Sequence record: OZ035786.1 | Source: Veterinaerplatzvirus T145P1 | DNA length: 45,312 bases | Strand: one strand, 5' to 3' | Shown here: piece by piece, positions 1 to 45,312 of the stretch | Position numbering within the stretch: position 1 is the first letter of the stretch | How the letters are laid out: each line of letters begins with the position of its first letter | Notes under the pieces: generated by a model | Told to the model about the DNA's origin: nothing | What the model saw: the letters and a program-made list of their open reading frames with translations, nothing else | Database searches by the model: none | Made by a program: the position numbers and the translations under genes

Positions 1-29
1 ATAATCTGACCTCAACAAAGGAGGATTAA

Positions 30-536
30 ATGAGCAAAACAGCATTAAAGATGGGTGAGGGAAATTTCAAGGCGCTCTACAACAAGAAGTATGGCGATAT
101 TGCTATGGTGGCAATTAACCGCAAGTACACGCCTGAGGAAGTTTTCGATTTCGCCGTTAGGTACTTCTCATGGGCTGAAAGTACGGCAATCAAGGCCGCT
201 GAGACAGCATCATTTCAGGGCATGGTCACTGAACACCTCATACATAAACCTCGAGTATTCACATTAACCGGGCTGGCGCTCTTCATGGGTGTTAATATCA
301 ATAGGTTCGCTCGCTGGCGTACTGAGGCTGGATACTCTGACGTGATGGAATTCATTGATAACGTAATCTACGAGCAGAAATACCAGCTTGGCGTCGCAGG
401 CATCATCAACTCCACCATCGTTGGTAAAGAGCTTGGCATTGATAAGCCGCAGGAGATTACCATTAGCAACAACTCCACAGCTAACGACGTTGACAGCATG
501 AAGGAAGCGCTGGAATCTGTTATTGGTAAACTATAA
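30..536 (+). CDS. terminase small subunit (putative)
   Basis: 168-aa ORF immediately upstream of the large terminase, SD aaggagga 6 nt before ATG; call is positional, no diagnostic motif seen. Confidence 0.55.
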   Translation: MSKTALKMGEGNFKALYNKKYGDIAMVAINRKYTPEEVFDFAVRYFSWAESTAIKAAETASFQGMVTEHLIHKPRVFTLTGLALFMGVNINRFARWRTEAGYSDVMEFIDNVIYEQKYQLGVAGIINSTIVGKELGIDKPQEITISNNSTANDVDSMKEALESVIGKL

Positions 537-553
537 CAATAAGAGGGTATAAC

Positions 554-2119
554 ATGTCTTTAGTATGGGAAGAAATGACCATTCAGGAAAAGATGGCGGT
601 TAAGGCGATATCAGAACACAGCTTCGAGGGGTTTCTTCGCTGCTGGTTTTCAATAACGCAAGGCGAGCGATATATCCCTAACTGGCATCACAAATATCTA
701 TGCCGAATTATCGACGAGATTATTGCAGGTGAGCGCAAGGACACTATAATTAACATAGCGCCTGGTAGCGGGAAGACAGAGATCGCATCAATCCACTTCC
801 AGGCCTACTCGATGGTTAAGCTGAAGAAGGTGAGGAACCTTAACATCTCATTTGCTGACTCCCTGGTTAAGCGCAACTCTAAGCGCGTACGTGACCTTAT
901 CAAGTCTCAAGAATTTCAATCACTATGGCCTTGCAAGTTTGGCACATGCAAAGACGATGAACTTCAGGTTCTTGATGAGAGTGGCAGGGTTAGATTTGAG
1001 TCAATATCAAAGGCGGCTGGGGGTCAGATTACTGGTGCTCGAGGTGGTTATATAACAGAAACATATAGCGGAGCCGTTCTATTGGATGATTTTGACAAAC
1101 CCGCAGATATGCTTTCTCCGGTTTATCGAGCTAACAACCACGTAATGCTTAAGAACACAATTCGATCACGTCGCGCTAGCTCTGTAAAGGGAAAGGCAAC
1201 ACCAATTATCTCTATACAGCAGCGCCTGCACGTCAATGACTCAACCTGGTTCATGATGGAAGGCGGTATGGGCATCGAATTCGATTTAATTAAGATACCA
1301 GCGCTAGTTACCGATGATTACATCGATTCACTTCCTGACTGGATTAAAGATCAGTTTGCTGAGGACGTACTAAGCAGTGAATATATTGAGCGAGATGGAG
1401 TAAAGTACTACAGCTACTTTCCTAAAAAGGAATCCGTAAACGACCTGGTGGCAATGTGGGATAGTGACCCGTACACTTTCCTTAGCCAATATCAACAATG
1501 CCCAGTGGCTCTTGGCGGTAACCTGATTAACGTGGATTGGTTCCAGCGTCTTAGTGATACATTCAGGCCTCCAGCTAAGTACGATTACAGATTCATCACA
1601 TGCGATACTGCGATGACTACAAAGAGTTATAGTGACTTCTCCGTGCTTCAGTTATGGGGCTATAAGGATGCTAAGATTTACCTGATAGACCAGCGCAGGG
1701 GAAAATGGGAAGCACCAGAGTTGGAGGCTGAACTGCTGGACTTCGAGAAGAAATCAAGGGCAACCAGTCAGTCAGATGGTATCCTCAGAAGGATTATTAT
1801 CGAGAAGAAAGCGTCTGGTATCGGCCTGATTCAATCAGCTGGCAGGGTTATGCGAACACCGATAGAGCCATACGTACCGGATAACGACAAGCTGACTCGC
1901 GTAATGAGCGCATTGCCACAGATTAAGGCTGGTAATGTCGTTCTTCCAGAGTCTGCGCCGTGGCTAAACGGATTGCTTACTGAGGTTGCTGCTTTTACGG
2001 CAGATGATAGCCACAAACACGACGACCAGATTGACTGTCTAACTATGGCAATCAACCTGGTACTTAACATTGCGGACGACCCCAAAGCGCGACTAATGCG
2101 CATAGCGGGAATTAAATAG
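554..2119 (+). CDS. terL: terminase large subunit
   Basis: 521 aa; Walker A-like PGSGKTE near N-terminus, acidic nuclease-like C-terminal half (DDFDKP, DDQIDC); position after small subunit. Confidence 0.88.
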   Translation: MSLVWEEMTIQEKMAVKAISEHSFEGFLRCWFSITQGERYIPNWHHKYLCRIIDEIIAGERKDTIINIAPGSGKTEIASIHFQAYSMVKLKKVRNLNISFADSLVKRNSKRVRDLIKSQEFQSLWPCKFGTCKDDELQVLDESGRVRFESISKAAGGQITGARGGYITETYSGAVLLDDFDKPADMLSPVYRANNHVMLKNTIRSRRASSVKGKATPIISIQQRLHVNDSTWFMMEGGMGIEFDLIKIPALVTDDYIDSLPDWIKDQFAEDVLSSEYIERDGVKYYSYFPKKESVNDLVAMWDSDPYTFLSQYQQCPVALGGNLINVDWFQRLSDTFRPPAKYDYRFITCDTAMTTKSYSDFSVLQLWGYKDAKIYLIDQRRGKWEAPELEAELLDFEKKSRATSQSDGILRRIIIEKKASGIGLIQSAGRVMRTPIEPYVPDNDKLTRVMSALPQIKAGNVVLPESAPWLNGLLTEVAAFTADDSHKHDDQIDCLTMAINLVLNIADDPKARLMRIAGIK

Positions 2120-2159
2120 CACGAATTGCTAAACGCTAGAGCCACGGATGGCGTATAGT
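2116..2159 (+). promoter_or_regulatory. phage promoter family copy: TAGCA-N5-TGCTA palindrome, 22-bp spacer, TATAGT
   Basis: atagcacgaattgctaaa overlapping the terL stop codon, tatagtta 22 bp downstream; drives 2191..2565. Confidence 0.6.
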
Positions 2160-2190
2160 TACTTCACACCAACAAGAGGAGAAAAGGCAA

Positions 2191-2565
2191 ATGAAAAACA
2201 AATCAAAGGCTTTATATCTTGGAAACACTTATGACGAGTGTTGTGAATTCACGCCGGGAAGAGAGTACGATTGTTACGATCTTGGTGATGGATTTATTGG
2301 TCTTTGCGATGATAATGATACTGAACGTTGCATTAAAAACGGAACGTTCTACAAGTTTAAACTAATCAATGAGGATCATTTTGTAACTGAAACTGAGTGC
2401 GCATCCATGCAGCCTAGCGCCGATAAAAAACCCGAGTTTAGATATTACATCAATGGCGAAGTGGTTACTAAGGTAAAGTTCGACGATACGCTATTATGCG
2501 TCAAGGACTTTGAATCTAGTGGGGTTGATACATCATCAATCAAGTTCGAAGTAAAATTCGAGTAA
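2191..2565 (+). CDS. hypothetical Cys-rich protein (moron-like insert between terminase and portal)
   Basis: 124-aa ORF with SD agaggag, own upstream promoter copy and own downstream terminator; 8 Cys, no signal peptide. Confidence 0.6.
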   Translation: MKNKSKALYLGNTYDECCEFTPGREYDCYDLGDGFIGLCDDNDTERCIKNGTFYKFKLINEDHFVTETECASMQPSADKKPEFRYYINGEVVTKVKFDDTLLCVKDFESSGVDTSSIKFEVKFE

Positions 2566-2586
2566 TCAAAAACCGTGTGATAAACT

Positions 2587-2609
2587 AGCCCCCACATGGG
2601 GCTTTTTTT
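2587..2609 (+). terminator. rho-independent terminator
   Basis: agcccc-caca-tggggct hairpin followed by T7 run. Confidence 0.7.
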
Positions 2610-2623
2610 ATTGGAGAAATGCA

Positions 2624-3874
2624 ATGGTAAAGACAGACAGCTACGCCAATATCTTTCTCGGCGGCAGTGATGGTAGTGAGATTTACGGGAGCTTACAGAA
2701 TCAGGAGCCTACAATCCTGGCTTCTCTTTATGCGAATAATGCGCTGGTACGTAGAATTATCGACACAATCCCTGAGACAGCATTAGCGGCAGGATTCCAC
2801 ATTGATGGTATTGATGATGAGCCAGCATTTTGGTCGCGATGGGATGACCTGGAAATGACGCAGAATATTAACGACGCCTGGGCGTGGGCGAGATTATTCG
2901 GTGGCGCCGCTATTGTGGCTATCGTTAAGGACAATAGGGCACTAACAAGTGCGGTCAGAGAAGGTGCTGAGCTTGAAACAGTTCGCGTTTACGACCGCAC
3001 GCAAGTAAAAGTACAAACTCGCGAGGAGAATCCCCGTAACGCACGTTTTGGTAAGCCACTAACCTATCGCATCACCACAAATGAGAGCGATATGTTCTAT
3101 GATGTGCACTACAGCCGAATTCACATCATTGACGGAGAGCGAATTCCTAACGTAATGCGTCGGCAAAATGATGGCTGGGGCCGTAGCGTTCTATCCAGTG
3201 ACATTCTTGACTCAATTAAGGATTACACCAACTGTGAACGACTTGCTACGCAATTACTGAAGCGCAAGCAGCAGGCGGTGTGGAAGGCGAAAGGTCTGGC
3301 TGAGTTATGTGATGATAGCGAAGGATTTGGTGCAGCTCGATTGAGACTTGCACAGGTTGACAACAATAGCGGCGTAGGCCAGGCGATTGGTATCGATGCG
3401 GAATCTGAAGAATACAGCATTCTCAACTCCGATATTGGCGGGATCGATGCGTTCCTGGATAAGAAGTTCGATAGAATCGTTGCCCTGAGCGGTATCCATG
3501 AAATCATCCTGAAAAACAAGAACGTTGGTGGTGTGTCATCAAGCCAGAATACAGCCCTTGAGACATTCCATAAGCTAGTTGACCGCAAACGCAACTCTGA
3601 GTTGCTTCCTATTCTTGGGTTCTTAATCCCGTTCATCGTAAATGTAGAAGAGTGGTCAGTTGAGTTTTATCCTTTAGCTCAGGAATCAAGCAAGGATAAG
3701 GCTGAGATTCTGGAGAAGAACGTAAACAGCATTGCATCACTAATTGCATCTGGCGCTATGAATGCTAACGAGGCGCGTGATACACTACGAGCCATCGCAC
3801 CAGAGATTAAGATTGGTGATGGTGATATTGAAGCTCAACAACAAGAAAAATCAGAGGAGGTTGTGATTGCTTAA
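2624..3874 (+). CDS. portal protein (putative)
   Basis: 416-aa ORF directly after terminase genes, acidic C-terminus; size and position typical of siphophage portal. Confidence 0.7.
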   Translation: MVKTDSYANIFLGGSDGSEIYGSLQNQEPTILASLYANNALVRRIIDTIPETALAAGFHIDGIDDEPAFWSRWDDLEMTQNINDAWAWARLFGGAAIVAIVKDNRALTSAVREGAELETVRVYDRTQVKVQTREENPRNARFGKPLTYRITTNESDMFYDVHYSRIHIIDGERIPNVMRRQNDGWGRSVLSSDILDSIKDYTNCERLATQLLKRKQQAVWKAKGLAELCDDSEGFGAARLRLAQVDNNSGVGQAIGIDAESEEYSILNSDIGGIDAFLDKKFDRIVALSGIHEIILKNKNVGGVSSSQNTALETFHKLVDRKRNSELLPILGFLIPFIVNVEEWSVEFYPLAQESSKDKAEILEKNVNSIASLIASGAMNANEARDTLRAIAPEIKIGDGDIEAQQQEKSEEVVIA

Positions 3875-3939
3875 ATTAATTGGTTACGGTGGGGGTTAAT
3901 GAATGATGAATTTGATGGCTTTTAGTGAGGAGAATTGGG

Positions 3940-5028
3940 ATGTCTAAAATCCGATATGACAACGCAAAGTTTAAGGCAACAATCGACGAGAATGGATTCT
4001 TAGTAGATACGCCAGTTGTCGCACGTCTCGGCGTGCAAGTCTACTACATGGAGGACGGCCGCACTGTTCGGGAGTTTCGCCCAGCCGAGGAGGTTTTCAA
4101 AGATGAATCTCTAGCGAGCTACCAGGGCAAGCCAATGACCATGGACCATGTTTTCGTTAACTCAGAGAATGCTAAAGAGGTGGTGGTAGGATCGGTTGCT
4201 GGAAAGGCGGAGCCATTAGGCAGCTCTGTAGTTGCTCCAATTGTTATTTACGATAGTGCCGCCATCAAGGAAGCCATGGCAGGTAATGCAAAGGAGTTAT
4301 CCGTTGGATACTCATCAGTTATTGATTACACCCCCGGCTGGGGCGACCCTGTTACTGGCGAGTACTTCCTCAAGTCTGAAAGTGAGCTATTCGACGTACC
4401 AGAAGGATGGCAGGAGTTCGACGCAATTCAGCGTGACATTAAAGTGAACCATCTGGCAATGGTGTATCGCGGTCGCGCAGGCATTGCCAAATTGAATATG
4501 GACGGTGAGCAGGAAAACCCGTATACTACTGACGTTGATATCAATAAAGAGGATAAACAGGAAATGACAGTTAAAATTAAACTCGACGGCGCGCAGGAAT
4601 TTGAGGTCGCCCCGGAAATCGCCTCTCACATCGAAGCACTGAACGCAAAGGCTGACACCGCAATCGCAGAGCGCGATTCTCTGAAAGCTAAAGTAGATGC
4701 AATGCCAGCTGAAATCGAAGCTGCCGTTGCTAAAGCGAAAGCTGATGCTGATGCCCTAGCCGCTCTGGTTGCTGTTGCTGCTGAGGCTGGTGTTAAGGCT
4801 GACGGTCTGGATGCTAAAGGCATTAAAGTTGCTTACGTTAAAGAAGTCTCCGGTCTTGATGTTAGTGAGAAGTCTGACGCATACATCGACGCGGCATTCG
4901 ACATTGCCAAAGAATCTGATAAAATGGCTGAAGTACGTAAAGCAACTACTGCTTCCGACAAATCTGACAGCGCCGATGAGCCTAAGAAATTAGACCCACG
5001 TGCTCGTTTAGCTAAAATTAAGAAATAA
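3940..5028 (+). CDS. capsid morphogenesis protein (scaffold-like, possible prohead protease-scaffold)
   Basis: Track ORF starts at GTG 3925; in-frame ATG 3940 has SD gaggag 7 nt upstream. C-terminal third is Ala/Lys/Glu-rich coiled-coil-like, typical of scaffolds. Confidence 0.55.
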   Translation: MSKIRYDNAKFKATIDENGFLVDTPVVARLGVQVYYMEDGRTVREFRPAEEVFKDESLASYQGKPMTMDHVFVNSENAKEVVVGSVAGKAEPLGSSVVAPIVIYDSAAIKEAMAGNAKELSVGYSSVIDYTPGWGDPVTGEYFLKSESELFDVPEGWQEFDAIQRDIKVNHLAMVYRGRAGIAKLNMDGEQENPYTTDVDINKEDKQEMTVKIKLDGAQEFEVAPEIASHIEALNAKADTAIAERDSLKAKVDAMPAEIEAAVAKAKADADALAALVAVAAEAGVKADGLDAKGIKVAYVKEVSGLDVSEKSDAYIDAAFDIAKESDKMAEVRKATTASDKSDSADEPKKLDPRARLAKIKK

Positions 5029-5040
5029 GGAGTTATAAAC

Positions 5041-5562
5041 ATGGCAATTCGTTCCGTAGCACTGGCTGGTATGGTTTCTGATACTTCTCTGTACAACATC
5101 GACGGCGCTTGCGTAGTTGGCGGCGCAGCAGCCATTCCGGTTGGCACTTTTGTTGGCGTTACATCAGCTCAGCCTGTAGATGGTCACAAAGTTGTTGGGC
5201 TTCCTGCTGTGACTGGCACACCAGTTAAACCTTACGGTGTTGTTGTTAAATCTCATTATGAGACTCCAGATGGCACCGCTCGCGTAAATGAAGCGGTTAA
5301 CGTGATGACACACGGTCGAATCTGGGTTCGTACAACTCTAGCGGCTGCGCCAGTTTTTGGTAGTAAGGTTTACGTAAACGCGAGTGGCGTTGTTGCTGCT
5401 AAGGCTGCTACCACTACCTGGGAAACTGGTTTTACATTTGCTGGTGGCTATGTGTCGGCTTACGCTGGCGGCGCTGACCCAATTAAGCAAGGTGAAAGCG
5501 TTGATGGTGCAATGGTTGAGGTTCAGTTGATTCAATCAGCAGACTCAACTGTCGCCGCTTAA
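5041..5562 (+). CDS. capsid-associated structural protein (putative decoration or minor head protein)
   Basis: 173-aa Gly/Ala/Val-rich ORF between scaffold-like gene and major capsid gene, SD aaggag. Confidence 0.4.
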   Translation: MAIRSVALAGMVSDTSLYNIDGACVVGGAAAIPVGTFVGVTSAQPVDGHKVVGLPAVTGTPVKPYGVVVKSHYETPDGTARVNEAVNVMTHGRIWVRTTLAAAPVFGSKVYVNASGVVAAKAATTTWETGFTFAGGYVSAYAGGADPIKQGESVDGAMVEVQLIQSADSTVAA

Positions 5563-5578
5563 TAATTAAGATATATAA

Positions 5579-5601
5579 AGCCTCCTTCGGGAGGTTTTTT
5601 T
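5579..5601 (+). terminator. rho-independent terminator
   Basis: gcctcc-ttcg-ggaggt hairpin followed by T7. Confidence 0.75.
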
Positions 5602-5607
5602 ATACCA

Positions 5608-5635
5608 TTGCGTGGGCTAAAAACTCGTGTATAAT
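5608..5635 (+). promoter_or_regulatory. sigma70-like promoter upstream of major capsid gene
   Basis: TTGCGT, 16-bp spacer, TATAAT (preceded by TG). Confidence 0.5.
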
Positions 5636-5673
5636 GAACCCGTAGACACCTAACTGAAAAGGAACAATAAAGA

Positions 5674-6618
5674 ATGGCCATTAAATTTGATGCAGAACAA
5701 GCAAAAATCACCGCTCACCTCGAGCAAATGGGCGTAGAGAAAGCAGATGCCGCTGGTATCTGGACTGTTAAGCAACTGACCGCCAATCTGGCACGAGCTT
5801 ACGAAAAAGAATATGCAGACAACTCCGTTGTTAATATCTTCCCTGTGACCAATGAAATCCCTGGTCATGCGAAATATTTCGAATATCCAGAATTTGACGG
5901 CGCTGGCATTGCTCAGATTATCGCCGATTACTCTGACGACTTGCCGCTGGTTGATGCGTTTATGACCGAGAAACAGGGTAAAGTGTTCCGCTTTGGTAAC
6001 GCGTTCCTGATCTCCACTGACGAAATCAAAGCAGGTGCGGCAACTGGTCAGCCACTGTCGGCTCGCAAACAGGCTCTGGCATTCGAAGCGCATGATAACC
6101 TGCTGGATAAACTGGTATGGTCAGGCTCTACACCACACGGAATTCCTAGCGTGTTCAATCATCCGAACATCAACAACGTTGTTTCTGGTGGTGCGTGGAG
6201 CTCTGCAGCTGCCGCCATGACTGATATTACCGCACTTATTGATGCAATCGAGACTGCGACTAATGGCACTCACACCGCAACTGATATCTTGCTGCCTGCC
6301 TCCGCTCGCCGCCTGATGCAAGAACTGGTGCCGAATACATCTATCAGCTACGCCCAGCTGTTCGCTACCAATAACTCTGGTATCACTCTGCGTTATCTTC
6401 AGTTCCTGGATAACTACGACGGAGCAGGCGGTAAAGCAGCATTGGCGTTTGAAAAGAATCCTCTCAACCTTTCGATTGAGATCCCGGAAGCGACCAATGT
6501 ACTTCCCGGACAGCCTAAGGATTTGCACATCCGCTACCCTGTTACCTCCAAAGCAACAGGATTGATTTTATATCGCCCTCTGACGGTGGCCGTAATGAAA
6601 GGTATCACCTTCGCGTGA
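5674..6618 (+). CDS. major capsid protein
   Basis: 314-aa ORF with strong SD aaaaggaa, own promoter and flanking terminators (high-expression unit); size and position fit an HK97-fold capsid protein. Confidence 0.7.
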   Translation: MAIKFDAEQAKITAHLEQMGVEKADAAGIWTVKQLTANLARAYEKEYADNSVVNIFPVTNEIPGHAKYFEYPEFDGAGIAQIIADYSDDLPLVDAFMTEKQGKVFRFGNAFLISTDEIKAGAATGQPLSARKQALAFEAHDNLLDKLVWSGSTPHGIPSVFNHPNINNVVSGGAWSSAAAAMTDITALIDAIETATNGTHTATDILLPASARRLMQELVPNTSISYAQLFATNNSGITLRYLQFLDNYDGAGGKAALAFEKNPLNLSIEIPEATNVLPGQPKDLHIRYPVTSKATGLILYRPLTVAVMKGITFA

Positions 6619-6624
6619 TAAATC

Positions 6625-6646
6625 GCCCTCTTCGGAGGGCTTTTTT
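6625..6646 (+). terminator. rho-independent terminator
   Basis: gccctc-ttcg-gagggc hairpin followed by T6. Confidence 0.75.
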
Positions 6647-6709
6647 ACGTCTGTACCAAATGGATTTGTTGGGTTATAATCACTCAATCAGATAACAAAG
6701 GAGACAAAA

Positions 6710-6955
6710 ATGATTCGTTTAGAACACACTGGCGCTTGCCTTATCGTTTACAGGGGTGAGAAATATTTGCCTGGTGACACTTTCGAGGTTGATGCAATTT
6801 GCGACGGACTCAAGCGTTTAATCGCAGAGGGTAAACTCACCATTGAGGGTGACGCCAAAGCAACCAAACAAATCGCGCAAGAAGTTGTTAGCAAGAAAAA
6901 GCGCAGAGAACCGAAAACCATCTCCGAGGCTGAGACTGGTAACGAGTACAAATAA
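6710..6955 (+). CDS. hypothetical protein (small gene bracketed by two terminators)
   Basis: 81-aa ORF, SD aaggaga, basic C-terminal tail. Confidence 0.5.
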   Translation: MIRLEHTGACLIVYRGEKYLPGDTFEVDAICDGLKRLIAEGKLTIEGDAKATKQIAQEVVSKKKRREPKTISEAETGNEYK

Positions 6956-6961
6956 TAAACA

Positions 6962-6983
6962 GGGCGCTTCGGCGTCCTTTATT
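6962..6983 (+). terminator. rho-independent terminator (imperfect)
   Basis: gggcgc-ttcg-gcgtcc hairpin with one G-U pair, then tttatt. Confidence 0.5.
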
Positions 6984-6996
6984 GTATGGAGCTAAT

Positions 6997-7398
6997 ATGA
7001 ATGATGCAATTTTGGCGTTTATGCGCTCGCTTGTACCTGCTCTCAAAGCGGCGGATGACGAATCAATTAATGTATGGATTGATTTGGCACGTCTATACGT
7101 ATGCGAAAGCAAGTTTGGAGCAGACAAAGACAAGGCTGTCGGCCTTTATGCATTGCACCTGATGCTTGCTGATGGCGCGTTTAAAGGCGAGAACGAAGGT
7201 CTGGAAACATACAGTCGTAGAATGGCAAGTTACGCACTGAGCGGTGAATTCTCTATCACATATGATACCCAATCAGCAGCATCTGGTGATTTATCATCTT
7301 CTCAATTCGGTAGGATGTATAAGGCGCTTCTTCGCAAGAAAGGCGGTGGATTTGGATTAATTACTTCCGCTACTGGCGGTGGGTGCGGTTGCCGATGA
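6997..7398 (+). CDS. head-tail connector/adaptor protein (putative)
   Basis: Track ORF starts at TTG 6982; ATG 6997 has SD ggag. Position between capsid and tail genes. Confidence 0.45.
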   Translation: MNDAILAFMRSLVPALKAADDESINVWIDLARLYVCESKFGADKDKAVGLYALHLMLADGAFKGENEGLETYSRRMASYALSGEFSITYDTQSAASGDLSSSQFGRMYKALLRKKGGGFGLITSATGGGCGCR

Positions 7399-7766
7399 AC
7401 TACAGCGAAATAGAATCAATCACTCGCGAAGGAATTAACTTCTTTAGTGATGCCAATGGCGTTTACGAGATGAGTACTGGCGCTGGATATGTTGAAATCG
7501 TTAACGGCGTTGAGGTTGAGTTTCCTTCGCAAACATTCCAGCTAAAGGGTTTGGTTCGAGAAATCAAGACTCGCGATATAGATGGTGAGTTTATCCATTT
7601 TGGCGATAAGCGCGGAATCTTCACAGCTCAGGTGGAAATTAAGCAGGGTTATCAGATTAAAGTTGATGGTGAGACTTTTGTTGTTGTTGATCCGCGACCA
7701 GTTAAACCAACTGGTACAGTGGTTGGTTACAGACCGATTCTTCGTAGGGTGGCTACTTATGGCTAG
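7395..7766 (+). CDS. head closure / head-tail joining protein (putative)
   Basis: ATG overlaps upstream stop (ATGA); 123-aa ORF in the connector gene run. Confidence 0.45.
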   Translation: MNYSEIESITREGINFFSDANGVYEMSTGAGYVEIVNGVEVEFPSQTFQLKGLVREIKTRDIDGEFIHFGDKRGIFTAQVEIKQGYQIKVDGETFVVVDPRPVKPTGTVVGYRPILRRVATYG

Positions 7767-8196
7767 AAATATTGGAAGCGTCGCTACGTTTGAGAAATCT
7801 ATTACTGACTGGATTGACAGAGCAGATAAGGGATTTGAAATTGTGGTCGCTAATACGGTCACTAAAACAGCCAACGCAATTGTGGACCTTTCCCCTGTCG
7901 ACACTGGTAGATTCAAGGCTAACTGGCAAATTACCGCAAACTCACCAGCCCAGCAGTCTCTGAATGAGTACGATCAGACTGGCGGGCAGACAAAAACATA
8001 TCTCGCCAGACAAGCCAGAGCAGTAGCCAATTCAAAAGCCACTAGTGTTATTTATATTACTAACCGACTTGATTACGCAGCCGACCTTGAGTATGGAGCT
8101 TCAAATCAGGCTCCGTCTGGTGTTTTGGGCGTGGTGCAAGCGAGGCTTGGCAGGTATTTTCAAGAAGCAGTGGAGGAGGCTCGTCGTGCAATATGA
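7759..8196 (+). CDS. neck / tail completion protein (putative)
   Basis: In-frame ATG at residue 60 of track ORF 7582..8196 overlaps upstream stop (ATGGCTAG); upstream part of the track ORF lies inside the preceding gene. Confidence 0.45.
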   Translation: MARNIGSVATFEKSITDWIDRADKGFEIVVANTVTKTANAIVDLSPVDTGRFKANWQITANSPAQQSLNEYDQTGGQTKTYLARQARAVANSKATSVIYITNRLDYAADLEYGASNQAPSGVLGVVQARLGRYFQEAVEEARRAI

Positions 8197-8587
8197 ATTA
8201 TCATTAGCAGCAAGGAAATTCGTCAACGATTTGTTGGTAAATGAATTTCCGGTCAGATATCCAGTTGCGTGGGAGAATGCTGCATTCACCCCTCCTGCGG
8301 ATGGATCAATCTGGCTTAAGTACGACTACACGGAAGTTGATACTGTAACCTACGGATTAAGCAGGAAGTGCAAATACTACGTAGGCATGGTGCAGATTTC
8401 TGTTTTCTTCAGCCCTGGCACTGGAATTGATAGACCCAGACAAATCGCTAATCAATTGGCAGAATCTATCGTTGATGGTACAATGCTTGACAGCGGGACC
8501 ATTTATGAGTCTGGAGTTGTTAACCCGGTTATCAAATCCAAATCTGGGTGGTTTATCCCGGTTCGTTTTTATGTTCGTCTAGACTAA
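8186..8587 (+). CDS. tail terminator-like protein (putative)
   Basis: GTG start 6 nt after SD ggaggagg and just before upstream stop; the track ATG at 8045 would overlap the previous gene by about 150 nt. Confidence 0.4.
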   Translation: MQYELSLAARKFVNDLLVNEFPVRYPVAWENAAFTPPADGSIWLKYDYTEVDTVTYGLSRKCKYYVGMVQISVFFSPGTGIDRPRQIANQLAESIVDGTMLDSGTIYESGVVNPVIKSKSGWFIPVRFYVRLD

Positions 8588-8602
8588 CAAAAGGAAAAAT
8601 AA

Positions 8603-9259
8603 ATGGCTCATCTCAGCAATGGCACGCAGGTCTTCGTAGAAGGCTCTCGCGGAGCTGCAATTGACGTAACTGCAATTTCTAACGCAGTTACCCCTGTTTT
8701 AACTGTATCTGACGCCTCTGACTTGGTCGTTGGTGATTACTTGCTTTTCACCTCTTCTGCCTCAACTCTTCTGGCTGACAAGCAGGTTCGCGTAACTGCA
8801 ATCACTGATACGTCAGTAACCGTTGAAGGTATTGATACCTCCAGCACCACTAAGTTCCCTGCTGGTCTAACTGGTGAAGTTGTTAAAATTACTTCATGGT
8901 TCGAGGTTCCTTGTGTTCAGGACGTATCTACTGACGGCGGCGAACAGCAGTTCGTTAACTTCCAGTGCTTGTCAGATGACCGCGAACAGAAGATTCCGAC
9001 TTATAAATCTGCCGTAACAAACACCTTCACCTTTGCTCACGAGTACACTAACCCGGTTTATCCGGTTCTGCGTAACTACGACGAGTCTGGCCAGGTTGTT
9101 GCGATTCGTCTGTTCGTACCTCGCGCTCAGGAAATGCGTTTACAGTCCGGCACTATCGCTTTCAACGACACCCCTACCATTGGTGTTAACGAAATCGAAA
9201 CGGTATCCATCGCAGTATCCATTCGTGGGCGCCTATCCTCTGTGGCAGCAGAAGTTTAA
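8603..9259 (+). CDS. major tail protein (tube)
   Basis: 218-aa Thr/Ser/Val-rich ORF, SD aaggaaaa, followed by strong terminator; position before the chaperone/tape-measure genes. Confidence 0.7.
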   Translation: MAHLSNGTQVFVEGSRGAAIDVTAISNAVTPVLTVSDASDLVVGDYLLFTSSASTLLADKQVRVTAITDTSVTVEGIDTSSTTKFPAGLTGEVVKITSWFEVPCVQDVSTDGGEQQFVNFQCLSDDREQKIPTYKSAVTNTFTFAHEYTNPVYPVLRNYDESGQVVAIRLFVPRAQEMRLQSGTIAFNDTPTIGVNEIETVSIAVSIRGRLSSVAAEV

Positions 9260-9267
9260 AGCACAAA

Positions 9268-9287
9268 CCCTCTTCGGAGGGTTTTTT
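9268..9287 (+). terminator. rho-independent terminator
   Basis: ccctc-ttcg-gaggg hairpin followed by T6. Confidence 0.8.
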
Positions 9288-9292
9288 ATTGC

Positions 9293-9336
9293 ATAGCACT
9301 TTTTGCTAAAGCGGTTATTCAACTTTGCTGTATAGT
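9293..9336 (+). promoter_or_regulatory. phage promoter family copy
   Basis: atagcactttttgctaaa, 22 bp, tatagtta, then cctcatcgaaacgaaa leader. Confidence 0.6.
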
Positions 9337-9369
9337 TACCTCATCGAAACGAAATGAGAGATTAAAGAA

Positions 9370-9618
9370 ATGAATAACGTTAAAAACATCATCAAGCTCG
9401 CTGCGGTTCTGTTTGCTTTTTATGCGGTAGTTCAGATTGTAAACCCAACAGGTGAGGCTGATGCCAATAGCAAGGCAAACAAATATACTGTTGAATTTGC
9501 TAAGGCTGAGCGAGCATGTCAGGAGCTTGTAGGTGGCAAAGTTGACCAAATCATGAAATACGGCAAAGAGGTTTGTAAGGGCTCGGCTGCTAAGATTGCA
9601 AAAGAAAACACTAAGTAA
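9370..9618 (+). CDS. small secreted or membrane protein (moron-like, inside tail module)
   Basis: 82-aa ORF; N-terminal hydrophobic segment IIKLAAVLFAFYAVVQIV; two Cys; own promoter. Confidence 0.5.
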   Translation: MNNVKNIIKLAAVLFAFYAVVQIVNPTGEADANSKANKYTVEFAKAERACQELVGGKVDQIMKYGKEVCKGSAAKIAKENTK

Positions 9619-9656
9619 TAGAATACATACTCACAAACAATAAGAGGATTAACAAA

Positions 9657-9971
9657 ATGGCAAAGTTCAAACTTTCACTGGCAGCACTCCCAGACTTTAA
9701 GCTACCAGTAAAATTTAAGCTGGCTAACGACCAGGATGTAGAGGTTATCTTTACAGTCAAGCATAAGAAAACATCTGAGTTGCAGGAGCTGCTTAGCAAG
9801 GAAGACTTGAGCACAAAAGAGCTTATTATGGCAATTGCTTCTGATTGGGATCTGGAAGAAGAATACAACGAAGATAACGTTAATGAGTTCTCAGACCTTT
9901 TCCCGGCCTCAACTGTTGCACTGACAACTGCTTACATGCAAGCGCTTGCTGGTCAGCGAGTAAAAAACTAA
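9657..9971 (+). CDS. tail assembly chaperone (lambda G-like)
   Basis: 104-aa acidic ORF immediately upstream of tape measure; ends in slippery AAAAAAC. Confidence 0.7.
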   Translation: MAKFKLSLAALPDFKLPVKFKLANDQDVEVIFTVKHKKTSELQELLSKEDLSTKELIMAIASDWDLEEEYNEDNVNEFSDLFPASTVALTTAYMQALAGQRVKN

Positions 9972-10291
9972 AACGAGCGGTGTATCTACAGTACCAGTCA
10001 GAGCCAACTGATGCCGAACTGGAAGCTATTGGGATGCGCCGCTCTGATTACGAAGATGAAGAGCCTGAGGTTTTACACTTCGACGACAACATGATGAAGG
10101 CGTGGGACATTTATTGTTCAATGGCTACGCAGTGGAGAGTAGGAGCCAATGGAGCTACAGGGTTAGATTACAACGTGCTAAATTTCCTCTTTAGAGTGTA
10201 TAATGTTTCTGAAGAAGAATTGGTACTCAGCGATTTACGCATCCTTGAAGCTAAGGCTCTTGAGATGATGGATAACCTGAGAAAAAAATAA
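9657..10291 (+). CDS. tail assembly chaperone frameshift product (GT-like), -1 shift at 9962..9968
   Basis: The -1 frame is open from the slippery site into track ORF 9980..10291 (L-K-R-A then the ORF); classic G/GT arrangement. Confidence 0.6.
9962..9968 (+). other. -1 programmed ribosomal frameshift slippery heptamer A_AAA_AAC
   Basis: X_XXY_YYZ heptamer 1 nt before the G stop codon. Confidence 0.6.
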
Positions 10292-10313
10292 CCCGCTTCG
10301 GCGGGTTTTCTAT
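10292..10313 (+). terminator. rho-independent terminator (probably partial)
   Basis: cccgc-ttcg-gcggg hairpin then ttttctatt. Confidence 0.6.
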
Positions 10314-10326
10314 TATGGAGGCTTAG

Positions 10327-13308
10327 ATGGCAACAAATGAATTAGCCGGAATCACACTAGCCGTAGATGTCTCGCAAGTAGACAGGGGAACGCAATCCCT
10401 GCAAAAGTTCAGACAGGCAAACCAGCAAGCCGCTTCCGGTATTAGTGAATTCGTCAACGCTGAGCAGGTTGCTAAAAACCAGGCGAGAGATACGGCTCGT
10501 GCACTTTCTGAGCAGCAAGCGTCACTAGCTAAATTGCAAACAGCTATCGACCCAACTGCTGCAAAGTTCCGCAAGCTGCAAGAGGCAGCGGTGGGTCTTG
10601 ATAAGGCATTCGCTGCTGGCGTAGTTCCTGACGAGGAATTTTTCCGCTTAGGTGAGGCGCTAGAAACTCAAAACGCAAAACTTGCTCGTTCACGTGCGGC
10701 GCTAACTGAAGAGGGTAGGGCGGCAGCGCAGGCTGCAAAGGATAAGGCAAAAGCAAAGGCTGAAGCGGATAGATTCATTGCATCACTTGAGCGTCAGGCT
10801 CAAGCGGCAACATTGACGCGTGAGGAGTACTTAAAGTTACAAGCGGCCCAGCTTGGCGTTAGTTCTCAGGCAGCACCCATCATTGACAGAATCGCCGACG
10901 CATCACAGAAGGCAAACACCCAGTTAATTGCTCAGAGTAAGGCTTTTCAGAAATCAGGATTAAGCGCCGGGCAATACAAGAATGCCATATCTCAACTACC
11001 AGCGCAGATTACTGATATTGGCACGTCGCTTGCTGGTGGCATTCCGATTTGGCTTATTGCAATTCAGCAAGGTGGGCAGATCAAGGATGCATTTGGCGGC
11101 ATTGGTAACACCTTTAGATTCGCACTTGCAGCCTTAAACCCATTCAATGTAGCTGTTGGTGTTTTGGGTGGGGTACTTGTAGCTCTTGGTGTTGGTGCGG
11201 CTCAGGCTGAAAGTGAATTCAGAGCATTAAACTCTGCCATTGCATTTTCCAACAACTCTACAATCGCATCAATCTCGCAGGTTAGAGAGTTGGTTAGCTC
11301 TGTTTCTGATGCAACAGGTGCCACCAGAGGGCTTGTGACTAGCATCGCAACAAGCCTTATTGAGCAAGGGAACCTTACGCTGACGCAGATTGACAAGATT
11401 ACTAAATCGACCGCAAGATGGGCGCAGTTGACAGGCAAGGATGCGAAGGAAATTACTGGTTACTATAACCAGATTGCGAGCGACCCAATACAGGGATTGG
11501 TTGATTTGGATAAGCGCTTTAACTTCCTCACTCAGGGGCAGTTGACGACAATCGAAAACCTGAGAAAGACAAAGGGAGAGGTCGAGGCCGTTACCGCCGC
11601 AATTGACATTTTCAGCAAGTCGCAGGAAGCAAACCTTAACGACATAGCAGCGCAGTTAACTCCACTTGAGTTAGCCTGGAATGACTTTAGAAAGTACATC
11701 TCTGACATTTGGGATGCAATTAGCCGCAGAACGGTTGGGTCGCTAAACCTGTTTGTTGACGTAATTGCCGGAACAATTGAGCAGATCAGGGTCTTCATTA
11801 ACCAGGGTGACGTACTGATTGGTGAATTCGTAATTAGCGCAACGCAAGCGCTGCAAAACATTCCTGGTCTTGATGGTGTTGGTGATGATGTCATAAAGAG
11901 CCAGCAGAAGATTATCGATGCAGCCAAGAAGCAAAACCTTGAGCTAGAAAAGTCTATCAAGGAGCGCGATGCCAGAATAAGAGAAGGAGAACTTGGTTAC
12001 GTTACTCGCAGAGAAAATCAGAATACCAATGAGCAGTCAGGCACGGATGAGGAGTTTGCAAAAAGGAAGAAGGCGCTTCAGGATGAACTTGATGCGATCA
12101 AGAAGAACAGGAAAGAAGAAAATGGCAGGGTTAAAGAGCAAAGAGACCTTACAATTGGTTACGAATCTGGCGTACTGGCACTTCAGGCTCAACTCAAGGT
12201 TCTTCAGGAAAATAGGGATATTGGCGCAGTAATAAGTAATGAGCGCAAGCAGTATCTTCAGGATGAAGCCAAATTCAGGATTCTTGAGCAGAGGCAGCTT
12301 GATGGTTCAATCACCAAAGAGCAGTCAAGACTTCTTCTTGAGAAGGATAAAGTCCTCGAATTGGCAAGGCAGAAGGCTGAACTTGGAGATCAGATTGTTT
12401 TGCAGGAGCGAGCCAATAAGTTAGCTGAAGATAACCGCAAGAAGATTCTTCAGATTAACAACGAAGCAAAAAACATTGATTTGGGGGCTGGTCTATCTTC
12501 TCGTGAACAACAGAGAGCCAAAGAGATTCAGGCTCTTCAGTCCAATCAGGTTAATGCTGGTGGCGCAATTGATGACGTGGATTTTCAGCAGCTTCTCGAG
12601 GCAAGACGTAACTTTTATGCTCAGGAAGATGCGCTACGTGAAAACTGGCTTGCTGGTGTGAACCAATCCTTTGCTAATTGGGCTGAGAGCGCGACGGATG
12701 CATTCTCAATTGCTGGAAGTTTAACCACCACAGTATTTGAAGGCATTACTGACCAGATTACTGACCTTGTAACAACTGGTGAAACTAACTTCAGAGAGTT
12801 CACTGTTAACATCCTTAAACAGATTGCTAAGATTGCGGCTCAGCTTCTTATTGTTAAGGCTATCGAGTCTAGTTTAAGTAGCTTTGGTGGTACTGGTGGC
12901 GCGATTGGCTCTATCGCATCTGCGATTGGTGGTGGATTCGCTAACGGTGGTTATACTGGTAATGGAGGGAAATACCAACCAGCAGGAACCGTACACCGTG
13001 GTGAGTTTGTATTCACAAAAGAAGCAACTAGTCGAATCGGTGTTAAGAACCTTTACGCTCTAATGAAAGGTTACGCAAACGGTGGTGTCGTTGGTGGTCC
13101 CTCTGGCTATGCAAATGGTGGCTTGGTTTCTGGAGGCACAGATGTTAATGTTAGTGGAATTACGGTTAACGTTAATAGTGGAATTGGAAGTGACCCAGAG
13201 CAGGCCAAGGCGCTGCAAAATGGCGTTAAGGCAATTGTAGCTGAAGAGATTTCTCAGTCTTTCCAGCAGGGTGGCAGAGCTTATCAGTACCTGCGCGGAT
13301 TTAACTAA
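10327..13308 (+). CDS. tail tape measure protein
   Basis: 993 aa, long Ala/Gln/Glu-rich coiled-coil N-terminal half, Gly-rich C-terminal region; SD ggagg. Confidence 0.9.
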   Translation: MATNELAGITLAVDVSQVDRGTQSLQKFRQANQQAASGISEFVNAEQVAKNQARDTARALSEQQASLAKLQTAIDPTAAKFRKLQEAAVGLDKAFAAGVVPDEEFFRLGEALETQNAKLARSRAALTEEGRAAAQAAKDKAKAKAEADRFIASLERQAQAATLTREEYLKLQAAQLGVSSQAAPIIDRIADASQKANTQLIAQSKAFQKSGLSAGQYKNAISQLPAQITDIGTSLAGGIPIWLIAIQQGGQIKDAFGGIGNTFRFALAALNPFNVAVGVLGGVLVALGVGAAQAESEFRALNSAIAFSNNSTIASISQVRELVSSVSDATGATRGLVTSIATSLIEQGNLTLTQIDKITKSTARWAQLTGKDAKEITGYYNQIASDPIQGLVDLDKRFNFLTQGQLTTIENLRKTKGEVEAVTAAIDIFSKSQEANLNDIAAQLTPLELAWNDFRKYISDIWDAISRRTVGSLNLFVDVIAGTIEQIRVFINQGDVLIGEFVISATQALQNIPGLDGVGDDVIKSQQKIIDAAKKQNLELEKSIKERDARIREGELGYVTRRENQNTNEQSGTDEEFAKRKKALQDELDAIKKNRKEENGRVKEQRDLTIGYESGVLALQAQLKVLQENRDIGAVISNERKQYLQDEAKFRILEQRQLDGSITKEQSRLLLEKDKVLELARQKAELGDQIVLQERANKLAEDNRKKILQINNEAKNIDLGAGLSSREQQRAKEIQALQSNQVNAGGAIDDVDFQQLLEARRNFYAQEDALRENWLAGVNQSFANWAESATDAFSIAGSLTTTVFEGITDQITDLVTTGETNFREFTVNILKQIAKIAAQLLIVKAIESSLSSFGGTGGAIGSIASAIGGGFANGGYTGNGGKYQPAGTVHRGEFVFTKEATSRIGVKNLYALMKGYANGGVVGGPSGYANGGLVSGGTDVNVSGITVNVNSGIGSDPEQAKALQNGVKAIVAEEISQSFQQGGRAYQYLRGFN

Positions 13309-13338
13309 TTAACGGGGCTTCGGCCCCTAAGGATTTTT

Positions 13339-13689
13339 ATGGCAATAGATAATTTTACATGGTGTACACAAATCCAGAATGGTGGAGCTGCATTTTCCAA
13401 TACAAACAATGTTCGTATTGTTAGCTTTGGCAATGGTTTTGAGCAAAGAGGAACAGGGGGCTACCGCAGTAATAAGCGCAGCTACCAGATGACCTATACA
13501 AACAAGGACTGGCGTGAGGTTATGGATTTCTGCTTCAATCACATCATCACACCATTCTTCTGGAAAACACCGCAAGGTGATACTTCTATGTTTGTTATTC
13601 AGCAGGATAGCATTTCAGTTACACCAATTAGTAGCGAAGTTCAGACTGTAAACATGCAATTCGTAGAAGTTTTTAGCTCAATGCGTTAA
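13339..13689 (+). CDS. minor tail protein (lambda M-like)
   Basis: 116 aa directly after tape measure; begins the M-L-K-I-J order. Confidence 0.7.
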   Translation: MAIDNFTWCTQIQNGGAAFSNTNNVRIVSFGNGFEQRGTGGYRSNKRSYQMTYTNKDWREVMDFCFNHIITPFFWKTPQGDTSMFVIQQDSISVTPISSEVQTVNMQFVEVFSSMR

Positions 13690-13694
13690 ACTAA

Positions 13695-13714
13695 GCCCCT
13701 ATATGGGGCTTTTT
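13695..13714 (+). terminator. rho-independent terminator (weak)
   Basis: gcccc-tatat-ggggc hairpin followed by T5. Confidence 0.5.
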
Positions 13715-13727
13715 GTTGGAGAAATAT

Positions 13728-14483
13728 ATGTTAAGTCCAAAGTTTGAAAATCAGTTGCAAAGCCTTTTCCCTGGTGAGATTGTGACACTAATCCAGGTTG
13801 ACGGCACGTCCTTCGGGGGTCTCGTTTATTCGTTCCACAATGAGAACATCTCATACACTCCAGAAGAAATCATGCTGGCTCAAATGAATGGCGAGCCACT
13901 ACCAGAGAAAACCATCACATTTCGTGGTGAAGAGTACGGGCCTAGACCATTTGGAATCTCTGGCATAAATATGACTTCTGACGGAAAGGCCAATAAGGTT
14001 ACATTAACGGTATCAAACGTTGACCAGCGTATTAGTGCGTTAATCCGAACATACAACGGACTTGTTAAAGCTAAGGTTACAATCTGGATTACTACGCGCG
14101 ATAACATCAATGAGGATGGAAGCATTGCTGACGGGGACTATCGCAGATTCGTTTACTTTATTGAGCGACCGAAGCAGGTTGACTACAAGACCGCATCGTT
14201 TGAGCTAAGCAGCCCGATGGATATGGATGGTATTTATATCCCCGCAAGACTTGTTCAGTCTGTTTGCTATTGGGCTTCTAGGGGTTGGTATCGCAGCGGT
14301 AATGGATGCGACTACGCTGGCAATCGTTATTTTGACAAAGACGACAACCCGGTAAGTGATCCGTCTCTAGATTTCTGCGCCGGAACAGTTAATAGCTGTA
14401 AGATTAGATTTGGAGAGAATAACCAGCTTTCATTTGGTGGATGCGCAGCAGCAAGCCTTCAAGCTAAAGCGAATCAGAGCTAA
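13728..14483 (+). CDS. minor tail protein (lambda L-like)
   Basis: Track start is TTG 13713; ATG 13728 has SD ggag. C-terminal Cys cluster (CYWASRGW, NGCDY, FCAGTVNSC) like the L Fe-S motif. Confidence 0.75.
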   Translation: MLSPKFENQLQSLFPGEIVTLIQVDGTSFGGLVYSFHNENISYTPEEIMLAQMNGEPLPEKTITFRGEEYGPRPFGISGINMTSDGKANKVTLTVSNVDQRISALIRTYNGLVKAKVTIWITTRDNINEDGSIADGDYRRFVYFIERPKQVDYKTASFELSSPMDMDGIYIPARLVQSVCYWASRGWYRSGNGCDYAGNRYFDKDDNPVSDPSLDFCAGTVNSCKIRFGENNQLSFGGCAAASLQAKANQS

Positions 14484-14492
14484 GGGGGAACA

Positions 14493-15251
14493 ATGTTAAC
14501 ACCAAAAGTTAAACTGGAAATCTTCCAGCACGCAAAGGAAGTTTACCCGCATGAGTGCTGTGGAGTTGTTACGCAGAAGGGTCGCGCTCAGAGGTATCAC
14601 AGAATCACCAATGTCAGCAAGGACCCGGAGAATGAGTTTATCCTTGATTCGAATGAGTATGCAGATGTTCTCTTTGAGTTGGCTCACAATGAATCTATTG
14701 TTTACGTAGTTCACTCTCATACGGGTGATGGCGCAACAACAAGGCCTAGCCCAGCGGATATTTGCAGCTGTAATGAATGCGAGGTTCCTTACGTTATTGT
14801 AAGCATCCCAGAGTTGGACATGAGAATCCTTGAGCCATCAACCATGCCTCTGATTGGTCGACCTTGGGGGCTTGGTAGCTTTGATTGCTGGGAGTTGGTA
14901 ATGGCGTTCCACAAGAAATACGGCGTCAAACTGAATGACTACCGAGTTAATTACCCGTGGTGGGAGAAGCGGTACAATGAAAATATCTATGACGACAACT
15001 GGATTAAGGAAGGATTTGAGTTGGTGAAAACTTCAGATATTACTGTTGGCTCAATGATTATGATGCAGGTCCAGAGTGAAGTAACAAACCACGCCGGAAT
15101 CTACATTGGCAACAACAGATTCATTCACCATCTTTATGGTAAAATGAGTTCCATTGATATCTATTCCGATTACTGGCGAGAGCGCACAGTGAGAATCGTT
15201 CGCCATAAGGATTTACCAGAGGATGTAATCTATGACCCAGAAACTGATTGA
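14493..15251 (+). CDS. tail assembly protein (lambda K-like; JAB/MPN plus NlpC/P60 peptidase motifs)
   Basis: HSHTGDG...SPAD JAMM-like motif and DCWELV...H NlpC/P60-like Cys-His; SD aaggggg. Confidence 0.8.
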   Translation: MLTPKVKLEIFQHAKEVYPHECCGVVTQKGRAQRYHRITNVSKDPENEFILDSNEYADVLFELAHNESIVYVVHSHTGDGATTRPSPADICSCNECEVPYVIVSIPELDMRILEPSTMPLIGRPWGLGSFDCWELVMAFHKKYGVKLNDYRVNYPWWEKRYNENIYDDNWIKEGFELVKTSDITVGSMIMMQVQSEVTNHAGIYIGNNRFIHHLYGKMSSIDIYSDYWRERTVRIVRHKDLPEDVIYDPETD

Positions 15252-15804
15252 TATTAAGTTAGGTCTGTCTCTAGGCCGCAAGTTTGGAAAGATTCACCAG
15301 ATGGCAGTGAATAGCGTGCCGGAGGCAATGAGAGCACTTTGCTCACAGATTCCTGCATTCAAGGAGTTCATGAATAGCCACGTTGGTCAAAATACAAGGT
15401 ACGCCGTGTTCGTTGATGGTAAAAATGTGAACGAGCATCGAATTTCTGATTTTAGTGCCGTTCAGGAGATACGAATCTTGCCAATTCCGCAGGGTCGCAA
15501 GTCAGGCGGCTTGTTTCAGACAATTTTAGGTGCAGCCCTTATCGTTGTTGGTATCTACACTGGCCAGGCTTATCTTGTTGGTGCAGGTATCTCTCTTGCT
15601 GCTGGCGGTGTTGCTCAGTTGCTTTCACCTCAAGCTACTGGGTTGAAAGACCAAAGTAACCAGACAAGTAACAGGGCATCTTACGCATTCGGCTCGGCTG
15701 TAAACACGGTAGCCGCTGGCTACCCGGTTTGCCTACCGTATGGCTATCGAACGGTTGGAGGTTCGGTGTTTAGCGCCGGCTCGTATAGTGAAGACATTGC
15801 TTAA
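15232..15804 (+). CDS. tail assembly protein (lambda I-like)
   Basis: 190 aa, overlaps K end; C-terminal hydrophobic Gly/Ala-rich stretch typical of I. Confidence 0.7.
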   Translation: MTQKLIDIKLGLSLGRKFGKIHQMAVNSVPEAMRALCSQIPAFKEFMNSHVGQNTRYAVFVDGKNVNEHRISDFSAVQEIRILPIPQGRKSGGLFQTILGAALIVVGIYTGQAYLVGAGISLAAGGVAQLLSPQATGLKDQSNQTSNRASYAFGSAVNTVAAGYPVCLPYGYRTVGGSVFSAGSYSEDIA

Positions 15805-15812
15805 ATACCATA

Positions 15813-15833
15813 CCCGCCTAGTGCGGGTTTTTT
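15813..15833 (+). terminator. rho-independent terminator (probably partial)
   Basis: cccgc-ctagt-gcggg hairpin followed by T6. Confidence 0.65.
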
Positions 15834-15845
15834 ATTTAGTGTAGA

Positions 15846-18800
15846 ATGGCACAAATGATCAAAACAAACATGAGGCTTTGTGATATGGCTGAAGATATTA
15901 AGATTTATGGTGCTAAGGGTGGTAGCCAGAAGCAGCACCAACCAGTGGAACAAGAAGACAACCTGATTTCATTAAACAAGGTCAAGGTATTACTTGCGGT
16001 TGCTGACGGCGAGGTTGACCCTAACTTCTCAATGAAAGATTTATACCTTGCTGACGTTCCGGTGCAAAACCAGGATGGTAGCTACAACTATGATGGTGTT
16101 CGCGCTGAGTTCCGTGCTGGCACGCAGTATCAGGACTATATCGCCGGGCTTGACGGTGCTAACTCAGAGATTCAGGCATCCAGAGAAATCAAGAACGATA
16201 CCCCGTACATCATTGCGGTTAACAATACTCAGCTTTCAGCAATTCGAGTTAAGCTATTTTGGCCTCGACTGGTTAAGCAAGAAAACAACGGAGACCTGAA
16301 CGGAACAACTTGCGAGTACGCAATTGACCTTTCTGTTAATGGTGGTGCTTACCAGGAATACACTCGCGGAGTTGCTAACGGCAAGACAACTACAGGTTAC
16401 GACCGAAGCATTCGCGTAAACCTTCCGGCAGAGTTTGATAGTGCGCTTGTTCGCATCCGTAAGATTACAGCTGACTCAACGAGCAGCACACTGGTTAACG
16501 GAATGCAGATTACAACCTATCAGGAAGTAATCGACGCCAAATTCCGCTACCCGCTTACGGCTCTGGTCTATGTTGAGTTTGGTTCTGACTTGTTCCCTAA
16601 CGGCATCCCGACAATCTCAATAAAGAAGCGTTGGAAGCTAATTCAGGTACCGACAAACTACGACCCGGAGACAAGGACTTACAGCGGGACATGGAATGGC
16701 TTATTCAAGATGGCATGGTCGAATAACCCGGCATGGGTTCTCTATGACCTGGTGACAAACCGACGCTATGGGCTTGACCAGCGAGAGTTGGGTGTAGAGA
16801 TTGATAAATGGGGCTTGTATGAAGCCGCGCAATTCTGTGACCAGATGGTTCCAGATGGTAAGGGTGGTTTAGAGCCGCGTTACCTTTGCGATATGGTTGT
16901 GCAAAACAAGGTTGAGGCCTACACGCTAATTCGTGATATCTGCTCAATCTTCCGTGGTCTGACTTTCTATGACGGTGAAAAGATTGGTATCGTGGTTGAT
17001 AAGCCTCGCAACCCATCTTACATCTTCACCAATGATAACGTTGTAAACGGATTGTTCAGTCGAACCTTTGCCAGTGATAAAAGCCTTTACACCACGGCAA
17101 ACGTCCAGTTTGATGATGTAGAGAACAACTATCAACAGGATGTTGAGCCGGTATTTGAATTAGAGGCAACTCGTCGTTTTGGATTTAACCCTGTAGATTT
17201 AACTGCGATTGGATGCACTCGCAGAAGTGAAGCAAACAGACGTGGCAGATGGCTCCTGAAAACAAACCTGAGAAGCGAAACTATCAGCTTCACTACTGGG
17301 TTGGAAGGTATGATTCCGATGATTGGCGAGGTAATTGCGGTCAATGACGCTGCATGGTCTAGCAACTATCAGTTAAACCTTTCCGGTCGTATTGAGTCAG
17401 TTCAGGGGTTGCAGGTTTTTACCCCTTTTAAAGTTGACGCAGCGCCTGGTGACAGAATTCTTCTGAACAAGCCAGACGGAAGTCCAGAGGCAAGAACTAT
17501 TGCCAGCGTTTCGGAGGATGGAAGAACAATCAACCTTAACACTGCTTTTAGTTTTGTAGCTCAACCTGACACTGTTTTCGCAATCGATAAGGATAATCTC
17601 GCGCTTCAACAGTATGTTGTGACCGGGATTCAAAAAGCAGATTCTGATGGCTCTGATTCATTCCAGTATACGATTACCGCAGTAGAGTATGACCCGAACA
17701 AGTATGATGAGATTGATTATGGTGTAAACATTGTTGACCGCCCAACATCAATTGTTGAGCCTGATAGATTGTCGCCACCTGAGAACTTAACAGTATCAAG
17801 CTACAGTAAGGTTGTTCAAGGGTTGTCAGTTGAGACGATGGTTATCGGATGGGATAAAGCTCCATACGCTAAAACATACAATGTTCAGTGGAGGAAAGAA
17901 AATGGCAACTGGATTAACGTACCCAGAACGGCAAGTACAGAGGTTGATATCGAAGGTATTTACGCAGGAATCTATGACGTTAGGGTTCGCAGCGTATCAG
18001 ATACTGAAAACGTGTCTGCCTGGTCTGGCATTGTAACCGTATCGCTAACTGGCAAGATTGGTCGCCCATCGGCACCTACTGTTATCACGGCATCAACAGA
18101 TGAGGTATTTGGCATCCGTGTTAAGTGGGGTTTCCCTGAGGGTTCTGGTGACACTGCTTACACTGAACTTCAGCAGGTCCCTGATAATGGTGACGGCACT
18201 TACAATCCTGATAACGCAAGTTTGCTGACGTTACTGCCTTATCCAGCCTATGAATACTGGCACACGCCAATTCAGCCGGGTAAGGTCATCTGGTATCGCG
18301 CAAGATTGATTGACAGAATCGGCAATACCTCTGATTGGTCTTATTTCGCTAGAGGTATGAGTACTGACGACGCCAACATCATCAACGATTATATCAAGGT
18401 TGATATTGAAGGCTCGGAGGGTTTTAAATACCTAGAGCAGAATGCGATTCAAAAGAACCAGGACATTCAGAATCAAGCCGAGGCAATCATCGAGAACGCG
18501 CTGGCTAATGATGGCGATGTTCGTCGCATGACTAAGGAGAACGGCAAGCGTAAGGCTGAATATGTTCAGGCTGTGAATCTCATAGCTGATGAAACTCAGG
18601 CGCGTGTAGAGGCTCTTACGCAGCTTAAAGCGCAGATTGATGATGAGGTTGTTTCATCGATTACAGAAGTTCAGACTGCATTAGCAACAGAGACAGAAGC
18701 AAGAACTACTGCGGATACGGCTCTATCAGCAAGACTTGGTGAAAACGAGGCTGCACTAAACCAGAAGCTGGACGCTTTTTCTAACGCCACATCGACTGGT

Positions 18801-19271
18801 GTACAGTATGGGATTAGTCTTGGCCTGAAATACAACGGACAGACTTATTCATCCGGCATGAGTATGGAGCTTGTTGGCACTGGTGGGAATGTTCGCAGTC
18901 AGTTCATCTTTGACGCAAACAGATTCGCAATCAGTAACGGCATTGGTTCTGGTTCCGGTCAGTGGCAACTCCCATTCGTTGTAGAGAATGGAAACGTAAT
19001 AATCCAAAGCGCAGTAATCGGCGATGGCTCAATTACTAACGCTAAGATTGGTAATATAATTTCATCAAATGATTATGTGGCAGGCTCTCAGGGATGGGCG
19101 ATACTGAAAAGTGGTGCGTCAGAGTTCAATAACACAACTGTAAGGGGCAATCTTTACGCTAACAATGGTAACTTTGCTTTTAACGGAACCAATAACACGG
19201 TTCAGATTAACAATAACGGAATCACTGTAAACTTACCGAACGGAGGAAGAGTGGTAGTTGGAGTGTGGTAA
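15846..19271 (+). CDS. central tail fibre / host specificity protein (lambda J-like)
   Basis: 1141 aa following M-L-K-I; in-frame alternative ATGs at 15870 and 15885 (the latter with a weak SD), so the true start is uncertain. Confidence 0.85.
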   Translation: MAQMIKTNMRLCDMAEDIKIYGAKGGSQKQHQPVEQEDNLISLNKVKVLLAVADGEVDPNFSMKDLYLADVPVQNQDGSYNYDGVRAEFRAGTQYQDYIAGLDGANSEIQASREIKNDTPYIIAVNNTQLSAIRVKLFWPRLVKQENNGDLNGTTCEYAIDLSVNGGAYQEYTRGVANGKTTTGYDRSIRVNLPAEFDSALVRIRKITADSTSSTLVNGMQITTYQEVIDAKFRYPLTALVYVEFGSDLFPNGIPTISIKKRWKLIQVPTNYDPETRTYSGTWNGLFKMAWSNNPAWVLYDLVTNRRYGLDQRELGVEIDKWGLYEAAQFCDQMVPDGKGGLEPRYLCDMVVQNKVEAYTLIRDICSIFRGLTFYDGEKIGIVVDKPRNPSYIFTNDNVVNGLFSRTFASDKSLYTTANVQFDDVENNYQQDVEPVFELEATRRFGFNPVDLTAIGCTRRSEANRRGRWLLKTNLRSETISFTTGLEGMIPMIGEVIAVNDAAWSSNYQLNLSGRIESVQGLQVFTPFKVDAAPGDRILLNKPDGSPEARTIASVSEDGRTINLNTAFSFVAQPDTVFAIDKDNLALQQYVVTGIQKADSDGSDSFQYTITAVEYDPNKYDEIDYGVNIVDRPTSIVEPDRLSPPENLTVSSYSKVVQGLSVETMVIGWDKAPYAKTYNVQWRKENGNWINVPRTASTEVDIEGIYAGIYDVRVRSVSDTENVSAWSGIVTVSLTGKIGRPSAPTVITASTDEVFGIRVKWGFPEGSGDTAYTELQQVPDNGDGTYNPDNASLLTLLPYPAYEYWHTPIQPGKVIWYRARLIDRIGNTSDWSYFARGMSTDDANIINDYIKVDIEGSEGFKYLEQNAIQKNQDIQNQAEAIIENALANDGDVRRMTKENGKRKAEYVQAVNLIADETQARVEALTQLKAQIDDEVVSSITEVQTALATETEARTTADTALSARLGENEAALNQKLDAFSNATSTGVQYGISLGLKYNGQTYSSGMSMELVGTGGNVRSQFIFDANRFAISNGIGSGSGQWQLPFVVENGNVIIQSAVIGDGSITNAKIGNIISSNDYVAGSQGWAILKSGASEFNNTTVRGNLYANNGNFAFNGTNNTVQINNNGITVNLPNGGRVVVGVW

Positions 19272-19275
19272 TAAA

Positions 19276-19302
19276 TAAAGCCCCTTAATTGGGGCTTTTC
19301 TT
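19276..19302. terminator. bidirectional rho-independent terminator
   Basis: agcccc-ttaatt-ggggct hairpin flanked by A-run and T-run between convergent genes. Confidence 0.75.
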
Positions 19303-20274
19303 TTAGTAGAAGTTTGGGATAAATGGAAGTGCCATTGATATGTTCGTGTCGAAAGGAAACTGAGCGCCTGTCTGAGTTGAGTAGTTACCTATTACAGATC
19401 CAGGAACAGCCCTAACGGAGCCTCCAGACATGCAAACACCCTTGTATCGTAAGTTGTTATACCCTCCGGTAACTCTAGTTGTAGCGCCGCACCTAAGCAG
19501 CGGGAAGAAACCACCATTTATTGACTGATATCCATTGCTTATTTGTATAAATCCACCAAGAACGAATGGGCGGCGAACACTTGAAAAAACAATCTGACCA
19601 GAACTATTTGACATTGTGAGTCCAGGCCCGGCCGGTGGTGGTTCATTCCTGAATATCACCAGCTGAACATGGGTACTTGCCGCAACATCATCTGTACCTC
19701 CGTAGGTTATATCCCTACACCATATTGTTGATCCATCTGATTCAAGTGATACGTTTGGATTATCCCACTTGCCGAATGGTATTCCGCTAACTGGTAGCGA
19801 TGCTGCACCGTTAACCTGTATGCCCCCAACCCAGGCCGCAGACATTAGCCGCGAGTTGCTTGATATAGCAAGGAAATCAGTTGAGTTCTCAACAAGTATT
19901 CCAGGACTTGATGAGGATGAAGCCGGTAGTATCTCAAAGCAATTACCAGCAAAGTCAATTATTCGACCATTAGCACCATTGAAGTTGCTGATAGTTATCC
20001 TGCCAGTTCCGTCATTTACCTTTTGAAACCCGTTCATGTAATAAACTTCGGGTATAACATCGTAAGCGTCAACGTGGACTGCCTTCGTTGGTAGGCAGAA
20101 AGCCGTAGAGCCAGGAAACATTGTCAATCCAAAATCCCACGAGATTGCCGGGGTTGAAAGTCCATTGGTATTTATTGATCCAGTCACAGCAGGTGCCCTT
20201 AATCCTGCCGTGATTTCCATCGCTGGTCTTCCGTCATTGAGGTCAATCAATATACCCTGCGGCATTATTTCCAC
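19303..20274 (-). CDS. putative receptor-binding protein (tail tip accessory, downstream of J, opposite strand)
   Basis: 323-aa Gly/Ser/Asn-rich ORF co-transcribed with a lipoprotein gene; arrangement resembles receptor-binding protein plus exclusion lipoprotein loci of T1/T5-type phages. Confidence 0.4.
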
Positions 20275-20510
20275 TCCTTACTGCCGTGATCTGCAACAGA
20301 ACCGCCGTAACCGCCGCCAGATTTGCTTTCAATGCCAGCGTAGCGAATATCAACCTCACCAGCCGGAACAACTACACCGCCTTTCCACTTAGCTACGCAC
20401 ACGCCGTTTGCTTGTGTTGCACACCACCCATCAGGTCGAGGACCAGAAGAACAACCTACTGTCATGATTACTGCCGCCGAGATGATTGCTGATTTGATGA
20501 AGTTAGTCAT
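20265..20510 (-). CDS. small lipoprotein, putative superinfection-exclusion protein (Cor/Llp-like)
   Basis: Start moved to Met17 of track ORF (SD aaggaa 8 nt upstream). Signal peptide with lipobox MTVGCSS; 81 aa; overlaps start of the downstream gene. Confidence 0.5.
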
Positions 20511-20549
20511 TTTGTATTCCTTATTAAGTTGTTTCGTTTTGATGTAGTA

Positions 20550-20594
20550 ATAATACAACCGTCAGTGCGGAATGTCTTTAGCTATTCGTGCTAT
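20550..20594 (-). promoter_or_regulatory. phage promoter family copy (minus strand)
   Basis: Reverse complement reads atagcacgaatagctaaag, 22 bp, tattat, then catcaaaacgaaac leader before the lipoprotein gene. Confidence 0.5.
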
Positions 20595-20690
20595 TGCATA
20601 CACGTAACCGATGTAACTCGATGTATACAATCTCATCCGCGGAAAATGATATACGCACTGTTACGCAAATTTACGCATTGGTTACATTAA

Positions 20691-20752
20691 AATATCTATA
20701 TATATCAACCTTTTACTCTTATTATTATTATATATATATTACTGTGTATATC
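20691..20752. repeat. AT-rich repeat block copy 1 (second copy near 39755)
   Basis: aatatctatatatatcaaccttttact-(TTA)n-tatatat-tactgtgtata; within a divergent intergenic region. Confidence 0.6.
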
Positions 20753-20851
20753 ATGTAACTACTTCTATAGAGTGTTCCGGTTATAATTTTAATATCATGT
20801 GGATTTATACAGTATTGCGCTGCAGCTATACCAATGCACCCTCAGCAATAA

Positions 20852-21250
20852 ATGATATACACGATATACACGATGGTTACATTGAGCTATAGCTGGGCCG
20901 AGATGCCAAAAAACGTAACTAGTGCCAATGCCTACACGGAATTACAAGGATTCACGCGTAAACTTAAATCAACGATTGGCAAAACCAATTGGACTGGTTA
21001 CGGTGCCGAATATATAGTTAACTCATCGAAAGCAAACAACCAGAGAGATACAGAAATGACCTACTACATTATCAAAGAGAAAAACAACGCACTGTTCGGT
21101 GATTGCTACTTTGGCGGCCCTGCTGGATATACCACAGATAAGAAAGAGGCTGACAGATTCGAGACTAAAGAAGAAGCCCGAGATGTGCTGACTGGTTACT
21201 TCACTGAAGAAGATTTGAAGTCTGTTAAAGTGGTTAAGGTTAAGGAATAA
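20852..21250 (+). CDS. hypothetical protein
   Basis: 132-aa ORF; first ATG lacks a clear SD and sits inside gatatacac repeats; in-frame ATGs at 20873 and 20903. Confidence 0.4.
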   Translation: MIYTIYTMVTLSYSWAEMPKNVTSANAYTELQGFTRKLKSTIGKTNWTGYGAEYIVNSSKANNQRDTEMTYYIIKEKNNALFGDCYFGGPAGYTTDKKEADRFETKEEARDVLTGYFTEEDLKSVKVVKVKE

Positions 21251-21253
21251 AAT

Positions 21254-21451
21254 ATGAAGGCTTTTATAGACATAAATAAGTCACCATACAACGACGAGAA
21301 AGATCCTGAGGTAAGATTAAGGGTAAAATTTAGCACAGGAAGGGAGATAAATATAACAACTACATGTTCTGATTTAGCGAAAGCACTTATGGGTTGTAGT
21401 GAAGTTCCTGTTACTGTTTCAACGAGAAATGTTGAGGTGAAAATAAAATGA
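21254..21451 (+). CDS. hypothetical protein
   Basis: 65-aa ORF with SD aaggaa, coupled to the downstream exonuclease gene. Confidence 0.5.
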   Translation: MKAFIDINKSPYNDEKDPEVRLRVKFSTGREINITTTCSDLAKALMGCSEVPVTVSTRNVEVKIK

Positions 21452-22413
21452 CTTTCAGGGTTTACACACGAGAGGAGCTAAGCAACGAGGATTACCACTC
21501 AGAGCAAGATCATATCTCCGGCAGCTCACTTGTCGAGATTATCCAAGGATCACCAGCTAAGTGGAAGTTCAAGCAACGCAATAGAGATAGCAAGGCGCTT
21601 AAGTTTGGTACCTTATCTCACTGCATGATTCTCGAACAAGATGTATTCGACAAGGAGTATTTGCGAGCAGTAGACCTTGACGCGATTGAAGGCTTAATTA
21701 CAAGCCGGGCAGGATTAGCAGCAGCACTTAAAAAAGTCGGTGTGGCTGGAACATCAGGGAAGGGCTATAGCGAGCTTGTAGAGATGATGTATCGTTCTGG
21801 CGAGGACTGGCCCATTAAGTGGCTAATTGATCAGCTGGAAAGCGCTCAAGCGCTTGTGGAGGGTAAGGAGCTAGTTAGCGCAGCAGACTATGACAAAGTT
21901 GTGGCTATGCGTGAGGTTCTTTGCAATATTCCGGCATACAATGCAATCGTGAATAGTGAGACGGCGCAGAAAGAGTTATCAATCTTCGGTGAGATTCTCG
22001 GCGTCGGCGTTAAGATTCGAATTGACCATGTTGATGTTGTTGATGGCGTCGTTCGGATCACGGATTATAAAACGACAGCCGACGCAAGCCCTGAAGGATT
22101 TGGTAAGTCTGCATTTAATCACGGATACCTTGCAAAAATGGCGCTTCAGCGCGATCTGTTTGTGAAAGCATTTAACGAGAAGCGCAAGGTTGTTGTAGGA
22201 TTGCTGGCGCAGGAGAAGGTGGAGCCATACCTACCAATGCTGTACACACTAACCGACGAACAGCTGCGAATTGGTCGCCTTCAGTATCTTGAGGCACTTG
22301 CAACTTACAAGAAGTGCAAGGAGCTTGATATTTGGCCTGGATATTCTAACGGCATTACAGAGCAAGAGCTATTGGTTCCTGATTGGGCCATTAAACAATA
22401 TAGAGAGATATAA
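21448..22413 (+). CDS. PD-(D/E)XK family exonuclease (recombination exonuclease)
   Basis: Motif IDHVDVVDGVVRITDYKT resembles the D...(D/E)xK nuclease core; sits with erf and ssb. Confidence 0.55.
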   Translation: MTFRVYTREELSNEDYHSEQDHISGSSLVEIIQGSPAKWKFKQRNRDSKALKFGTLSHCMILEQDVFDKEYLRAVDLDAIEGLITSRAGLAAALKKVGVAGTSGKGYSELVEMMYRSGEDWPIKWLIDQLESAQALVEGKELVSAADYDKVVAMREVLCNIPAYNAIVNSETAQKELSIFGEILGVGVKIRIDHVDVVDGVVRITDYKTTADASPEGFGKSAFNHGYLAKMALQRDLFVKAFNEKRKVVVGLLAQEKVEPYLPMLYTLTDEQLRIGRLQYLEALATYKKCKELDIWPGYSNGITEQELLVPDWAIKQYREI

Positions 22414-22414
22414 A

Positions 22415-22879
22415 ATGAACAAAGATTGCTGGCAGACTCCTTTAGACTTATTCAAACCGATAGATGATAAATACAAATTCAAGGTTGACGTGTGCGCAAG
22501 CCAAGAAAACGCGCTTTGTAAATATTACTGGACTGTAGATGATGACTGCTTGCAACAGGATTGGGGAGATGATGGTGGTTTCGTTTGGTGCAATCCACCA
22601 TATAGCAATCCATTACCATTTGTTGAAAAGTGCCAGCAATACGGCTATGCGGTCATGCTATTGAATCAGGATACGTCAACAAAATGGGCTAAGATAGTCT
22701 TTGAAAAAGCATCAAAGGTTATACTTTTATCAGACAGGGTTAGGTTTATAAATCCAGTAACAATGGAGGTTGGTAAGTCAAATCCTAAATGCCAGATGAT
22801 TGTAGTTTTCGACAGGCGTAGCAATTCTGGAGTTGATATACGTTGGTGTTCAATAAAAGAAATTCATAAGCAAATTTAA
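22415..22879 (+). CDS. dam: DNA N6-adenine methyltransferase (phage Dam-like)
   Basis: In-frame ATG at residue 49 of track ORF, right after upstream stop. NPPY catalytic motif (WCNPPYSN) and N-terminal CWQTP. Confidence 0.75.
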   Translation: MNKDCWQTPLDLFKPIDDKYKFKVDVCASQENALCKYYWTVDDDCLQQDWGDDGGFVWCNPPYSNPLPFVEKCQQYGYAVMLLNQDTSTKWAKIVFEKASKVILLSDRVRFINPVTMEVGKSNPKCQMIVVFDRRSNSGVDIRWCSIKEIHKQI

Positions 22880-22924
22880 ATAGCATGAATTGCTAAAGAC
22901 AAAACTAAAGGGTGTGGGTATGAT
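22880..22924 (+). promoter_or_regulatory. phage promoter family copy
   Basis: atagcatgaattgctaaag abutting dam stop, tatgat about 23 bp downstream. Confidence 0.55.
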
Positions 22925-22953
22925 TACCCAATCAACAACGAACGAGGTTAAAG

Positions 22954-23604
22954 ATGAAAATTTCAGAATCATGCAAGTCAATTTTAAACGCTCTACACAC
23001 CGCCAAATCGCTATTTGCGAAGGCTGAAAAATCAAAACAGAACTCACACCTCAAGAACAGATACAGCACCCTTGATGATGTTCTTGCCGCTGTAGAACCA
23101 GGCCTTGAAGAATGTGGTCTTGTAATGTTTCAGAGCGTAATTGATAGCGAAGCTACTGGACTGCTGAAGGTTGAAACGAAGTTGTTCCATGCAGAGTCAG
23201 GCGAGTGGGTTAGCTTCTTAATGATTGTCCCTATCAGCAAGAATGATGCTCAAGGTTACGGATCTGCGCTTACATATGCTCGACGCTACGGAATTACAGC
23301 AGCTTTAGGTCTTAGTCAGGCAGATGACGATGGTAATCTCGCAGCTAAAGGCGTTAAAGACTTTAAACGTGAGCTTGAGAAGTGTAATAGTCTTGATGAG
23401 CTACGTAACGTATGGAAAGAGGCTAAGCAATCACTAGACGCTGCGGGATGGAAGGTTTTTGAACCTCACATTATCGAGCGCAAGGCAGAGATTGAAGCAA
23501 ATGCAGCAACTGGCTTTAACCCTGCAACACCAAAGAAAGTTGCAGAAAAAAGTAGTACTGAAGAAAAGACTGAAGTAGAATCACAACAAATCGACACATT
23601 CTAA
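22954..23604 (+). CDS. erf: Erf-like single-strand annealing protein
   Basis: GSALTYARRYG motif characteristic of Erf-family recombinases; SD gaggt. Confidence 0.65.
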   Translation: MKISESCKSILNALHTAKSLFAKAEKSKQNSHLKNRYSTLDDVLAAVEPGLEECGLVMFQSVIDSEATGLLKVETKLFHAESGEWVSFLMIVPISKNDAQGYGSALTYARRYGITAALGLSQADDDGNLAAKGVKDFKRELEKCNSLDELRNVWKEAKQSLDAAGWKVFEPHIIERKAEIEANAATGFNPATPKKVAEKSSTEEKTEVESQQIDTF

Positions 23605-23645
23605 ATTTAACGGGGCTGCGGCCCCAACCAATAGAGAGATAAAAC

Positions 23646-24071
23646 ATGCACGTAATTACTGGTCAGATTCGACGCGCTCCATTCACTAAAGAAGGTCATA
23701 ATGCTAATGGTACCTGGAAAATGTTTGCGGTTGATTTGAGTGAGCGATACAAAGATAAAGATGGTCAGACTCAGTATAGTAACTATCGCGCAGTCTTCTT
23801 CGCGAAAGAGTCAATGTTAGATTGGTATAATGAAGCTTTTCAAGAGGGTAAAGTTGTTAGCGTTAGCGCAGAGACTCTTTCTGTTGATGTTAGAGATAAA
23901 GATGGCAAGACTTACGTTACTGTCAACATGAACAATCCTAGACTTGAGTTTAGTCAGCGCGGTGAAGGTGGCGTGCAGCAGCAACCTAGACAACAGCAAC
24001 AAGCACAACAGCAACAACAGAATCAACAGCCAAAACAGCAAAAGCAATTCGAAGATGATATTCCTTTCTAA
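23646..24071 (+). CDS. ssb: single-stranded DNA-binding protein
   Basis: OB-fold-like N-terminal region, Gln/Pro-rich linker and acidic C-terminal tail ending DDIPF. Confidence 0.8.
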   Translation: MHVITGQIRRAPFTKEGHNANGTWKMFAVDLSERYKDKDGQTQYSNYRAVFFAKESMLDWYNEAFQEGKVVSVSAETLSVDVRDKDGKTYVTVNMNNPRLEFSQRGEGGVQQQPRQQQQAQQQQQNQQPKQQKQFEDDIPF

Positions 24072-24074
24072 AGA

Positions 24075-24100
24075 TAAGGCCCCTTTTGGGGCCTTTTTTA
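24075..24100. terminator. bidirectional rho-independent terminator
   Basis: ggcccc-tttt-ggggcc hairpin between ssb (+) and tailspike (-) stops, T-run on both strands. Confidence 0.8.
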
Positions 24101-26683
24101 TTAACCTATTTTAGTGTAAGTCCATTGGTATGTTGCAGCTCCCTTGGCAGTTATCCCGACAGTTCTTCCACTTACATCCATTGAAGTGAAAGCGCCAGTT
24201 TTTGTAATTGTTATTGATGATGTGGAACCATCAAAAAGTACGTCAGCAATTACACTATAGTTAGGTCCAGCACCAGTAACCCAGGTCGAAACCTTGTATA
24301 AACCAGCGTTGTTTGGCAACTCAAAAAGACCAGTTGAAACATTCGCCTGAACAGCCATCGCGCCCTTTCCGGTGTACACACCGTCAGTTTTAAGACCTAA
24401 TGATGAATATGTTTGCTTATAGCCACCAATGATGGCACCACCCATAGGTTCAGTAAACCAGTTCACATTACCCTGACTAACAACAGATATCGCTGGAGAC
24501 CCCCCTTTAGCTGACTGAAACCTACCGCTTAAAATGTCAATTCTAGATGCTGAGTCCTGGGCGTAGATAGTTACAGGATACCCACCAGAACCAGTGTAAA
24601 CCAAGCCGTTATCATTAATGTCATCTTCAGACGAGTCAATGATTACATGGGAAGTTCCAGACGCCTTGATGAACGAAACAACACCGCTAGAACCAGCACC
24701 TGTTGTTCTAACTTCATTCTTCCATGATGTTAGGCCTGAAATTCTGCCATTTGAGTTATTAAACCTAATCAGGCAACAATCTTGCGATCCGTTGGTGTCA
24801 ATAATGTTACCTTCAACGTCCATCCCTAGTATGTTTACGCTATGGCTGTTGATGAAGTTAATCCCAGCACCACCGTAAGAACCAGATGTTGATGATATAT
24901 TACTGGCATCCATTGCGCAGTTAATCATTGTAACGCTCATTACCGAACCAAATTCATAAGGTGAAATGCAATCTGATGCGTAACAAGTCTCAAGCAATAT
25001 TGTCGTTCCTGTCGCCTTTATGAATCCAGTCCTGCAATTCCTGGCCCAAACATTCTGTAGCTTAGTCTGGTATGTTGCAGTGGTGTCCGTGTAGCAACCC
25101 CATGCTCCATGGACTGTGCAATCTTTGATACATGAATTTTCTAGCCCTGTTGCAGAACCAACATTAGAAACGAAGTTAAATGCTATCTTTTGATCATTCC
25201 CTGATGCTGAGGTAGGTGTAGTGCCTGGGTTATAAAAAATGTAAAGTCCCTCAATAAACACTTGATACATTCTTATGTTTTGCGCATCACCCTGAACCAG
25301 GGCGAATAGGTTTATGTTCCCATCAACTGAGATAAATGTTTGCGCCCTGTTAATTTGGTTTGTTCCCTCGCCAATAATTCTTGTACTGTTGCCAATCCTC
25401 ACCGTCCTGTTAATGAACATAAAACCTTTTGGTATGTATACAGTTTTACCGGTATTAACTGCCGCCTGAAGCGCAACTGCGTCAAGTGACTCGTTAAGGT
25501 TTGATGCAAATGGATAAACAAACCGCGCATCCTCAATTGTCGAGAATTTAGATGAAAGAGGAACTAAAGTACCATTGTTTGTAGCACCAAAATCCATGAC
25601 GTTAACAAAGTCACCAAGTTTACTATCCTTACTCCTTTCTACAAATGAGGCCAATGTAGATTTGTAATTCATCGAACTGAATTGTGATTGAGCCTCTGTC
25701 TTTGAATAAACATCTGATCTTGGGTAAACCTCTGATTTTGAATAAACATCAAGCAAACCCCTAGCTCTTTCAGCAGTAGCGCCGCCAACCGACTTCCCGC
25801 CTTCAACCATAATGTATTCGCGTAAGTAGAAGTTTCTTGATCCTTTAGCGCCCGTCATCCTGAGGTGAGTAGCCCTATATGATGAATCAGAATTCAATGC
25901 CGGATATATATCAATCTCATAAGAGCCTTGAGCTCCACTTGTGCCCCTAACACATATAAAAAGCGTAGCGTTGGCTGTAGTGTATGTCGCAGCTAGTGAT
26001 GCTGGAACGTTTGTCATGTTAGATACTACAACTCGATAATTACCACCACTTTTAAATTCAACTTGCTGCCAATCCAATGATGGCATAGCTATTGTCGATG
26101 TGCTTGCGATACCCTCATTGGCTAGAGTAACCAAAGTTGCAGCATCACCAGCGTTGGCAATGACATTAACTGTGTTGTTGTATGCCTCCTGCGCACTACT
26201 TGCGCTTGATTCAGCCTGAGCCTTGCTTGTAGCGGCAGCTTGCTGGCTGGCAGATGCAGCCGATTCGCTTGAAGCCGCATTTGTTTCGCTTGCCTTCGCC
26301 TCATCAACTAATCGTTGTAACTTATCGAAATCAAAATCACCAGATTCAGCCAACTCAACAAGTGACGCAACCTCAGTTTCACGTGACTGATAGTAACGAA
26401 GAGTTTCCGCAACATCCTGAGCTAGCCCCTGAACGGTAATTCCATCATGCGCAAGGATAGCGTAACCAGTTCCAGCAGGAACAGTTTCGGAGTTAGGGTT
26501 GTAAACATTAATCTGCGTATCGCTGATAATTTCTGAGATGGTGTAAATCTGTACTGGTTCAGTTTTAAATACAATGGTTGCACCTACGCGAATCAGTGTA
26601 AGAGGTGCTTTCCATGTTGTCCCGACGCCAGTCACCTCACCACTTGCTGCTAGAGAAGCTGTTCCTGAGTCATAAATTGCCAT
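24101..26683 (-). CDS. tailspike / lateral tail fibre with beta-helix (pectate-lyase-like) depolymerase domain
   Basis: Start moved to Met11 of track ORF (SD ggaga 9 nt upstream; track start is GTG). Ala/Ser/Gln-rich coiled-coil neck, then long Cys/Asn/Gly-rich repeat region typical of right-handed beta-helix tailspikes. Confidence 0.7.
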   Translation of the reverse strand: MAIYDSGTASLAASGEVTGVGTTWKAPLTLIRVGATIVFKTEPVQIYTISEIISDTQINVYNPNSETVPAGTGYAILAHDGITVQGLAQDVAETLRYYQSRETEVASLVELAESGDFDFDKLQRLVDEAKASETNAASSESAASASQQAAATSKAQAESSASSAQEAYNNTVNVIANAGDAATLVTLANEGIASTSTIAMPSLDWQQVEFKSGGNYRVVVSNMTNVPASLAATYTTANATLFICVRGTSGAQGSYEIDIYPALNSDSSYRATHLRMTGAKGSRNFYLREYIMVEGGKSVGGATAERARGLLDVYSKSEVYPRSDVYSKTEAQSQFSSMNYKSTLASFVERSKDSKLGDFVNVMDFGATNNGTLVPLSSKFSTIEDARFVYPFASNLNESLDAVALQAAVNTGKTVYIPKGFMFINRTVRIGNSTRIIGEGTNQINRAQTFISVDGNINLFALVQGDAQNIRMYQVFIEGLYIFYNPGTTPTSASGNDQKIAFNFVSNVGSATGLENSCIKDCTVHGAWGCYTDTTATYQTKLQNVWARNCRTGFIKATGTTILLETCYASDCISPYEFGSVMSVTMINCAMDASNISSTSGSYGGAGINFINSHSVNILGMDVEGNIIDTNGSQDCCLIRFNNSNGRISGLTSWKNEVRTTGAGSSGVVSFIKASGTSHVIIDSSEDDINDNGLVYTGSGGYPVTIYAQDSASRIDILSGRFQSAKGGSPAISVVSQGNVNWFTEPMGGAIIGGYKQTYSSLGLKTDGVYTGKGAMAVQANVSTGLFELPNNAGLYKVSTWVTGAGPNYSVIADVLFDGSTSSITITKTGAFTSMDVSGRTVGITAKGAATYQWTYTKIG

Positions 26684-26706
26684 TGTGTAGAGTCTCCATT
26701 TGTAAA

Positions 26707-26725
26707 ATAGCACGAATTGCTAAAG
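26707..26725. promoter_or_regulatory. orphan copy of the TAGCA-N5-TGCTA palindrome (no TATAGT box downstream)
   Basis: atagcacgaattgctaaag in + orientation between primase terminator and tailspike start, both on minus strand. Confidence 0.5.
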
Positions 26726-26747
26726 TGGATTGTAGCATCTTTGAGTC

Positions 26748-26770
26748 ATAAAAAAACCTCCCGAAGGAGG
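26748..26770 (-). terminator. rho-independent terminator (minus strand)
   Basis: cctcc-cgaa-ggagg hairpin with A8 run on + strand, i.e. U-run after the hairpin on the minus transcript. Confidence 0.7.
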
Positions 26771-27697
26771 TTAGTCTAGTAATTCGCTCGCCTTGTATAT
26801 TCGCTTTCTTATTCCTGATTTGAAGTGGTTATCATTATTTGGCATTACAACATCAAGATTGCGATCGTCAGCAACGGCGAGTAAATCAAAATCGCTGCGA
26901 GTACAAGCGATGCGTAACTTGTAGTTTCTAAGCGCGTAAGCAACCATTTCCATGTTGTAACTGGAGTGGCAAACAAGCACACAGCGGTTCCCAGTAGCAA
27001 TGTGAACGCGATAGCCATCAATGAAATTATCGACCAGATAAGCGTACTCATCATCCTTAAAGGAACCAATAACAGAAACAGACTGGCGAGAATAATCTTT
27101 TGCAGCATAACTAACATCTCCCTCCTCATTGATAAACATTACATTGCACATCTCTTCTGATATGCCGTCACTATAAGCCATAAAGCACGGAACTGCGTGG
27201 ATTAATTCACCTGATTTCGTCCTGCCAACATCAAAACCGAACTCGCTATAGATACCCTCGTATGTACTGAGAGGAGTTGATTCTACTCTTTCCGTCCTTT
27301 CCATTATCTCTAAGCATCTTTCGTGATCAATCTGAGCGCCCATTTTGTATGGTGATGTTCTTGAAGCTCTTTTGTTTGCTTTTGATATAACCTCTACTGG
27401 AACGAGATTCAGCCAATCACCAAGCGTATCTATTGTTTCACTATAACTCATTCCAGAACACTTCATTACCCAACCAACACCAGAATCATTTCCACACTGG
27501 TTGCATATTGCTGCGCCATTTCCCTTTTCTTGACCTAACTCATCAGTGAAGCGAAACCTATCCTTGCCAAAGCAGTAAGGGCACGGACCATGTTTCTTGC
27601 TGAGATTCTCCTTTGTCCATCCAAGATGCGATGAGTAGAACTCACTCCACATCCCTTTCATCTTGGCTATCACTTCGTTCTTATCATGGTGACTCAT
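26771..27697 (-). CDS. DNA primase (zinc-ribbon plus TOPRIM-like)
   Basis: Start moved to Met10 (SD ggaggt 4 nt upstream). CPYC...CNQC zinc-binding pair; acidic AVADDRNLD TOPRIM-like motif. Confidence 0.55.
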   Translation of the reverse strand: MSHHDKNEVIAKMKGMWSEFYSSHLGWTKENLSKKHGPCPYCFGKDRFRFTDELGQEKGNGAAICNQCGNDSGVGWVMKCSGMSYSETIDTLGDWLNLVPVEVISKANKRASRTSPYKMGAQIDHERCLEIMERTERVESTPLSTYEGIYSEFGFDVGRTKSGELIHAVPCFMAYSDGISEEMCNVMFINEEGDVSYAAKDYSRQSVSVIGSFKDDEYAYLVDNFIDGYRVHIATGNRCVLVCHSSYNMEMVAYALRNYKLRIACTRSDFDLLAVADDRNLDVVMPNNDNHFKSGIRKRIYKASELLD

Positions 27698-27752
27698 AAT
27701 TACCTCCATAAACAATAAAGGCACTATACATAATGCAAAGTGCCATTGTTTA

Positions 27753-28232
27753 TCAAATCGTGCTGTTTTGCTCTTTCTTCTTTTGGTTCTCTAATTTTAT
27801 CTTGCGCCATGAACGACACTCTGGCTTAGTGGCTAATTCAGCCTCAGTGACGACTCGCAGCATATGGCGCTTTTTGCACCGAAGTGTCAGCGGTTTCCCG
27901 TTGCCGTCGAATTGCAGGTCTGGTCGGCAGAATGTAGCGCGAAAACCTTCTCCATTTCGCTTATAGTAGTTGTGAGAAAGTTGAGCCCCACGCGCAGAAA
28001 TCATACCGCGCTTAAACCATTCTTCTACAGCCTGTGGTGTTACCTTTAACTGCTTTGCGATATTCGCCTTTGTGCCGAAGAAATCAAGAACTATCTCTAG
28101 CCGCGCGCGTAGCCCGGCTCTTACTTCATCTTTTAAAACATAGTAGCCTGAAGGTCGTTTACGTTGCTTTTTGTCTTCGGTGCGGATGGTTCCGTTATTG
28201 CCGTTAATTGTTCGCTTGTCGACTGTATTCAT
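27753..28232 (-). CDS. HTH DNA-binding protein (Cro/YdaS-like)
   Basis: Helix-turn-helix-like segment TKANIAKQLKVTPQAVEEWFKRG; basic termini; its SD overlaps a palindrome copy. Confidence 0.5.
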   Translation of the reverse strand: MNTVDKRTINGNNGTIRTEDKKQRKRPSGYYVLKDEVRAGLRARLEIVLDFFGTKANIAKQLKVTPQAVEEWFKRGMISARGAQLSHNYYKRNGEGFRATFCRPDLQFDGNGKPLTLRCKKRHMLRVVTEAELATKPECRSWRKIKLENQKKKEQNSTI

Positions 28233-28244
28233 TTCATTACCTCA

Positions 28245-28287
28245 ATAGCATTTTTTGTTAAAAGTCATCCTGATTTGATGGTATCAT
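28245..28287 (+). promoter_or_regulatory. phage promoter family variant upstream of helicase, overlapping the SD of the divergent HTH gene
   Basis: atagcattttttgttaaaa, then tatcat about 21 bp downstream. Confidence 0.45.
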
Positions 28288-28333
28288 TGTACTCAATTAA
28301 ACGCTACAAGACAATTTTTATAGGAATTTAGAT

Positions 28334-30328
28334 ATGTTGCCTATCGAGAAGCTGGTTGCAAATTTCGATAAAGAAAGAATCAAACAGATTCAGAAAGACT
28401 ATCAGTTTGGAGAGATAACCCCTTACGAATTCCAGTGCGTGACATTTGATGCAATCGGAAAGGCTATTGGCAAGTACGAGGCACCATTTATCGCAGACCT
28501 TTCAGTATCTGCGGGTAAGACAATCATTCTTGCCATGATTGGTAAGCGCATGGAGCAGCTTGGGCTTCCCTATATGGTTCTCTCTCGCCAGTCAGAGATT
28601 ATCAGCCAGAACTCAGAAGAGCTTCGTAATTTCGGCATACGTAATAGCGTCTATTGCGCTGGCCTTAACGTCAAATCAGTTTACTACCCAACTATAGTGG
28701 CCAGTGAGGGTACGGCAGCCAACGGCTTGTTTAAGGGGCTTGGTGACTATGTTCCGGCAGTTATCGCTATAGATGAGTGTCACATGGTCGATCACATGGA
28801 TATCGTGGAGGCTGAAGAGAATGAAGAAACATTTGAGCAAATGAGCACAAAGAAAGGCGATATGGTTTTTAAGGATGGCGTAAACACAGGATTGCTTGGT
28901 ACTGGTCGTGCGCAGTACACGCTAATTATCACCGAGATGAAACGTCGTTGTCGTGAGAAGTACGGGCGTGAGCTTCGTATATTCGGTCTTACTGGCAGCC
29001 CGTATCGTAACAACGATCATATCGTCGTTAGCAACCCAAACATCCGTGGATTCTGGCGCAAAACAGTGATTCAGGTGCCAACAAATTATCTGGTTGATTT
29101 GGGCTTCGTTGTTCCTACTGTTTATGGTGAAGTTGGTGACCTGGGTTATGACCTTAGTGAGTTTGCGCCAGACGGAAGCGATGGCGTTAAAGACTTCAGC
29201 AAGAAAGAAATGGATGCAATGGCTGCAAAGATTCACGACAACCAATCAATGACCCAAAAGATAATGGGTTTTGTTGTGAAAATACTCGAGACTCGTAACG
29301 CTGCATTGGTAACATGCGCTGGCAAACTCCATTGTGATGAGGCTGCTGCGGCACTACCAGATGGATACCCTTACGCCATCATCACAGACTCTACGGGAGA
29401 GAGGAAGCGCAGGGAGATTCTGGCTGATTGCCAGACAGGTAAGTACAAAATAATATTCCAGATTGGTTGTCTTACTACGGGCGTAAACCAGCCGCTGTGG
29501 GATACTAGCGTCATACTACGCAAGATTGGCAGCCTAACGCTTATGATTCAGCTTCTTGGTAGGGGGATGCGCAAACTTAAGAGATCTCATATTGATGCTG
29601 GTTTTCATAAAGAAGATCACCTTGTGCTGGATTTTGCTGGCGCACTTGATGATATGGCTGAGCTTTACTTTGACCCAATTATTGAAGAGATTCAGGCTGA
29701 GAAGTTTAAATCCTCAAGAAAAGGTGGCGATGAGGTTCGTCAGTGTCCGCAATGTGGATATGAAAATTCCCCATTCGCTCGTCGCTGTAGCAATAAGATT
29801 GATGGCGTTAGATGCGATCACTTCTTTCAGTTCACAATTTGCGAAGACATTACCGACGCGCAAACTAAATCGGTAATTAAAAAGGGTTGTGGCGCTCGCA
29901 ATGACATAGCAGCAAAGGTTTGCAGGGAATGCGGCGAGATGCTTAAAGACCCAAATGCTAACCTGACTGGCAAAATGTATCGTCGTGGTGATTACCTTCG
30001 TGTTTATGATTTTCAAGTTGGGTTAAGTAAGAATCAGACAGGCATTGTAGTTAAGTACAATATAATGGCTCATAACGGAGAGAGATTTAACGCTTGGGAG
30101 TTCTTTAATCCAGAATCAGACCATCGAGTTTGCAGTGTGCTCTGGAAGAACTTTTGCTTAGCTCATATTGAGAATCGCACGGAAGCGGCACGAATTGGCA
30201 GGCTTAAAAATGCCAGAATGATTATGACTAACGTAGATAAGTTCCGTGCGCCAGTTCAGGTTACGCATCGCCGGAATGCAAAAGGAAAGGACGTGATAGC
30301 GTTTAAGAATTTTGGAGAATTATTATGA
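28334..30328 (+). CDS. superfamily 2 DNA helicase with C-terminal zinc-ribbon motifs
   Basis: Walker A SVSAGKT, DExH box IAIDECH, motif VI-like LLGRGMRK; CPQCGYEN...CRECGEM pairs near C-terminus. Confidence 0.8.
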   Translation: MLPIEKLVANFDKERIKQIQKDYQFGEITPYEFQCVTFDAIGKAIGKYEAPFIADLSVSAGKTIILAMIGKRMEQLGLPYMVLSRQSEIISQNSEELRNFGIRNSVYCAGLNVKSVYYPTIVASEGTAANGLFKGLGDYVPAVIAIDECHMVDHMDIVEAEENEETFEQMSTKKGDMVFKDGVNTGLLGTGRAQYTLIITEMKRRCREKYGRELRIFGLTGSPYRNNDHIVVSNPNIRGFWRKTVIQVPTNYLVDLGFVVPTVYGEVGDLGYDLSEFAPDGSDGVKDFSKKEMDAMAAKIHDNQSMTQKIMGFVVKILETRNAALVTCAGKLHCDEAAAALPDGYPYAIITDSTGERKRREILADCQTGKYKIIFQIGCLTTGVNQPLWDTSVILRKIGSLTLMIQLLGRGMRKLKRSHIDAGFHKEDHLVLDFAGALDDMAELYFDPIIEEIQAEKFKSSRKGGDEVRQCPQCGYENSPFARRCSNKIDGVRCDHFFQFTICEDITDAQTKSVIKKGCGARNDIAAKVCRECGEMLKDPNANLTGKMYRRGDYLRVYDFQVGLSKNQTGIVVKYNIMAHNGERFNAWEFFNPESDHRVCSVLWKNFCLAHIENRTEAARIGRLKNARMIMTNVDKFRAPVQVTHRRNAKGKDVIAFKNFGELL

Positions 30329-30744
30329 AGATTACAGATAAAGAAGATTACATTGAGTTTTACCCGGGTCCGGTTAAGTCATGCCCTAAAGAGGATGACG
30401 AACAAATCTTTTGCTCTGATTGGGTTAAGTATAACTACCCAGATATGGTATTTTTCCATTGCGTGAATGAGGGAAAGAAAACCATTGGTCAAGCAAGAAA
30501 AGACCAGGCTAAGGGGCTTCTAAAAGGCGTATCAGACTGTATGTTTCTTATTCCTGAATCACTTCGAGGTAAGTATCCTTTCGGAGCTATAGAGCTAAAG
30601 AGGGCTGGCAAAACTCAAGCAAGTCCAGTCAGCGAAGAACAGAAAGCATTCCTGAAAAGTGTAATGGAATCAGGCGGTTTCTCGGCAGTCGCCTACGGAC
30701 GTGAGGGTTTTCTTGCAGCATTCAAAGAAATGATTTCAAAATAG
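30325..30744 (+). CDS. VRR-NUC domain nuclease (putative)
   Basis: ATG overlaps helicase stop (ATGA); GVSDCMFL...GAIELKRAGK resembles the D...E-x-K core of VRR-NUC. Confidence 0.5.
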   Translation: MKITDKEDYIEFYPGPVKSCPKEDDEQIFCSDWVKYNYPDMVFFHCVNEGKKTIGQARKDQAKGLLKGVSDCMFLIPESLRGKYPFGAIELKRAGKTQASPVSEEQKAFLKSVMESGGFSAVAYGREGFLAAFKEMISK

Positions 30745-30784
30745 CACGAATTGCTAAAGGCGATTTTAAAAGATGGGGTATAGT
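30741..30784 (+). promoter_or_regulatory. phage promoter family copy
   Basis: atagcacgaattgctaaa with TAG stop inside, 22 bp, tatagtta, ccatcgaaacgaaa leader. Confidence 0.6.
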
Positions 30785-30820
30785 TACTCCATCGAAACGA
30801 AACACAAAGAGAGAAATAAA

Positions 30821-31021
30821 ATGGCTACTATCTACACTGGAAAATTCTACGAATCACGCAAAACTGGTTACGAATATGAGTTGGTCATCACAGAAGATGG
30901 TTACATCCTCATTGATGTAATGGATGGAGATTACTCTTTCGAAGTTAGCCCTAGCTACAAAGATGATTTAGAAACTGTTAAAAACGAATTTGGCGAAAAA
31001 TTTGATGAGGTATCAGAATGA
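30821..31021 (+). CDS. hypothetical protein
   Basis: Start moved to Met17 of track ORF (SD aagagag); 66 aa; the track N-terminus would lie over the promoter. Confidence 0.5.
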   Translation: MATIYTGKFYESRKTGYEYELVITEDGYILIDVMDGDYSFEVSPSYKDDLETVKNEFGEKFDEVSE

Positions 31022-31176
31022 GAGAGGCAATTGTAAACTGGAAAACTGGGGAGGATTCAACGTTCTTCTTCAATACATTCTCACAATACATTGATAAGTT
31101 TGTTTTCGTAATTGATGGTGGGTGTGAGGTTGTTGTTCCAATTAAGTCGATTGATGGATTGGAGGTATCGGAATAA
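31018..31176 (+). CDS. hypothetical small protein
   Basis: 52-aa ORF below the track cut-off; ATGA overlap upstream and TAATG overlap downstream. Confidence 0.35.
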   Translation: MREAIVNWKTGEDSTFFFNTFSQYIDKFVFVIDGGCEVVVPIKSIDGLEVSE

Positions 31177-31397
31177 TGGCAATTTTTACATTTGAGAATC
31201 AATGGGAAGTATTTAAATTAATGGCAATGCAGGAGTTAAATAAAGCAGGATATCAACCAAACTCATACGATCTTGCTGAGTCATTGGACTATAGCTTTGA
31301 AGAAGATTACCTGAACACTGATATCGAAACATGGCGCGACCGTATGGTTGCTGATATCGAAGAAATGAAGAAAGATTGCCCGGAGGATTTCTTATGA
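31176..31397 (+). CDS. hypothetical protein
   Basis: 73-aa acidic ORF, translationally coupled. Confidence 0.5.
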   Translation: MAIFTFENQWEVFKLMAMQELNKAGYQPNSYDLAESLDYSFEEDYLNTDIETWRDRMVADIEEMKKDCPEDFL

Positions 31398-31594
31398 TTA
31401 ATAATAGACCGTTCGTTGTTACGTTTAAGCCAAGAAACAACACCCCACGGATGGATATTGATGAGTACCTTCTAAAGCGCGGGAATAGCTATTTTGTTCT
31501 TGAAATTTCCGCAGACTCAGATAGATACATCGTTAAAAACGATGCGGGTATTGTTGTTAGTGTTTCAAAATTAGATGTGGAGATTGTGAGATGA
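31394..31594 (+). CDS. hypothetical protein
   Basis: Track start is TTG 31376; ATG 31394 has SD ggagg and overlaps upstream stop (ATGA). Confidence 0.45.
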   Translation: MINNRPFVVTFKPRNNTPRMDIDEYLLKRGNSYFVLEISADSDRYIVKNDAGIVVSVSKLDVEIVR

Positions 31595-31785
31595 TTAATG
31601 CAACTTGTGTAAAAGCAAATGGTTTCTTTACTCTACTTGAAGATTACGAAATTATCTTTAATTCAGATGGCGCAATAACAGTATTGAGCGATAATGGATG
31701 CTATTGGTTCGTTAGTTATCAAGGTGACGGGTATTACGGGTGTAGAGATTCGAATGGAAAAGAAGTTAGCTTCTTAGTTGAATAG
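31591..31785 (+). CDS. hypothetical protein
   Basis: 64-aa ORF, ATGA overlap upstream, stop inside next promoter motif. Confidence 0.45.
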   Translation: MINATCVKANGFFTLLEDYEIIFNSDGAITVLSDNGCYWFVSYQGDGYYGCRDSNGKEVSFLVE

Positions 31786-31825
31786 CACTTTTTGTTAAAA
31801 CTCAAATCCACGTATGGATTATATT
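31782..31825 (+). promoter_or_regulatory. phage promoter family copy (variant)
   Basis: atagcactttttgttaaaa, 22 bp, tatatt. Confidence 0.5.
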
Positions 31826-31855
31826 AAGCACATCAACAACACATAGGATTAAGAG

Positions 31856-31981
31856 ATGAAAATTGTAGACAGAGAGATGTTTGAGATCGCACAGATATAC
31901 GCAAATGATGCTGTAAAAACTGGCTCTGATTATTGCTGGATGTGCGCTAAAGAATACCTGAAAATGGCCTACGGCTTATGA
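31856..31981 (+). CDS. hypothetical small protein
   Basis: 41-aa ORF (MKIVDREMFEIAQIY...), SD aagag, stop overlaps next ATG. Confidence 0.3.
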   Translation: MKIVDREMFEIAQIYANDAVKTGSDYCWMCAKEYLKMAYGL

Positions 31982-32226
31982 TAGTTGAAACTGGGCGAGC
32001 GGCAGTATGGGCGCATTGTGGAGAGGCTGGATTGCAAGATGACATTAAGCAGATATCCCGCTTCTTTGAAATAAAAGATATCAGTGTTGTCTTTAATGGT
32101 AAATTCTCATACATGGATGAGCGACCAAGAAAATACGTAAGAGTTAAGCCAGGTGTCAGGATTAATGTTAATGAATTCCTTAAATCTGAGGGATTCAAGT
32201 TTAAGATAACGAAGCCTAAGGATTAA
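31978..32226 (+). CDS. hypothetical protein
   Basis: 82-aa ORF from the track. Confidence 0.5.
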   Translation: MIVETGRAAVWAHCGEAGLQDDIKQISRFFEIKDISVVFNGKFSYMDERPRKYVRVKPGVRINVNEFLKSEGFKFKITKPKD

Positions 32227-32228
32227 GT

Positions 32229-32480
32229 ATGTTGGGTTTAGATTTTCAGCCAGAGCATTACGATTTAGTATATGGACAAAGTGGATCTAAGTTTAGAACG
32301 ATACCTATCGCTGACTGGTTCCCTCCTGACTATGTTGATGTGAATGCAAAAACTAAAGACGGCAAGTGGGTGCAGATTTACTACTCCCCAGCATGCGGAA
32401 ACCTTTGCATGACTGACCTTGATCAGAAATTAGCAATTAGTGCGGAAGTGATAGACTACTGGTTGAAAGAAGTTGAATGA
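32229..32480 (+). CDS. hypothetical protein
   Basis: 83-aa ORF, SD aagga. Confidence 0.5.
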   Translation: MLGLDFQPEHYDLVYGQSGSKFRTIPIADWFPPDYVDVNAKTKDGKWVQIYYSPACGNLCMTDLDQKLAISAEVIDYWLKEVE

Positions 32481-32563
32481 CGAGCCTAATACTAGTAGCA
32501 TCGTTACCACTGTTTAGCTTTACCATCTTATACTTTATCGTAATGAATTAAGGAACTTCTATA

Positions 32564-33694
32564 ATGGCAACAGCAAAAATCACCAACGAACAATTGCGCG
32601 AAGAGTTAGCAAACGGCATGACCAACAAGGCAATCGCAGAGAAGTACGGAATGAACATTCGCAACGTTGAATTGCGTCGCAGTAAATTAGCTAAACAAGG
32701 CGAAGGGCATGGTCGCGATGTAAGCAACTTAATCCCTCAGGGCTATGCAGTTAAAGGCGTCTCCAGCTTAATTGGTGCTGATGGCGAGATTAAGCAACAG
32801 TGGGTTAAATCAGATATCGACAAGGAGAAGCAAGAAGAGATGATGCTTCAGGCAATTCAGGCCCTAACTGATGAGTTGCCGCGTGAGAAAGCTAAAGCTT
32901 TAAGGGTTGGTTTATGGGAAGATACTTTAAGCCTTTACCCCGTGTTCGACCTCCACATTGGAGCAATGGCTCATCATGCTGAGTGTGGTGAGAACTATAG
33001 TACTGAAATCGCTGAGAGAGTTCTTAATGATTACTTTGATTACGCGGTTGCAAAGGCCCCCAACTCCAAGAAAGCTGTATTGCTGATTGGGGGTGACTTC
33101 CTTCACTCTGACGGAATGGAAGCGGTAACACCAACCAGTTGTCATGTTCTTGATCAAGATAGCCGTTATCACAAACTTGTTTACGTAGCAGTGCGATCGA
33201 CACGTCGAGCAATTAGCCGCATGCTTGATAAGCACGCCGAGGTTGAGGTTCAGATTATTCCAGGTAACCACGATCTCTCAGGTATGATTTGGCTTCGTGC
33301 TGCAATGGCAGCTTTCTATATGGATGAGCCTCGAGTTAATGTTGATGCGTCCCCCGCTGCGCTTCACGTAACGCAATTTGGGAAGACGCTGCTTGGTTAC
33401 TGCCATGGGCACGAACTCAAAAAGCCTGATACCCGACTATCAGCACTGGCTCGTGACCATCGCAAAGCATTTGGTGAATCAGAGTATGTTTACACCCATT
33501 CAGGCCACTATCACCATCAAACTATTACGGAAGGAAATCTGGGTATTGATGAATCACACGGCCAGCTTGGAGCGAAAGATGCGTACAGTGCTAACGGAGG
33601 TTATCGCTCTTACCGACAGGCTTCGGTGATAATTTATAGTCCTGAGTTTGGTGAGATTGGACGATTTACTTGCCGCCCGGAAATGTTTAGTTAA
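32564..33694 (+). CDS. HTH domain fused to calcineurin-like metallophosphoesterase
   Basis: N-terminal HTH-like TNKAIAEKYGMNIRNVELRRSKL; phosphoesterase motifs DLH, GGDFLH, GNHD, CHGHE, HSGHYHH in order. Confidence 0.6.
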   Translation: MATAKITNEQLREELANGMTNKAIAEKYGMNIRNVELRRSKLAKQGEGHGRDVSNLIPQGYAVKGVSSLIGADGEIKQQWVKSDIDKEKQEEMMLQAIQALTDELPREKAKALRVGLWEDTLSLYPVFDLHIGAMAHHAECGENYSTEIAERVLNDYFDYAVAKAPNSKKAVLLIGGDFLHSDGMEAVTPTSCHVLDQDSRYHKLVYVAVRSTRRAISRMLDKHAEVEVQIIPGNHDLSGMIWLRAAMAAFYMDEPRVNVDASPAALHVTQFGKTLLGYCHGHELKKPDTRLSALARDHRKAFGESEYVYTHSGHYHHQTITEGNLGIDESHGQLGAKDAYSANGGYRSYRQASVIIYSPEFGEIGRFTCRPEMFS

Positions 33695-33737
33695 TAGCAC
33701 TTTTTGCCTAACGCATGCCGTAGAAATGCGGCATAAT
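33694..33737 (+). promoter_or_regulatory. phage promoter family copy (variant with hairpin in spacer)
   Basis: atagcactttttgcctaa, 22-bp spacer containing atgccg/cggcat inverted repeat, cataat, cacatcgaaacgag leader. Confidence 0.5.
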
Positions 33738-33778
33738 TACCACATCGAAACGAGATGAACTAAACGAGGAAACACAAA

Positions 33779-33955
33779 ATGACTAAAATGATTTATTGCA
33801 CCAAAAACAACTCCAAAACGCTGCCATTTACAGTTAACCAGCCGTACAATGCAGAGTACCAGGGTGATGGATATTACAAGATTTACGGTGACGATATGAC
33901 GTGGATTTTAGCGCCGATTGAAGGTTCACTGGTTGAATTTATTATCGCTGACTAG
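33779..33955 (+). CDS. hypothetical small protein
   Basis: 58-aa ORF (MTKMIYCTKNNSK...), SD acgagg, followed by terminator. Confidence 0.4.
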   Translation: MTKMIYCTKNNSKTLPFTVNQPYNAEYQGDGYYKIYGDDMTWILAPIEGSLVEFIIAD

Positions 33956-33981
33956 CACAGAAAAAACATAGCGTTACGCAC

Positions 33982-34007
33982 GGGGGGCCTTTTGGCTCCC
34001 CTTTTTT
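33982..34007 (+). terminator. rho-independent terminator
   Basis: ggggggcc-tttt-ggctcccc hairpin followed by T6. Confidence 0.7.
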
Positions 34008-34086
34008 ATGCTTCTTTTCCGAGCATGGCTCCTGTATCATGTTTACACTAACTTAAACATTGACAAATAAATAAATGGAGGATCAC

Positions 34087-34302
34087 ATGAGGGAAGTAAT
34101 CAACGCCGCTACGGCGTCAACTGGAGGGGCAGCGGTAACTGGAGCGGCAACTGGTCAGATGACTATAGCAATAATCAGCCTTATCGCTTTAATCATTTTT
34201 GGTGCGTGGGGTGCTTACTGGAAGTTTAAGGATAGCCAGGCGATTCGGCGCGCTCTTGAATCAGGAGACTTAAAAACAGCAATCAAGATAAGGAGTAAGT
34301 AA
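34087..34302 (+). CDS. holin (putative)
   Basis: Start moved to Met5 (SD ggagga); one hydrophobic segment MTIAIISLIALIIFGAWGAYW and charged C-terminus; directly upstream of endolysin. Confidence 0.6.
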   Translation: MREVINAATASTGGAAVTGAATGQMTIAIISLIALIIFGAWGAYWKFKDSQAIRRALESGDLKTAIKIRSK

Positions 34303-34788
34303 ATGAAGCAGAAGCTGCTAATTAGCGCGGCTACGGCTGCGGCAATATACATCGCAGCGCCGCTTATTGAGCTTGTTGAGGGGGTTGAGAATAAGCCATA
34401 TATGGACATTGCTGGAATCCCTACTGTTTGCTCTGGCGTTACTGGCCCTGACGTAATTTGGGGTAAGACTTACAGCAACAGGGAGTGCCGTAACCTGCTG
34501 GAGAAGCACATCCAGATTCATGCTAAGTATGTTCAGGATGCAGTCACCTACCCAATTGCACCGCAGACAAGGGCAGCGTTAATCAGCTTTAGCTATAACG
34601 TTGGTGGTAATGCTATGAGGAAATCTACTGCCGTTAAGTTAATTAACCAGGGTAAGATTGAGCGGGGTTGCAAGGCTCTCGGGATGTGGACAAAGGCTAC
34701 CATTAATGGCAAAAAGGTTGTCGTTAATGGTTTGGTTAATCGCAGGAATGAGGAGATTAAGTTATGTTTAAGCGGATTGCAGCATTAG
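34303..34788 (+). CDS. endolysin, lysozyme with N-terminal signal-anchor-release (SAR) domain
   Basis: Glu-8aa-Asp-5aa-Thr catalytic spacing in EGVENKPYMDIAGIPT, conserved TVCSGVTG; hydrophobic Ala-rich N-terminus. Confidence 0.75.
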   Translation: MKQKLLISAATAAAIYIAAPLIELVEGVENKPYMDIAGIPTVCSGVTGPDVIWGKTYSNRECRNLLEKHIQIHAKYVQDAVTYPIAPQTRAALISFSYNVGGNAMRKSTAVKLINQGKIERGCKALGMWTKATINGKKVVVNGLVNRRNEEIKLCLSGLQH

Positions 34789-35153
34789 TAATGTGCGTAG
34801 CTTTATCTGGATGTTCGGCAACTGATGCACTGACTGGATTGATTGGAAGCAAGCCGGAAGTTACAGCTCAGGTCGGGGCTGAGAACAACAAGGTTGGCGT
34901 TGGGTTAACGAATAAGGTCGATTCCAGCAGCTCCAGTGAAGCCACGGTTAAAGATTCTAAAGTTGGGTCACTTGATAGCTCAAGCGGGAAAAAGACTGCT
35001 GACAACTCGATTAAGGCATCTACAATCACTGCCGAAAAGATTGAGATTACCAACAACGACTCATCCGCGCCTCCATGGATTGTAATGGGAGCTATGGGGT
35101 TGCTGTTTTTTGTTCCACTTACCGCAATCTTAAGACGCAAAAAAGCCTCCTAA
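34764..35153 (+). CDS. unimolecular spanin (lipoprotein signal plus C-terminal transmembrane helix)
   Basis: Lipobox ALSGCS at N-terminus, Ser-rich linker, C-terminal WIVMGAMGLLFFVPLTAIL then RRKK; overlaps endolysin end. Confidence 0.65.
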   Translation: MFKRIAALVMCVALSGCSATDALTGLIGSKPEVTAQVGAENNKVGVGLTNKVDSSSSSEATVKDSKVGSLDSSSGKKTADNSIKASTITAEKIEITNNDSSAPPWIVMGAMGLLFFVPLTAILRRKKAS

Positions 35154-35169
35154 TGGAGGCTATATTTTT
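35139..35169. terminator. bidirectional rho-independent terminator
   Basis: gcctcc-taat-ggaggc hairpin containing the spanin stop codon, A-run upstream and T-rich downstream. Confidence 0.7.
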
Positions 35170-35503
35170 AGCTAAATAACTCGTCGTCAGTCATTGTTCC
35201 TATATTCATCATCTCTTTTATGTACTTGCTTTGATACCCGTTAAGCGCCTCGAAGTTAAACTCAAATGGCCTCTTCAAGCTACCATTGCTAGCAAACTCA
35301 CCGCACTTACCATCAATGTATCCCATGCTAAGCATCTTCGCGCAGAACTCCTTTGAAGCCGCGCTGCAAAACTCCCTATGCGATAATCCTGCCGCCTTAC
35401 TGAATCTCTGAGAGTCCTTATGCTGGTAGATGAATCGCGCCAAATGCTGTCGCGTGAAAAAGCTGTAAGATTCGCAGAACCGGTACAAGTCAAGGATGAA
35501 CAT
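35168..35503 (-). CDS. hypothetical protein
   Basis: 111-aa ORF, SD caggag. Confidence 0.5.
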   Translation of the reverse strand: MFILDLYRFCESYSFFTRQHLARFIYQHKDSQRFSKAAGLSHREFCSAASKEFCAKMLSMGYIDGKCGEFASNGSLKRPFEFNFEALNGYQSKYIKEMMNIGTMTDDELFS

Positions 35504-35595
35504 AATTAACTCCTGAGCACTGCCAAAACAAATAGAAGCATCGAAATTGTTACAACAAAACCAAGTATTATCAGTAGTATCGATTCAATCATAAA

Positions 35596-37179
35596 TCACC
35601 CCAGCAATCTCGGATTAATGTAAACTTTATCACCAATCAGGCACGTATAGTTTTTCTCATCAAGCATTGGCAGTAAGTGATCTTTAATCTTCGTCATCAC
35701 TCCAGCCTGAGCCTCGAACGGCTTAACCTTTCGCGCCGCTTCATACAATGAGCGAATGCCAACAACACCCTTACCGTTTTTACCCTGCTTGATCAGGATA
35801 TCAATCAGCTTATTCATCTCGGCATTGTCGCCAGCGTGACCAGCCGCGTTGGCAGATGACAAATAAGTCTTGCTAAGCTCCTGGAACATTATTACAGCTT
35901 CTTGCATGGTATCAAGCTCAATCTCTCTGGATTTCTGTGGACTCCCACCGCTAGGGTTGAACCAGTTGCGCACTGTGTGAAGAACAGCAGCAATCCTGAT
36001 AGCCTGCTTATCGAATTTACCCAGCGCGCCGCGCAACATTGTGTGGGAATACTTACCGCCGTCCGCAAGGTGCGGCTCCATTTCCTGACGTGCCCGGTTT
36101 AGATATTTCATCGCTGAGTTGCTAACCGTCAACTTTACTTCTTGCTCATTCATGATTTCGTGAACCAGGCGGAAGTAGTTAGCCTTAAGCTCACCATCAA
36201 TTGGCTCGTAAGTTGAGTTGCCATTCTCATCGACGAATACACGCTCGCCAAGGAATGATTTTTCACGCACAAGTAGAAAACGTTCCGACACACCAATACC
36301 ACGAGCACCAGCATTCATGATTGCGTTTATTGTCTCATCTTGCGCAATTACAGAGATGCATCCCATAGCGACGAAGCTCATGTTGTTTTCTGCGTTCGCA
36401 CGCGCAATGGACACGTTACCAGCATCCCACGCCTTGAGTACGAGCTCGCTGTTCGTTTTCTTTGAGCCATCACCATAGGTCATACCTAGCAGAGAGTTCA
36501 CGCTCGTTGCTTCATCAGAGATAACCGCGAAGTTGCCCTGGCGGTTGTTTATTCGCGCAAGACCTTCAGGCGTCGTATCTGATACTGGAAATACGATATC
36601 GCACATCTTTTCCAGCTTCTCCTCTAAATCCTCTTTCTCCTCAAAGAGAGACGCCATCTCTGATGGTGACTTTTCCTGCTTCATCTCTTTGGATAATGCA
36701 GACAGCTTTGCCATAATCTTTTTACGCTCACGCTTTCGCACTTCATTAAGCCGCTCAGTCTCAGCAATCATTGGCGCAATAGAAAGCGAGTTAATTGCTG
36801 ATTTACCTGTGGATGGTGGCTGACTGGTTACTACGTATAGAGAGGTCGGTTGCTGGGTTCCGTGATACTCTACTGTAAAACGTCCCAGCATGGCGGCAGA
36901 AATACACCCCAGAAAGTGCATATAAGCTGAAGACTCTGGAAATTGAACAGAACGGGCAATATTGGCTGACAGCTTACCAACAACATCAATGTCATTACCG
37001 AGTGAGATTACGGGATACTTGTCATTAGCCGCATCAATCTCAACTGGCGCTTTCCAGAATGATTGAGACTGACGATATCCATTGGCATTAATAGCGACGC
37101 GCAGGGGTGGGAGGTTGTCTGCGGCAGCAATTGCCATAACCTGTTCAACAGATAGCTTATCTTCGTTGAAATCAAACAT
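35596..37179 (-). CDS. hypothetical protein with P-loop-like motif (possible replication-associated NTPase)
   Basis: 527 aa, SD ggagag; PPSTGKS Walker A-like motif; Lys/Glu-rich central linker. Confidence 0.5.
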   Translation of the reverse strand: MFDFNEDKLSVEQVMAIAAADNLPPLRVAINANGYRQSQSFWKAPVEIDAANDKYPVISLGNDIDVVGKLSANIARSVQFPESSAYMHFLGCISAAMLGRFTVEYHGTQQPTSLYVVTSQPPSTGKSAINSLSIAPMIAETERLNEVRKRERKKIMAKLSALSKEMKQEKSPSEMASLFEEKEDLEEKLEKMCDIVFPVSDTTPEGLARINNRQGNFAVISDEATSVNSLLGMTYGDGSKKTNSELVLKAWDAGNVSIARANAENNMSFVAMGCISVIAQDETINAIMNAGARGIGVSERFLLVREKSFLGERVFVDENGNSTYEPIDGELKANYFRLVHEIMNEQEVKLTVSNSAMKYLNRARQEMEPHLADGGKYSHTMLRGALGKFDKQAIRIAAVLHTVRNWFNPSGGSPQKSREIELDTMQEAVIMFQELSKTYLSSANAAGHAGDNAEMNKLIDILIKQGKNGKGVVGIRSLYEAARKVKPFEAQAGVMTKIKDHLLPMLDEKNYTCLIGDKVYINPRLLG

Positions 37180-37365
37180 TACTTCTCTCCGTGTTGTTTC
37201 TGAGCGGCCATTATAACAACGACCGCTTATAAAGCATTATCAATTTGTGCTATTAATTGTTCTTAATCCACTTTAGACACATCCACAATCCAGCCCCATA
37301 GAATGCAATCTTGAGAACTTCAGCTAAGACAAGGATAATAAAGTATCCACCACCAAGTAAATCAA

Positions 37366-37605
37366 TCATTTTTTAATCTCCATTTCCACAATTTCATAAC
37401 TTATGTAATTATTTATCATTCCAATAAGTGATTTTGGGTATGTCTTCATATGCTTCTTGGCGGAATCTTCATCAAGATGTGCTGATATGTTGTGAAAATT
37501 GTATTCATAATCCATGCCAATTAGTATGTATATCTTATCGTGAGCATTAATGAAGTTATTTGATTTTATTTCCCCAAGCGACCAGCCCTTTCCTTTTCTA
37601 ATCAT
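37366..37605 (-). CDS. hypothetical protein
   Basis: 79-aa ORF, start overlaps upstream stop (ATGA). Confidence 0.5.
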   Translation of the reverse strand: MIRKGKGWSLGEIKSNNFINAHDKIYILIGMDYEYNFHNISAHLDEDSAKKHMKTYPKSLIGMINNYISYEIVEMEIKK

Positions 37606-37955
37606 TTGTATTGAGCCTCAAATCTGTAGTCGCCGCAGATTGTAATAAATCCAACCTCATCATCCCTTAAAAGCTGCCAAGCATTACCCTCTTTATCGTA
37701 AATGCATCCAGCGCGCTGCCCAAGTCCAGCATGGAGATCTACTTGATATCGCTTACCTTCAGTAAAGTATTTTCGAATAGATGAGCGATGATTGACCTTT
37801 GTGCAATAAATTGTCTTTGTCTTAATATACTTTCCGCGCTCTTCCAGGTTAATCCATTTGCCATCTTTCTTGATTTGCTCTACACCATCTTTTACTCGGG
37901 CTTTGTAGAGTACGTTTTCGTTGCTGATCCAGTTTTTAGTAATCGTAGTAGTCAT
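37602..37955 (-). CDS. hypothetical protein
   Basis: 117-aa ORF directly downstream of a minus-strand promoter copy. Confidence 0.5.
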   Translation of the reverse strand: MTTTITKNWISNENVLYKARVKDGVEQIKKDGKWINLEERGKYIKTKTIYCTKVNHRSSIRKYFTEGKRYQVDLHAGLGQRAGCIYDKEGNAWQLLRDDEVGFITICGDYRFEAQYK

Positions 37956-37991
37956 TTTGTTTTCCTTTGTGTCTTTCGTTTCGATGGGATA

Positions 37992-38035
37992 ACTATACAG
38001 GAAAAGCCCCGAATGGCTTTAGCGATTAGTGCTAT
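37992..38035 (-). promoter_or_regulatory. phage promoter family copy (minus strand)
   Basis: Reverse complement reads atagcactaatcgctaaag, 22 bp, tatagtta, tcccatcgaaacgaaaga leader. Confidence 0.55.
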
Positions 38036-38270
38036 TTATTGCCTTTCGCCCAAGTGGTGTTATCGCTACCTTATACCAAGTTCCAATTTCTGGATTATTT
38101 ACATTATATGCCAGATCTACATAGCCTAGCCGAAATAGTTTTGGTATACACCTGGATGAATTGCCAGAATCTCGAATCCTTCCTCGACTAAAGTCATAAC
38201 TTATTTGATGAATTTCTCCATTTTGAATGCAGTGGAGGGTTTTTATTGCAGTTTCAGAAATTTTAATCAT
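38019..38270 (-). CDS. hypothetical protein
   Basis: 83-aa ORF from the track; 3' end overlaps the promoter copy. Confidence 0.5.
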   Translation of the reverse strand: MIKISETAIKTLHCIQNGEIHQISYDFSRGRIRDSGNSSRCIPKLFRLGYVDLAYNVNNPEIGTWYKVAITPLGRKAINSTNR

Positions 38271-38434
38271 TTATGTTCACCATTAATATTCTTTGCTTTT
38301 TCTATCGCCTTGAGCATAATCTCGTGACTTTCCAGTAAGTCCTCTCGGAACCAATCTCCACAAGGCCAGCCTTTTCCGCTATAGGCACTTATGACCTCGA
38401 GATCGAAATAATTTATCTCAGATGGTAATAGCAT
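38267..38434 (-). CDS. hypothetical small protein
   Basis: 55-aa ORF (MLLPSEINYFDLEV...) below the track cut-off, filling the gap between two track ORFs with overlapping stop/start codons. Confidence 0.35.
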   Translation of the reverse strand: MLLPSEINYFDLEVISAYSGKGWPCGDWFREDLLESHEIMLKAIEKAKNINGEHK

Positions 38435-38676
38435 CACTTCACCTCATCAAAAGTTGCAATCCCAGGAATAAACATCCCAACCTTCCAGCCTGCAATGGCA
38501 ATCCATCCAGAATCGTGCTTGTGCGGTCGCTCAGCGCCATTAATCACCCATTCGTTCGGGATTGTCTTGCCGTTAATGATTAGAGGCTCAGCGTCGTATA
38601 CAGAGCCTTTAACGAATGGTGTTAAGGCTTTCTTGTCAGTGCTATTGATAACGTTAGTGCAGATTATTTTAGTCAT
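38434..38676 (-). CDS. hypothetical protein
   Basis: 80-aa ORF from the track. Confidence 0.5.
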   Translation of the reverse strand: MTKIICTNVINSTDKKALTPFVKGSVYDAEPLIINGKTIPNEWVINGAERPHKHDSGWIAIAGWKVGMFIPGIATFDEVK

Positions 38677-38860
38677 TTACAACCTCGTACTCACCTTTAT
38701 AAACAGCGACCTCTTCATTCACATTGTTGACAATCACTGCTAAACAAAGAGCACCCAAATATTTTACCACTTCGTACTCGCAGCCAAGCGTCAGACCATA
38801 GTCCTCACATGAACGTCCACTGCAATCTAAATCTTCGAATTTAACTAACTTAATTTTCAT
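38669..38860 (-). CDS. hypothetical protein
   Basis: 63-aa ORF from the track. Confidence 0.5.
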   Translation of the reverse strand: MKIKLVKFEDLDCSGRSCEDYGLTLGCEYEVVKYLGALCLAVIVNNVNEEVAVYKGEYEVVND

Positions 38861-38870
38861 ATCTCAATCC

Positions 38871-39050
38871 TCAAATAAATGGCAAGCATTCGACGCAGCC
38901 AAGCCCATCACAGCACATGAATTCATCTTCTGACTGGAATTGCTTTGCTAAATCAATGTCTAGCCTTCCGCGCACCACAAGGTCGGTGTAATCTTCATTA
39001 AGCCCAATCAGTGCGCACTCGTTACGTAACTCATCTTTATTCTTTTTCAT
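38871..39050 (-). CDS. hypothetical small Cys-rich protein
   Basis: 59-aa ORF (MKKNKDELRNECAL...CCDGLGCVECLPFI) below the track cut-off. Confidence 0.35.
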   Translation of the reverse strand: MKKNKDELRNECALIGLNEDYTDLVVRGRLDIDLAKQFQSEDEFMCCDGLGCVECLPFI

Positions 39051-39214
39051 TTATCCTGGCCTTTTAAATTATAACGCTCTCTCAGAACTTCAACCCATTC
39101 TTGCGCGTCATTCTCTCTCATGAAGAAACTTAAATTTGGGTACTTGTGAAACCCTTTAAGTTCAACTATCCAATGACCACCTTCGTAACTATAACTAACT
39201 TTCTTCTCTGTCAT
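39047..39214 (-). CDS. hypothetical small protein
   Basis: 55-aa ORF (MTEKKVSYSYEGGHW...), stop overlaps the next ATG (ATGA); first gene after a long leader. Confidence 0.35.
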   Translation of the reverse strand: MTEKKVSYSYEGGHWIVELKGFHKYPNLSFFMRENDAQEWVEVLRERYNLKGQDK

Positions 39215-39425
39215 TTTGTTACCTTTTGAGTTTTTTTATTATCGACATCTCTTCAACGTACTCGCTACAACTCGGGATTTTACTCCCGGCCCGGCATCCT
39301 AACAAAAGGACCCGCTCGGCGCTTTGGTGGGTGAGGTAACGCTTCCTCACATTGCGCGGTAGTATTTACTCCTTTTGGTCTCTTTCGAGAGTGACTCAGA
39401 GTCTGCTACCGTGTCGATGAGATTA

Positions 39426-39470
39426 AGTATACGCATAGTTAGCCACACTGTCTTTAGCAAAAAGTGCTAT
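39426..39470 (-). promoter_or_regulatory. phage promoter family copy (minus strand) with roughly 200-nt leader
   Basis: Reverse complement reads atagcactttttgctaaag, about 22 bp, tatact, then ctcatcgacacgg. Confidence 0.5.
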
Positions 39471-39754
39471 TCGTTAGATTTATGTATTGTTGCAGATATT
39501 GCAATGATTCACTTGATTATTGCACATACAGCAATATTGCTTCCGATGCAATGATGTTTTTGATTGTTGCGAAAAGTGAAATTAAGTGGTGAGTGAGTGA
39601 ATGAAAGATGGATGGACTACCATACAAGTTGATTTTTACCAATCTATGGGAGCCTCACGGATATACGCGTATCCTCCGTATACTCAGTGTCGTCACAAAA
39701 GTTAGTGACCACTAACCTACGTTTTTACGCGATATATACACACGATATACAATA

Positions 39755-39830
39755 TAATATCTATATATATCAACCTTTTACTTTATTATTATTATTATTA
39801 TTATATATATGTATACTGTGTATACCGGTA
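39755..39830. repeat. AT-rich repeat block copy 2 (first copy near 20691)
   Basis: aatatctatatatatcaaccttttact-(TTA)n-tatatat-tactgtgtata with a longer TTA tract; the track ORF here is a poly-Leu artefact. Confidence 0.6.
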
Positions 39831-40030
39831 ATTGGTGAGATTATTGATATGTTCCGCGCAGATATTCTGACACCTGTCAGAAATGGATGGCATTGTAGGA
39901 ATAAAAGGCACATATATAGGGAATGGCTTCAAAAATCTGTACACATCGGATACGGCACATTTACAACCAGCAATGGAGGGGCCTCTGGAGGCAAAAAGCG
40001 TATCCATGATAAAATAGACGAAAATATACA

Positions 40031-40059
40031 TTGACCGACACGTAAATAGATGGCAATAT
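40031..40059 (+). promoter_or_regulatory. sigma70-like promoter
   Basis: TTGACC, 17-bp spacer, CAATAT, upstream of 40100 gene. Confidence 0.5.
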
Positions 40060-40099
40060 AGCAGTCACTGAAACGAAGTAAAACAAACGAGGTATCAAC

Positions 40100-40648
40100 A
40101 TGCAGAAAGTAACACTAGGTGAAGTTATCCGTGAGATGGTGCGCAACGCGATGGTGTCCGAGAGTGGTGAGTTTAAAGTTCCGGTTAGCCAGATATTCAA
40201 ACTGGTTCGAGGCAAGGAATACCCTGAAATGGTGTATGACGAAGAGACTAGTGAGATCCTCAACCTGGCAGATAGGGCGATGCCGGAACTAAAGAACTCA
40301 TACATCTATAACACAGTGTCGAGAATGACAGAGCTTCGCGATGCTAATAAGCGAGCGAGATATAAGTTCATCTGGATTGATGATGACGGAGAGCAAACAA
40401 GGCCCGGTAGCTTCGACGGTGATGGCGCTGATAAATACCTGGTCATATACATTGAGAACGGCGCGCACTGGACTGGGAGTCGCGAAAAGAAAAAGCAGGA
40501 AGCGGAGAAAGAGGCGGCTATCATTGAAAAGTTCAAGTCTAGACTGCTCAAGCTGTCACCAAGTGTTGCTGGCTTGGAAGGTGAAGAACTTAAGGGCGCT
40601 GTTACAATGATTAATGCTTATCAGGAAATGATTAAGGAGACTAAGTAG
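40100..40648 (+). CDS. hypothetical protein
   Basis: 182-aa ORF, SD gagg; Lys/Glu-rich C-terminus. Confidence 0.6.
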   Translation: MQKVTLGEVIREMVRNAMVSESGEFKVPVSQIFKLVRGKEYPEMVYDEETSEILNLADRAMPELKNSYIYNTVSRMTELRDANKRARYKFIWIDDDGEQTRPGSFDGDGADKYLVIYIENGAHWTGSREKKKQEAEKEAAIIEKFKSRLLKLSPSVAGLEGEELKGAVTMINAYQEMIKETK

Positions 40649-40738
40649 TAGACTACCATACCACTTGCGGTACAGCGAGGAAGAGGTTGAGGTGGCCATT
40701 GAGTTCTATAGGAAAGCTAAATCACTACTGAATGGTAA

Positions 40739-40782
40739 ATAGCACTTTTTGCCTAACGCGGTAATGCCATGGATGGCATAAT
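40739..40782 (+). promoter_or_regulatory. phage promoter family copy (variant with hairpin in spacer)
   Basis: atagcactttttgcctaa, spacer with atgcca/tggcat inverted repeat, cataat, cctcatcgaaacgag leader. Confidence 0.5.
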
Positions 40783-40820
40783 AGCCTCATCGAAACGAGA
40801 TACGTAAATGAGGATTTAAA

Positions 40821-41039
40821 ATGAGCAAGGTAATCACACTGCAATGCCTTAAGACAAATAACCCAGAGTTCTTAAAAGGTCACAAATATGTGGCAACCCT
40901 GGTGGATGGGAAAACATGGGCGGTTAAGGGTGGATTCCAGGATTACAAATTCCCACTTGAGCACATACCTGGCGGAAACCTTGGTTTTGTTAGTGACTGC
41001 CGCTCAGTTAAGTTTGTTTTTGAGGTTGTAATGAAATAG
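40821..41039 (+). CDS. hypothetical protein
   Basis: 72-aa ORF, stop inside next promoter motif. Confidence 0.5.
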   Translation: MSKVITLQCLKTNNPEFLKGHKYVATLVDGKTWAVKGGFQDYKFPLEHIPGGNLGFVSDCRSVKFVFEVVMK

Positions 41040-41079
41040 CAATAATTGCTAAATCTTCCGCAAGGCCATTTGATATAGT
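41036..41079 (+). promoter_or_regulatory. phage promoter family copy
   Basis: atagcaataattgctaaa, 22 bp, tatagt embedded in aaggcca/tggcctt inverted repeat. Confidence 0.55.
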
Positions 41080-41120
41080 GGCCTTGTTGAAGCAAAACAA
41101 CCAATCACGAGGTATAAATT

Positions 41121-41348
41121 ATGGCTATCAATAGTGTTCGAATCTCTGACGACTACAACGAGCAGGCTGAGGTTCTTGTTTACAAAGTCTTCAATATCGA
41201 TCGGGATACAATGAAGGTTAAGCTCGACCTCAATCCTGATAACGAATCATATCCGTCAACATACATGCTGTACACGCCAGACCAGGCTCGCCAGTTAGCA
41301 GCGTATCTGATGGAAGCGGCCCACCGAGCTGATAAGGGGGTTTTATGA
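41121..41348 (+). CDS. hypothetical protein (small paralog family member)
   Basis: 75 aa; shares IRI-D...QAEV and YTPDQARQLAAYL motifs with 41593..41802. Confidence 0.5.
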   Translation: MAINSVRISDDYNEQAEVLVYKVFNIDRDTMKVKLDLNPDNESYPSTYMLYTPDQARQLAAYLMEAAHRADKGVL

Positions 41349-41560
41349 TTACCGATCGCAAGCTCTTTAAAGACATGGAAGGCGATGACTGCTGGATTGA
41401 CACGATGACAAATTTCGGAGATGTCACTGTCGAGATTGTAATTGACGATGAATCTGGAACCTTTCCCGTGCAAGATGCGGATACCGTACGCGCAATGGGT
41501 GAGCACTTAATCAAGATGGCTGACTACATGGAGAGCCAGGGGAAATTAGCTGTAAATTAA
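41345..41560 (+). CDS. hypothetical protein
   Basis: 71-aa acidic ORF, ATGA overlap with upstream gene. Confidence 0.5.
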   Translation: MITDRKLFKDMEGDDCWIDTMTNFGDVTVEIVIDDESGTFPVQDADTVRAMGEHLIKMADYMESQGKLAVN

Positions 41561-41592
41561 TCAAGATTCGCATTATCAATAACAACGAGGAA

Positions 41593-41802
41593 ATGAAGAT
41601 GGAAAATATTCGTATTGAAGATGTTCACTTTGACCAAGCTGAGGTCGGAATCACAAAAAGCGCTCGCGGAGACGTTGTATATCTGGACTTTAATCCGGAT
41701 GACTACGGGGACGGCCAGATGCTGATGCACTACAGTCCTGATAAGGCGCGCAAATTGGCGGCAGCATTAATCCTGGCGGCGGAGGAGGTGGAGAAGCAAT
41801 GA
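41593..41802 (+). CDS. hypothetical protein (small paralog family member)
   Basis: 69 aa; aligns with 41121..41348 (MKMENIRIEDVHFDQAEV, YSPDKARKLAAAL). Confidence 0.5.
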   Translation: MKMENIRIEDVHFDQAEVGITKSARGDVVYLDFNPDDYGDGQMLMHYSPDKARKLAAALILAAEEVEKQ

Positions 41803-42059
41803 AACGTTTAATGAAATGCATGACTATTATTGCGGCAATGATTGCTCTTACTGGTTGCGAGAAGGCACCTGAGGTTCAGATTCAGTCAGGTGAATTCAAT
41901 GTGGAGCGCCTATTCACAGTGGATGGATGTACCGCCTACCGATTCCGAGATAGCGATAGAGCCATCTACTACACAAATTGCAATGGCAGTACGCAGAGTG
42001 AGTACAGGCACGGCAGGGCCATGAGACAAGAAACAGTTCAGACAGATCGCACTAATTGA
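41799..42059 (+). CDS. lipoprotein (early region)
   Basis: Signal peptide with lipobox IALTGCE; 86 aa with 4 further Cys. Confidence 0.5.
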   Translation: MKRLMKCMTIIAAMIALTGCEKAPEVQIQSGEFNVERLFTVDGCTAYRFRDSDRAIYYTNCNGSTQSEYRHGRAMRQETVQTDRTN

Positions 42060-42242
42060 TAAAAGGGGATCCATCCTGACTGGTATAATCCCCAGCATCA
42101 ACCACATGAATGGAAGTTAAGTGACGATATACGAACATAAATTCAGTAGCAGGGGTATTGATATGCTCCTGCGCTATGTAGACGAAAAATACGCAAATCT
42201 CATGCTTAAGACGCATGGCGGCACAATAACGAGGATTGAGAT

Positions 42243-42572
42243 ATGAGTAAATACGATCGCAAGATTATTGGCATTGATGGCACAGTAACAACAGTAGATG
42301 TTTATCGTGTTCTTGATGCGTTTGGCGTATCTGACCCAGCCACTCAGCATGCGGTAAAGAAGATGCTTTGCACTGGCCTGCGTGGACACAAGGATTACTT
42401 AACTGACCTTAATGACTCCATTGAGTCACTACAGAAGGCTAAAGAGATTTACTGGCAGAAGATGATTCATGAATCCGATAAAATCACTGATTCAATTTTA
42501 AATCCACCAAAAGAAGCGAGATTTAGTACTGCTAATGGTTCAGAATTCACTTTCGGAAAGGTTAGAGTCTAA
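42243..42572 (+). CDS. hypothetical protein
   Basis: 109-aa ORF; upstream TGgTATAAT extended -10 at about 42081. Confidence 0.5.
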   Translation: MSKYDRKIIGIDGTVTTVDVYRVLDAFGVSDPATQHAVKKMLCTGLRGHKDYLTDLNDSIESLQKAKEIYWQKMIHESDKITDSILNPPKEARFSTANGSEFTFGKVRV

Positions 42573-42616
42573 ATAGCACGAATTGCTAAACCCGCTCCTG
42601 CGGGTTTTGTTATAGT
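42573..42616 (+). promoter_or_regulatory. phage promoter family copy with terminator hairpin in the spacer
   Basis: atagcacgaattgctaaa, spacer contains cccgc-tcct-gcggg followed by ttttgtt, then tatagtta. Confidence 0.55.
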
Positions 42617-42644
42617 TAGTTCACACCAATCGAGAGGTAAGAAA

Positions 42645-42737
42645 ATGAAGCAATACACATCAAGCAATCACCATAACGGTCACATCATGCAGTTCTATCG
42701 CCACAATCTGAAGACTAAGGGAGTGTTTGGAAAATGA
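42645..42737 (+). CDS. hypothetical small protein
   Basis: 30-aa ORF ([18 protein letters not shown]...) with SD gagaggt; stop overlaps next ATG. Confidence 0.3.
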
Positions 42738-42952
42738 TTACAATTAACCTGTCAGAAAAGCAAGCAGCAGAACTCAAGTGCATGCTGTCAATCTTTGAGA
42801 AGACAAATGACCGAGCAATTGCAAAAGAGGTCACGACTCAAATCAACAACCAGCAGTTCGACGTCAGTGACTTCGAGTCGTCACGGCAGTACGAAGCATT
42901 AAGCGTCAACGCTGCATACCTGGCTAACTGGGATAAGGCAACGAAGAAATGA
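42734..42952 (+). CDS. hypothetical protein
   Basis: 72-aa ORF from the track. Confidence 0.5.
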
Positions 42953-43086
42953 TTTACATCCACACGTACTACACTGGTAAGTTTAATAGCGTCAAACATG
43001 TCCGTGTTCACGATAACTACGAGAGCGCAAAAGCTCAATGGTTGGTTCTTGGTGGTGACATTAATTCATACAGAGTTGCTGAGTAG
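42949..43086 (+). CDS. hypothetical small protein
   Basis: 45-aa ORF ([15 protein letters not shown]...), ATGA overlap upstream, TAG stop inside next promoter motif. Confidence 0.35.
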   Translation: MIYIHTYYTGKFNSVKHVRVHDNYESAKAQWLVLGGDINSYRVAE

Positions 43087-43126
43087 CACTAATTGCTAAA
43101 ACAGTATTGGGGTAATTTGTTATAGT
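43083..43126 (+). promoter_or_regulatory. phage promoter family copy
   Basis: gtagcactaattgctaaaa, 22 bp, tatagtta, ccccatcgaaacgagagagg leader. Confidence 0.55.
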
Positions 43127-43156
43127 TACCCCATCGAAACGAGAGAGGAATAAGAA

Positions 43157-43336
43157 ATGACATTTCAACAAAGTGAGCCAAAGCTCCAGGCTAATCACTT
43201 CGATGGTTATTCGACCTTTATCATTGCCCAGGCCTGCGGGATGCGTGACGAACCACAGGTTCACACAATTCACTTAACCGAAGAGCAGGCTCGAGAGATT
43301 GCTTACGAAATTCTTGAGCAATTGAACCGAATTTAA
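43157..43336 (+). CDS. hypothetical small protein (possible paralog family member)
   Basis: 59-aa ORF; C-terminal LTEEQAREIAYEIL resembles the motif of the 41121 and 41593 proteins. Confidence 0.4.
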   Translation: MTFQQSEPKLQANHFDGYSTFIIAQACGMRDEPQVHTIHLTEEQAREIAYEILEQLNRI

Positions 43337-43385
43337 CGCGACTAAAGCGCATTCTAACGAACGATAATTTAAGTAAGGTGATTCT

Positions 43386-43547
43386 ATGATTAAGATTGTT
43401 TATGTTGGCGAGAGTGATTATGTGGCGCTCATTCAGCGTGGTGATGTGTTCTTCGCTGAGCTAAGTGAGGATGGAAAATATTACATTGTAAAGAATAAGA
43501 ATGGCGAGGATATTTACCTATCAAAAGATGAGGTCATAGTTCACTGA
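43386..43547 (+). CDS. hypothetical small protein
   Basis: 53-aa ORF (MIKIVYVGESDYVALIQRGD...), SD aaggtg. Confidence 0.4.
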   Translation: MIKIVYVGESDYVALIQRGDVFFAELSEDGKYYIVKNKNGEDIYLSKDEVIVH

Positions 43548-43678
43548 TGGATAACTACGAATCACCAAGCCAGTGGGCCAAACGAATGCAGGACGAAGCC
43601 AAGACTGGTGAAGAGGCGATGGCTTACTACGAGCTAGCGCAAATTTGGATGAAGCGGGAGGGCAAGAGCAATGATTAA
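43547..43678 (+). CDS. hypothetical small protein
   Basis: 43-aa ORF (MDNYESPSQWAKRM...), start overlaps upstream stop (TGATG). Confidence 0.3.
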   Translation: MDNYESPSQWAKRMQDEAKTGEEAMAYYELAQIWMKREGKSND

Positions 43679-43823
43679 CACTTGCATTTATTTTTATGGC
43701 CATGAATTTATTGATGACTTAATGTACTTTCACGAAAAGTATGGCGACACATTCGAATGCGATGGTGACAATCTTGAGGTTCTAGCGACATTCAATAGGG
43801 GTGGCAAAAATGAGTTTCACTGA
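43671..43823 (+). CDS. hypothetical small protein
   Basis: 50-aa ORF (MINTCIYFYGHEFIDD...) overlapping neighbours by a few codons. Confidence 0.3.
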   Translation: MINTCIYFYGHEFIDDLMYFHEKYGDTFECDGDNLEVLATFNRGGKNEFH

Positions 43824-43953
43824 ATATGTTATCGCATGTGAACGACTGGTCTTTGATATGAAGACTTTTCACTGGTTCATAATTAAGGATTTAGTTAAGC
43901 CTTATAAGAAAGGTGTTATGCCAGAGCAGTTTGTTAAGTCGTTCTACAAATAG
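43810..43953 (+). CDS. hypothetical small protein
   Basis: 47-aa ORF (MSFTEYVIACERLVFDMKTFHW...), TAG stop inside next promoter motif. Confidence 0.3.
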   Translation: MSFTEYVIACERLVFDMKTFHWFIIKDLVKPYKKGVMPEQFVKSFYK

Positions 43954-43993
43954 CACGAATTGATAAACCAGATCGCCACGGATGGCATATAAT
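43950..43993 (+). promoter_or_regulatory. phage promoter family copy (variant)
   Basis: atagcacgaattgataaa, spacer with gcca/tggc inverted repeat, TATAAT. Confidence 0.55.
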
Positions 43994-44026
43994 CACCATA
44001 TCAATACAACGAGAGAGATAAAGCAA

Positions 44027-44224
44027 ATGAACAACAAATCAAATGAAGTTACAAAGGTTAAATCACATATCGCAGAAAATAATTATGATGAGTCTTTGGA
44101 TTTAGGTTTCAATTCAAGAAAAGTAGTTGTTAACGGAATCATGGGTTTTCATTCTCGCTGCGTTATGGCTAAACCAGTTATTGGCTTTGAGTCTCGATGC
44201 GTCTTTGTTGGTGGAGTCTTATAA
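44027..44224 (+). CDS. hypothetical protein
   Basis: Start moved to Met16 of track ORF, which otherwise begins inside the promoter; 65 aa. Confidence 0.5.
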   Translation: MNNKSNEVTKVKSHIAENNYDESLDLGFNSRKVVVNGIMGFHSRCVMAKPVIGFESRCVFVGGVL

Positions 44225-44463
44225 TGTTCGGATTATCAGAAGCACACTTCAACGCAGTTAAACGTCAGGCCGCAAAGTTGAACGAAGAGTACAGCAAGCT
44301 ATCGCCAAAGCAGCGTAAGGACGATAGGCATGTTGCGACGTTGATTTCTAAGATGTGGGAGCCAGTTTTTACAATCATTAGTCGAGATCGCTTTGTTTGG
44401 ACCAGTGGTTATCTTAAGGGTCGCGTCGGTCATGATGAGAATGGGAACAGCCTTTATGAGTGA
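44224..44463 (+). CDS. hypothetical protein
   Basis: Start moved to Met10 of track ORF, overlapping upstream stop (TAATG); 79 aa. Confidence 0.45.
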   Translation: MFGLSEAHFNAVKRQAAKLNEEYSKLSPKQRKDDRHVATLISKMWEPVFTIISRDRFVWTSGYLKGRVGHDENGNSLYE

Positions 44464-44520
44464 GTTAACAATCTGGTTTATCGCGGGACTGATTACTTGG
44501 GCTTACTTTATGGTGGCGGC

Positions 44521-44745
44521 ATGAGAACATTGAGGCAGATTTTATTCGGTTGCAAGAAGCATCACTACGTTTACTATCGTGATATTAAATGGTTCGAGGA
44601 GGCTCATTGCAAGGGTGGTTACAAGACGAAGTTGATATGTAAGAAATGCAGGCACGTGACCAACAGCAAGGTTGATATGATGATTTGCCGTAGCACTCTT
44701 GATTATATGCGTTACGGGCTCATAAAACCGCCAGTTAAGCCTTAA
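44521..44745 (+). CDS. hypothetical zinc-ribbon-like protein
   Basis: Start moved to Met9 (SD ggtgg); CKKHH...HCKGG...CKKCRH...CRS Cys/His pairs. Confidence 0.45.
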   Translation: MRTLRQILFGCKKHHYVYYRDIKWFEEAHCKGGYKTKLICKKCRHVTNSKVDMMICRSTLDYMRYGLIKPPVKP

Positions 44746-44759
44746 TTGTTAAAAATAGC

Positions 44760-44788
44760 TTGCATCACTGACCGGAATTATCTAATAT
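44760..44788 (+). promoter_or_regulatory. sigma70-like promoter upstream of tRNA region
   Basis: TTGCAT, 17-bp spacer, TAATAT. Confidence 0.55.
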
Positions 44789-44954
44789 TAACCACGTAGA
44801 CAAACGAGCCATCCAAGATGGAACGGCGCACGGAGCGCAACTACTAAGTCCGTTGCTCATTAAGTAGCGTATGCGGCATTAAGACCTAGCGCAAATAGGC
44901 AGATTAATCGGCTGTATCAGGCAGCCCCGGAGCCGTAACCGGGACTCATTCAAG

Positions 44955-45031
44955 GCTCGAGTGGCGAAAGTGGATATCGCAAGAGACTTCTAATCTCTAG
45001 ATTGCTGGTTCGAATCCAGCCTCGAGCGCCA
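44955..45031 (+). tRNA. tRNA-Arg (anticodon UCU), CCA encoded
   Basis: Hand-folded cloverleaf: acceptor gctcgag/ctcgagc, D-stem gcga/tcgc, anticodon stem agaga/tctct with loop cttctaa, T-arm gctgg-ttcgaat-ccagc, discriminator g, CCA. Confidence 0.75.
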
Positions 45032-45046
45032 ATCAAGGAGTTCATT

Positions 45047-45229
45047 ATGTGGGATGTGAAGTTGTCCATTCGCTTAATGGGCCGCTCGTGCAATAGCTGC
45101 ACCCAAGATTATGTCGCGTCAGTTGCCGCAATCAGCGCTGAGGATGCGGTAGCGAAAGTAAAGGAGATGTCAGGCGCTGACCCTGACACTCACAAATTCC
45201 TGGTAGCTTACGTTCGTGAGCGAAAGTAA
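45047..45229 (+). CDS. hypothetical protein
   Basis: Track ORF start at 45002 lies inside the tRNA; in-frame ATG 45047 has SD aaggag 7 nt upstream; 60 aa. Confidence 0.45.
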   Translation: MWDVKLSIRLMGRSCNSCTQDYVASVAAISAEDAVAKVKEMSGADPDTHKFLVAYVRERK

Positions 45230-45273
45230 AAAGTGTTATACCCTCGTTAAGTTTCGTTTCTCTCGTTGTTTTT

Positions 45274-45297
45274 AGCCCTCGCTTGAGGGCTTTTTTT
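45274..45297 (+). terminator. rho-independent terminator
   Basis: agccctc-gctt-gagggct hairpin followed by T7. Confidence 0.8.
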
Positions 45298-45312
45298 CGT
45301 CTGCAATATGGT

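Follow-up and report, generated by a model that had tools for sequence, protein, structure and literature searches.

Veterinaerplatzvirus T145P1 is a virulent, T1-like coliphage of the Drexlerviridae with a 45-kb genome, and the window analyzed here is the whole 45,312-nucleotide stretch of record OZ035786.1. It contains 17 predicted promoter units, each a 20-bp site (a putative marbox) followed by a -10 hexamer, and one orphan site; in every unit, the site faces the gene that follows it. The preliminary description could not say whether this repeat family was already described, and it was: a 21-nt intergenic direct repeat, aaATAGCACnnnTTGnTAAAA, was published for phage TLS in 2024 (PMC11447400). 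Its authors noted the same repeat in T1, Rtp, and Rogue1, found it along the transcription direction about 76 nt before start codons in GAA, TTT, and AAA subgroups, and left its function open, with a stoperator, an enhancer site, or an UP-like site as options (PMC11447400). The T145P1 repeat is the same element, intergenic and co-directional, with 69 to 89 nt to the start codon, and the TLS genome was rescanned as well. The TLS paper gives neither a fixed repeat-to--10 distance nor a marbox match, both of which are reported here.

Predicted promoter units along the genome

The unit at 2116..2166 (+) has its site at 2116-2135 (ATAGCACGAATTGCTAAACG), a gap of 18 bp, TATAGT at 2154-2159, and a predicted start at 2166; the terL TAG (2117-2119, +) lies within the site, and gene 2191..2565 is downstream. 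The unit at 9293..9343 (+; site 9293-9312, gap 18, TATAGT 9331-9336, predicted start 9343 in cATCGAAACGA) precedes gene 9370..9618. On the minus strand, the unit at 20543..20594 (site 20594-20575, gap 19, TATTAT 20555-20550, predicted start 20543) carries a partial -35, AAGACA, upstream of a lipoprotein/membrane protein pair, and erf (22954..23604) follows the unit at 22880..22931 (+; site 22880-22899, gap 19, TATGAT 22919-22924, predicted start 22931). The orphan site at 26707..26726 (+) has no partner -10. A minus-strand extended -10, TGcTACAAT, precedes the tail-fiber gene (ATG at 26683), and the orphan lies 2 nt beyond this -10 in reverse orientation, a placement that suggests repression; T1 and Rtp share the arrangement. 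The minus-strand unit at 27716..27766 (site 27766-27747, ACAGCACGATTTGATAAACA; gap 18; TATAGT 27728-27723), which the preliminary description lacked, contains within its site (27766-27747) the stop codon of a Cro-like gene and precedes a primase gene (ATG 27697). The Cro-like gene itself (27753..28232, -) encodes a 159-aa HTH protein of PHROG 2856, "transcriptional regulator," and its divergent canonical promoter is overlapped by the unit at 28245..28294 (+; site 28245-28264, gap 17, TGg-TATCAT 28282-28287), which lies upstream of the helicase gene (28334..30328).

Three plus-strand units follow, at 30741..30791 (site 30741-30760, gap 18, TATAGT 30779-30784, predicted start 30791 in cATCGAAACGA), 31782..31832 (site 31782-31801, gap 18, TATATT 31820-31825), and 33694..33744 (site 33694-33713, variant TTGCCTAA; gap 18; CATAAT 33732-33737), the last upstream of the lysis cassette. 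Two more are on the minus strand, at 37985..38035 (site 38035-38016, gap 18, TATAGT 37997-37992, predicted start 37985) and 39419..39470 (site 39470-39451, gap 19, TATACT 39431-39426), the latter again with a partial -35 AAGACA. The remaining units, on the plus strand, are at 40739..40789 (site 40739-40758, gap 18, TGg-CATAAT 40777-40782); at 41036..41086 (site 41036-41055, gap 18, TGa-TATAGT 41074-41079), where the -10 lies inside a strong hairpin (CAAGGCCA..TGGCCTTG, -21.9 kcal/mol); at 42046..42096 (site 42046-42065, ATCGCACTAATTGATAAAAG; gap 18; TGg-TATAAT 42084-42089), likewise an addition to the earlier list; at 42573..42623 (site 42573-42592, gap 18, TGt-TATAGT 42611-42616), with a terminator-like hairpin, AAACCCGCTCCTGCGGGTTT, in the spacer (42588-42607, +); at 43083..43133 (site 43083-43102, gap 18, TGt-TATAGT 43121-43126), whose -10 is flanked by the inverted repeat GGGGTAA..TTACCCC; and at 43950..44000 (site 43950-43969, gap 18, TATAAT 43988-43993).

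Copy number, spacing, and built-in stop codons

Each of the 16 copies listed in the preliminary description was found where it had been placed, and 27766(-) and 42046(+) bring two more. The exact core TAGCA-N5-TGCTA occurs 9 times in the window versus 0.04 expected, and CATCGAAACGA occurs 7 times at no more than one mismatch versus 0.74 expected. When a complete unit is defined as a 20-bp site with a -10 hexamer 17 to 19 bp downstream, the window holds 18 matches (the 17 real units and one likely chance match at 2320) versus 0.17 in shuffles, far from equal motif density, and phage lambda holds 0. In a motif scan of viral contigs, every multi-copy match lay in a contig of roughly T1-like size, and single matches were no more frequent than chance would give with 14 specified bases. 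An Rfam search of the unit leaders returned no match.

The distance from palindrome to -10 is as near to constant as previously proposed: 13 copies have 22 bp, 3 have 23 bp, and 1 has 21 bp, or 18, 19, and 17 bp, respectively, when the gap is counted from the 20-bp site. A motif scan extended the pattern to related T1-like genomes, with 108 sites across the window, T1, TLS, Rtp, and Klebsiella phage KP36. Among the 93 sites with a good -10 in these five genomes, the gap is 18 bp in 75, 17 in 7, and 19 in 5 (17 to 19 bp in 87), set against a flat null distribution. The 75 sites with an 18-bp gap all have -11A and -7T, and C(-1) in 46 and A(+1) in 63 of them yield a C(-1)A(+1) start consensus. 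The site overlaps the -35 position, with a predicted center at -40.5 against about -41.5 for class II marbox promoters, and a proper -35 is indeed lacking, the best match being 2 to 4 of 6 at 16 to 18 bp from the -10; TTGCTA was rejected as a -35 hexamer, for which the spacer would be 22 bp. A TGn extended -10 is present in only 6 of the 17 window units, and canonical -35/-10 promoters in the window are at chance level (42 versus 41.5). With a weak -35, few extended -10 elements, and canonical promoters at chance, most units would be weak without an activator. The architecture first suggested, a sigma-70 promoter that lacks a -35 and whose activator site is placed as in class II promoters (center about -41), is backed by -11A/-7T, C(-1)A(+1), and the fixed 18-bp gap.

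The upstream stop codon noticed inside the palindrome is likewise widespread: in 69 of 86 units from the five related genomes, the stop of the co-directional upstream ORF lies in or abuts the site, most commonly as TAG at site positions 2 to 4. The upstream gene's stop would be built into the marbox either as this TAG or as TAA at positions 15 to 17. In most units, a hairpin covers the spacer or -10 region; it most likely forms in read-through RNA and could act as a terminator or 3' stabilizer of the upstream message. Some cassettes, spacer included, recur before unrelated genes, as at 2116 and 43950; paralogy of the genes downstream of these two was considered and rejected, their proteins being unrelated.

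Asymmetry of the site and candidate binders

Binding of a dimer to a palindrome was not supported: conservation is asymmetric, the flanks are not complementary, and the sites of the units all face forward. Opposite C7, found in 71 of 75 sites, a dyad would require G, yet T stands there in 72; G4 is present in all 75, and the base opposite it is C in 45 of them and T in 26. The A1/A17 and A0/A18 pairs are both A, both flanks being A-rich, and the dyad-symmetric conservation of half-sites and flanks that marks a palindromic operator is absent. Judged from sequence, this asymmetry matches the marbox, which MarA, SoxS, and Rob bind as monomers. The 20-bp repeat fits the asymmetric E. coli marbox, AYnGCACnnWnnRYYAAA or gcannwwntgnnaaa, of which the second is a ChIP-derived MarA consensus; the definition of forward orientation for marbox promoters was taken from the same source (PMC12052159). 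The position frequency matrix of the 75 sites agrees with every specified marbox position, and G4, C5, C7, and G13 are invariant or nearly so. The exact 15-mer gcannwwntgnnaaa occurs 15 times in the window versus 0.92 expected, and the 18-mer AYNGCACNNWNNRYYAAA, at no more than one mismatch, occurs 21 times versus 2.0 expected. The 20-bp element ATAGCAC-NNN-TTGCTAAA-AC would be a near-optimal marbox, and the units show the features of class II marbox promoters: an asymmetric 20-bp site, facing forward over the -35 at a fixed distance from a sigma-70 -10, with a weak -35.

The units are probably class II sigma-70 promoters activated by host Rob, MarA, or SoxS, and we infer binding by a host protein, activation, and start sites from the sequence, orientation, spacing, and conservation set out above and from the lack of a phage AraC-type gene. 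The marbox, facing forward at about -51 to -32 in place of a -35 hexamer, would be bound by one monomer of a host AraC/XylS-type activator, with one of its two HTH motifs at GCAC and the other at YAAA. Rob, a constitutively abundant protein, is the leading candidate; once induced, MarA and SoxS would also take part, as would RamA in Klebsiella. Through contacts with sigma-70 region 4 and the alpha C-terminal domain, the activator would bring RNA polymerase to the -10 located 18 bp downstream, with transcription predicted to start at the A of cATCGAAACGA. E. coli K-12 carries marA, soxS, and rob. A phage-encoded AraC/XylS activator was considered and rejected, there being no double-HTH MarA/SoxS/Rob-like protein in the window: searches of all six-frame ORFs by tblastn, phmmer, and a three-sequence profile yielded no homologue with E < 0.1. 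Counting against host activation, MarA and SoxS are scarce without stress, Rob is reported to be largely sequestered (PMC9178005), and class II activation by factors of this type is often just 2- to 4-fold (PMC8811837). T1-like phages grow well in ordinary medium, and A3 and T11 are conserved though free in the marbox consensus; both observations also count against it, although the TAG stop codon may explain A3. In all genomes examined, moreover, the motif is accompanied by the conserved Cro-like HTH protein, which leaves some weight to a phage-encoded binder.

Under a second explanation, which we consider unlikely, a phage-encoded dimeric HTH protein would bind the TAGCA-N5-TGCTA core as a class II activator or a repressor. 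Of the two HTH proteins put forward in the preliminary description, only the Cro-like product of 27753..28232(-) could be upheld; 32564..33694 has no HTH match and is a Mre11-like metallophosphoesterase (PHROG "DNA repair exonuclease"). The Cro-like protein, the candidate binder, has a Cro-type HTH matching PF14549 at 26.9 bits, under the curated cutoff of 30.2, and weakly matches P22 Cro (1rzs). It is 45 to 92% identical in T1, TLS, Rtp, and KP36 and present in 824 Drexlerviridae-type records, and its gene is faced by its own canonical sigma-70 promoter (TTGTCT-17-TACAAT, 28314-28286, -), which would allow an immediate-early to delayed-early cascade. Half-site centers about 10 bp apart would also suit an HTH dimer. 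However, the conservation lacks dyad symmetry in the invariant G4, in C7 opposite T11, and in the flanks, and a homodimer would not be expected to need an asymmetric site that strictly faces forward. Most early-gene promoters would moreover stay silent until the protein was made, and the position-by-position marbox match and micF spacing would become a coincidence. The Cro-like protein is found only in Drexlerviridae of enterobacteria, so its co-occurrence with the motif cannot separate a host from a phage factor.

The two binders might also share the site, the host activator using the marbox early and the Cro-like protein later occupying the palindromic core, displacing the activator and switching off or retuning the promoters. 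The evidence for both readings applies here, and the transcript predicted for the Cro-like gene includes the site at 28245 in its 5' leader. The orphan at 26707 would then be an operator on the tail-fiber promoter; in the window, T1, and Rtp, it falls at about +1 to +20 of a minus-strand extended -10 promoter. We nevertheless regard dual use as quite improbable; it is purely inferential, no second binder is needed, and the palindromic arms consist almost wholly of positions already set by the marbox consensus. Very improbable, finally, is a repeat with no dedicated factor, acting as an UP-like or intrinsic enhancer touched by RNA polymerase alpha, as a stoperator or roadblock, or as a recombination cassette. 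Such options were proposed by the TLS authors (PMC11447400), the repeat ends in an A-tract, and hairpins and cassettes recurring with their spacer before unrelated genes (2116 and 43950) accompany the units. Against a roadblock stands the fixed 18-bp distance to a hexamer with invariant -11A/-7T, which argues for a promoter element, and recombination would not explain conservation specifically at marbox positions. UP elements have an A/T-rich consensus from -59 to -38 with no invariant G/C, and were rejected on account of G4, C5, C7, and G13. A sigma-54 promoter (TGGCAC-N5-TTGC, with strict spacing of the GG and GC elements) was also rejected, TAGCAC-N3-TTGC being 2 bp too short with AG for GG, and a sigma-70 -10 lying at a fixed distance.

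Implications and comparison with known promoter systems

In the searchable open full-text literature, no link of T1-like phages to a marbox, MarA, SoxS, or Rob was found, and a literature search on T1-like phages and Drexlerviridae found no mapped 5' ends, binding data, or host-mutant phenotype. The repeat itself is known, and its apparent identity as a marbox would be new relative to that literature. It is possible, though we advance this tentatively, that T1-like enterobacterial phages have wired most early, replication, and lysis transcription to host Mar/Sox/Rob through about 17 to 19 promoters per genome, from T1 to the Klebsiella Weberviruses. If so, gene expression in an entire family of common, virulent phages of E. 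coli and Klebsiella, among them therapy candidates and the laboratory contaminant T1, would rely on a host stress and resistance regulator, and infection efficiency would be coupled to the bile, antibiotic, or oxidative-stress state of the host. Phage success would be tied to salicylate, bile, redox stress, and mar mutations, with a bearing on phage-antibiotic combinations; mar-derepressed multidrug-resistant strains might be better hosts, and replicating phage DNA, with hundreds of high-affinity marboxes per cell, would titrate activators off the host resistance regulon. Rob, abundant but poorly understood, would gain a role in phage biology, and studies of MarA, SoxS, and Rob would gain further class II promoters that are compact and have near-consensus marboxes. 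The marbox reading also makes the question raised by the TLS paper about its 21-base repeat experimentally simple.

Among known promoters, that of micF is the structural archetype of class II activation by Rob, SoxS, and RamA, as seen by cryo-EM (PMC9178005, PMC9638938, PMC8811837). In E. coli, 18 bp separate the micF marbox ACAGCACTGAATGTCAAAAC from the -10 TAGAAT, and MAFFT aligned micF and all 17 units gap-free from the marbox through the -10. Like the phage units, micF has a forward 20-bp marbox with GCAC and (C/T)AAAAC over the -35, 18 bp to the -10, a center at about -41, and a poor -35. The phage units differ in lying nearer the consensus, in numbering about 18 in a virulent phage genome of 45 kb, in their built-in stop codon and usual hairpin over the spacer or -10, and in that their activator binding is predicted. 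The marbox-to--10 gap is 17 at fumC; at inaA and mdaB, the -10 is ambiguous or the site is not canonical. The mar marbox ATGCCACGTTTTGCTAAATC, the site in the MarA-DNA crystal structure 1BL0, shares 16 of its 20 bases with the phage consensus, including TTTTGCTAAA. T4 middle promoters, in which a MotA box about 12 bp from a sigma-70 -10 replaces the -35, resemble the phage units in placing an activator box there, and TTGCTAAA resembles a MotA box; a MotA reading was rejected on spacing, TTGCTAAA lying 20 bp from the -10 rather than the roughly 12 bp of the MotA consensus. The PeSL cassettes of T4-type phages, which combine an early promoter with a stem-loop, are likewise short, repeated promoter and hairpin cassettes that flank small early genes and recur before unrelated genes, but their promoter type is different.

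Inventory of the repeated unit

Over its first 25 kb, the window matches Veterinaerplatzvirus T145P1 at 99.9% identity and Rtp/ACG-M12-like coliphages (family Drexlerviridae) at 86 to 93%; it represents a virulent, T1-like E. coli phage. A copy of the repeat is present at every coordinate at which the preliminary description had placed one, with a TATAGT-like box 22 bp past the palindrome followed by an A/C-rich leader. The TAGCA-N5-TGCTA palindrome occurs exactly nine times in the window (0.04 expected) and the leader CATCGAAACGA, with at most one mismatch, seven times (0.74 expected). Common to the copies is the core ATAGCAC-NNN-TTGCTAAA. Two further copies had been overlooked, one preceding the primase gene, at 27766 on the minus strand, and the other at 42046 on the plus strand. 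Across the window units, the repeat lies 69 to 89 nt from the start codon; the site at 26707 is an orphan, having no partner -10 hexamer. Matches at 2320, 15846, and 35300 lie inside genes without a convincing -10 and appear to be chance occurrences.

The repeat itself has already been described. A 2024 re-annotation of phage TLS reported a 21-nt direct repeat, aaATAGCACnnnTTGnTAAAA, noted similar repeats in T1, Rtp, and Rogue1, and left its function as an open question, with stoperators, enhancer-binding sites, and UP-like elements as options (PMC11447400). The preliminary description adds to this the fixed distance to the -10 box and the leader. In a full-text literature search, outside which most subscription papers lie, no paper tied the repeats of T1-like phages to marboxes or to MarA, SoxS, or Rob, although prior recognition is possible, and none mapped the transcription starts of any T1-like phage.

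The classical marbox consensus is AYnGCACnnWnnRYYAAAYn. By its sequence, the phage element fits this asymmetric site, the target of the MarA, SoxS, and Rob activators of E. coli, and is not a true palindrome. The marbox has been defined as gcannwwntgnnaaa, with stress on its not being palindromic, and a class II promoter as one in which a forward marbox overlaps the -35 region (PMC12052159). This 15-mer has 15 exact matches in the window (0.92 expected), and an 18-mer version allowing one mismatch has 21 (2.0 expected).

Spacing and promoter features across five genomes

The scan was extended to T1, TLS, Rtp, and Klebsiella phage KP36, yielding 17 to 19 complete units per genome; shuffled versions of the window average 0.17 complete units, and phage lambda has 0. 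The five genomes together contain 108 marbox matches, 93 of which have a good -10 hexamer within 12 to 25 bp. The gap between marbox and -10 is 18 bp in 75 of these 93, 17 bp in 7, and 19 bp in 5, against a flat distribution from random positions.

All 75 sites with the 18-bp gap carry -11A and -7T, and most have G at -14 (57/75), C at -1 (46/75), and A at +1 (63/75). These bases are hallmarks of sigma-70 promoters and mark the units as putative members of that class; their conservation puts the predicted start on the A in cATCGAAACGA. The -35 region is weak, with TTGACA matched at only two to four of six bases, and a full TGn extended -10 is found in only 6 of 17 units. Between 26000 and 45312, sites resembling canonical -35/-10 promoters are at chance level (42, versus 41.5 in shuffled sequence), so that the marbox units are the sole overrepresented promoter architecture there. 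No marbox unit stands directly ahead of terS-terL or the main head/tail operon (window positions 1 to 2116 and 44000 to 45312). AAGACA, a partial -35 (4/6), stands 17 bp from the -10 in all three window units whose gap is 19 bp, namely 20594(-), 22880(+), and 39470(-); the 18-bp units lack it.

The reported placement of upstream stop codons within the site was borne out: of 86 units, 69 have a co-directional upstream ORF whose end falls inside or abuts the marbox. The commonest stop codon is TAG at site positions 2 to 4 (33 cases), and TAA occupies positions 15 to 17 in 14 cases. Coding is probably the reason that A3, which is free in the marbox consensus, is conserved.

Hairpins and individual loci

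Between the end of the marbox and a point 16 nt beyond the -10, the sequence folds more stably than its shuffled counterparts (mean z of -2.7 over 89 sites; z below -2 in 67%). A hairpin lies in the spacer of 27 units among the five genomes; that at 42588-42607 in the window qualifies as a putative terminator, and the T1 annotators marked several such hairpins as terminators. An inverted repeat surrounds the -10 in 39 units, its arms varying among copies (GGGGTA/TACCCC, GGGGTT/AACCCC, AAGGCC/GGCCTT). The sense strand folds better than the antisense by 1.6 kcal/mol (p = 7e-5), G-U pairs making up 12% of the total, and hairpins are stronger with a co-directional upstream gene than without one (z of -3.0 versus -1.7; p = 0.016). 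We propose that these hairpins function in read-through RNA, where they would terminate the upstream message or stabilize its 3' end.

A spacer hairpin, GCCACGGATGGC, is common to two units, 2116-2200 and 43950-44036 (also Rtp 8425 and 4027). The genes that follow the two window units begin with similar codons (MKNKSK and MNNKSN), the proteins being otherwise unrelated, which suggests that promoter cassettes were moved or gene converted independently of genes. Downstream of the 43950 unit, both Rfam and ARAGORN identify a tRNA-Arg (anticodon TCT) at 44955-45031, ahead of a terminator at 45274-45291 that precedes terS.

The orphan marbox region (26707-26740) is in reverse orientation and recurs in T1 (near 34902) and Rtp (near 33762). 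Situated just past the primase terminator, it precedes the tail-fiber start codon, which is the ATG at 26683 and not the GTG at 26713, by about 24 nt. The marbox follows, at a distance of 2 to 3 nt, an extended -10 on the minus strand that reads TGcTACAAT in the window and TGaTAAAAT in T1; a protein bound to the marbox would span approximately +1 to +20 of that promoter, a repressor-like position.

In region 28233-28333, promoters on both strands face each other. The canonical promoter of a gene for a Cro-like protein (TTGTCT-17-TACAAT, 28314-28286, minus strand) reaches into the -10 of the helicase marbox promoter on the plus strand, and its predicted transcript would cross the marbox at 28245-28264.

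Candidate activators and known marbox promoters

The units had been interpreted as class II activator-type promoters with a palindrome for a dimeric factor; the first element of this reading stands, but the conservation is asymmetric. Among the 75 sites with an 18-bp gap, G4 is invariant, whereas at the dyad-related position 45 sites have C and 26 have T, which suits the marbox Y. C7 (71/75) is opposite T11 (72/75), where dyad symmetry needs G. The outer flanks are A on both sides, and the site is oriented forward in all units. Together, these features argue against a symmetric dimer site.

Of the two helix-turn-helix (HTH) proteins proposed as binders, the product of 32564..33694 is a metallophosphoesterase/exonuclease, and the 159-residue product of 27753..28232(-), which does have a Cro-like HTH, remains a rival candidate. 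In its favor are a match to PF14549 (26.9 bits, under the 30.2 cutoff), a weak match to P22 Cro, assignment to PHROG 2856, a canonical promoter of its own (28314-28286, minus strand), and retention in all four relatives at 45 to 92% identity. The protein occurs only in Drexlerviridae of enterobacteria, so its co-occurrence with the motif does not distinguish a host binder from a phage binder. No MarA, SoxS, or Rob homolog encoded in the window was detected by tblastn, phmmer, or profile searches (all E > 0.1); marA, soxS, and rob are all carried by E. coli, and the most economical reading would be that a host activator is used. Rob is constitutively abundant, while MarA and SoxS require induction, making Rob the likely default. 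The best explanation, which we regard as probable, is that the units are class II marbox promoters using host Rob, MarA, or SoxS; their binding, activation, start sites, and host-factor dependence are predictions from the observed sequence, spacing, and conservation.

Cryo-electron microscopy of the class II micF promoter in complex with Rob, SoxS, or RamA revealed a 20-bp box whose A-site is GCAC and whose B-site is CAAA, centered near -41.5 and overlapping the -35, on which one activator monomer touches sigma region 4 and the alpha C-terminal domain (PMC9178005, PMC9638938, PMC8811837). The gap between marbox and -10 is 17 bp in fumC; inaA and mdaB, which were also inspected, have an ambiguous -10 or a non-canonical site. 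The marbox of the mar operon, ATGCCACGTTTTGCTAAATC, shares 16 of its 20 bases with the phage consensus. In the micF promoter of E. coli K-12, the marbox ACAGCACTGAATGTCAAAAC is followed after exactly 18 bp by TAGAAT, the same gap as in the phage units, and MAFFT aligned micF with 17 phage promoters without gaps from the marbox through the -10.

Follow-up and report, generated by a model that had tools for sequence, protein, structure and literature searches.

In the window analyzed here (the whole stretch of 45,312 nucleotides from Veterinaerplatzvirus T145P1, sequence record OZ035786.1), the ORF map placed two minus-strand genes next to the 3' end of the gene for a J-like central tail fibre (15846-19271, plus strand, 1141 aa; Pfam FNIII-A_GpJ, Phage-tail_3 and Phage_Tail_Tip), before a divergent intergenic region. 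This position agreed with an earlier note on this DNA, which had described a reverse-strand pair opposite the tail module. The larger gene (19303-20265) encodes a predicted receptor-binding protein (RBP) of 320 aa plus stop, and the smaller one (20265-20510) encodes the 81-aa precursor, plus stop, of a predicted superinfection-exclusion lipoprotein of the Rtp45 type. Since both matched Pfam families (DUF6453, E = 3e-139; Phage_lipoprotein PF24052, E = 8e-39), they were taken as real genes and not as chance ORFs. The region matched unannotated Veterinaerplatzvirus T145P1 records at 100% identity and annotated relatives, e.g., 2725-N35 and SU57, at 93-99%. The genus Veterinaerplatzvirus, which also includes JeanPiccard/Bas02, belongs to the subfamily Braunvirinae within the Drexlerviridae.

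The stop codons of J (19271) and the RBP gene (19303) are convergent, with a terminator alone between them, and the same J/RBP layout was found in SU57, OzMSK, Rtp, Bas01 and Bas02. This intrinsic terminator (19277-19298), a hairpin composed of AAAGCCCC-TTAATT-GGGGCTTT with a fold of about -14 kcal/mol, is flanked by T-rich tracts on both strands, as expected from the earlier proposal of a bidirectional terminator common to J and the gene pair. At the homologous site of SU57 a terminator is annotated on both strands. The description of this T1-like coliphage module as an operon of two minus-strand genes, with a promoter of its own and a hairpin terminator common with J, holds.

The operon promoter was located on the minus strand at 20550-20594, and comprises ATAGCACGAATAGCTAAA (20594-20577), a -35-like AAGACA (20578-20573) and, after a spacer of 17 nt, a -10-like TATTAT (20555-20550), followed by the leader CATCAAAACGAAAC (conserved form CATC(G/A)AAACGA). 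The earlier note had given the lipoprotein gene its own promoter copy, which corresponds to ATAGCACGAATAGCTAAA. This sequence is one copy of the motif ATAGCACNNNTTGCTAAA, present 19 times in the window versus 0.18 copies expected by chance, and the operon site was also matched by the consensus scan. The copies are in register with a TATAGT-like -10 approximately 20 nt downstream and with a CATCGAAACGA leader, most of them then followed by a Shine-Dalgarno sequence and ATG. Because the distance from TTGCTA to the -10 is approximately 22 nt, the inverted repeat TAGCA-N5-TGCTA resembles a regulator site next to a weak -35 more than it does a -35 itself. The Rtp genome paper of 2006 is said to have ascribed an inverted-repeat motif, ATAGCAC...TTGCTAAA, to the regulator Rtp52. 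In the analyzed genome the promoter motif was also found upstream of structural-module genes (2116 and 9293) and of many small-ORF operons; as it precedes so many kinds of genes, it gives no indication of when the operon is expressed.

Translation signals were recognized for both genes, each of them at a place equivalent to that of an annotated ribosome-binding site in SU57 and OzMSK. A Shine-Dalgarno-like AAGGA (20518-20522, minus strand) precedes the lipoprotein gene, and the Shine-Dalgarno sequence of the RBP gene (AAGGAG, 20274-20279, minus strand) falls within the lipoprotein gene, near its 3' end, 8 nt upstream of the ATG at 20265. The mechanical ORF call had set the start of the larger gene at GTG 20274, and the earlier note had accordingly reported 323 aa and a 10-nt overlap. 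This start was rejected, given that the GTG falls within the Shine-Dalgarno sequence (20279-20274) and that every annotated homologue begins at the Met equivalent to ATG 20265-20263, i.e., those in the SU57, OzMSK, Rtp, Bas01 and Bas02 annotations; the Oekolampad protein of known structure begins at this same Met as well. The RBP therefore has 320 aa, and the stop and start codons overlap by 1 nt (TAATG), an arrangement that suggests translational coupling of the RBP gene to the lipoprotein gene.

The product of the smaller gene has the features of an exported lipoprotein. Its predicted signal peptide spans residues 1-19, with K6 in the n-region and a hydrophobic core, and the signal region reads AAVIMTVG followed by C20 and SS. 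The predicted lipidated residue is Cys20 (codon 20453-20451), which leaves a mature protein of 62 aa. The lipobox (IMTVG before the cysteine), described as textbook in the earlier note on the basis of TVGC, matched the PROSITE-type rule, and the Ser at position +2 implies sorting to the outer membrane. In family searches (Pfam, E <= 0.1; PHROGs, E <= 0.01) the sole matches were PF24052 (E = 7.7e-39, 132 bits against a cut-off of 27; residues 1-80 aligned to profile positions 1-80 of 80) and phrog_4281, whose function is unannotated; membership in the Cor/Llp family was not detected. The label "Cor" carried by the homologue from vB_Ec-G8 is a functional naming only.

At the level of individual proteins, the lipoprotein matched Rtp45 in the structure of its complex with LptDE-LptM (PDB 9RPS_D, E = 5.3e-35), and was 78.9% identical to Rtp45 and 93.8% identical to the lipoprotein of OzMSK. 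Cysteines occur only at positions 20, 30 and 38, so that the Cys30/Cys38 pair is kept, and residues 20-60 are nearly identical to those of Rtp45, including the hairpin and the segment 30-35 (CATQAN vs. CATQAS in Rtp45). In the 9RPS structure, Cys30 and Cys38 of Rtp45 form a disulfide and the strand 30-35 pairs with LptD residues 318-323, while the protein sits at the periplasmic side of LptDE, with its hairpin up the lumen moving the extracellular loop EL4 by up to 20 Å (PMC12685063). This displacement of EL4 prevents RBP binding. The earlier note had the lipoprotein masking the receptor; with the homologue Rtp45 bound at the periplasmic face of LptDE, masking at the surface does not describe its likely action. 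In the literature searched, no in-vivo exclusion assay was found for Rtp45-type proteins, for which the evidence is structural and from co-purification.

The benefit that the phage obtains from this lipoprotein could lie at either of two stages. It is quite possible, if short of probable, that with an unchanged mechanism its main role is to spare progeny from LptD in the debris of lysed cells, and not to exclude other phages early in infection. A debris-protection role was reportedly proposed for Rtp45 by Wietzorrek and colleagues in 2006, by analogy with T5 Llp. In the operon described here the lipoprotein gene is predicted to be co-transcribed and translationally coupled with a structural, late-function gene, and does not belong to an early operon, which is consistent with such a role. 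On the other hand, the motif in its promoter precedes varied genes and gives no reading of timing, and the two roles are not mutually exclusive; indeed, Dunbar et al. name both of them (PMC12685063).

Sequence comparisons assigned the larger protein to DUF6453 along its whole length (PF20051, E = 3.4e-139, 463.6 bits against a cut-off of 25), with residues 4-297 of 320 aligned to profile positions 1-291 of 291. Literature on this domain was limited, in our search, to incidental mention. Its sole relative in the PDB was the "tail fiber protein" chain of entries 9RPT, 9RPW and 9RQI, i.e., the RBP of phage Oekolampad (RBPOeko) bound to LptDE (9RPT_C, E = 5.5e-67, residues 2-320; 44.7% identity). 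As a full-length homologue with 45% identity has been solved (9RPT), a double beta-sandwich fold with a loop-bearing tip can safely be predicted for the RBP. The first 25 or so residues of the N-terminus are conserved across alleles and presumably form the J-proximal base. The glutamine aligned with Gln299 of RBPOeko is also conserved, the latter being the residue that touches LptD Ser350 (PMC12685063).

In public databases this protein carries other labels, namely "membrane protein" in RefSeq and "moron, auxiliary metabolic gene and host takeover" in PHROGs (PHROG 1265), and on these labels alone the 320-aa product could be regarded as a host-membrane protein or a moron and not as a virion RBP. 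The probability of this is practically negligible. No transmembrane-like segment was detected by hydropathy (maximum KD19 = 1.1), nor was there a signal peptide; the position of the RBP gene, and the way in which the RBP varies together with the tip of J, are in keeping with a tail-tip protein. Given the lack of a transmembrane segment, both labels were considered misannotations, and they were rejected on the grounds of hydropathy and of the solved structure of the homologue.

As regards the receptor, which the earlier note had left unnamed after recognizing no motif in the larger protein, the DUF6453 assignment and the comparison with characterized phages point to LptD. In a survey of 255 phages, the locus directly after gpJ was found to hold one of four unrelated families, corresponding to the receptors FhuA, BtuB, LptD and YncD, with membership in the LptD family defined by >30% identity at full coverage (bioRxiv 2026.04.02.716166). 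The RBP exceeded this identity, with near-complete coverage, against RBPs of phages with demonstrated LptD dependence (OzMSK_038, 96.2%; Oekolampad, 44.7%; Bas02, 41.9%; Bas01, 40.6%; all end to end). It was also 97.2% identical to SU57_00043, and 40-42% identical to alleles of the Rtp44 type (ca. 40% to Rtp44 itself). For seven small siphophages, Bas01 and Bas02 among them, resistance has been mapped to lptD, and the receptor has been shown to be predicted by the locus directly after gpJ (Maffei 2021). OzMSK does not infect the lptD mutants delta(Y658-Y678)::H or delta(L394-V396)::Y, and an engineered deletion of loop 11 made BL21(DE3) resistant; the OzMSK outbreak itself occurred in FhuA-disrupted laboratory strains (PMC13035648). 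In the structures 9RPT, 9RPW and 9RQI, the RBP of Oekolampad is inserted in LptDE in its open state and contacts EL3-5 and EL11 (PMC12685063). LptD was named as the receptor because OzMSK is LptD-dependent and its RBP is 96.2% identical to the one analyzed here. What was observed directly at this locus comprises the gene structure, the signals, membership in both families and high identity to characterized proteins, with the key residues kept; every sequence-level feature examined for LptD-specific RBPs and for Rtp45-type lipoproteins was present. The gene pair very probably encodes an LptD receptor-binding protein and an LptD-blocking lipoprotein of a Drexlerviridae phage, and the earlier assignment as an RBP plus an exclusion lipoprotein was supported, homologues of both having been shown to be such.

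The post-gpJ locus is, however, an exchangeable cassette that determines specificity and can hold any of several unrelated families, and the RBP shares only 40-45% identity with the alleles for which structures or BASEL genetics are available. The pair could then serve another receptor, such as FhuA, BtuB or YncD, or an additional one, as in the case of Bas01, which requires NupG as well as LptD, via a domain of J (bioRxiv 2026.04.02.716166). Any of these alternatives appears very unlikely. The loci for FhuA, BtuB and YncD encode unrelated families, while the RBP is a full-length DUF6453 protein; it shares 96% identity with its counterpart in OzMSK, a phage that arose in laboratory strains with disrupted FhuA and whose infection is stopped by lptD mutations; and the lipoprotein is 79% identical to Rtp45, for which the LptD-bound structure is available. 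Nor does the J protein contain the divergent segment of Bas01. A NupG co-receptor acting through a Bas01-like segment was rejected, as J residues 901-950 match Rtp and Bas02 and not Bas01 (96% identity to Rtp, 29% to Bas01).

The tip loops of the RBP differ from those of both the Oekolampad and the Rtp alleles, and Black et al. described three tip-loop groups among alleles (PMC13035648); because of these differences, the binding mode or the state of LptD that is bound could differ as well. The RBP allele of the window, which is of the OzMSK/Rogue1 type, might engage LptD via different loops or in the closed and not the open translocon state, and might need the J-tip variant inherited with it, in which case the Rtp45-type lipoprotein, nearly invariant among these phages, would be a universal blocker of all LptD-phage alleles; this extension is considered unlikely.

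The J protein and the DNA of the locus were also compared with those of related phages. J was 96-97% identical overall to Rtp43 and to the J protein of Bas02, but only 66-85% identical at residues 1051-1141, where an allele-specific indel of 5 aa was found. The tip of J, whose coding sequence spans 19020-19271 (plus strand) and which is the presumed docking site of the RBP, co-varied with the RBP allele: the C-terminus of J was GVW in three OzMSK-type phages and GTF in three phages of the Rtp44 type (a comparison of 3 vs. 3 with phylogeny uncontrolled). DNA identity to Rtp was 85-89% along the tail genes, collapsed at approximately 19020-20330, with no DNA similarity across 19304-20230, and then resumed. 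The lipoprotein differs from Rtp45 chiefly in its C-terminal tail, by a 5-aa insertion of the GGGYG type. The unit swapped with respect to Rtp and JeanPiccard thus reaches from ~80 codons before the end of J, through the RBP gene, to the part of the lipoprotein gene that encodes this tail. This observation is new but minor. Exchange of the J tip together with the RBP fits docking of the RBP base on the J tip. Both RBP allele types were present inside the genus Veterinaerplatzvirus, which matches the frequent horizontal transfer already reported for the post-gpJ locus (Maffei 2021; bioRxiv 2026.04.02.716166).

Taking these features together, we infer for this phage its receptor binding, the location of the RBP in the virion, the exclusion phenotype and the timing of expression, within the following model. 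From the single promoter (20594-20550), a bicistronic minus-strand transcript would extend to the hairpin common with J, carrying first the lipoprotein cistron and then that of the RBP, coupled via TAATG. Judging from its homologues, the RBP would be a monomeric beta-sandwich protein, seated by its N-terminal base on the distal tip of J, whose loop-rich tip would enter the extracellular face of LptDE (EL3-5 and EL11); this contact would lead to irreversible adsorption and DNA ejection. The 81-aa precursor, also by comparison with homologues, would be exported and acquire its lipid at Cys20; its destination would be the inner leaflet of the outer membrane, in line with the Ser at +2, and there it may bind LptD beside strands 5-8, between LptE and LptM. 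Its disulfide-braced hairpin, up the LptD lumen, would impose on EL4/EL5 a conformation that the RBP cannot bind, and the infected cell and its debris would then stop adsorbing LptD-using phages.

Searches (tblastn) with both proteins of the window also matched podophages of the Gordonclarkvirinae, with genomes of 68-78 kb. The Phage_Tail_Tip domain present at the C-terminus of J also occurs in the tail needle protein of the Kuravirus phages 172-1 and SU10 (gp18 in SU10). The gene next to the needle gene of SU10 encodes gp19, labelled "membrane protein", which matched DUF6453 well over the cut-off (E ~2e-23), and the gene after it encodes a transglycosylase ejection protein. A second match, gp123 of 172-1 (99 aa; PF24052, E = 1e-34), is encoded ~45 kb away among small unannotated ORFs, and keeps the lipobox, the motif RPDGWCA, both disulfide cysteines and the motif VPxGExDxR. 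The DUF6453 gene was conserved across Gordonclarkvirinae, including phiEco32, Bas86, Bas89, Bas91 and Bas93. The main text of the SU10 structure paper does not mention gp19 and leaves open the membrane trigger of the needle, and in the BASEL-2 paper a terminal receptor in the LPS core was assumed for these podophages by analogy; no connection between Kuravirus and LptD was found in the literature searched. These matches suggest that Kuravirus podophages may recognize LptD via a needle-tip DUF6453 protein and exclude competitors via an Rtp45-like lipoprotein.

The module itself is already known, as publications exist for the genome, for the gene pair and its receptor, and for structures of the homologues, which makes the finding an ordinary one. 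Its immediate value is in annotation, where a gene labelled "hypothetical" or "membrane protein" in public records can be given as that of a probable LptD RBP and its neighbour as that of a probable LptD-directed exclusion lipoprotein. It also leads to a sequence-based prediction: the phage should infect FhuA-deficient "T1-resistant" laboratory strains, and the published loop-11 deletion in lptD should stop infection. As LptD is essential and conserved, modules of this kind are relevant to phage steering and to the design of LptD inhibitors, a case already made by others. More useful by-products are the boundaries of the cassette (J tip, RBP and lipoprotein tail) and the Kuravirus hint.

Among known systems, the closest is that of OzMSK, in which the RBP gene (038) and gene 039 have the same gene order and strand, the same 1-nt overlap and the same place directly after J (PMC13035648). 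The two RBPs differ at 12 amino acids, and in OzMSK a DNA methylase gene is inserted upstream of the lipoprotein gene, which is not the case in the window. The Rtp44/Rtp45 locus has the same architecture, with a J protein 97% identical and with the lipobox, disulfide pair, strand and hairpin all kept, but it carries a different RBP allele (40% identity), J tip (~80 residues) and C-terminal tail of the lipoprotein. The RBP of Oekolampad (Bas18, Dhillonvirus) is of the same family and length as that of the window, with 44.7% identity end to end, although it belongs to a different phage family, its lipoprotein is ~35% identical to Rtp45, and the tip loops differ between the allele groups. Comparison also extends to T5, with pb5 and Llp, and T1, with Cor, the phage types to which the earlier note had likened the pair. 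The logic is the same, since they too have an RBP of their own at the tip of the central fibre and a small lipoprotein that, from the periplasmic side, makes the receptor unrecognizable; yet their receptor is FhuA and no sequence relationship to the window pair was detectable, so that the lipoprotein is an analogue of Cor and Llp and has no detectable homology to them. The two types of lipoprotein also differ in their way of acting, as Llp works by long-range allostery via FhuA, whereas Rtp45 physically displaces the loops of LptD (PMC12685063).

The divergent stretch around the gene for the DUF6453 receptor-binding protein (RBP; 19303-20265, -), which has LptD as its predicted receptor and is convergent with the J-like central tail fibre gene (15846-19271, +), was found to extend beyond the RBP gene. 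Relative to Rtp and JeanPiccard (Bas02), this exchangeable cassette covers window positions 19020-20330, taking in the last ~80 codons of J, with a 5-aa indel and a C-terminus ending in GVW vs. GTF, as well as the C-terminal tail of the Rtp45-type (PF24052) exclusion lipoprotein (20265-20510, -). In the six phages compared (three OzMSK-type and three Rtp44-type), RBP allele and J tip co-varied.

The junction upstream of the lipoprotein gene constitutes a second variable spot, since a DNA methyltransferase gene lies immediately upstream on the same strand in OzMSK (25064-25756, annotated as "DNA methylase"), Bas01 (24418-25107) and Bas02 (20962-21651; both Dcm-like C5 cytosine methyltransferases), while SU57, Rtp and the window (compared at 20511-20851) carry none at this junction. 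A 75-nt AT-rich direct repeat (TATATATATCAACCTTTTACT…TTATTATTAT…) has its first copy (20683-20757) in the divergent intergenic region that precedes this operon and its second at 39748-39822 (72% identity).

Across the window, the promoter/operator motif ATAGCAC-N3-TTGCTAAA was detected in 19 copies vs. 0.18 expected, including those at 2116, 9293, 20594 (-), 22880, 30741, 39470 (-), 42573 and 43950. The motif contains the inverted repeat TAGCA-N5-TGCTA, and is followed after ~20 nt by TATAGT and a conserved leader (CATCGAAACGA). The spacing between TTGCTA and the -10 element, of ~22 nt, is atypical for sigma-70, suggesting that this phage-wide motif is a regulator site. The copy at 26707 (+) is perfect, yet neither a -10 element nor a gene follows it; a terminator-like hairpin (AAAAAAACCTCCCGAAGGAGGTTAGT) is found after it instead (region 26707-26760). 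This copy overlaps the 5' end of an 870-aa ORF (24101-26713, -), which corresponds by position to the Rtp50/SU57 gene for a lateral fibre or tailspike.

With regard to database annotation, RefSeq consistently names LptD RBP homologues "membrane protein", and their PHROG category is "moron/host takeover". Both labels were rejected for the window RBP, a predicted tail-tip receptor-binding protein with no transmembrane segment. Drexlerviridae LptD modules of E. coli type were also present in phage records that give Pseudomonas syringae or Campylobacter jejuni as the host, among them PP134917.1 (Pseudomonas phage PsgS01F) and MG065663.1 (Campylobacter phage A134). The RBP of PsgS01F is 96.9% identical to that of the window, and its genome equals the E. 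coli phage record PQ314493.1 in length and match values; the host labels of records of this kind look doubtful.

Outside the window, the J-type Phage_Tail_Tip domain was present in the tail needle of Gordonclarkvirinae/Kuravirus podophages, where the gene for a DUF6453 protein directly follows the needle gene (172-1, NC_028903.1 28899-30903; SU10, NC_027395.1 19088-21089); the SU10 copy, gp19, likewise carries the label "membrane protein". A link between Kuravirus and LptD was not found in the literature searched. In 172-1, the sole podophage genome in which the gene was located and scanned, the PF24052 Rtp45-family lipoprotein is encoded at 75083-75382, ~45 kb from the needle/DUF6453 locus and amid small unannotated ORFs. 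Judging from these sequence relationships, LptD might be the terminal receptor of Gordonclarkvirinae/Kuravirus podophages as well.

Follow-up and report, generated by a model that had tools for sequence, protein, structure and literature searches.

Two paralogous intergenic modules of an Rtp-like coliphage as candidate replication origins of the Drexlerviridae

Introduction

What role is played by the AT-rich repeat block that lies between two divergent operons of an Rtp-like coliphage and recurs in the other divergent intergenic region of the same genome? The window analyzed here, by which we mean the whole 45,312-nucleotide stretch (sequence record OZ035786.1), is a complete Rtp-like genome of the Drexlerviridae (Rtp/T1-like). 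Phage T1 belongs to the seven classical T phages, and T1-like phages are frequent laboratory and fermentation contaminants as well as phage-therapy candidates. Recent genome studies of T1-like phages have found no origin, iterons or oriC-like site (PMC7718038, PMC11447400), and no marker-frequency, 2D-gel or plasmid-amplification data for T1-like origins were found in the searchable literature.

The block proves to be the core of a larger element, module A (~20598-20985), with a paralogue, module B (~39641-40030), just to the right of the packaging (pac) end. Each module has left and right direct-repeat arms with approximately 10-bp phasing (TTACGC/ATACAC/GTTACAT) around a core that combines an integration host factor (IHF) consensus with (TTA)n(TA)n, and each is flanked by outward-facing promoters. 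The result is two precisely bounded, family-conserved candidate origins, with a possible binding protein and IHF as the host factor.

A longer noncoding region and a mis-called reading frame

The noncoding region at locus A is 545 bp long (20511-21055), since the lipoprotein coding sequence ends at 20510 and the downstream gene begins with the ATG at 21056. This replaces an earlier estimate of roughly 300 bp. The longer open reading frame at 20852-21250 was rejected as an intact gene. Substitutions in its 5' half show no bias by codon position (36/33/29, p = 0.69), and those in its 3' half are distributed as expected of clearly coding DNA (9/6/54, p = 2e-14). Its ATG is absent in five of nine phages (the window and eight relatives), stops or a frameshift interrupt it in five of the eight relatives, and its phrog_5247 match covers only amino acids 69-132. 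The true first gene of the rightward operon is followed by a gene of 65 amino acids and then by RecE, Erf and SSB.

This correction changes the status of the repeats on this side of the block. A tandem GATATACAC had been placed at 20856-20873, within the first codons of the long frame. The duplication exists, at 20854-20871 (20854-20874 with 2.3 copies according to TRF), but the repeats at 20854-20883 are outside codons because the gene starts at the ATG at 21056. A widely copied annotation is thus corrected, in that the rtp46-type ORF has noncoding regulatory DNA as its 5' half.

Organization of module A

The features that first drew attention to this locus are present with small coordinate offsets. 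The AT-rich block reads AATATCTATATATATCAACCTTTTACT-C-(TTA)4-TATATATAT-TACTGTGTATA (20691-20750), and the direct repeats around it are AATGATATACGC...GGTTACATT (20645-20688) and AATGATATACAC...GGTTACATT (20851-20883). The conserved element reaches beyond the extent given by the sequence-only reading (20640-20885), to ~20598 on the left and ~20985 on the right. From left to right, module A has a TACGC/TACAT left arm with 10-11 bp spacing, an AT tract with the IHF consensus, (TTA)4(TA)n, an inverted GATATACAC, a variable spacer and a right arm in which GATATACAC occurs twice and GGTTACATT once (Table 1).

Table 1. Features of the two modules, their surroundings and the candidate binding-protein gene (window coordinates)
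Feature	Position	Strand	Remarks
ATAGCACnnnT(T/A)GCTAAAG-type promoter box of the leftward lipoprotein operon	20576-20604	-	left edge of the non-transcribed zone of locus A
Module A, outer left flank: GTAACCGAT/GTAACTCGAT/GTATACAAT 10-bp repeats, then CCGCGGAAAAT	20598-20644	+	pairwise identity 0.89
Module A, left arm: AATGATATACGC-ACTGTTACGC-AAATTTACGC-ATTGGTTACATT	20645-20689	+	identity 0.91
Module A, AT tract and exact IHF consensus TATCAACCTTTTA (WATCAANNNNTTR)	20690-20718	+	IHF consensus at 20703-20715; identity 0.97
Module A, (TTA)4 (20719-20730) and (TA)n, candidate DNA unwinding element	20719-20739	.	nearest-neighbour free-energy scan
Module A, TACTGTGTATATCATGTAACTAC: inverted GATATACAC (20744-20752, minus strand) and GTAAC motif	20740-20775	.	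identity 0.96
Module A, variable spacer between core and right arm	20776-20848	.	identity 0.86, minimum 0.66
Module A, right arm: AATGATATACAC-GATATACAC-GATGGTTACATT-GAGCTATAGCTGGG, direct repeat of left arm	20849-20897	+	noncoding; formerly taken as ORF start
Module A, third repeat cluster: CCTACACGG-AATTACAAGG-ATTCACGCG, ~10-bp spacing	20928-20960	+	TACAC at 20933
Rightward sigma-70-like promoter and family-type leader (TCATCGAAAGCAAAC)	20989-21055	+	conserved hexamers
True first gene of rightward operon	21056-21250	+	64 aa, phrog_5247; codon-position bias 9/6/54
Candidate trans-acting binder (putative): 159-aa Cro-fold HTH protein, rtp52/T1 gp23 family	27753-28232	-	upstream of primase gene
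pac-like region: GCAATGAT/ATTGC repeats, then GTGAGTGAGTGAATGAAAGATGGATGGACTACCATACAAGTTGATTT	39473-39640	.	adjacent to module B, distinct from it
Module B, left arm: GGATATACGCGTATCC ... CCTACGTTTTTACGCGATATATACACACGATATACAATATAA	39641-39755	+	61% conserved; TACRC in both allelic types
Module B, core: AT tract, IHF consensus (39768-39780), (TTA)7 (39783-39804), (TA)n, inverted GGTATACAC	39756-39826	+	identity 0.88
Module B, right part; arm degenerate in the window (ACATCGGATACGGCACATTTACAACC)	39827-40030	+	clear in Rtp and Msk (..TACGCAGTGGTTACATTGAGCTATATCTGGGG)
Rightward sigma-70-like promoter of early-gene operon, TTGACC-17-CAATAT	40031-40059	+	conserved in SU57, 12397V and Sd1

The arms are helically phased. 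TACGC occurs at 20652, 20662 and 20672 and TACAT at 20683 (intervals of 10, 10 and 11 bp). This TACRC trio with exact 10-bp spacing is the genome's only same-strand cluster of at least three within 45 bp, and shuffled sequences average 0.33 such clusters. The longer motif GATATACRC has six exact matches against 0.47 expected, a count that none of 100 shuffles reaches; four are in locus A and one is in locus B. Outside the left arm, TRF reports a period of 10 with 2.3 copies at 20604-20625, and this outer flank is unchanged even in Rogunavirinae. The right arm of module A is paralogous to the locus B right arms of Rtp and Msk. The third repeat cluster is retained in part in Rogue1 and AHS24, and Rtp locus B, Rogue1 and ETEP102 have other versions of the variable spacer.

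The promoter box on the left belongs to an inverted-repeat family with matches at 2106-2133, 26706-26725, 30740-30759 and 42572-42590; boxes of this type have been described in TLS, T1 and Rtp (PMC11447400). The rightward promoter has a -35 element TTGGAC (20989-20994), an 18-nucleotide spacer and a -10 element TATAGT (21013-21018), and both hexamers are kept in DTL despite a replaced spacer. Its leader matches 9331-9349. No terminator-like sites were found in either of the two intergenic regions, and a Rfam gathering scan of the whole window returned nothing except tRNA-Arg at 44955-45031. The modules thus match no curated family of structured noncoding RNA.

Module B

The recurrence at 39755-39830 in the sequence-only reading corresponds to a near-identical second block at 39756-39824, with (TTA)7.3 at 39783-39804. 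Loci A and B have a 41-nucleotide stretch of 97.6% identity (E = 3e-13 within the window). The duplication goes beyond this block of ~70 bp, however, and takes in the whole architecture of 250-400 bp, a fact that was missed at first, as was the adjacency of locus B to the pac end. In Rtp and Msk the duplicated architecture spans ~270 bp and includes both arms. The rightward promoter of locus B is upstream of the DUF7174 gene at 40100, and the leftward operon that starts at this locus contains the gene for the DUF3987 helicase.

Conservation across the Drexlerviridae

The core is conserved (identity 0.96-0.99) at the level of first and second codon positions, versus 0.74 at neighbouring third positions. 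A 141-bp segment reaches 95% identity or more in 75 of the 105 phage records, and the surrounding 1-kb region is mostly 80-95% identical. The arm repeats differ from lineage to lineage, yet they are common to both loci within one genome. An unbiased k-mer test for repeats that occur at both loci and are scarce elsewhere (counts given as locus plus locus versus outside) yielded GATATAC in the window (4+2 versus 6), CCGCGGA in Rtp (2+4 versus 0), TGTAACA in T1 (4+2 versus 0), GATAACA in A136 (5+3 versus 6) and ATCTTAC in cp17 (10+3 versus 3). The counterpart arrays consist of two copies of AAATTACGCC and three of CGATTAACA in T1, TGTTATC at intervals of 9-11 bp in A136, and GTAAGAT in cp17. Among relatives, n in (TTA)n is 4-6 at locus A and 6-7 at locus B, and the total spacer measures 22-24 nucleotides at locus A and 31 nucleotides at locus B.

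Loss of the block from genomes that keep its flanking genes would have spoken against a function at this site. The opposite is seen, with relatives keeping the block while the flanking genes change. On the left of module A the neighbour is an anti-repressor gene in EC3a and a tail fibre gene in Stevie; on the right it is an anti-repressor gene in Rogue1. In cp17, module A directly follows the HTH-primase operon.

An exact scan of IMG/VR viral contigs for the 16-mer ATATCAACCTTTTACT found 42 loci, mostly chance matches in unrelated coding DNA, and among these loci the block is carried by T1-like genomes only. A RecE protein scan of viral contigs returned close relatives only, and the diversity compared here came through tblastn against GenBank phages, which gave 1,266 RecE-matching records with hundreds of Drexlerviridae among them. 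The module was not found in plasmids or in 5,426 complete E. coli genomes, which argues against its use by a satellite or plasmid.

Duplex stability and protein-binding motifs

A nearest-neighbour scan with 40-, 60- and 100-bp windows was applied to seven genomes from four Drexlerviridae lineages: the window, Rtp, Msk, 12397V, T1, Hanrivervirus A136 and Webervirus cp17. In all seven, the two cores are the two lowest stability minima. Within the window they are 4.5-5.6 SD from mean stability, with the next site at ~3 SD. The module B core is the least stable duplex genome-wide, and the (TTA)4(TA)n of locus A with its AT tract is the second (z ~4.5-5.1 at the three window sizes). The cores are 84-85% A+T, versus 56% for the genome. 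When the identical scan was run on SPP1 as a control, the oriR region ranked third to fifth and oriL was not flagged. This control was only partly successful, so low stability alone is not diagnostic and is counted here as supportive, not as proof.

Four exact matches to the IHF consensus occur genome-wide, and two of them, both TATCAACCTTTTA, are in the two cores, each with ATATCTATATATA upstream. The consensus is absent from T1 and cp17, and IHF is therefore not a universal part of the mechanism. An oriC-type, DnaA-dependent origin was considered and rejected: within 200 bp of any core in the seven genomes there is no exact DnaA box (TTWTNCACA). The best DnaA-box match agrees at eight of nine positions (TGTGTATAT) and coincides with the inverted phage repeat. 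GATC sites form no cluster; they are absent from both intergenic regions and are depleted genome-wide (63 observed versus 171 expected).

Candidate functions of the modules

The sequence-only reading offered a replication origin, divergent early promoters with operators, or a recombination hotspot. This reading is partly supported. The comparative evidence supports modules that are selected cis-acting elements between divergent promoters, and their features fit an origin best: phased, lineage-specific repeats accompany an IHF consensus and the genome's two lowest-stability segments, in an arrangement conserved across four lineages. The best reading, which we advance tentatively, is that modules A and B are two origins, each made of iterons plus an unwinding element like oriL and oriR of SPP1, and that they may be bound by the Cro-fold protein of the phage.

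If the modules are origins, then a sequence-specific phage protein would oligomerize on the phased repeats of both arms, a role for which the Cro-fold HTH protein encoded beside the primase is the best candidate. IHF would bend the core, and diverging RNA polymerases would leave negative supercoiling that aids melting of (TTA)n(TA)n. The phage DUF3987 helicase and zinc-ribbon primase could then be loaded, followed by host Pol III. By analogy with SPP1, one copy might initiate, with the other serving as a bound roadblock that leads to recombination-dependent concatemer synthesis. Module A is directly upstream of RecE-Erf-SSB.

A more specific and more speculative proposal is that Drexlerviridae in general use two origins, oriA by RecE-Erf-SSB and oriB inside the pac end. 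Their initiator would be the Cro-fold HTH protein whose N-terminal arm is basic (T1 gp23/Rtp52), and it would recruit the DUF3987 helicase and the zinc-ribbon primase. Such an origin-initiator pairing would be of an undescribed type, and it would locate the start of phage T1 DNA synthesis. The recognition helix of the Cro-fold protein varies among the lineages that differ in repeats, four in number. When HTH protein, primase, helicase and TerS were each compared with repeat type, no single protein stood out among these four lineages with their parallel divergence. PDB sequence searches gave nothing significant for the HTH protein or the DUF3987 helicase, and annotation likens the T1 primase to P4-type alpha primases.

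Several observations weigh against origins. Proteins with a Cro fold are regulators of transcription more often than initiators, and covariation of this one with the repeats is seen over four lineages only. In the window, 6-7 kb separate the HTH and primase genes from module A, and the candidate binder is encoded some 7 kb away, unlike lambda O and ori or SPP1 gene 38 and oriL. The core has promoter-like hexamers, and other annotators called promoters there in EC3a and ETEP102. The SPP1 stability control is only partly reassuring, and T1 and cp17 are missing the IHF consensus.

The strongest alternative, which we consider rather unlikely, is that the modules serve transcription control as operators for a Cro-fold regulator and IHF that govern divergent early promoters, like OL/pL and OR/pR of lambda, and the core might hold extra, very early promoters. 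Both modules do sit between divergent transcription units, and the phage encodes a Cro-fold HTH protein that could be the cognate regulator. Some repeats are palindromes suited to a dimeric HTH protein (ATACGCGTAT at 39663-39672, ATATACGCGTATAT at Msk locus B and GTAAGATGCATCTTAC twice in cp17), but most are direct. In T1, the rightward promoter of locus B has a -10 element that overlaps a GTGTAACAC repeat. The repeats of the window, by contrast, are clear of the outward promoters, and the nearest cluster ends ~30 bp upstream of the -35 element. The distance from core to promoter is ~90-290 bp and varies between A and B and by lineage.

Within the core, promoter-like matches occur on the plus strand (TTTACT-17-TATATT) and on the minus strand (ATGATA-16-TATAAT), the inverted GATATACAC is located at the predicted start site, and promoters have also been called there in EC3a and ETEP102. 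The range of spacer lengths at locus A would preserve a promoter spacer of 17-19 nucleotides, but the 31-nucleotide spacer at locus B makes the same -35/-10 pair unusable there. Promoter-like matches at locus A scarcely exceed those in shuffles (5 versus 2.9; at locus B the counts are 7 versus 2.8). Operators would not obviously need 60-100 bp of extreme, conserved duplex instability in every lineage, and the promoter region of the HTH gene itself does not contain the module motif.

A packaging role is suggested by the position of module B, but we find it improbable. Here, the repeats would be bound by TerS and accompanied by an IHF site, like lambda cosB or P1 pac, and locus A would be a second or vestigial site. 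The PhageTerm termini of MSK and SU57 fall at 39620-39639, which is 20-40 bp to the left of module B (the published MSK start at 36,862 maps to window position 39620, and the end/start of the SU57 record maps to ~39638), and packaging runs rightward through module B. The T1 record and its 2.8-kb terminal repeat likewise begin just left of T1 module B, and lambda cosN-cosB shows this order too, with repeats and an IHF site after the cut. However, nothing at locus A corresponds to the conserved pac-like region at 39473-39640. Against 93-98% identity for TerS (window, Rtp and Msk) and 91% for the pac-like region (six phages), the module B arms are only 61% conserved. These arms come in two allelic types, and conservation breaks exactly at the terminus, with an abrupt fall at ~39637. 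In T1 a leftward promoter box lies between the pac end and the module, and the accessible literature on T1-like phages discusses one pac site. A terminase-site role for the modules is therefore disfavoured, and the pac region is now separated from neighbouring module B. Together with the corrected ORF, this separation bears on phage engineering and on safe sites for insertion or deletion.

Least probable of all, and hardly credible, are conserved linkers or recombination hotspots for mosaic exchange that have no dedicated function and include a slippage-prone (TTA)n microsatellite: the genes on both sides of module A vary, locus B has a sharp mosaic boundary, (TTA)n differs in length among relatives and RecE, Erf and SSB adjoin module A, but the internal architecture is conserved even where sequences are unalignable (T1, A136 and cp17), conservation matches first and second codon positions, and a linker has no need for phased repeats or for lineage-specific repeats common to both loci. 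Recombination may well take place at the modules, as a consequence rather than the reason for their retention.

Comparison with known systems

The candidate origins most closely resemble those of SPP1, which has two origins of similar organization, each combining direct repeats, the sites of the origin-binding protein, with an AT-rich unwinding element, and whose oriR is in a long intergenic region (PMC6316719). SPP1 is also a virulent pac-type siphovirus with a genome of ~44 kb. Its switch to concatemer synthesis is linked to an exonuclease, a single-strand annealing protein and an SSB, and here module A precedes RecE-Erf-SSB. The two systems have no sequence similarity. SPP1 oriL lies within the gene for its initiator, but the two modules here both occupy intergenic DNA. 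The gp38 initiator, gp39 loader and gp40 DnaB-type helicase have no recognized counterparts in the window, which instead encodes a Cro-fold HTH protein, a DUF3987 helicase and a zinc-ribbon primase. In further contrast to SPP1, the IHF consensus is present here and the origins are candidates only.

Lambdoid origins offer a second parallel. The lambda ori has four phased repeats beside an easily melted AT-rich tract and is activated by transcription from pR. The modules similarly place four phased repeats right beside an easily melted AT-rich tract, the repeats vary by lineage as iterons do with O protein, and nearby transcription is likely to help opening. However, lambda has one ori, within gene O, whereas the module occurs twice and has repeats on both sides of its core. 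The lambda iterons are 19-bp units with dyad symmetry, in contrast to the ~10-bp, mostly direct units of the modules.

Two other lambda elements invite comparison. Like OL and OR, the modules may be two related control regions at divergent early promoters with repeated sites for a Cro-fold HTH protein. They differ in having mostly direct half-sites phased at 10 bp, no overlap with the identified promoters, and an extremely AT-rich core with an IHF site. Lambda cosB, beside cosN, combines repeats with an IHF site, and P1 pac has hexamer clusters. Locus B alone resembles them, in that its repeats and its IHF site come directly downstream of the packaging cut. Locus A differs in having no cut-site homologue, and the arms do not track TerS conservation.

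In P4, ori and crr are two cis-acting regions several kilobases apart that have in common one short repeat, to which the replication protein binds. Its sequence bears no relation to the repeats of the modules, but by analogy the two systems may be alike in possessing two distant cis-acting regions with a common short repeat. P4 alpha unites primase, helicase and origin binding in one protein, and in the Drexlerviridae these activities would be split among genes.

Architecture of the intergenic module

The window spans 45,312 bp and represents the complete genome of an Rtp-like coliphage (Drexlerviridae, Braunvirinae), whose gene order follows that of Rtp and T1. Over 1 kb around the repeat block, the sequence matches Veterinaerplatzvirus T145P1 at 100% identity and phage Rtp at 90%. 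At this location, locus A, a leftward lipoprotein operon (CDS 20265-20510, phrog_4281) faces away from a rightward operon that encodes two small proteins, RecE (21448-22413), Erf and SSB. The block described in the sequence-only reading, AATATCTATATATATCAACCTTTTACT-C-(TTA)4-(TA)n-TACTGTGTATA, is present at 20691-20750, as are its flanking direct repeats AATGATATAC(G/A)C...GGTTACATT (20645-20688 and 20851-20883) and a second copy with (TTA)7 at 39756-39824. The tandem GATATACAC also exists, but at 20854-20871, 2 nt from where it had been placed. The two block copies share 41 nt at 97.6% identity (E = 3e-13). GATATACRC occurs six times in the window versus 0.47 expected, with five occurrences inside the two loci, and the three TACRC repeats at exact 10-bp spacing (20652, 20662, 20672) form the only such cluster genome-wide. 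The block is the center of a larger module (see table) in which a core, consisting of an AT tract, an IHF consensus and (TTA)n(TA)n, is flanked by arms of short repeats phased at about 10 bp.

Positions of sequence elements in the window
Feature	Position	Strand	Remarks
Leftward promoter box, module A	20604-20576	-	ATAGCACnnnTTGnTAAA family; inverted match
10-bp GTAAC repeats, then CCGCGGAAAAT	20598-20644		
Left arm	20645-20689		TACGC x3 + TACAT; spacing 10, 10, 11 bp
AT tract + exact IHF consensus TATCAACCTTTTA	20703-20715		position of consensus
(TTA)4(TA)n	20719-20739		
Inverted GATATACAC	20744-20752		
Variable spacer			between inverted GATATACAC and right arm
Right arm	20849-20897		direct repeat of left arm
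Third phased-repeat cluster	20928-20960		
Rightward promoter, module A			after third cluster
Leftward promoter box, locus B	39472-39452	-	flanks locus B
Rightward promoter, locus B	40031-40059	+	TTGACC-17-CAATAT; flanks locus B
159-aa HTH protein	27753-28232	-	candidate phage binder; rtp52 / T1 gp23 family; just upstream of primase, same operon
21-nt box copies	2114-2162, 9291-9354, 22877-22926, 26704-26734, 28237-28267, 30738-30802, 31774-31843, 33692-33755, 40739-40800, 42570-42619, 43083-43144, 43947-43996	+	
21-nt box copies	20576-20604, 37974-38034, 39449-39472	-	
GC-rich hairpin + T-run families	5581-5603 / 26748-26770; 6625-6653, 9267-9295, 45275-45303; 2587-2607, 13694-13714, 24077-24097		

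The tandem repeat had also been placed within the first codons of a downstream ORF, in a gap of roughly 300 bp, and both points need correction. Substitutions were counted per codon position in an alignment of nine phages (the window and eight relatives). In the 5' half of ORF 20852-21250 (rtp46-type) they are spread evenly (36/33/29, p = 0.69), five of the nine phages have ACG or GCG in place of the ATG, and stop codons or a frameshift disrupt the frame in five of the eight relatives. The 3' half has a strong third-position excess (9/6/54, p = 2e-14). The true start is therefore ATG 21056, and coding is confined to the final 64 codons (21056-21250), in agreement with phrog_5247, which matches residues 69-132 of the long ORF only. 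It follows that the non-coding region spans 20511-21055 (545 bp) and that the right-hand repeats lie outside codons. The 132-143-aa ORF widely annotated in GenBank (rtp46, HOR63_gp44 and similar) has an artefactual 5' half (window 20852-21055). Upstream of the 64-aa gene is a sigma-70-like promoter (TTGGAC, 20989-20994; 18-nt spacer; TATAGT, 21013-21018) followed by the family-typical leader TCATCGAAAGC. Phage DTL retains both hexamers with the spacer between them replaced.

The promoter box of module A belongs to a family described in TLS, T1 and Rtp (PMC11447400). As a 21-nt element, (A)ATAGCACnnnTTGnTAAA(G), it recurs at least 15 times in the window, always oriented with transcription, and most copies have (G)TATAGTTAC about 20 nt downstream and then a CATCGAAACGA leader. 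The distance from the box to the TATAGT hexamer downstream of it is too great for an ordinary -35. Near-identical GC-rich hairpin families followed by T runs (CCTCCTTCGGGAGG, GCCCTCTTCGGAGGGC, AGCCCCnnnnGGGGCT) at the ends of gene clusters look like shared intrinsic terminators. There is a single tRNA, tRNA-Arg with anticodon TCT (44955-45031, +), as reported for other T1-like phages.

Conservation across the family

Of 105 matching phage records, 75 carry the 141-bp center of module A at 95% identity or more, and Rogunavirinae carry it at about 78-80%; most values for the 1 kb around it lie at 80-95%. In the nine-phage alignment, pairwise identity of the core (0.96-0.99) equals that of first and second codon positions of the neighboring gene (0.96) and is far above that of its third positions (0.74). 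The sequence-only reading had named relatives that lack the block yet keep the flanking genes as evidence against it. The opposite is seen, with the module staying while its neighbors change: EC3a has an anti-repressor on its left, Rogue1 and AHS24 have one on its right, Stevie has a tail fibre gene on its left, and the small ORFs are absent from ETEP102.

T1, Hanrivervirus A136 and Webervirus cp17 are not alignable with the window at these loci, and they have an extreme AT-rich core with flanking short repeats at the same two places. In a nearest-neighbor free-energy scan at lengths of 40, 60 and 100 bp, each of the seven complete genomes has its two least stable stretches at the two cores; the cores of the window lie 4.5-5.6 SD from the mean duplex stability, versus about 3 SD for the next site. 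When SPP1 is scanned as a control, its oriR region ranks third to fifth and oriL is missed, and low stability is therefore supportive, not diagnostic. An unbiased k-mer test per lineage, for motifs common to both loci and rare elsewhere in the genome, returns a different motif each time: GATATAC (window), CCGCGGA (Rtp; six copies in the loci versus none outside), TGTAACA (T1; six versus none), GATAACA (A136) and ATCTTAC (cp17; 13 versus 3). The (TTA)n repeat number is modestly variable (4-6 at A, 6-7 at B). Its span is nearly fixed at locus A (22-24 nt), and at locus B it is 31 nt in the four type-1 copies recovered and 23 nt in the Rtp copy.

Possible functions and binding factors

We tentatively favor reading modules A and B as replication origins of the iteron-plus-unwinding-element kind, one of the roles first proposed for the block. 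This is suggested by the phasing of the repeats, a site for an architectural protein, cores that melt more easily than any other DNA in the genome, a location between diverging promoters, and lineage-specific repeats around a core conserved in its properties. Transcription from the diverging promoters would leave negative supercoils at the module. The main rival, which we consider somewhat less probable, is that the modules control early promoters as operators for the phage's Cro-fold protein, the 159-aa HTH product of 27753-28232. Some repeats are palindromic, the core contains promoter-like hexamers with the inverted repeat at the predicted start site, and other annotators have called promoters there. 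However, the repeats lie clear of the identified promoters, distances to promoters differ widely (about 90-290 bp), and at locus B a 31-nt spacer does not fit the same -35/-10 pair.

Among host factors, IHF is a candidate. The genome has four exact matches to its consensus, and the two cores account for two of them, each with an upstream AT tract, which is typical of strong IHF sites. The consensus is absent from T1 and cp17, the modules contain no exact DnaA box, and neither large intergenic region has a GATC site. GATC is strongly depleted window-wide (63 sites versus 171 expected from base composition). On the phage side, the 159-aa HTH protein might bind the module. Its predicted structure is confident (pLDDT 88), its recognition helix (TPQAVEEWFKR) is more divergent between four lineages than the rest of the protein, and the HTH-primase operon of cp17 runs right up to module A. 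This assignment is suggestive only: other proteins show parallel divergence between lineages, and no module motif lies in the promoter region of the HTH gene itself. The replication proteins also include a zinc-ribbon primase, a DUF3987 helicase and an SF2 helicase with a VRR-NUC nuclease. The primase (26771-27724, -) is 92% identical to that of Msk and 56% to that of Rtp, versus 97% to Rtp for the adjoining HTH protein and 83% for the SF2 helicase, which points to mosaic replacement of the primase gene alone.

Module B and the packaging end

Locus B, the paralogue at 39641-40030, is in the other large divergent intergenic region (39215-40099). The duplication takes in the complete module. Locus B of Rtp and of Msk is a diverged copy of the full layout, with CCGCGGAAAT, TAC(G/A)C repeats in phase, the AT/IHF core and (TTA)n, then TACTATGTATATCATGTA and a right arm ending GGTTACATTGAGCTATA(G/T)CTGGGG. 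The window copy shares these left-arm motifs and this core, and its right arm is degenerate. Three mechanical ORFs here (39375-39554 and 39687-40034, +; 39801-40031, -) probably do not represent genes. Two of them match no family, and the other hits a 39-aa PHROG with the label 'membrane protein', yet overlies conserved pac-like DNA; this PHROG may have originated in mis-called ORFs. Beside locus B, Msk has coding pieces (37870-38256) with 54-67% identity to the DUF3987 helicase over its N-terminal 48 and C-terminal 63 residues only, a 'mini-helicase' without the ATPase core that has no counterpart gene in the window. The C-terminal domain of this helicase may be able to stand alone, because phrog_7327 matches it (residues 438-526) as a separate family.

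Three phage ends place the pac end, by homology, just left of module B. The PhageTerm headful start of MSK (MSK 36,862; PMC8421802) maps to window 39620, the SU57 record end/start, chosen by its authors from PhageTerm output, is equivalent to about 39638, and the T1 record start, with an annotated 2.8-kb terminal repeat, falls near 39565 (placed by eye). In a six-phage alignment, conservation is 91% over the pac-like stretch 39473-39640 and breaks off sharply at about 39637; within module B it is 61% in the left arm (two allelic types), 88% in the core and 51% in the right part. Because the first two termini and this break coincide, the packaging end is also a mosaic boundary. The pac-like stretch contains GCAATGAT/ATTGC repeats, and 77 bp of it (39560-39636) keep 93-98% identity even where adjoining DNA differs between phages.

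This proximity might suggest that the module itself functions in packaging, which we consider less likely. TerS is 93-98% identical among the same phages and therefore tracks the pac-like region, not the module arms, no pac-like sequence occurs at locus A, and T1 has a promoter box between its pac end and the module. We conclude from these comparisons that pac and module B are most probably neighboring but distinct elements. A passive recombination linker is likewise a less likely identity for a module whose core is as conserved as first and second codon positions and whose layout recurs in lineages that do not align with the window.

Comparison with known origins

The SU57 and TLS papers found no origin or iterons in T1-like phages (PMC7718038, PMC11447400). 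Our full-text literature search returned nothing further on origins, and an earlier description of these repeats is possible in the original Rtp paper or the older T1 replication literature. For the replication origin reading, the closest precedent is SPP1, which has two origins alike in organization, each combining direct repeats with an AT-rich unwinding element (PMC6316719). Its initiator-bound second origin is thought to stall forks, which are then handed over to an exonuclease, an annealing protein and SSB (PMC6316719); in the window, module A is immediately upstream of the genes for RecE, Erf and SSB.

Follow-up and report, generated by a model that had tools for sequence, protein, structure and literature searches.

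T1-like phages of the family Drexlerviridae encode a lateral tail fiber at a locus where conservation is limited to the 5' end of the gene (BASEL paper, PMC8594841). The fiber protein of JeanPiccard (Bas02; QXV80800) was listed as RBP subtype 'O2', and thus predicted to be O2-specific, by Pas et al. (2023); the assignment was made in silico at a threshold of at least 30% identity over at least 60% of the receptor-binding domain. JeanPiccard was isolated on K-12, which is devoid of O-antigen (PMC8594841), so its fiber is dispensable on that rough host. Phage SU57, which encodes a 'tail spike protein' (QLF84994), forms plaques with halos. Of the ECOR strains, 57, 63, and 61 are its productive hosts: ECOR61 is O2, and ECOR57 (listed as ON:NM) and ECOR63 are serologically non-typeable. 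ECOR49, also O2, is not lysed, and the authors of that study doubted that the spike gene of SU57 is transcribed. For the lateral tail fiber of ETEP102 (Drexlerviridae, Nouzillyvirus), a four-part AlphaFold2 layout has been published, comprising adaptor, flexible coil, depolymerase domain, and tip domain; the proposed target is O149, and infection is modeled in two steps, in which O-antigen binding precedes an LptD-type terminal receptor.

Related spikes are known outside this family. Depo32/DpK2 (PDB 7VZ3, 7VYV, 7LZJ), a trimeric tailspike built of anchor, bundle, neck, β-helix, and C-terminal domains, cleaves the Klebsiella K2 capsule with a catalytic center formed by E423, D497, E545, and D546. 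The O-antigen tailspikes of P22, Sf6, and HK620 type, together with further members of the 'O2' subtype (611R6 and the SCU-116 prophage), sit on podoviruses via P22-type head-binding or Uetakevirus anchors and are the sole RBP of the particle. LKA1 gp49 (4RU4) and the phi297 spike (4RU5), also from podoviruses, act on Pseudomonas O-specific antigen.

The spike described here is encoded in a stretch of 45,312 nucleotides from Veterinaerplatzvirus T145P1 (OZ035786.1; hereafter the window, meaning the whole stretch). It consists of three modules, A, B, and C, and represents an ordinary type of phage receptor-binding protein, one that has been catalogued before. The JeanPiccard fiber shares its locus, gene order, and three-module layout, with 79% amino acid identity overall and 96% in module C. 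However, that fiber is 18 aa shorter, and its module B is a diverged allele with 10–50% identity per 20-aa segment, reaching 75–85% only in the last 30 aa by the B/C junction. SU57 and a T145P1 variant (OZ035767) have the same locus with its flanking terminators, an identical module A, and modules C of about 93% and about 100% amino acid identity, respectively, but both carry an unrelated, shorter module B with PF18668 (Tail_spike_N), and their spikes measure 777 aa against 860 aa. The ETEP102 gene is about 91% identical in nucleotides at its 5' end and differs in its depolymerase module. Depo32 resembles the window spike in plan and has a homologous anchor and helical bundle, whereas in its β-helix and C-terminal modules there is no relationship at the sequence level, and its catalytic center cannot be mapped by sequence onto the window spike. 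LKA1 gp49 and phi297 have a different anchor and no detectable sequence similarity beyond ~90 residues at the start of the helix. The P22-type and 'O2'-subtype tailspikes have the same fold and presumably the same O-antigen binding and cleavage; in the window spike, unlike these, the β-helix module sits on a siphovirus side fiber and would act ahead of a terminal RBP that is encoded separately.

These results leave the present picture of phage receptor-binding proteins as it was. From a gene without annotation in an equally unannotated phage record they derive the testable prediction of an O2/O50 O-antigen-specific spike, the practical value of which is modest. Extraintestinal pathogenic E. 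coli from birds and humans commonly belong to serogroup O2, and a validated O2 spike would therefore be useful for typing, for host-range engineering, or as an antivirulence enzyme.

The spike gene and its locus

The phage of the window is a Veterinaerplatzvirus, a siphovirus of the Braunvirinae within the Drexlerviridae, and the gene at 24101-26683 (reverse strand) is its lateral tail fiber or tailspike gene, encoding the predicted side spike of a T1-like E. coli phage. The ORF list and the translation agree with the initial annotation on the position of this 860-aa reading frame, the stop codon of which lies at 24101-24103. The longest ORF (24101..26713, reverse strand) begins at a GTG that lacks a ribosome-binding site. 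The ATG at 26683 yields exactly 860 aa and has a GGAG ribosome-binding site 10 nt on its 5' side (26697-26694); in the alignment of database homologues, all begin with MAIYD. Because the gene is 99.9% identical in nucleotides to Veterinaerplatzvirus T145P1 records and 1056 database proteins match its product at E ≤ 1e-3, it is a real gene and no chance ORF.

Pattern scans place a terminator-like hairpin at 26755..26772 (reverse strand), after the primase gene and directly 5' of the spike gene, in an arrangement like that annotated in SU57. At the other end, a bidirectional GC-rich hairpin terminator (24076..24095), for which SU57 has an annotated counterpart in this position, is common to the spike gene and the convergent SSB gene. 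The sequence TGcTACAAT at 26729..26737 (reverse strand), read by eye, is a weak candidate for an extended −10 promoter element of the spike gene, and a consensus promoter scan did not report it.

The gene lies on the opposite strand between SSB/recombination genes and primase/helicase genes, which is the Drexlerviridae locus for lateral tail fibers, and the gene order (primase and a regulator upstream, convergent SSB downstream) matches the annotations of JeanPiccard and SU57. By megablast, 73 phage records match the spike gene, most of them across only ~300–330 nt encoding the N-terminus. Unrelated C modules stand behind this N-terminus in relatives, a pattern of a conserved N-terminus and a hypervariable remainder. 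A separate RBP is encoded at 19303-20274, after the J-like gene, and is 96% identical to the RBP of OzMSK, which has been treated as LptD-dependent. A literature search on T145P1 and Veterinaerplatzvirus turned up nothing on the spike gene or on the host.

Modules of the spike

Module A (aa 1-105; 26369..26683, reverse strand) is a β domain and, judging from its conservation, probably docks the spike onto the virion. In comparisons by 20-aa windows it is 100% identical to its counterparts in OZ035767 and SU57, and aa 1-103 are almost invariant among 53 homologues. It matches the N-termini of many PHROG tail-fiber families and is common to other Drexlerviridae and the Klebsiella depolymerase Depo32. 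The alignment of aa 1-198 with aa 1-203 of Depo32 (7LZJ), covering the anchor and the helical-bundle region (E 8e-42), bears out the N-terminal domain and helical neck of the initial annotation.

Module B (aa 106-354) forms the shaft, which consists of a helical bundle, a fiber knob domain, and two DVYSKxE fiber repeats. The bundle or neck (aa 106-193; 26105..26368, reverse strand) was delimited by predicted helices (84-113, 119-178, and 181-190, with low pLDDT in the monomer model), by composition, and by alignment with the helical-bundle region of Depo32, which cryo-EM does not resolve. It had been described as an Ala/Ser/Gln-rich coiled coil; Ala and Ser are indeed abundant (25.6 and 15.6% of aa 111-200) and aa 84-190 are predicted to be helical, but Gln, at 5.6%, was overstated. 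A knob-like β domain follows (aa 194-293; 25805..26104, reverse strand), for which a Pfam scan of module B returned no match. The fiber repeats and the linker to the β-helix occupy aa 294-357 (25613..25804, reverse strand), with DVYSKSE at aa 312 and DVYSKTE at aa 324 in a stretch of low monomer pLDDT. GLLDVYSKxE...DVYSKxE is kept in the homologue alignment, and DVYSK(S/T)E is the only sequence repeat seen in the protein.

Module C (aa ~355-860) is predicted to be the receptor-binding domain, a right-handed parallel β-helix capped by a β-sandwich. In a Pfam scan of the whole protein, PF12708 stayed below threshold (16.1 bits where 27 are required; E 0.01) and PF13229 gave no match, and the assignment of the fold accordingly rests on structure prediction, which agrees with the β-helix previously proposed for this long C-terminal region. 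On this basis the protein is almost certainly a fiber or tailspike with a β-helix receptor-binding domain. The helix itself, the putative glycan-binding and glycanase domain, comprises aa 358-745 (24449..25612, reverse strand). This region had been described as a Cys/Asn/Gly-rich repeat; Ser, Gly, Asn, and Thr make up 10.7, 10.1, 9.3, and 9.0% of aa 346-700, and nine of the ten Cys residues of the protein lie within aa 518-637. The repeats are structural rungs of the β-helix.

The C-terminal tip (aa 746-860; 24104..24448, reverse strand) is modeled as a β-sandwich, with AlphaFold2 strands at 750-858 and a monomer pLDDT of ~83–93 across aa 770-860 and 48–56 across aa 750-769. A Pfam scan of the tip found no match, and the tip is always co-inherited with the β-helix among full-length homologues of module C. 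A C-terminal intramolecular chaperone (Peptidase_S74) was sought in the spike and not found; PF13884 is present in some relatives that carry other C modules.

The best fold matches of the predicted module C structure are enzymes and enzymatic tailspikes. In PDB sequence searches with the protein and with its family profile, resemblance to solved tailspikes is confined, apart from the anchor, to ~90 residues at the start of the β-helix, so that solved homologues give no guide to the catalytic residues. Across the family, D533, D592, and E624 are invariant, as are D364 and D401, and these may be catalytic or substrate-binding residues; D622 and D687 are present in at least 92% of sequences. D533, D592, E624, D622, and D687 are spaced at about one rung and are kept in sequences down to 36% identity.

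Probable target glycan and proposed mode of action

We consider it highly probable that this protein is a lateral tailspike whose β-helix domain binds a surface glycan. That this glycan is an O-antigen rather than another one is likely, and the O2/O50 O-antigen is the specific target that we favor with somewhat greater reserve. A role in surface-polysaccharide specificity had been proposed in the initial annotation and gains indirect support from the O2/O50 hosts of homologues, the adjoining O-antigen-modifying genes, the SU57 halos, and the published O2 prediction. By its identity to the JeanPiccard module C and to the 611R6 tailspike (37.5% over 555 aa of module C, aa 306-860), the domain falls within the 'O2' subtype of Pas et al. 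(2023). Of 5426 complete E. coli genomes, 133 carry the O2/O50 wzx/wzy genes, and all nine in which a prophage encodes a homologue of module C are among these. Seven of the nine were found with a chimeric spike plus wzy query and two, FT130 and BY63, by direct inspection, BY68 being taken as a duplicate of BY63. These homologues, from P22-like prophages among others, are only 52–53% identical to module C, with BY63 weaker, and their specificity may have drifted. They occur in three different prophage contexts, of P22-like and lambdoid types among them, each adjoining an O-antigen-modifying cassette (an OafA-type acetyltransferase, Acyl_transf_3 plus SGNH, or gtrABC). The carriers include porcine ETEC as well as isolates from cattle, birds, and wastewater, for which the O2/O50 cluster was the only common feature tested. 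In BY63, the ORF of the spike homologue abuts the end of an IS100 element.

If it instead targeted a different surface glycan, such as a K capsule, colanic acid, or ECA, the protein would work as a depolymerase of capsule, as its Klebsiella relatives do, and the homology of anchor and bundle with Depo32 points that way; that similarity ends at aa ~198, though, and the β-helix is unrelated in sequence. Halos are typical of capsule depolymerases too, and many O2 strains are K1-capsulated, as in 'O2:K1:H4' and 'O2:K1:H7' records, so the association with O2 could hide one with capsule. K1-specific spikes, however, are endosialidases with a different fold. Since, moreover, the P22-like and lambdoid prophage homologues directly adjoin O-antigen acetylation or glucosylation cassettes, and their diverse carriers are tied only by the O2/O50 cluster among the features tested, we regard a capsule or other non-O-antigen target as improbable.

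Module C is, on balance, probably catalytic rather than a binding module only. A non-catalytic tip that adheres to O-antigen without cleaving it is a less likely reading; it sits poorly with the rung-spaced acidic residues retained in remote homologues, with enzymes as the best fold matches, and with the haloed plaques of SU57. The β-helix could also be a polysaccharide lyase acting by β-elimination, as in LKA1 gp49, the K5 lyase, or RbmB. The similarity in that direction is confined to the cap and first rungs (~90 residues). Within the O2/O50 cluster there are pathways for dTDP-rhamnose and dTDP-Fuc3NAc and none for a uronic acid, which β-elimination requires; if O2/O50 is the substrate, hydrolysis is therefore the likelier reaction, and a lyase appears very improbable.

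We propose an infection process of two steps. The spike, presumably a homotrimer of the short-tailspike form, would reversibly bind the host O-antigen, most probably that of E. coli O2/O50, and would probably cleave it as an endoglycosidase, by which the tail tip could reach the outer membrane. The separate RBP would then engage the terminal receptor, probably LptD.

Exchange of modules between alleles

Between the window spike and OZ035767, nucleotide identity is 98.7% in module A, 0% in module B, and 98.4% in module C, with a breakpoint at about 25621. P0027 and P0031 have modules A and B in common with the window spike and unrelated C modules. The three modules assort independently through recombination at two conserved junctions, so that the exchange of cassettes rebuilds the alleles of the spike. 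The clear breakpoints are natural junctions for module swaps between siphovirus fibers.

Module B is swapped independently of the putatively enzymatic head, an unrelated B standing between the same anchor and the same β-helix in two isolates. It might exceed a passive spacer and be a second functional determinant, either by adding a binding site or by setting reach and flexibility; we put this forward as a speculation of low probability. Were it so, two cassettes that assort independently would tune host range in these siphoviruses.

The spike gene had been singled out as the part of the genome most likely to differ from relatives, and it is the main difference from the closest genome. The exchanged piece, however, is module B (aa 106-354) and not the β-helix, which is ~98% identical in nucleotides. 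As two isolates of one phage species, the window and OZ035767 are otherwise ~100% identical, except for the J-like tip gene (~90%) and a short segment near 38 kb.

Locus and protein architecture

The spike encoded at 24101-26683 on the reverse strand is an already known kind of feature. The locus and variability of the Drexlerviridae lateral tail fibre are covered in the BASEL papers, the adaptor/coil/depolymerase/tip architecture of another Drexlerviridae fibre, ETEP102, has been published, and the RBD subtype of its C-terminal module has been catalogued and predicted to be O2-specific (Pas et al., 2023). Added here are the exact boundaries of its modules (A, the anchor, aa 1-105; B, the shaft, aa 106-354; C, a beta-helix with a C-terminal beta-sandwich, aa ~355-860), an independent line of support for its assignment to O2/O50, and the shaft as the difference from the nearest relative. 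The initial annotation, a tailspike with a depolymerase-like beta-helix domain, was essentially right in observation and interpretation; glycan activity and specificity are putative.

The ORF list of the window gives 24101..26713 (-), opening on GTG. Translation from the ATG at 26683 yields exactly 860 aa, which reproduces the coordinates and size first proposed. This ATG is the true start, because GGAG lies 10 nt upstream (26697-26694) and every spike homologue begins with MAIYD. A hairpin terminator at 24076-24095, 3' of the stop codon, is common to the convergent SSB gene, and a terminator-like hairpin at 26772-26755 (-) separates the spike gene from the primase gene directly upstream. Between this hairpin and the RBS, within 26729-26772 (-), a possible extended -10 element (TGcTACAAT) was read by eye; it was not reported by the consensus scan. 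The spike gene looks like a transcription unit of its own; for SU57, its authors doubted that the spike gene is transcribed at all.

PHROG profiles divide the protein into tail-fibre families (aa 1-368) and phrog_8649, a family of unknown function (aa 344-860, E 2e-161), and the sole Pfam match of the spike was sub-threshold, to the pectate-lyase-like PF12708 (16 bits, cut-off 27). In a PDB sequence search, aa 1-198 matched the Klebsiella K2 depolymerase Depo32/DpK2 (E 8e-42), in which the matching part comprises the anchor and a helical bundle that is invisible by cryo-EM, and aa 355-448 matched the start of the beta-helix in the LKA1 gp49 and phi297 tailspikes (E 1e-12). The AlphaFold2 model (monomer, 53 homologues as input, mean pLDDT 70) begins with a beta domain at the N-terminus, followed by long helices (aa 84-190), a compact beta domain (aa 198-291), a low-confidence stretch (aa 294-357) and a beta-helix (aa ~358-745, pLDDT mostly 75-92), and ends in a beta-sandwich whose strands start at aa 750 (pLDDT ~83-93 from aa 770). 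Low confidence in the long helices is expected, because a trimeric bundle was modelled as a monomer. In the neck (aa 111-200), described at first as rich in Ala, Ser and Gln, Ala accounts for 25.6% of residues, Ser for 15.6% and Gln for only 5.6%, and the supposedly Cys/Asn/Gly-rich region (aa 346-700) is more accurately Ser/Gly/Asn/Thr-rich, with nine of ten Cys within 518-637.

Modular exchange in the spike gene

The gene is 99.9% identical in nucleotides to two records named 'Veterinaerplatzvirus T145P1', both unannotated. Its counterpart in JeanPiccard (Bas02), a 'lateral tail fiber protein', is 79% identical in amino acids, and that of SU57 is annotated 'tail spike protein'. All three phages share a same-strand regulator and primase upstream and convergent SSB, recombinase and exonuclease genes beyond, exactly the order of the Drexlerviridae lateral-tail-fibre locus, where the fibre gene is conserved at its 5' end only and where O-antigen binding has been proposed, never demonstrated (BASEL paper, PMC8594841).

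Protein and nucleotide comparisons resolve three modules with sharp boundaries. Nucleotide identities of A, B and C are 98.7, 0 and 98.4% to OZ035767, a variant of the same species, 99.4, 0 and 89.8% to SU57, and 81, 10.4 and 93.3% to JeanPiccard. The block that cannot be aligned to OZ035767 runs from ~25621 to ~26368; module B of OZ035767, SU57 and RobRod40 is shorter and unrelated, with a PF18668 Tail_spike_N domain. Two metagenomic proteins (P0027, P0031) share A and B with the spike at 75-95% and carry unrelated C modules. Since B is swapped before the same C, and C behind the same A and B, modules B and C assort independently. The SU57 authors had earlier noted the mosaic nature of the gene.

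Across the whole genome, identity to OZ035767 is ~100% outside three regions: the module B block, 17001-19000 (~90%) and 38001-38500 (~49%). The spike gene, proposed at the outset as the part most likely to differ, is indeed the main hot spot in this comparison, but it is the shaft that differs by exchange and not the beta-helix. Of the other two regions, both of them additional patches of recombination within a single phage species, 17001-19000 falls in the distal J-like tip gene.

Module C and O2/O50 hosts

Module C has few relatives (21 at E<=1e-30 among 1.84 billion cluster representatives). Close ones (89-96%) are all on Drexlerviridae-sized contigs. At 52-61% identity the module occurs on other anchors, namely spikes of 660-664 aa with PF18668, E. 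coli prophage 'phage tail proteins' of 751 aa and a P22-type head-binding tailspike, and it is also matched at 37.5% by the tailspike of Lederbergvirus 611R6 and at 34% in a Pectobacterium Kayfunavirus. The JeanPiccard fibre, 611R6 and the SCU-116 prophage were placed in one RBP subtype with 'O2' as predicted receptor, in silico, from the consistency of host serogroups (Pas et al., 2023).

Among 5426 complete E. coli genomes, seven contain the C-terminal 1557 nt of a prophage homologue (P0161). One carrier, FT130, has an O-antigen cluster with annotated 'O2/O50 family' wzx and wzy, together with rfbBDAC and a ketoisomerase/aminotransferase pair; its wzy is found in 133 of the 5426. A chimeric spike and wzy query still returned exactly 133 records, and 7/7 carriers had a wzy place besides the spike place(s); therefore all seven are O2/O50. 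Module C DNA of the window itself, as query in a more sensitive search, recovered the same seven plus BY63, which has O2/O50 wzx/wzy, and BY68, counted alongside BY63 on identical length and coordinates. The association is thus 9/9 against a background of 2.45%; the carriers represent at least five strain backgrounds, and their prophages fall into three contexts.

The spike gene adjoins an O-antigen-modifying cassette in all three contexts: an OafA-type acetyltransferase (O-acetylase), an Acyl_transf_3+SGNH acyltransferase or gtrABC (loci L006:4659-5783, L009:8292-10151 and L013:1278-4063). Such neighbours are expected if the spike receptor is O-antigen, and suggest that these prophages serotype-convert O2/O50 lysogens. 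The 564-aa BY63/BY68 spike adjoins an IS100 element (L013:4149-7660) and is probably a remnant whose N-terminal anchor was lost to the insertion. Between the 3,4-ketoisomerase and aminotransferase genes of the O2/O50 cluster, an acyltransferase, presumably the Fuc3N acetyltransferase, carries the annotation of two incomplete pseudogene fragments in both FT130 (L012:13704-14075) and BY63 (L015:10718-11092); this may reflect an artefact of annotation or a genuine trait of the cluster variant. Further hints come from SU57, whose module C is ~93% identical: it forms clear plaques with halos on ECOR57 and plates productively on ECOR57, 63 and 61 only; ECOR61 is O2:NM, and ECOR57 and ECOR63 are non-typeable.

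Proposed mode of adsorption

Locus, fold, modular structure and the link of the module C family to O2/O50 hosts come from computation; the adsorption steps are modelled on known tailspikes. As in those of P22, Sf6, HK620, CBA120 and Depo32, the spike would be a homotrimer, docked to the tail by module A. The beta-helix groove would bind and cleave O-antigen repeats, allowing the virion to move to the membrane. Candidate active-site residues are the invariant acidic D533, D592 and E624; D622 and D687 are conserved at >=92%, and D364 and D401 lie near the cap. From D592 on, the conserved D592/E624/N656/D687 are spaced by about one rung even where sequence identity falls to 36%. As read in FT130 and BY63, the O2/O50 cluster has genes for the rhamnose and Fuc3NAc pathways and none for a uronic-acid pathway, so that the putative enzyme is more plausibly a hydrolase than a lyase.

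Next to the J-like tip gene (15846-19271) and directly following it, the 323-aa ORF at 19303-20274 (-) is 96% identical to the OzMSK 'receptor binding protein', which the OzMSK authors treat as LptD-dependent; hence, apart from the spike, the phage has an RBP for the terminal receptor. The gene beside it is annotated in relatives as a lipoprotein or as Cor-like (superinfection exclusion), and the window has a small same-strand ORF just upstream. Two matched records, 'Campylobacter phage A110b' (MG065688, H22) and 'Pseudomonas phage PsgS01F' (PP134917, H49 and H157), also contain fibre and RBP genes typical of Drexlerviridae coliphages; they are probably T1-like contaminants or carry mislabelled hosts. 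PsgS01F and Escherichia phage vB_EcoS_UALMA_PCEc3 have identical size (44,679 bp) and identical match values.

Follow-up and report, generated by a model that had tools for sequence, protein, structure and literature searches.

Why should a phage keep a perfect copy of a promoter-associated repeat where it has no downstream promoter and faces the wrong way? The question arises in the gap before the tail-fibre gene of Veterinaerplatzvirus T145P1 (OZ035786.1), the whole 45,312-nucleotide stretch of which was analysed and is called the window below. T1-like phages (Drexlerviridae) are common, are used in therapy and are notorious laboratory contaminants. To our knowledge, the control of transcription in these phages is essentially unstudied, and no start-site, binding or time-course transcriptome data for Drexlerviridae were found in the searchable literature. 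The re-annotation of phage TLS described 21 copies of aaATAGCACnnnTTGnTAAAA, oriented with transcription and lying about 76 nt before start codons, and noted the repeat also in T1, Rtp and Rogue1; stoperators, enhancer sites or UP elements were offered as roles, and the function was left open (PMC11447400). The other papers of the literature searched made no mention of the motif. The repeat family is therefore already published, and what is new here is a context, namely an inverted copy lying on the predicted start of the tail-fibre promoter, P_stf.

The 4.4 kb around this copy are 86–93% identical, over their conserved part, to Rtp-like coliphages (Drexlerviridae, T1-like). In annotated relatives the local order is SSB (plus strand), tail fibre or tail spike (minus), primase (minus), transcriptional regulator (minus) and helicase (plus); the corresponding features are collected in Table 1. 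Orthologues of the tail-fibre gene are annotated as lateral tail fibre or tail spike. The relatives keep its N-terminus, MAIYD, and past the N-terminal ~100 codons these genes are mosaic, 46% of the 4.4-kb query being covered in most relatives. The primase gene ends in an intrinsic terminator that overlaps its stop codon (26773..26771) and is kept in all relatives. The repeat copy lies 30 nt beyond that terminator, between two co-directional units, and on the minus strand the whole gap reads GGGAGG-T7-ATGACTCAAAGA-TGCTACAAT-CCA-CTTTAGCAATTCGTGCTAT-TTTACAAAT-GGAG-ACTCTACACA-ATG. Between the convergent SSB and tail-fibre genes there is a G+C-rich hairpin (24076-24095), flanked by T-runs on the plus strand, which probably terminates both genes.

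Table 1. Positions in the window of the repeat copy, the neighbouring genes and the promoters discussed in the text
Feature	Position	Strand	Remarks
19-mer ATAGCACGAATTGCTAAAG (= atagcacgaattgctaaag)	26707-26725	+	Drexlerviridae promoter-associated repeat; inverted relative to the tail-fibre gene
Palindromic core TAGCA-CGAAT-TGCTA	26708-26722		5+5 inverted repeat, TAGCA-N5-TGCTA; centre 26715
Extended -10 of P_stf, TGCTACAAT	26737..26729	-	Tail-fibre promoter, read from sequence; 3 nt from the 19-mer
Tail-fibre RBS (GGAG) and ATG	26697..26694; 26683..26681	-	Read from sequence
Tail-fibre/tailspike gene	24101-26683	-	860 aa; weak pectate-lyase-like Pfam match; presumed controlled gene
Primase ORF	26771-27724	-	Pfam Zn-ribbon, 7e-12
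Primase intrinsic terminator	26772..26755; T-run 26754..26748	-	Stem AACCTCC-TTCG-GGAGGTT
Primase promoter AACAGCACGATTTGATAAAC	27767..27723	-	19 nt, TATAGT; inside the 3' end (last codons) of the regulator gene
"Transcriptional regulator" gene	27753-28232	-	159 aa; PHROG 2856 (phrog_2856); weak Pfam P22_Cro/YdaS HTH; candidate binder
Regulator promoter TTGTCT-N17-TACAAT	28314..28286	-	Host-type
Helicase-promoter element	28245-28263; -10 28282-28287	+	N18, TATCAT
terS cassette TGGTATAAT	45275-45312 joined to 1-30		Across the window ends; no repeat
Major capsid cassette TTGCGT-N16-TATAAT	5608-5635 (region 5575-5635)		No repeat
Gene-6710 cassette, TATAAT	6625-6700		No repeat

The copy is an exceptionally good member of its family. 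A search with the 19-mer gave 13 matches at three mismatches or fewer in the window, against 0.00 expected from 100 shuffles. When the window was scanned with a position weight matrix (PWM) built from 14 promoter-linked copies, with the best shuffle score as the threshold, about 19 copies scored above the shuffle maximum. Taken with the two A's that precede it (26705-26725), the copy before the tail-fibre gene forms the 21-mer AAATAGCACGAATTGCTAAAG, which matches the family consensus at 21 of 21 positions, is identical to the copy at 30739-30759 and ties for the top PWM score (34.3).

What the element does elsewhere in the genome can be read from its surroundings. The downstream context was compiled for the 14 canonical copies and for the primase-promoter copy, which the three-mismatch search had missed and the PWM scan recovered; the PWM copies at 33692, 40737 and 42044 lie outside this compilation. 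A TAnnnT hexamer stands 18–20 nt 3' of every one of these copies, and in the 14 canonical copies it agrees with TATAAT at five or more of six positions and is mostly TATAGT. The distance from element to -10 is 19 nt in 21 of 28 copies from the window and T1 together (10 of 14 in the window), and 18–20 nt in 27 of them, the one exception being a T1 copy at 22. A 19-nt gap puts the centre of the palindrome near -42. No -35 hexamer is found at 16–18 nt in the canonical copies, where TTGCTA sits 22 nt from the hexamer, and a correctly placed TG is present in six of the 14. The strictness of the spacing indicates that the element forms part of the promoter, its geometry being that of a class II activator site, and since there is no properly spaced -35 and TG occurs in only some copies, these promoters should be inactive without a positive factor. 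Their order is element, TAnnnT, conserved leader, RBS and ATG, and they serve the portal block (2116), the tail-assembly block (9293), the recombination genes (22880), the primase, the helicase (28245) and many small genes.

The leader that follows the -10 has the form TATAGTTAC-yC-CATCGAAACGAAA at 9337-9358 and 30785-30806 and downstream of 38017 (minus) and 43083 (plus). A looser version, CAyCaAmAACGA, follows other canonical copies, and a leader is seen in T1 too.

Two other classes of promoter sequence were considered for the element and rejected. UP elements, bound by alpha-CTD, consist of an A/T tract between -40 and -60 and conserve no G/C, whereas G/C is invariant here in AGCAC and TTG. 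A sigma-54 promoter (TGGCAC-N5-TTGCW) has GG and GC motifs exactly 10 bp apart; the site reads TAGCAC-GAA-TTGCT, with AG in place of GG and a spacing 2 bp short, and the canonical copies instead keep a sigma-70 -10 19 nt downstream.

Set against this pattern, the copy before the tail-fibre gene is anomalous, and alone among the copies examined it is linked to no -10 box in its own orientation. It lies on the plus strand and both neighbouring genes on the minus strand, so that it does not point in the direction of transcription. No plus-strand gene follows it, and the closest ATG, at 24 nt rather than about 76 nt, is on the opposite strand. At 19–21 nt downstream on the plus strand there are only GTCATA, TCATAA and CATAAA, none of which combines A at position 2 with T at position 6, and the conserved leader CATCGAAACGAAA is absent. 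The initial annotation had recorded a palindromic copy on the plus strand between minus-strand genes, located between the primase terminator and the tailspike start codon and lacking a -10 box in its own orientation. Direct reading bears out all three statements, no TAnnnT being present at 18–20 nt. The copy was also called an orphan, and this is apt in so far as no promoter lies downstream of it; it is neither isolated nor decaying, however, being a perfect consensus that is kept in orthologues across genera.

A minus-strand promoter beside the palindrome had been missed. The sequence TGCTACAAT fits an extended -10 for sigma-70, TGnTAnnnT, with the TG one base upstream of the hexamer. There is no -35, and the T-run of the primase terminator occupies its position. 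Transcription is predicted to start near 26722-26720, which makes the palindrome approximately +1 to +15 of the predicted transcript, with its centre at about +8, and the whole 19-mer about -3 to +16. The predicted 5' UTR is only ~40 nt and starts inside the element. A palindrome that serves as a start-site operator should overlap the region from -10 to +20 of a promoter, and relative to the predicted start the one at 26708-26722 does so. That a conserved promoter is predicted at this point argues against transcription of the tail fibre by read-through alone.

Two further ways of deriving a minus-strand promoter from the element were rejected. If the palindrome acted from the canonical distance, the candidate hexamers CACAAT, CATAAT and TATTAT, 25–29 nt from its centre, would overlap the ATG and transcription would start inside the coding region. 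The hexamer TGCTATTTT inside the inverted element does not keep its last T in other genera (TATTTA, TAAACA, TATTAA).

The window contains four cassettes that consist of a terminator and a host-type -10, before terS, the major capsid gene, the gene at 6710 and the tail fibre, and only in the last of these does the element come next. Spacing (T7, 12 nt, TGnTAnAAT) is the same in the cassettes of terS and the tail fibre, which in T1 and Rtp have ATGCCTG in common too. The sequence GTGTAGAAT (15839-15847) was considered as a host-type promoter for the J-like gene and rejected, as it overlaps the ATG of that gene.

Comparison with orthologous loci indicates that the promoter and the element belong together. 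An unbiased set was assembled from the primase terminator to the tail-fibre ATG, using only the T-run and the ATG as anchors, and consisted of 25 loci and the window. In 20 of these 26 sequences TGnTAnnAT is followed after 3–4 nt by the inverted 19-mer. The carriers include Rtp, JeanPiccard, SU57, MM01, ETEP102, phiA2-1, Nouzillyvirus p111, Vilniusvirus NBD2, LF82-11 and a metagenomic contig. A wider set comprises 35 distinct contexts in total, from T1, Rtp, Nouzillyvirus, Vilniusvirus and others; to this set a gapped-pattern scan of IMG/VR contributed 26 real cases, beside which it returned 74 unrelated matches, apparently in conserved coding sequences of other phages. The recurring layout is terminator, TGnTAnnAT, variable spacer, inverted element, RBS and ATG. 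T1 itself has TTGCAA-N17-TGATAAAAT, 4 nt and then the inverted 19-mer. The element is missing at the locus in TLS, in Rogunavirus AHS24 and its close relatives, and in damhaus, all of which retain a host-type promoter (TTGCAT-N17-CATAAT, TGATACAAT and TGCTATTAT, respectively).

Among the orthologues the TG, T-12, A-11, T-7 and the core of the element are invariant, as is A-9 in the column profile, while positions -13, -10 and -8, the 5' UTR and the discriminator (CCAC, TGAT, GCGC, CTGTGC and others) vary. The element is kept where the flanks have diverged to ~75% identity. Retention of the -10 bases and the element core at a fixed distance, while spacer and flanks drift, points to two functional elements rather than to general similarity, although the orthologues share one ancestor, which lessens the weight of the conserved orientation. 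Within the element, orthologues differ in the centre and in the n of TTGnTAA (TTGATAA, TTGTTAA, TTGGTAA), which are the positions left free in the canonical logo. The half-sites are unequal, ATAGCAC being strict and TTGnTAA looser. Some genera, represented by two loci, have a longer perfect palindrome, TTTAGCA-N5-TGCTAAA, as would suit a dimeric binder. An A occupies position 18 of the 19-mer in 25 of 28 canonical promoters, but among the orphan variants in 12 of 20 (Fisher p = 0.03, a test weakened by shared ancestry), and the orphan thus appears to keep the binding core and not the promoter-proximal flank.

The centres of the distinct orphan variants are GAA, TAA, GAT, AAT, ATT or TAT. A TTT centre (ATAGCACTTTTTG...) occurs in none of the 20, in about 4 of 14 canonical copies in the window and in 9 of 14 in T1; its lack among the orphans could reflect affinity classes or simply common descent.

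T1 offers some further observations. It has non-canonical copies in the regions 8350-8400, 25000-25045, 15060-15090, 18830-18850 and 100-120. One copy overlaps the extended -10 of the terS promoter, and another falls within the 5' UTR of the J-like tail gene. Copies in inverted orientation precede the major head gene and follow the major tail gene; for the one after the tail gene, TAAGAT is found on the antisense strand, 19 nt downstream. One further copy lies near the left end. The late region of T1 has no canonical copies, compared with two in the window (2116, 9293). The annotated T1 ORF ST25 (34791-34934) spans the tail-fibre promoter, the operator-like site and the RBS region, and is probably not a gene.

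From these features a role for the orphan can be proposed. If the element at -42 stands in a class II activator position, the same site placed over a start point should repress. We give about even odds, from the arrangement of the sequence, to the view that we think likeliest, namely that the orphan is an operator-type copy of the repeat, lying over the start of the sigma-70 promoter of the tail-fibre gene and holding its transcription down. A sequence-specific, probably dimeric, protein would bind the element; it would activate the canonical promoters from -42, and at about +8 it would compete with RNA polymerase at P_stf, so that tail-fibre transcription would be lowered or timed. Repression could result in early-only expression, in constant throttling to a low stoichiometry or in dosage compensation during genome replication, and late release as replicated genomes titrate the protein is a further option. 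Control of tailspike transcription had been put forward in the initial annotation as an example of what the site might do. The comparative evidence, with its conserved minus-strand promoter 3 nt from the 19-mer, does point there; the binding of a protein and the negative sign of the effect are what we infer.

Cro-type dimers bind short palindromes. The likeliest binder would be the phage's own Cro-like HTH regulator, which is encoded ~1 kb upstream of the tail-fibre site. Proteins of its family combine a basic N-terminal arm, which is strongly conserved, with an HTH and a C-terminal domain that is conserved too. The AF2 model (pLDDT 89) has a helical core resembling the all-alpha Cro proteins of Xfaso-1, N15 and P22, which were the best PDB fold matches in foldseek (probability 0.72–1.0, E 0.06–1.9, TM on target 0.64–0.72). 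The family (824 phage records, 113 protein clusters) is confined to enterobacterial Drexlerviridae, all of which have the same element, and gene and element occur together in T1, TLS, AHS24, damhaus and Klebsiella phages. Vibrio phage K168 was rejected as a source of covariation between regulator and site, being an unrelated myovirus with the primase homologue alone in common.

The regulator's own control region has a related arrangement. Its promoter diverges from that of the helicase, and their -10 boxes overlap by 2 bp. The helicase element sits in the 5' UTR of the regulator and abuts its RBS in every subfamily checked, and the divergent overlap is kept in T1, TLS, AHS24, damhaus and a Klebsiella phage. 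In the region 28245-28314, as at the tail fibre, a host-type promoter thus has the element downstream of it, and the region looks like an autoregulatory switch. The regulator's host-type promoter is probably shut off in a similar way, since the element-dependent helicase promoter overlaps it. Host polymerase would make the regulator first, and the regulator would then turn the element promoters on and its own promoter off.

In T1, copies of the element occur at or just after the host-type -10 of terS, where the copy is forward and overlaps TGGTAAAAT, and of the J-like gene. The tail fibre is therefore not alone in having the element at its start point, and either orientation works. This leads to a more general proposal, which we hold only tentatively and regard as more doubtful than the operator itself: one Cro-like protein and one 19-bp site might run the whole of T1-family transcription, turning ~18 otherwise dead promoters on from -42 and host-type promoters off from their start points (the tail fibre in most genera, the regulator's own gene in all, terS and the J-like gene in T1). 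If so, what is visible in the orphan would be the repressor arm of an undescribed genome-wide switch in a classical family of coliphages.

Several facts sit uneasily with the operator reading. Unequal conservation of the half-sites is not what a simple symmetric dimer predicts. It is biologically awkward that one factor should activate other structural operons (2116, 9293) while it represses the tail fibre. Three lineages, TLS, Rogunavirus AHS24 and damhaus, manage without the site, and in the present phage the host-type promoters of terS, the major capsid gene and the gene at 6710 do so as well.

The location would also suit a roadblock or insulator, in which the bound protein stops polymerases that escape the primase terminator or separates two co-directional units, 30 nt past that terminator, and initiation at P_stf would not be its main target. 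A stoperator-like role was among those proposed for the repeat family by the TLS authors (PMC11447400). Such a device, however, has no need for a fixed distance of 3–4 nt to a conserved -10, and the primase terminator is strong, with a 7-bp G+C-rich stem and T7. We consider it unlikely, and since initiation would not proceed anyway with a protein sitting on +1 to +15, it overlaps with the operator reading and does not replace it.

The binder might alternatively be a host protein, either Lrp or RNA polymerase itself, with the site still acting at the tail-fibre start in a host-driven circuit. Nearly all transcription units, including those of small early genes, use the element, which is easier to understand with a factor present at time zero. 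The arms of the Lrp consensus, yAGhAwATTwTdCTr (as quoted in PMC5554404), match TAGCA...TGCTA, and five copies of the element match it at two mismatches. But the window contains nine sites with two or fewer mismatches where 12.3 are expected, so there is no enrichment; the orphan has four mismatches in the centre, and copies of the GAA-centre class, to which it belongs, depart from the A/T-rich centre of the consensus. Invariant G/C positions argue against an UP element bound by the alpha subunit, and the regulator gene has an ordinary host-type promoter and can therefore be made first. A host-driven circuit is accordingly rated low, on a par with the roadblock.

The predicted start places the palindrome at the extreme 5' end of the tail-fibre mRNA, where a UAGCA-N5-UGCUA hairpin could stabilise the transcript or modulate translation. 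The isolated 23-mer does fold (-3.8 kcal/mol, z = -2.4). In the minimum-energy fold of the 5' UTR the hairpin is not formed, though, and with z = +0.6 the UTR is no more stably folded than shuffled sequence; Rfam gave no match. Furthermore, the central pair is broken without compensation in three lineages, by TTATCAA (two loci), TTAACAA and TTACCAA, and the pair-breaking changes in TTGnTAA are ones that the DNA family logo allows. An element acting in RNA is improbable on these grounds.

Conservation of the full asymmetric 21-mer in the plus orientation could be taken to mean that it serves a plus-strand promoter after all, giving an RNA antisense to the 3' end of primase or occluding the tail-fibre promoter. 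Occlusion has a precedent in CRP at the crp gene. Some relatives do have TATAAA 21 nt downstream, but the hexamers found there (CATAAA, TATAAA, CAATAA, CACAAA) are simply the terminator T-run read on the other strand, always without a T at -7, and lie at 21 nt rather than 18–20; T1-type phages have nothing at that distance (TACCTG), and the leader of the canonical promoters is missing. A divergent promoter is very unlikely, and the suggestion in the initial annotation that the palindrome could be a binding site for either strand is not supported, as no usable plus-strand -10 is conserved. Least probable of all is the absence of any regulatory role, the site being left over from a lost promoter or serving as a short patch of homology for the exchange of tail-fibre modules, for while the mosaic tail-fibre genes and the three lineages without the site could be cited in favour, the copy is a perfect consensus that outlasts its diverged flanks and whose substitutions track the functional logo, and 19 bp is too short for efficient homologous exchange.

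The operator reading predicts that an identical 19 bp is positive at -42 and negative at +8. It bears on how expression of the tail fibre, which determines host range, is set. When tail fibres are swapped by engineering, the promoter-operator cassette would travel with the conserved N-terminal anchor.

The orphan belongs to the same sequence family as the repeats of TLS and equals their consensus; like them it is intergenic, in a phage without an RNA polymerase or sigma gene of its own. It differs in being inverted, 24 nt from an ATG, without its own -10 and on a start point, and TLS lacks this copy. The stoperators of mycobacteriophage L5 (cited in PMC11447400) are asymmetric sites that act only in a single orientation with respect to transcription, and their effect is purely negative. 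Many copies of one short site in the intergenic gaps of a phage genome are common to both systems; most copies here differ in having a strict promoter geometry, and the orphan is inverted.

Other parallels are found among activators and repressors of bacteria and phages. The galP1 promoter is a class II activator-dependent extended -10 promoter with CRP at -41.5. The canonical copies, not the orphan, resemble it in having a palindrome near -42, a good -10, no -35 and sometimes TG; in contrast, the half-sites of the repeat are unequally conserved, and the factor here is only a candidate. The lac operator lacO1 is centred at +11, and the orphan is likewise a short palindrome covering about +1 to +15 of a predicted sigma-70 start, with the difference that its sequence appears to serve as a positive element elsewhere in the genome. 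The lambda cI protein at OR2 activates PRM from about -42 and represses PR, and p4 of phi29 is another regulator with a dual role. The present system differs in having ~18 activator-type sites across a virulent genome, not one tripartite operator, and no lysogeny, and its activation and binding are predicted. The likeness proposed here is that of one HTH protein and one type of site, which would activate from -42 and repress where it overlaps the core promoter, with the gene for the regulator lying within the switch.

Follow-up and report, generated by a model that had tools for sequence, protein, structure and literature searches.

Veterinaerplatzvirus T145P1 has a genuine gene at 32564..33694 (plus strand), whose product combines a DNA-binding domain with a metal-dependent phosphoesterase. 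Positions are those of the window, by which we mean the whole stretch of 45,312 nucleotides that was analysed (sequence record OZ035786.1). The catalytic core most resembles those of DNA-cutting enzymes, and the protein is probably a nuclease. Our best explanation, to which we give slightly less than an even chance, is that it serves phage DNA metabolism as a DNA-tethered nuclease, with a core of the Mre11/SbcD/PolD-DP1 branch that would cut DNA phosphodiester bonds. The open reading frame, the intact catalytic site, the fold of the N-terminal helix-turn-helix (HTH), the size of the family and the gene contexts of its members were all observed directly and are described first.

Domain architecture of the HTH-phosphoesterase

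The open reading frame at 32564..33694 is complete, running from an ATG to a TAA stop codon and encoding 376 amino acids, and a Shine-Dalgarno-like AAGGA (32550..32554, plus strand) can be read in the sequence 9 nt 5' of the ATG. Its product belongs to PHROG 704; bas02_0047 of phage JeanPiccard is the counterpart of this gene, and gp66 of phage TLS is a homologue. Open reading frames overlapping it in other frames or antisense gave no match in the PHROG search, and Rfam and tRNA scans placed no RNA gene within or near it. The one match of those scans was a tRNA-Arg at 44955-45031. The earlier note had described an N-terminal HTH followed by five phosphoesterase motifs at this locus, and that description was borne out.

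The N-terminal HTH is real. Profiles and the structural model place it at residues 5-46 (32576..32701, plus strand), as three helices of the kind seen in LuxR/GerE, sigma-70 region 4 and resolvases, and in the AlphaFold model (pLDDT 93) its helices span residues 8-16, 21-28 and 32-44, the last being the presumed recognition helix (NIRNVELRRSKLA). In this protein itself the Pfam matches, at residues 13-42, are weak and lie under threshold (GerE, E = 0.044, 13.8 bits against a cut-off of 23.5; Sigma70_r4_2, E = 0.22, 11.7 bits against 25.7). Other members of the family match strongly, at 1.5e-9 for Sigma70_r4_2, 2.4e-8 for GerE and 1.8e-6 for HTH_8, and 28 members match HTH_1. The HTH is followed by residues 59-104 (32738..32875, plus strand), a connector specific to the HTH-phosphoesterase family that consists of a long β-hairpin (residues 61-85, with G74, W80 and K82 near-invariant in the family alignment) and a helix (residues 87-102); none of the structural matches reached into it.

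The metallophosphoesterase catalytic domain occupies residues 118-376 (32915..33691, plus strand) and has the β-sandwich, two-metal phosphoesterase fold without an extra capping domain; in the AlphaFold model the chain ends about 60 residues past motif V, with no domain added to the core. It carries, in order, the five motifs of the calcineurin-like superfamily (DxH, GD, GNH[DE], H and GHxH), all on the plus strand, and their conservation was read from an alignment of 117 homologues with identities mostly of 30-40%. Motif I, D129-L-H131 (32948..32956), supplies metal ligands that are invariant by sequence and alignment. In motif II, G177-D178-F-L-H181 (33092..33106), D178 is invariant and H181, which lines up in the family profile with GDLLHS of Thermotoga Mre11, is conserved in at least 90% of the homologues. 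Motif III, G234-N235-H236-D237 (33263..33274), has invariant N235 and H236, motif IV, H281-G282-H283 (33404..33412), has invariant H281, and motif V, G314-H315-Y316-H317 (33503..33514), has invariant G314 and H317, with H315 conserved in at least 90%. Given the PHROG 704 match and these invariant residues, the five ordered motifs are no product of chance. The Pfam Metallophos model (PF00149) scores 21.0 bits against a cut-off of 21.5, a marginal miss, and a plain Pfam scan would therefore overlook the protein; the same model matches 28 of the 117 family members at E ≤ 0.01. The earlier note had allowed that the N-terminus might prove not to be DNA-binding or the catalytic residues not to be conserved. 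Neither was the case: domain search and structure prediction showed a DNA-binding fold at the N-terminus, and conservation of the catalytic residues was seen in the alignment.

A large phage family at the border of replication and late genes

The protein is an ordinary member of a large, catalogued family that is standard in T1-like and many other tailed phages. The PHROG 704 profile matches residues 4-375 over positions 2-389 of its 390 (E = 2.5e-148). Of 50,697 phage records, 2,048 contain a homologue, which in 1,744 covers at least 80% of the protein, and among sequences clustered at 50% identity there are 4,676 clusters with a match at E ≤ 1e-3. The layout is equally constant, as 141 of 149 cluster representatives are 340-460 amino acids long, motif I begins at residue 100 or later in 141 of the 149, and 130 match an HTH profile. 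The fusion had been called unusual in the earlier note; it is instead the fixed two-part architecture of this very large family.

The phage belongs to the Drexlerviridae, its DNA is about 99.6-99.7% identical to that of JeanPiccard, and the gene is 99.4-99.7% identical to genes already deposited. Protein identity is 59% to the TLS homologue, 61% to those of Webervirus and 44-47% to those of Dhillonvirus and Jerseyvirus. Along with the JeanPiccard and TLS proteins, PHROG 704 includes a Klebsiella Webervirus 'phosphoesterase', Pantoea phage AAS23 gp38, SSL-2009a gp67 and Salmonella phage S134 orf26; all share the arrangement of HTH, hairpin and phosphoesterase found here, with no difference of substance. 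The labels given to the family are predictions only and vary among 'DNA repair exonuclease' (the annotation of PHROG 704 itself), 'phosphoesterase', 'Ser/Thr phosphatase' and 'winged HTH protein', and TLS gp66 has been labelled a 'proof-reading exonuclease', likewise by prediction (PMC11447400). A literature search for experimental studies of the family (escape mutants, anti-defence, virion proteomics, transcriptomes) found none.

In T1-like phages the gene ends a plus-strand unit of helicase, VRR-NUC nuclease, in some cases Dam, and small open reading frames, and the lysis cassette comes next. In the window, one copy of a T1-type promoter-like repeat (33692..33755, plus strand; aATAGCACtttTTGCCTAA ... 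CATAAT ... CATCGAAACGAGA) begins within the stop codon region and lies ahead of a small gene, which encodes a 58-residue DUF7244 protein of PHROG 4788 (33779..33955, plus strand) and does not keep this neighbouring position in TLS. A strong intrinsic-terminator-like hairpin (33982..34001, plus strand; 8 pairs, 7 of them G-C, then a T run) then separates the HTH-phosphoesterase unit from the genes for holin, endolysin and spanin, a cassette with its start at 34075.

More widely, homologues lie at the boundary between replication genes and late genes and often adjoin lysis or packaging genes. Upstream neighbours are a helicase and VRR-NUC in Drexlerviridae, SSB and an endonuclease in Vibrio phage K121, DnaB and NinG in the lambdoid locus L018 and, at locus L020, an exonuclease, DNA polymerase A and a PIF1-like helicase. 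Directly downstream, three clades (Webervirus, Sauletekiovirus and Yersinia phage 636) have genes for a PNKP-type 3'-phosphatase and a dNMP kinase, which process nucleic-acid ends and salvage nucleotides; these two neighbours are absent from the Veterinaerplatzvirus T145P1 window.

Possible functions

From these observations we infer that the substrate is DNA, that the HTH binds DNA and that the protein has a role in DNA metabolism. The flexibly linked N-terminal HTH, of LuxR or sigma-region-4 type, would hold the protein on DNA, and the two-metal core, nearest in fold and motifs to Mre11, SbcD and PolD DP1, would cleave phosphodiester bonds there, acting on DNA presumably in the middle-to-late period. 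Two roles come into question: it might degrade host or unpackaged DNA and so free nucleotides for re-use, or it might trim replication or recombination intermediates ahead of packaging. Such a nuclease is suggested by metal ligands that stay invariant over 117 diverged homologues, by motifs I and II that align with those of Thermotoga Mre11, by an HTH that is family-wide and has a DNA-binding fold, by the replication and recombination genes upstream in several clades together with the end-processing and salvage enzymes downstream, and by the precedent of the mycobacteriophage DNase A10ZJ24 gp48. Against it count the missing Mre11/SbcD capping domain, the lack of a Rad50/SbcC partner in the phage and, in this window, the absence of the 3'-phosphatase and dNMP kinase neighbours.

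It also speaks for the nuclease reading that T1 and TLS degrade host chromosomal DNA and recycle its nucleotides, through genes that have yet to be assigned (PMC11447400). The family is found also in temperate phages and prophages, which argues against host-chromosome destruction as its universal role. The locus for host degradation on the classical map of T1, 'gene 2.5', does not obviously coincide with the HTH-phosphoesterase, and we do not equate the two. Many homologues lie in or beside lysis or packaging genes, where a late regulator or a packaging helper would fit equally well, and in some marine phages the HTH-phosphoesterase gene takes the position of the small terminase directly before TerL. 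That the family is the enzyme of host-chromosome breakdown and nucleotide re-use in T1 and TLS, or else recognises DNA as a nuclease or regulator when the phage turns to lysis and packaging, is a bolder claim that we regard as unlikely. Either, if true, would assign a function to a gene that about 4% of sequenced phage genomes carry. With some 2,000 isolate genomes and several thousand clusters of sequences, the family ranks with the more widespread phage genes that have a conserved, plainly enzymatic active site and a function known by prediction alone. The analysis also corrects inconsistent database labels ('DNA repair exonuclease', 'proof-reading exonuclease', 'Ser/Thr phosphatase'). T1-type phages are, moreover, laboratory workhorses and candidates for therapy.

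First among the alternatives, the protein could be a late-gene regulator whose HTH binds promoter DNA or RNA polymerase and turns on lysis and packaging genes, with the phosphoesterase in an auxiliary or sensing part. The gene is often directly 5' of late genes on the same strand: lysis genes follow it in Drexlerviridae and Vibrio phage K121, TerS and TerL in SSL-2009a, TerL and the portal gene at loci L024 and L021, and a head-tail adaptor gene at L022, and in the lambdoid locus it comes after NinG, at a position where lambda carries NinI and Q. Its HTH is of the sigma-70 region 4 or LuxR type, and in Gram-positive phages the late activators RinA and ArpU, which resemble sigma region 4, are encoded just 5' of terS. 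A pure regulator, however, needs no invariant catalytic site; several phages have it among or behind their lysis genes, where the late cluster comes to its 3' end; and in this window a strong terminator stands between the gene and the lysis cassette.

The DNA that the HTH might read bears on the same question. T1-type phages hold many copies of a promoter-like repeat, described by others, for which the binding protein is not known (PMC11447400), and a test of the N-terminal domain against this palindrome family had been proposed in the earlier note. A co-occurrence check lent no support. Matches to TAGCA-N5-TGCTA number 23-25 per whole T1-like genome and 2-7 per partial T1-like locus, but there are none at the 18 homologue loci outside the Drexlerviridae bar one isolated match; these loci include the whole genomes of SSL-2009a and S134, whose HTHs are 52-62% identical. 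That single match, in Yersinia phage 636, looks like chance. What tracks the distribution of the repeat is instead a Cro-like regulator at 27753-28232, and no over-represented 8-mer or 9-mer was common to three whole genomes with similar HTHs. For want of co-occurrence we reject the HTH as a family-wide reader of TAGCA-N5-TGCTA; such a function might hold in T1-like phages specifically. Taken together, we consider a late-gene regulator quite unlikely.

We attach a similarly low probability to a second alternative, in which the protein is an accessory DNA-cutting or recognition factor that works with the terminase, like the HNH endonucleases of HK97-like phages, and perhaps substitutes for TerS in a few phages. 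Several gene positions are consistent with it. At L024 the gene shares 4 nt with the start of TerL, and no TerS is recognisable nearby; at L021 the order is metallophosphoesterase, genes for 80 and 81 amino acids, TerL and portal; in SSL-2009a the gene follows the lysis genes and is the last before TerS across the record ends, the position that gp74 has in HK97; and in Jedunavirus 1611E-K2-1 about 1.6 kb separate it from the terminase downstream. The AAS23 homologue was, in addition, found in purified virions by LC-MS/MS (PMC8004638), although a lone detection of this kind may be carry-over. Other positions argue against a packaging factor: in Drexlerviridae the gene is about 11 kb from the terminase, with a canonical TerS at 30-536 of this window, in Jerseyvirus it sits among tail genes on the opposite strand, and at L020 it is beside a DNA polymerase gene.

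It is improbable that the enzyme is a small-molecule nucleotide phosphodiesterase, either an alarmone hydrolase or an anti-defence protein directed against CBASS, Pycsar or Thoeris, as an earlier speculation about second messengers had it. A gene for an Acb2/Tad1-hairpin sponge lies three genes downstream in the metagenomic phage L016, and the region can therefore house anti-defence genes. Anti-defence genes are usually patchy in distribution, whereas this one is very widely conserved with a fixed architecture and does not look like a variable accessory gene. The anti-CBASS and anti-Pycsar hydrolases Acb1 and Apyc1 differ in fold from this protein, for which a DNA-binding HTH would have no obvious use if its substrate were a soluble nucleotide. 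PADLOC, a library of defence-system models and not of anti-defence proteins, gave 0 matches, the nearest structures are DNA nucleases, and the sole phage metallophosphoesterase with a reported counter-defence role is a DNase (PMC12287305). Three NCBIfam candidates amounted to sub-threshold noise only, namely the DS9 anti-phage phosphoesterase (12.2 bits against a cut-off of 420), PdeM, the ligase-associated DNA-damage-response endonuclease (TIGR04123; 19.5 bits against 150), and FixJ-type regulators.

Finally, a lambda NinI-like Ser/Thr/Tyr phosphatase acting on host or phage phosphoproteins, as suggested by the annotation of S134 orf26 ('putative serine/threonine protein phosphatase') and by the nin-region position of the L018 gene, is highly improbable, since the nearest structures are not those of protein phosphatases and motifs II and III read GDFLHSD and GNHD here against the PPP signatures GDxVDRG and GNHE.

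Comparison with known enzymes

The closest solved structures are the DNA nucleases PolD DP1, SbcD and Mre11 and not protein phosphatases. A PDB sequence search with the single protein found no match, and when the family profile was used instead, GerE and Mre11 came up, both marginally. Similarity of the profile to Mre11/SbcD is likewise marginal in sequence (E about 0.02), with motif I (DxHxG) resembling SDWHLG and motif II (GDfLH) resembling GDLLHS of the Thermotoga enzyme, and the catalytic core is of the Mre11/SbcD type with histidines in motifs II and III. Structurally, 186-190 residues align to comparison chains of 319-362 residues. Mre11 and SbcD carry a capping domain and C-terminal Rad50-binding helices, whereas the phage protein lacks both and has an N-terminal HTH instead; no Rad50/SbcC ATPase partner is annotated in the 99.6% identical JeanPiccard genome, and the flanking open reading frames are small or unrelated. 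The small subunit of PolD, DP1, a Mre11-like 3'-5' proofreading exonuclease, is 12% identical to the phage protein and acts within a polymerase complex. T1-like phages have no DNA polymerase gene, and the 'proof-reading' label of TLS gp66 is therefore unlikely to be literal.

Other phages encode related enzymes. Bxb1 gp47, which doubles as a recombination directionality factor, and A10ZJ24 gp48 are metallophosphoesterases of cluster A mycobacteriophages that share the five motifs with this protein but are about 255 amino acids long and have no N-terminal HTH. For these stand-alone enzymes a DNase activity that breaks down the DNA of the host has been demonstrated, as with A10ZJ24 gp48 (PMC12287305). 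Close homology to this DNase type was rejected in favour of a relationship at the superfamily level only (hhalign probability 14%, motifs III-V only). Lambda NinI, of the PPP family, is a phage calcineurin-like phosphoesterase too, with the lambdoid homologue at a nin-region position. As to the N-terminus, its nearest counterparts are the HTHs of LuxR/GerE, NarL-type, sigma-70 region 4 and resolvase proteins, from which it differs in its partner, an enzyme in place of a receiver or ligand-binding domain.

The gene and its genome

At 45.3 kb, the window spans essentially the whole genome of a T1-like phage (Drexlerviridae, Braunvirinae). The HTH-phosphoesterase gene (32564-33694, plus strand, 376 aa), preceded by a ribosome-binding AAGGA 9 nt 5' of its start, shows 99.7% identity with Veterinaerplatzvirus T145P1 and 99.6% with Escherichia phage JeanPiccard (BASEL Bas02), in which its counterpart, bas02_0047, is labelled 'hypothetical protein'. 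ORFs overlapping it in other frames or on the opposite strand gave no family matches. It is the last gene of a plus-strand run headed by helicase (28334-30328) and VRR-NUC nuclease (30325-30744) genes. Its stop codon is overlapped by a T1-type promoter-like repeat; a 58-aa DUF7244 gene, a strong terminator (33982-34001) and then the holin gene come next. In the window, the gene belongs to a replication and recombination unit and not to the lysis operon.

Gene order is the same as in JeanPiccard: terminase, head, tail and recombination genes, primase and regulator on the minus strand, helicase, small ORFs, the HTH-phosphoesterase gene and holin-endolysin-spanin. Two JeanPiccard homing-endonuclease genes (576-1052, between TerS and TerL, and 13303-13779, after the tape-measure gene) are absent at window positions 536-554 and 13308-13339, which explains part of the 1.8-kb length difference between the genomes. 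The dNMP-kinase-like P-loop gene of JeanPiccard (43029-43646) had no tblastn match in the window, where 42243-42572 holds only a 109-aa ORF matching ATPase PHROGs in their C-terminal part; this phage appears to have lost or truncated the kinase gene, or to carry something else in its place. A tRNA-Arg (anticodon TCT, 44955-45031) is shared with JeanPiccard. Transcription diverges at both copies of an AT-rich 75-nt segment (20683-20757 and 39748-39822, 72% identical; TATCTATATATATCAACCTTTTAC followed by ATT/TAT runs), which could be early-promoter or origin regions.

A constant three-part architecture

The five phosphoesterase motifs described in the earlier note are all present where it placed them (D129-x-H131, G-D178-x-x-H181, G-N235-H236-D, H281-G-H and G314-H315-x-H317 for motifs I to V), and the metal ligands do not vary among 117 aligned homologues, most of them 30-40% identical. 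The match to Pfam Metallophos (21.0 bits) lies just below the 21.5 threshold, and that to PHROG 704 runs end to end (E = 2.5e-148). The AlphaFold model built from this alignment is confident (pLDDT 93, pTM 0.79). The N-terminal HTH-like region, also read from the sequence earlier, is real: it has three helices (residues 8-16, 21-28 and 32-44), and family members match Sigma70_r4_2 (1.5e-9) and GerE (2.4e-8). HTH and enzyme are connected by a conserved β-hairpin and helix (residues 59-104, with W80 near-invariant) that no structural match reached. A loop following motif II (H181-x-D183 ... T189 ... L196-D197-x-D199-x-R201) is nearly invariant and family-specific in the same alignment, and we infer a role for it in shaping the substrate site.

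The fusion is not the rarity it was first taken for. A translated search of 50,697 phage records found homologues in 2,048 (1,744 with at least 80% protein coverage), from hosts including Escherichia, Klebsiella, Salmonella, Vibrio, Campylobacter, Flavobacterium, Rhodobacter, Ruegeria and Yersinia, and an exhaustive search through 1.84 billion cluster representatives matched 4,676 clusters at E <= 1e-3, 989 of them at E <= 1e-30. Among the 150 best matches, 141 of 149 representatives are 340-460 aa long, motif I starts at residue 100 or later in 141 of 149, and 130 of 149 match an HTH profile built partly from the same sequences; HTH, hairpin and phosphoesterase are thus the constant layout of the family. 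Within the catalogued PHROG 704 family, whose function is putative, the gene is ordinary.

The promoter-like repeat and the HTH

The T1-type repeat consists of aaATAGCACnnnTTGCTAAA, 22 nt, a -10-like TATAGT and then CATCGAAACGA. At least 15 oriented copies lie in the window, on the plus strand at 2117, 9294, 22881, 26708, 28246, 30742, 31783, 33695, 40742, 41037, 42574, 43084 and 43951 and on the minus strand at 37252 and 39469, each pointing the same way as the gene downstream. At its core is the dyad TAGCA-N5-TGCTA, whose centre lies about 42 bp 5' of the inferred start, a geometry that we consider typical of activator-dependent promoters. The same repeat has been described in TLS, T1, Rtp and Rogue1 without a known binding protein (PMC11447400).

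The earlier note had suggested a DNA-binding test of the N-terminal domain against the palindrome family. The HTH does not follow the repeat. All four T1-like loci have the repeat, and it is missing from all 18 non-T1-like homologue loci, including the whole genomes of SSL-2009a (Dhillonvirus) and S134 (Salmonella), a lone match in Yersinia phage 636 looking like chance. HTH identity across these groups is nevertheless 52-62%, at least as high as in the catalytic domain, where cross-group pairs share 40-52% and SSL-2009a and S134 share 83%, and no over-represented k-mers are common to the three whole genomes. A Cro-like regulator (27753-28232, minus strand), found in 824 records whose reported organisms and hosts appear T1-like, occurs among the loci examined only in the T1-like ones (window, JeanPiccard and TLS) and is absent from SSL-2009a and S134; being confined like the repeat, it is the better candidate binder. 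We regard a late-gene regulator as unlikely. Strong HTH conservation across enterobacteria-infecting phage families suggests a common target, perhaps DNA bound non-specifically, host DNA or a protein of the host. A separate nine-copy repeat, ATTGGTTGCA (6236, 22345, 25197, 27104, 27121, 36796, 40015, 40046 and 40573), occurs in SSL-2009a; its copies are often paired and lie just upstream of gene starts, and it is unrelated to the T1-type repeat.

Gene neighbourhoods and proposed activity

Three themes recur among about 20 contexts of homologues 27-61% identical, drawn from both virulent and temperate phages (judged by nearby integrase or S24 repressor genes, with one prophage in a 3.3-Mb genome). 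First, replication and recombination genes lie upstream in Drexlerviridae, Vibrio K121 and two further loci (L018, L020). Second, a PNKP-type HAD 3'-phosphatase and a dNMP kinase lie directly downstream in Webervirus, Sauletekiovirus AAS23 and Yersinia phage 636 (the run spans 3504-5738 in locus L012, 5992-8284 in L005 and gp38-40 in AAS23; PMC8004638); this run is absent from the window. Third, lysis or packaging genes adjoin the homologue, with an arrangement and endolysin type that vary by phage: two holins, an endolysin, three more genes, the homologue and TerS in SSL-2009a; holin, homologue and Peptidase_M15_4 in L015; homologue, two small ORFs and lysozyme in L016; GH108 endolysin, two to four small ORFs and homologue in L017 and L023; homologue and GH19 in L019; and Peptidase_M15_4 endolysin, two small ORFs and homologue in L022. 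In L016, an Acb2/Tad1-hairpin domain gene (8565-8927; anti-CBASS/anti-Thoeris sponge fold) lies just 3' of the lysozyme, three genes downstream of the homologue.

In two divergent metagenomic phages the gene occupies the expected small-terminase position, overlapping the TerL start by 4 nt in L024 (4501-7316) and followed by two small ORFs of about 80 aa, TerL and portal in L021 (4501-7815), with no recognisable TerS nearby in either. The AAS23 homologue gp38 (70% identity with KP36 gp63) was among the proteins that LC-MS/MS detected in purified virions (PMC8004638), and may be particle-associated or carry-over. A packaging-associated nuclease would suit the third theme; we consider it as unlikely as a late-gene regulator.

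Structural matches rank DNA nucleases (PolD DP1, SbcD, Mre11) first, followed by the small-molecule phosphodiesterases MJ0936 (14.0), LpxH (13.6), YfcE (12.9), Rv0805 (12.4) and GpdQ (12.3), with the PPP protein phosphatases far lower (8.7-9.0); the Foldseek ranking agrees. We consider a small-molecule nucleotide phosphodiesterase improbable and a protein phosphatase very improbable. What stands of the earlier reading is an HTH joined to a phosphoesterase predicted to be active; nothing supports its signalling-nucleotide substrate, and the fusion is not unusual.

We tentatively favour a DNA-tethered, Mre11/SbcD/DP1-like nuclease of phage DNA metabolism. Such an enzyme would degrade host or unpackaged DNA, feeding nucleotide salvage, or would instead process DNA ahead of packaging. 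We found no experimental studies of the family in the literature; a 2024 re-annotation of TLS named gp66 a 'proof-reading exonuclease' and noted that the host-genome degradation for which T1 and TLS are well known has yet to be assigned to genes (PMC11447400). The family would matter more if it proved to supply this missing T1 enzyme or a component of a lysis/packaging switch. The stand-alone phosphoesterase A10ZJ24 gp48 of a mycobacteriophage acts as a DNase and destroys the DNA of the host (PMC12287305); it is related to the present protein at the superfamily level only. Motifs I and II of the family profile (DxHxG and GDfLH) align with SDWHLG and GDLLHS of Thermotoga Mre11. Unlike Mre11/SbcD, the protein lacks a capping domain, and no Rad50/SbcC gene occurs in the phage; it lies outside the Mre11/SbcD family, yet its catalytic core resembles theirs.
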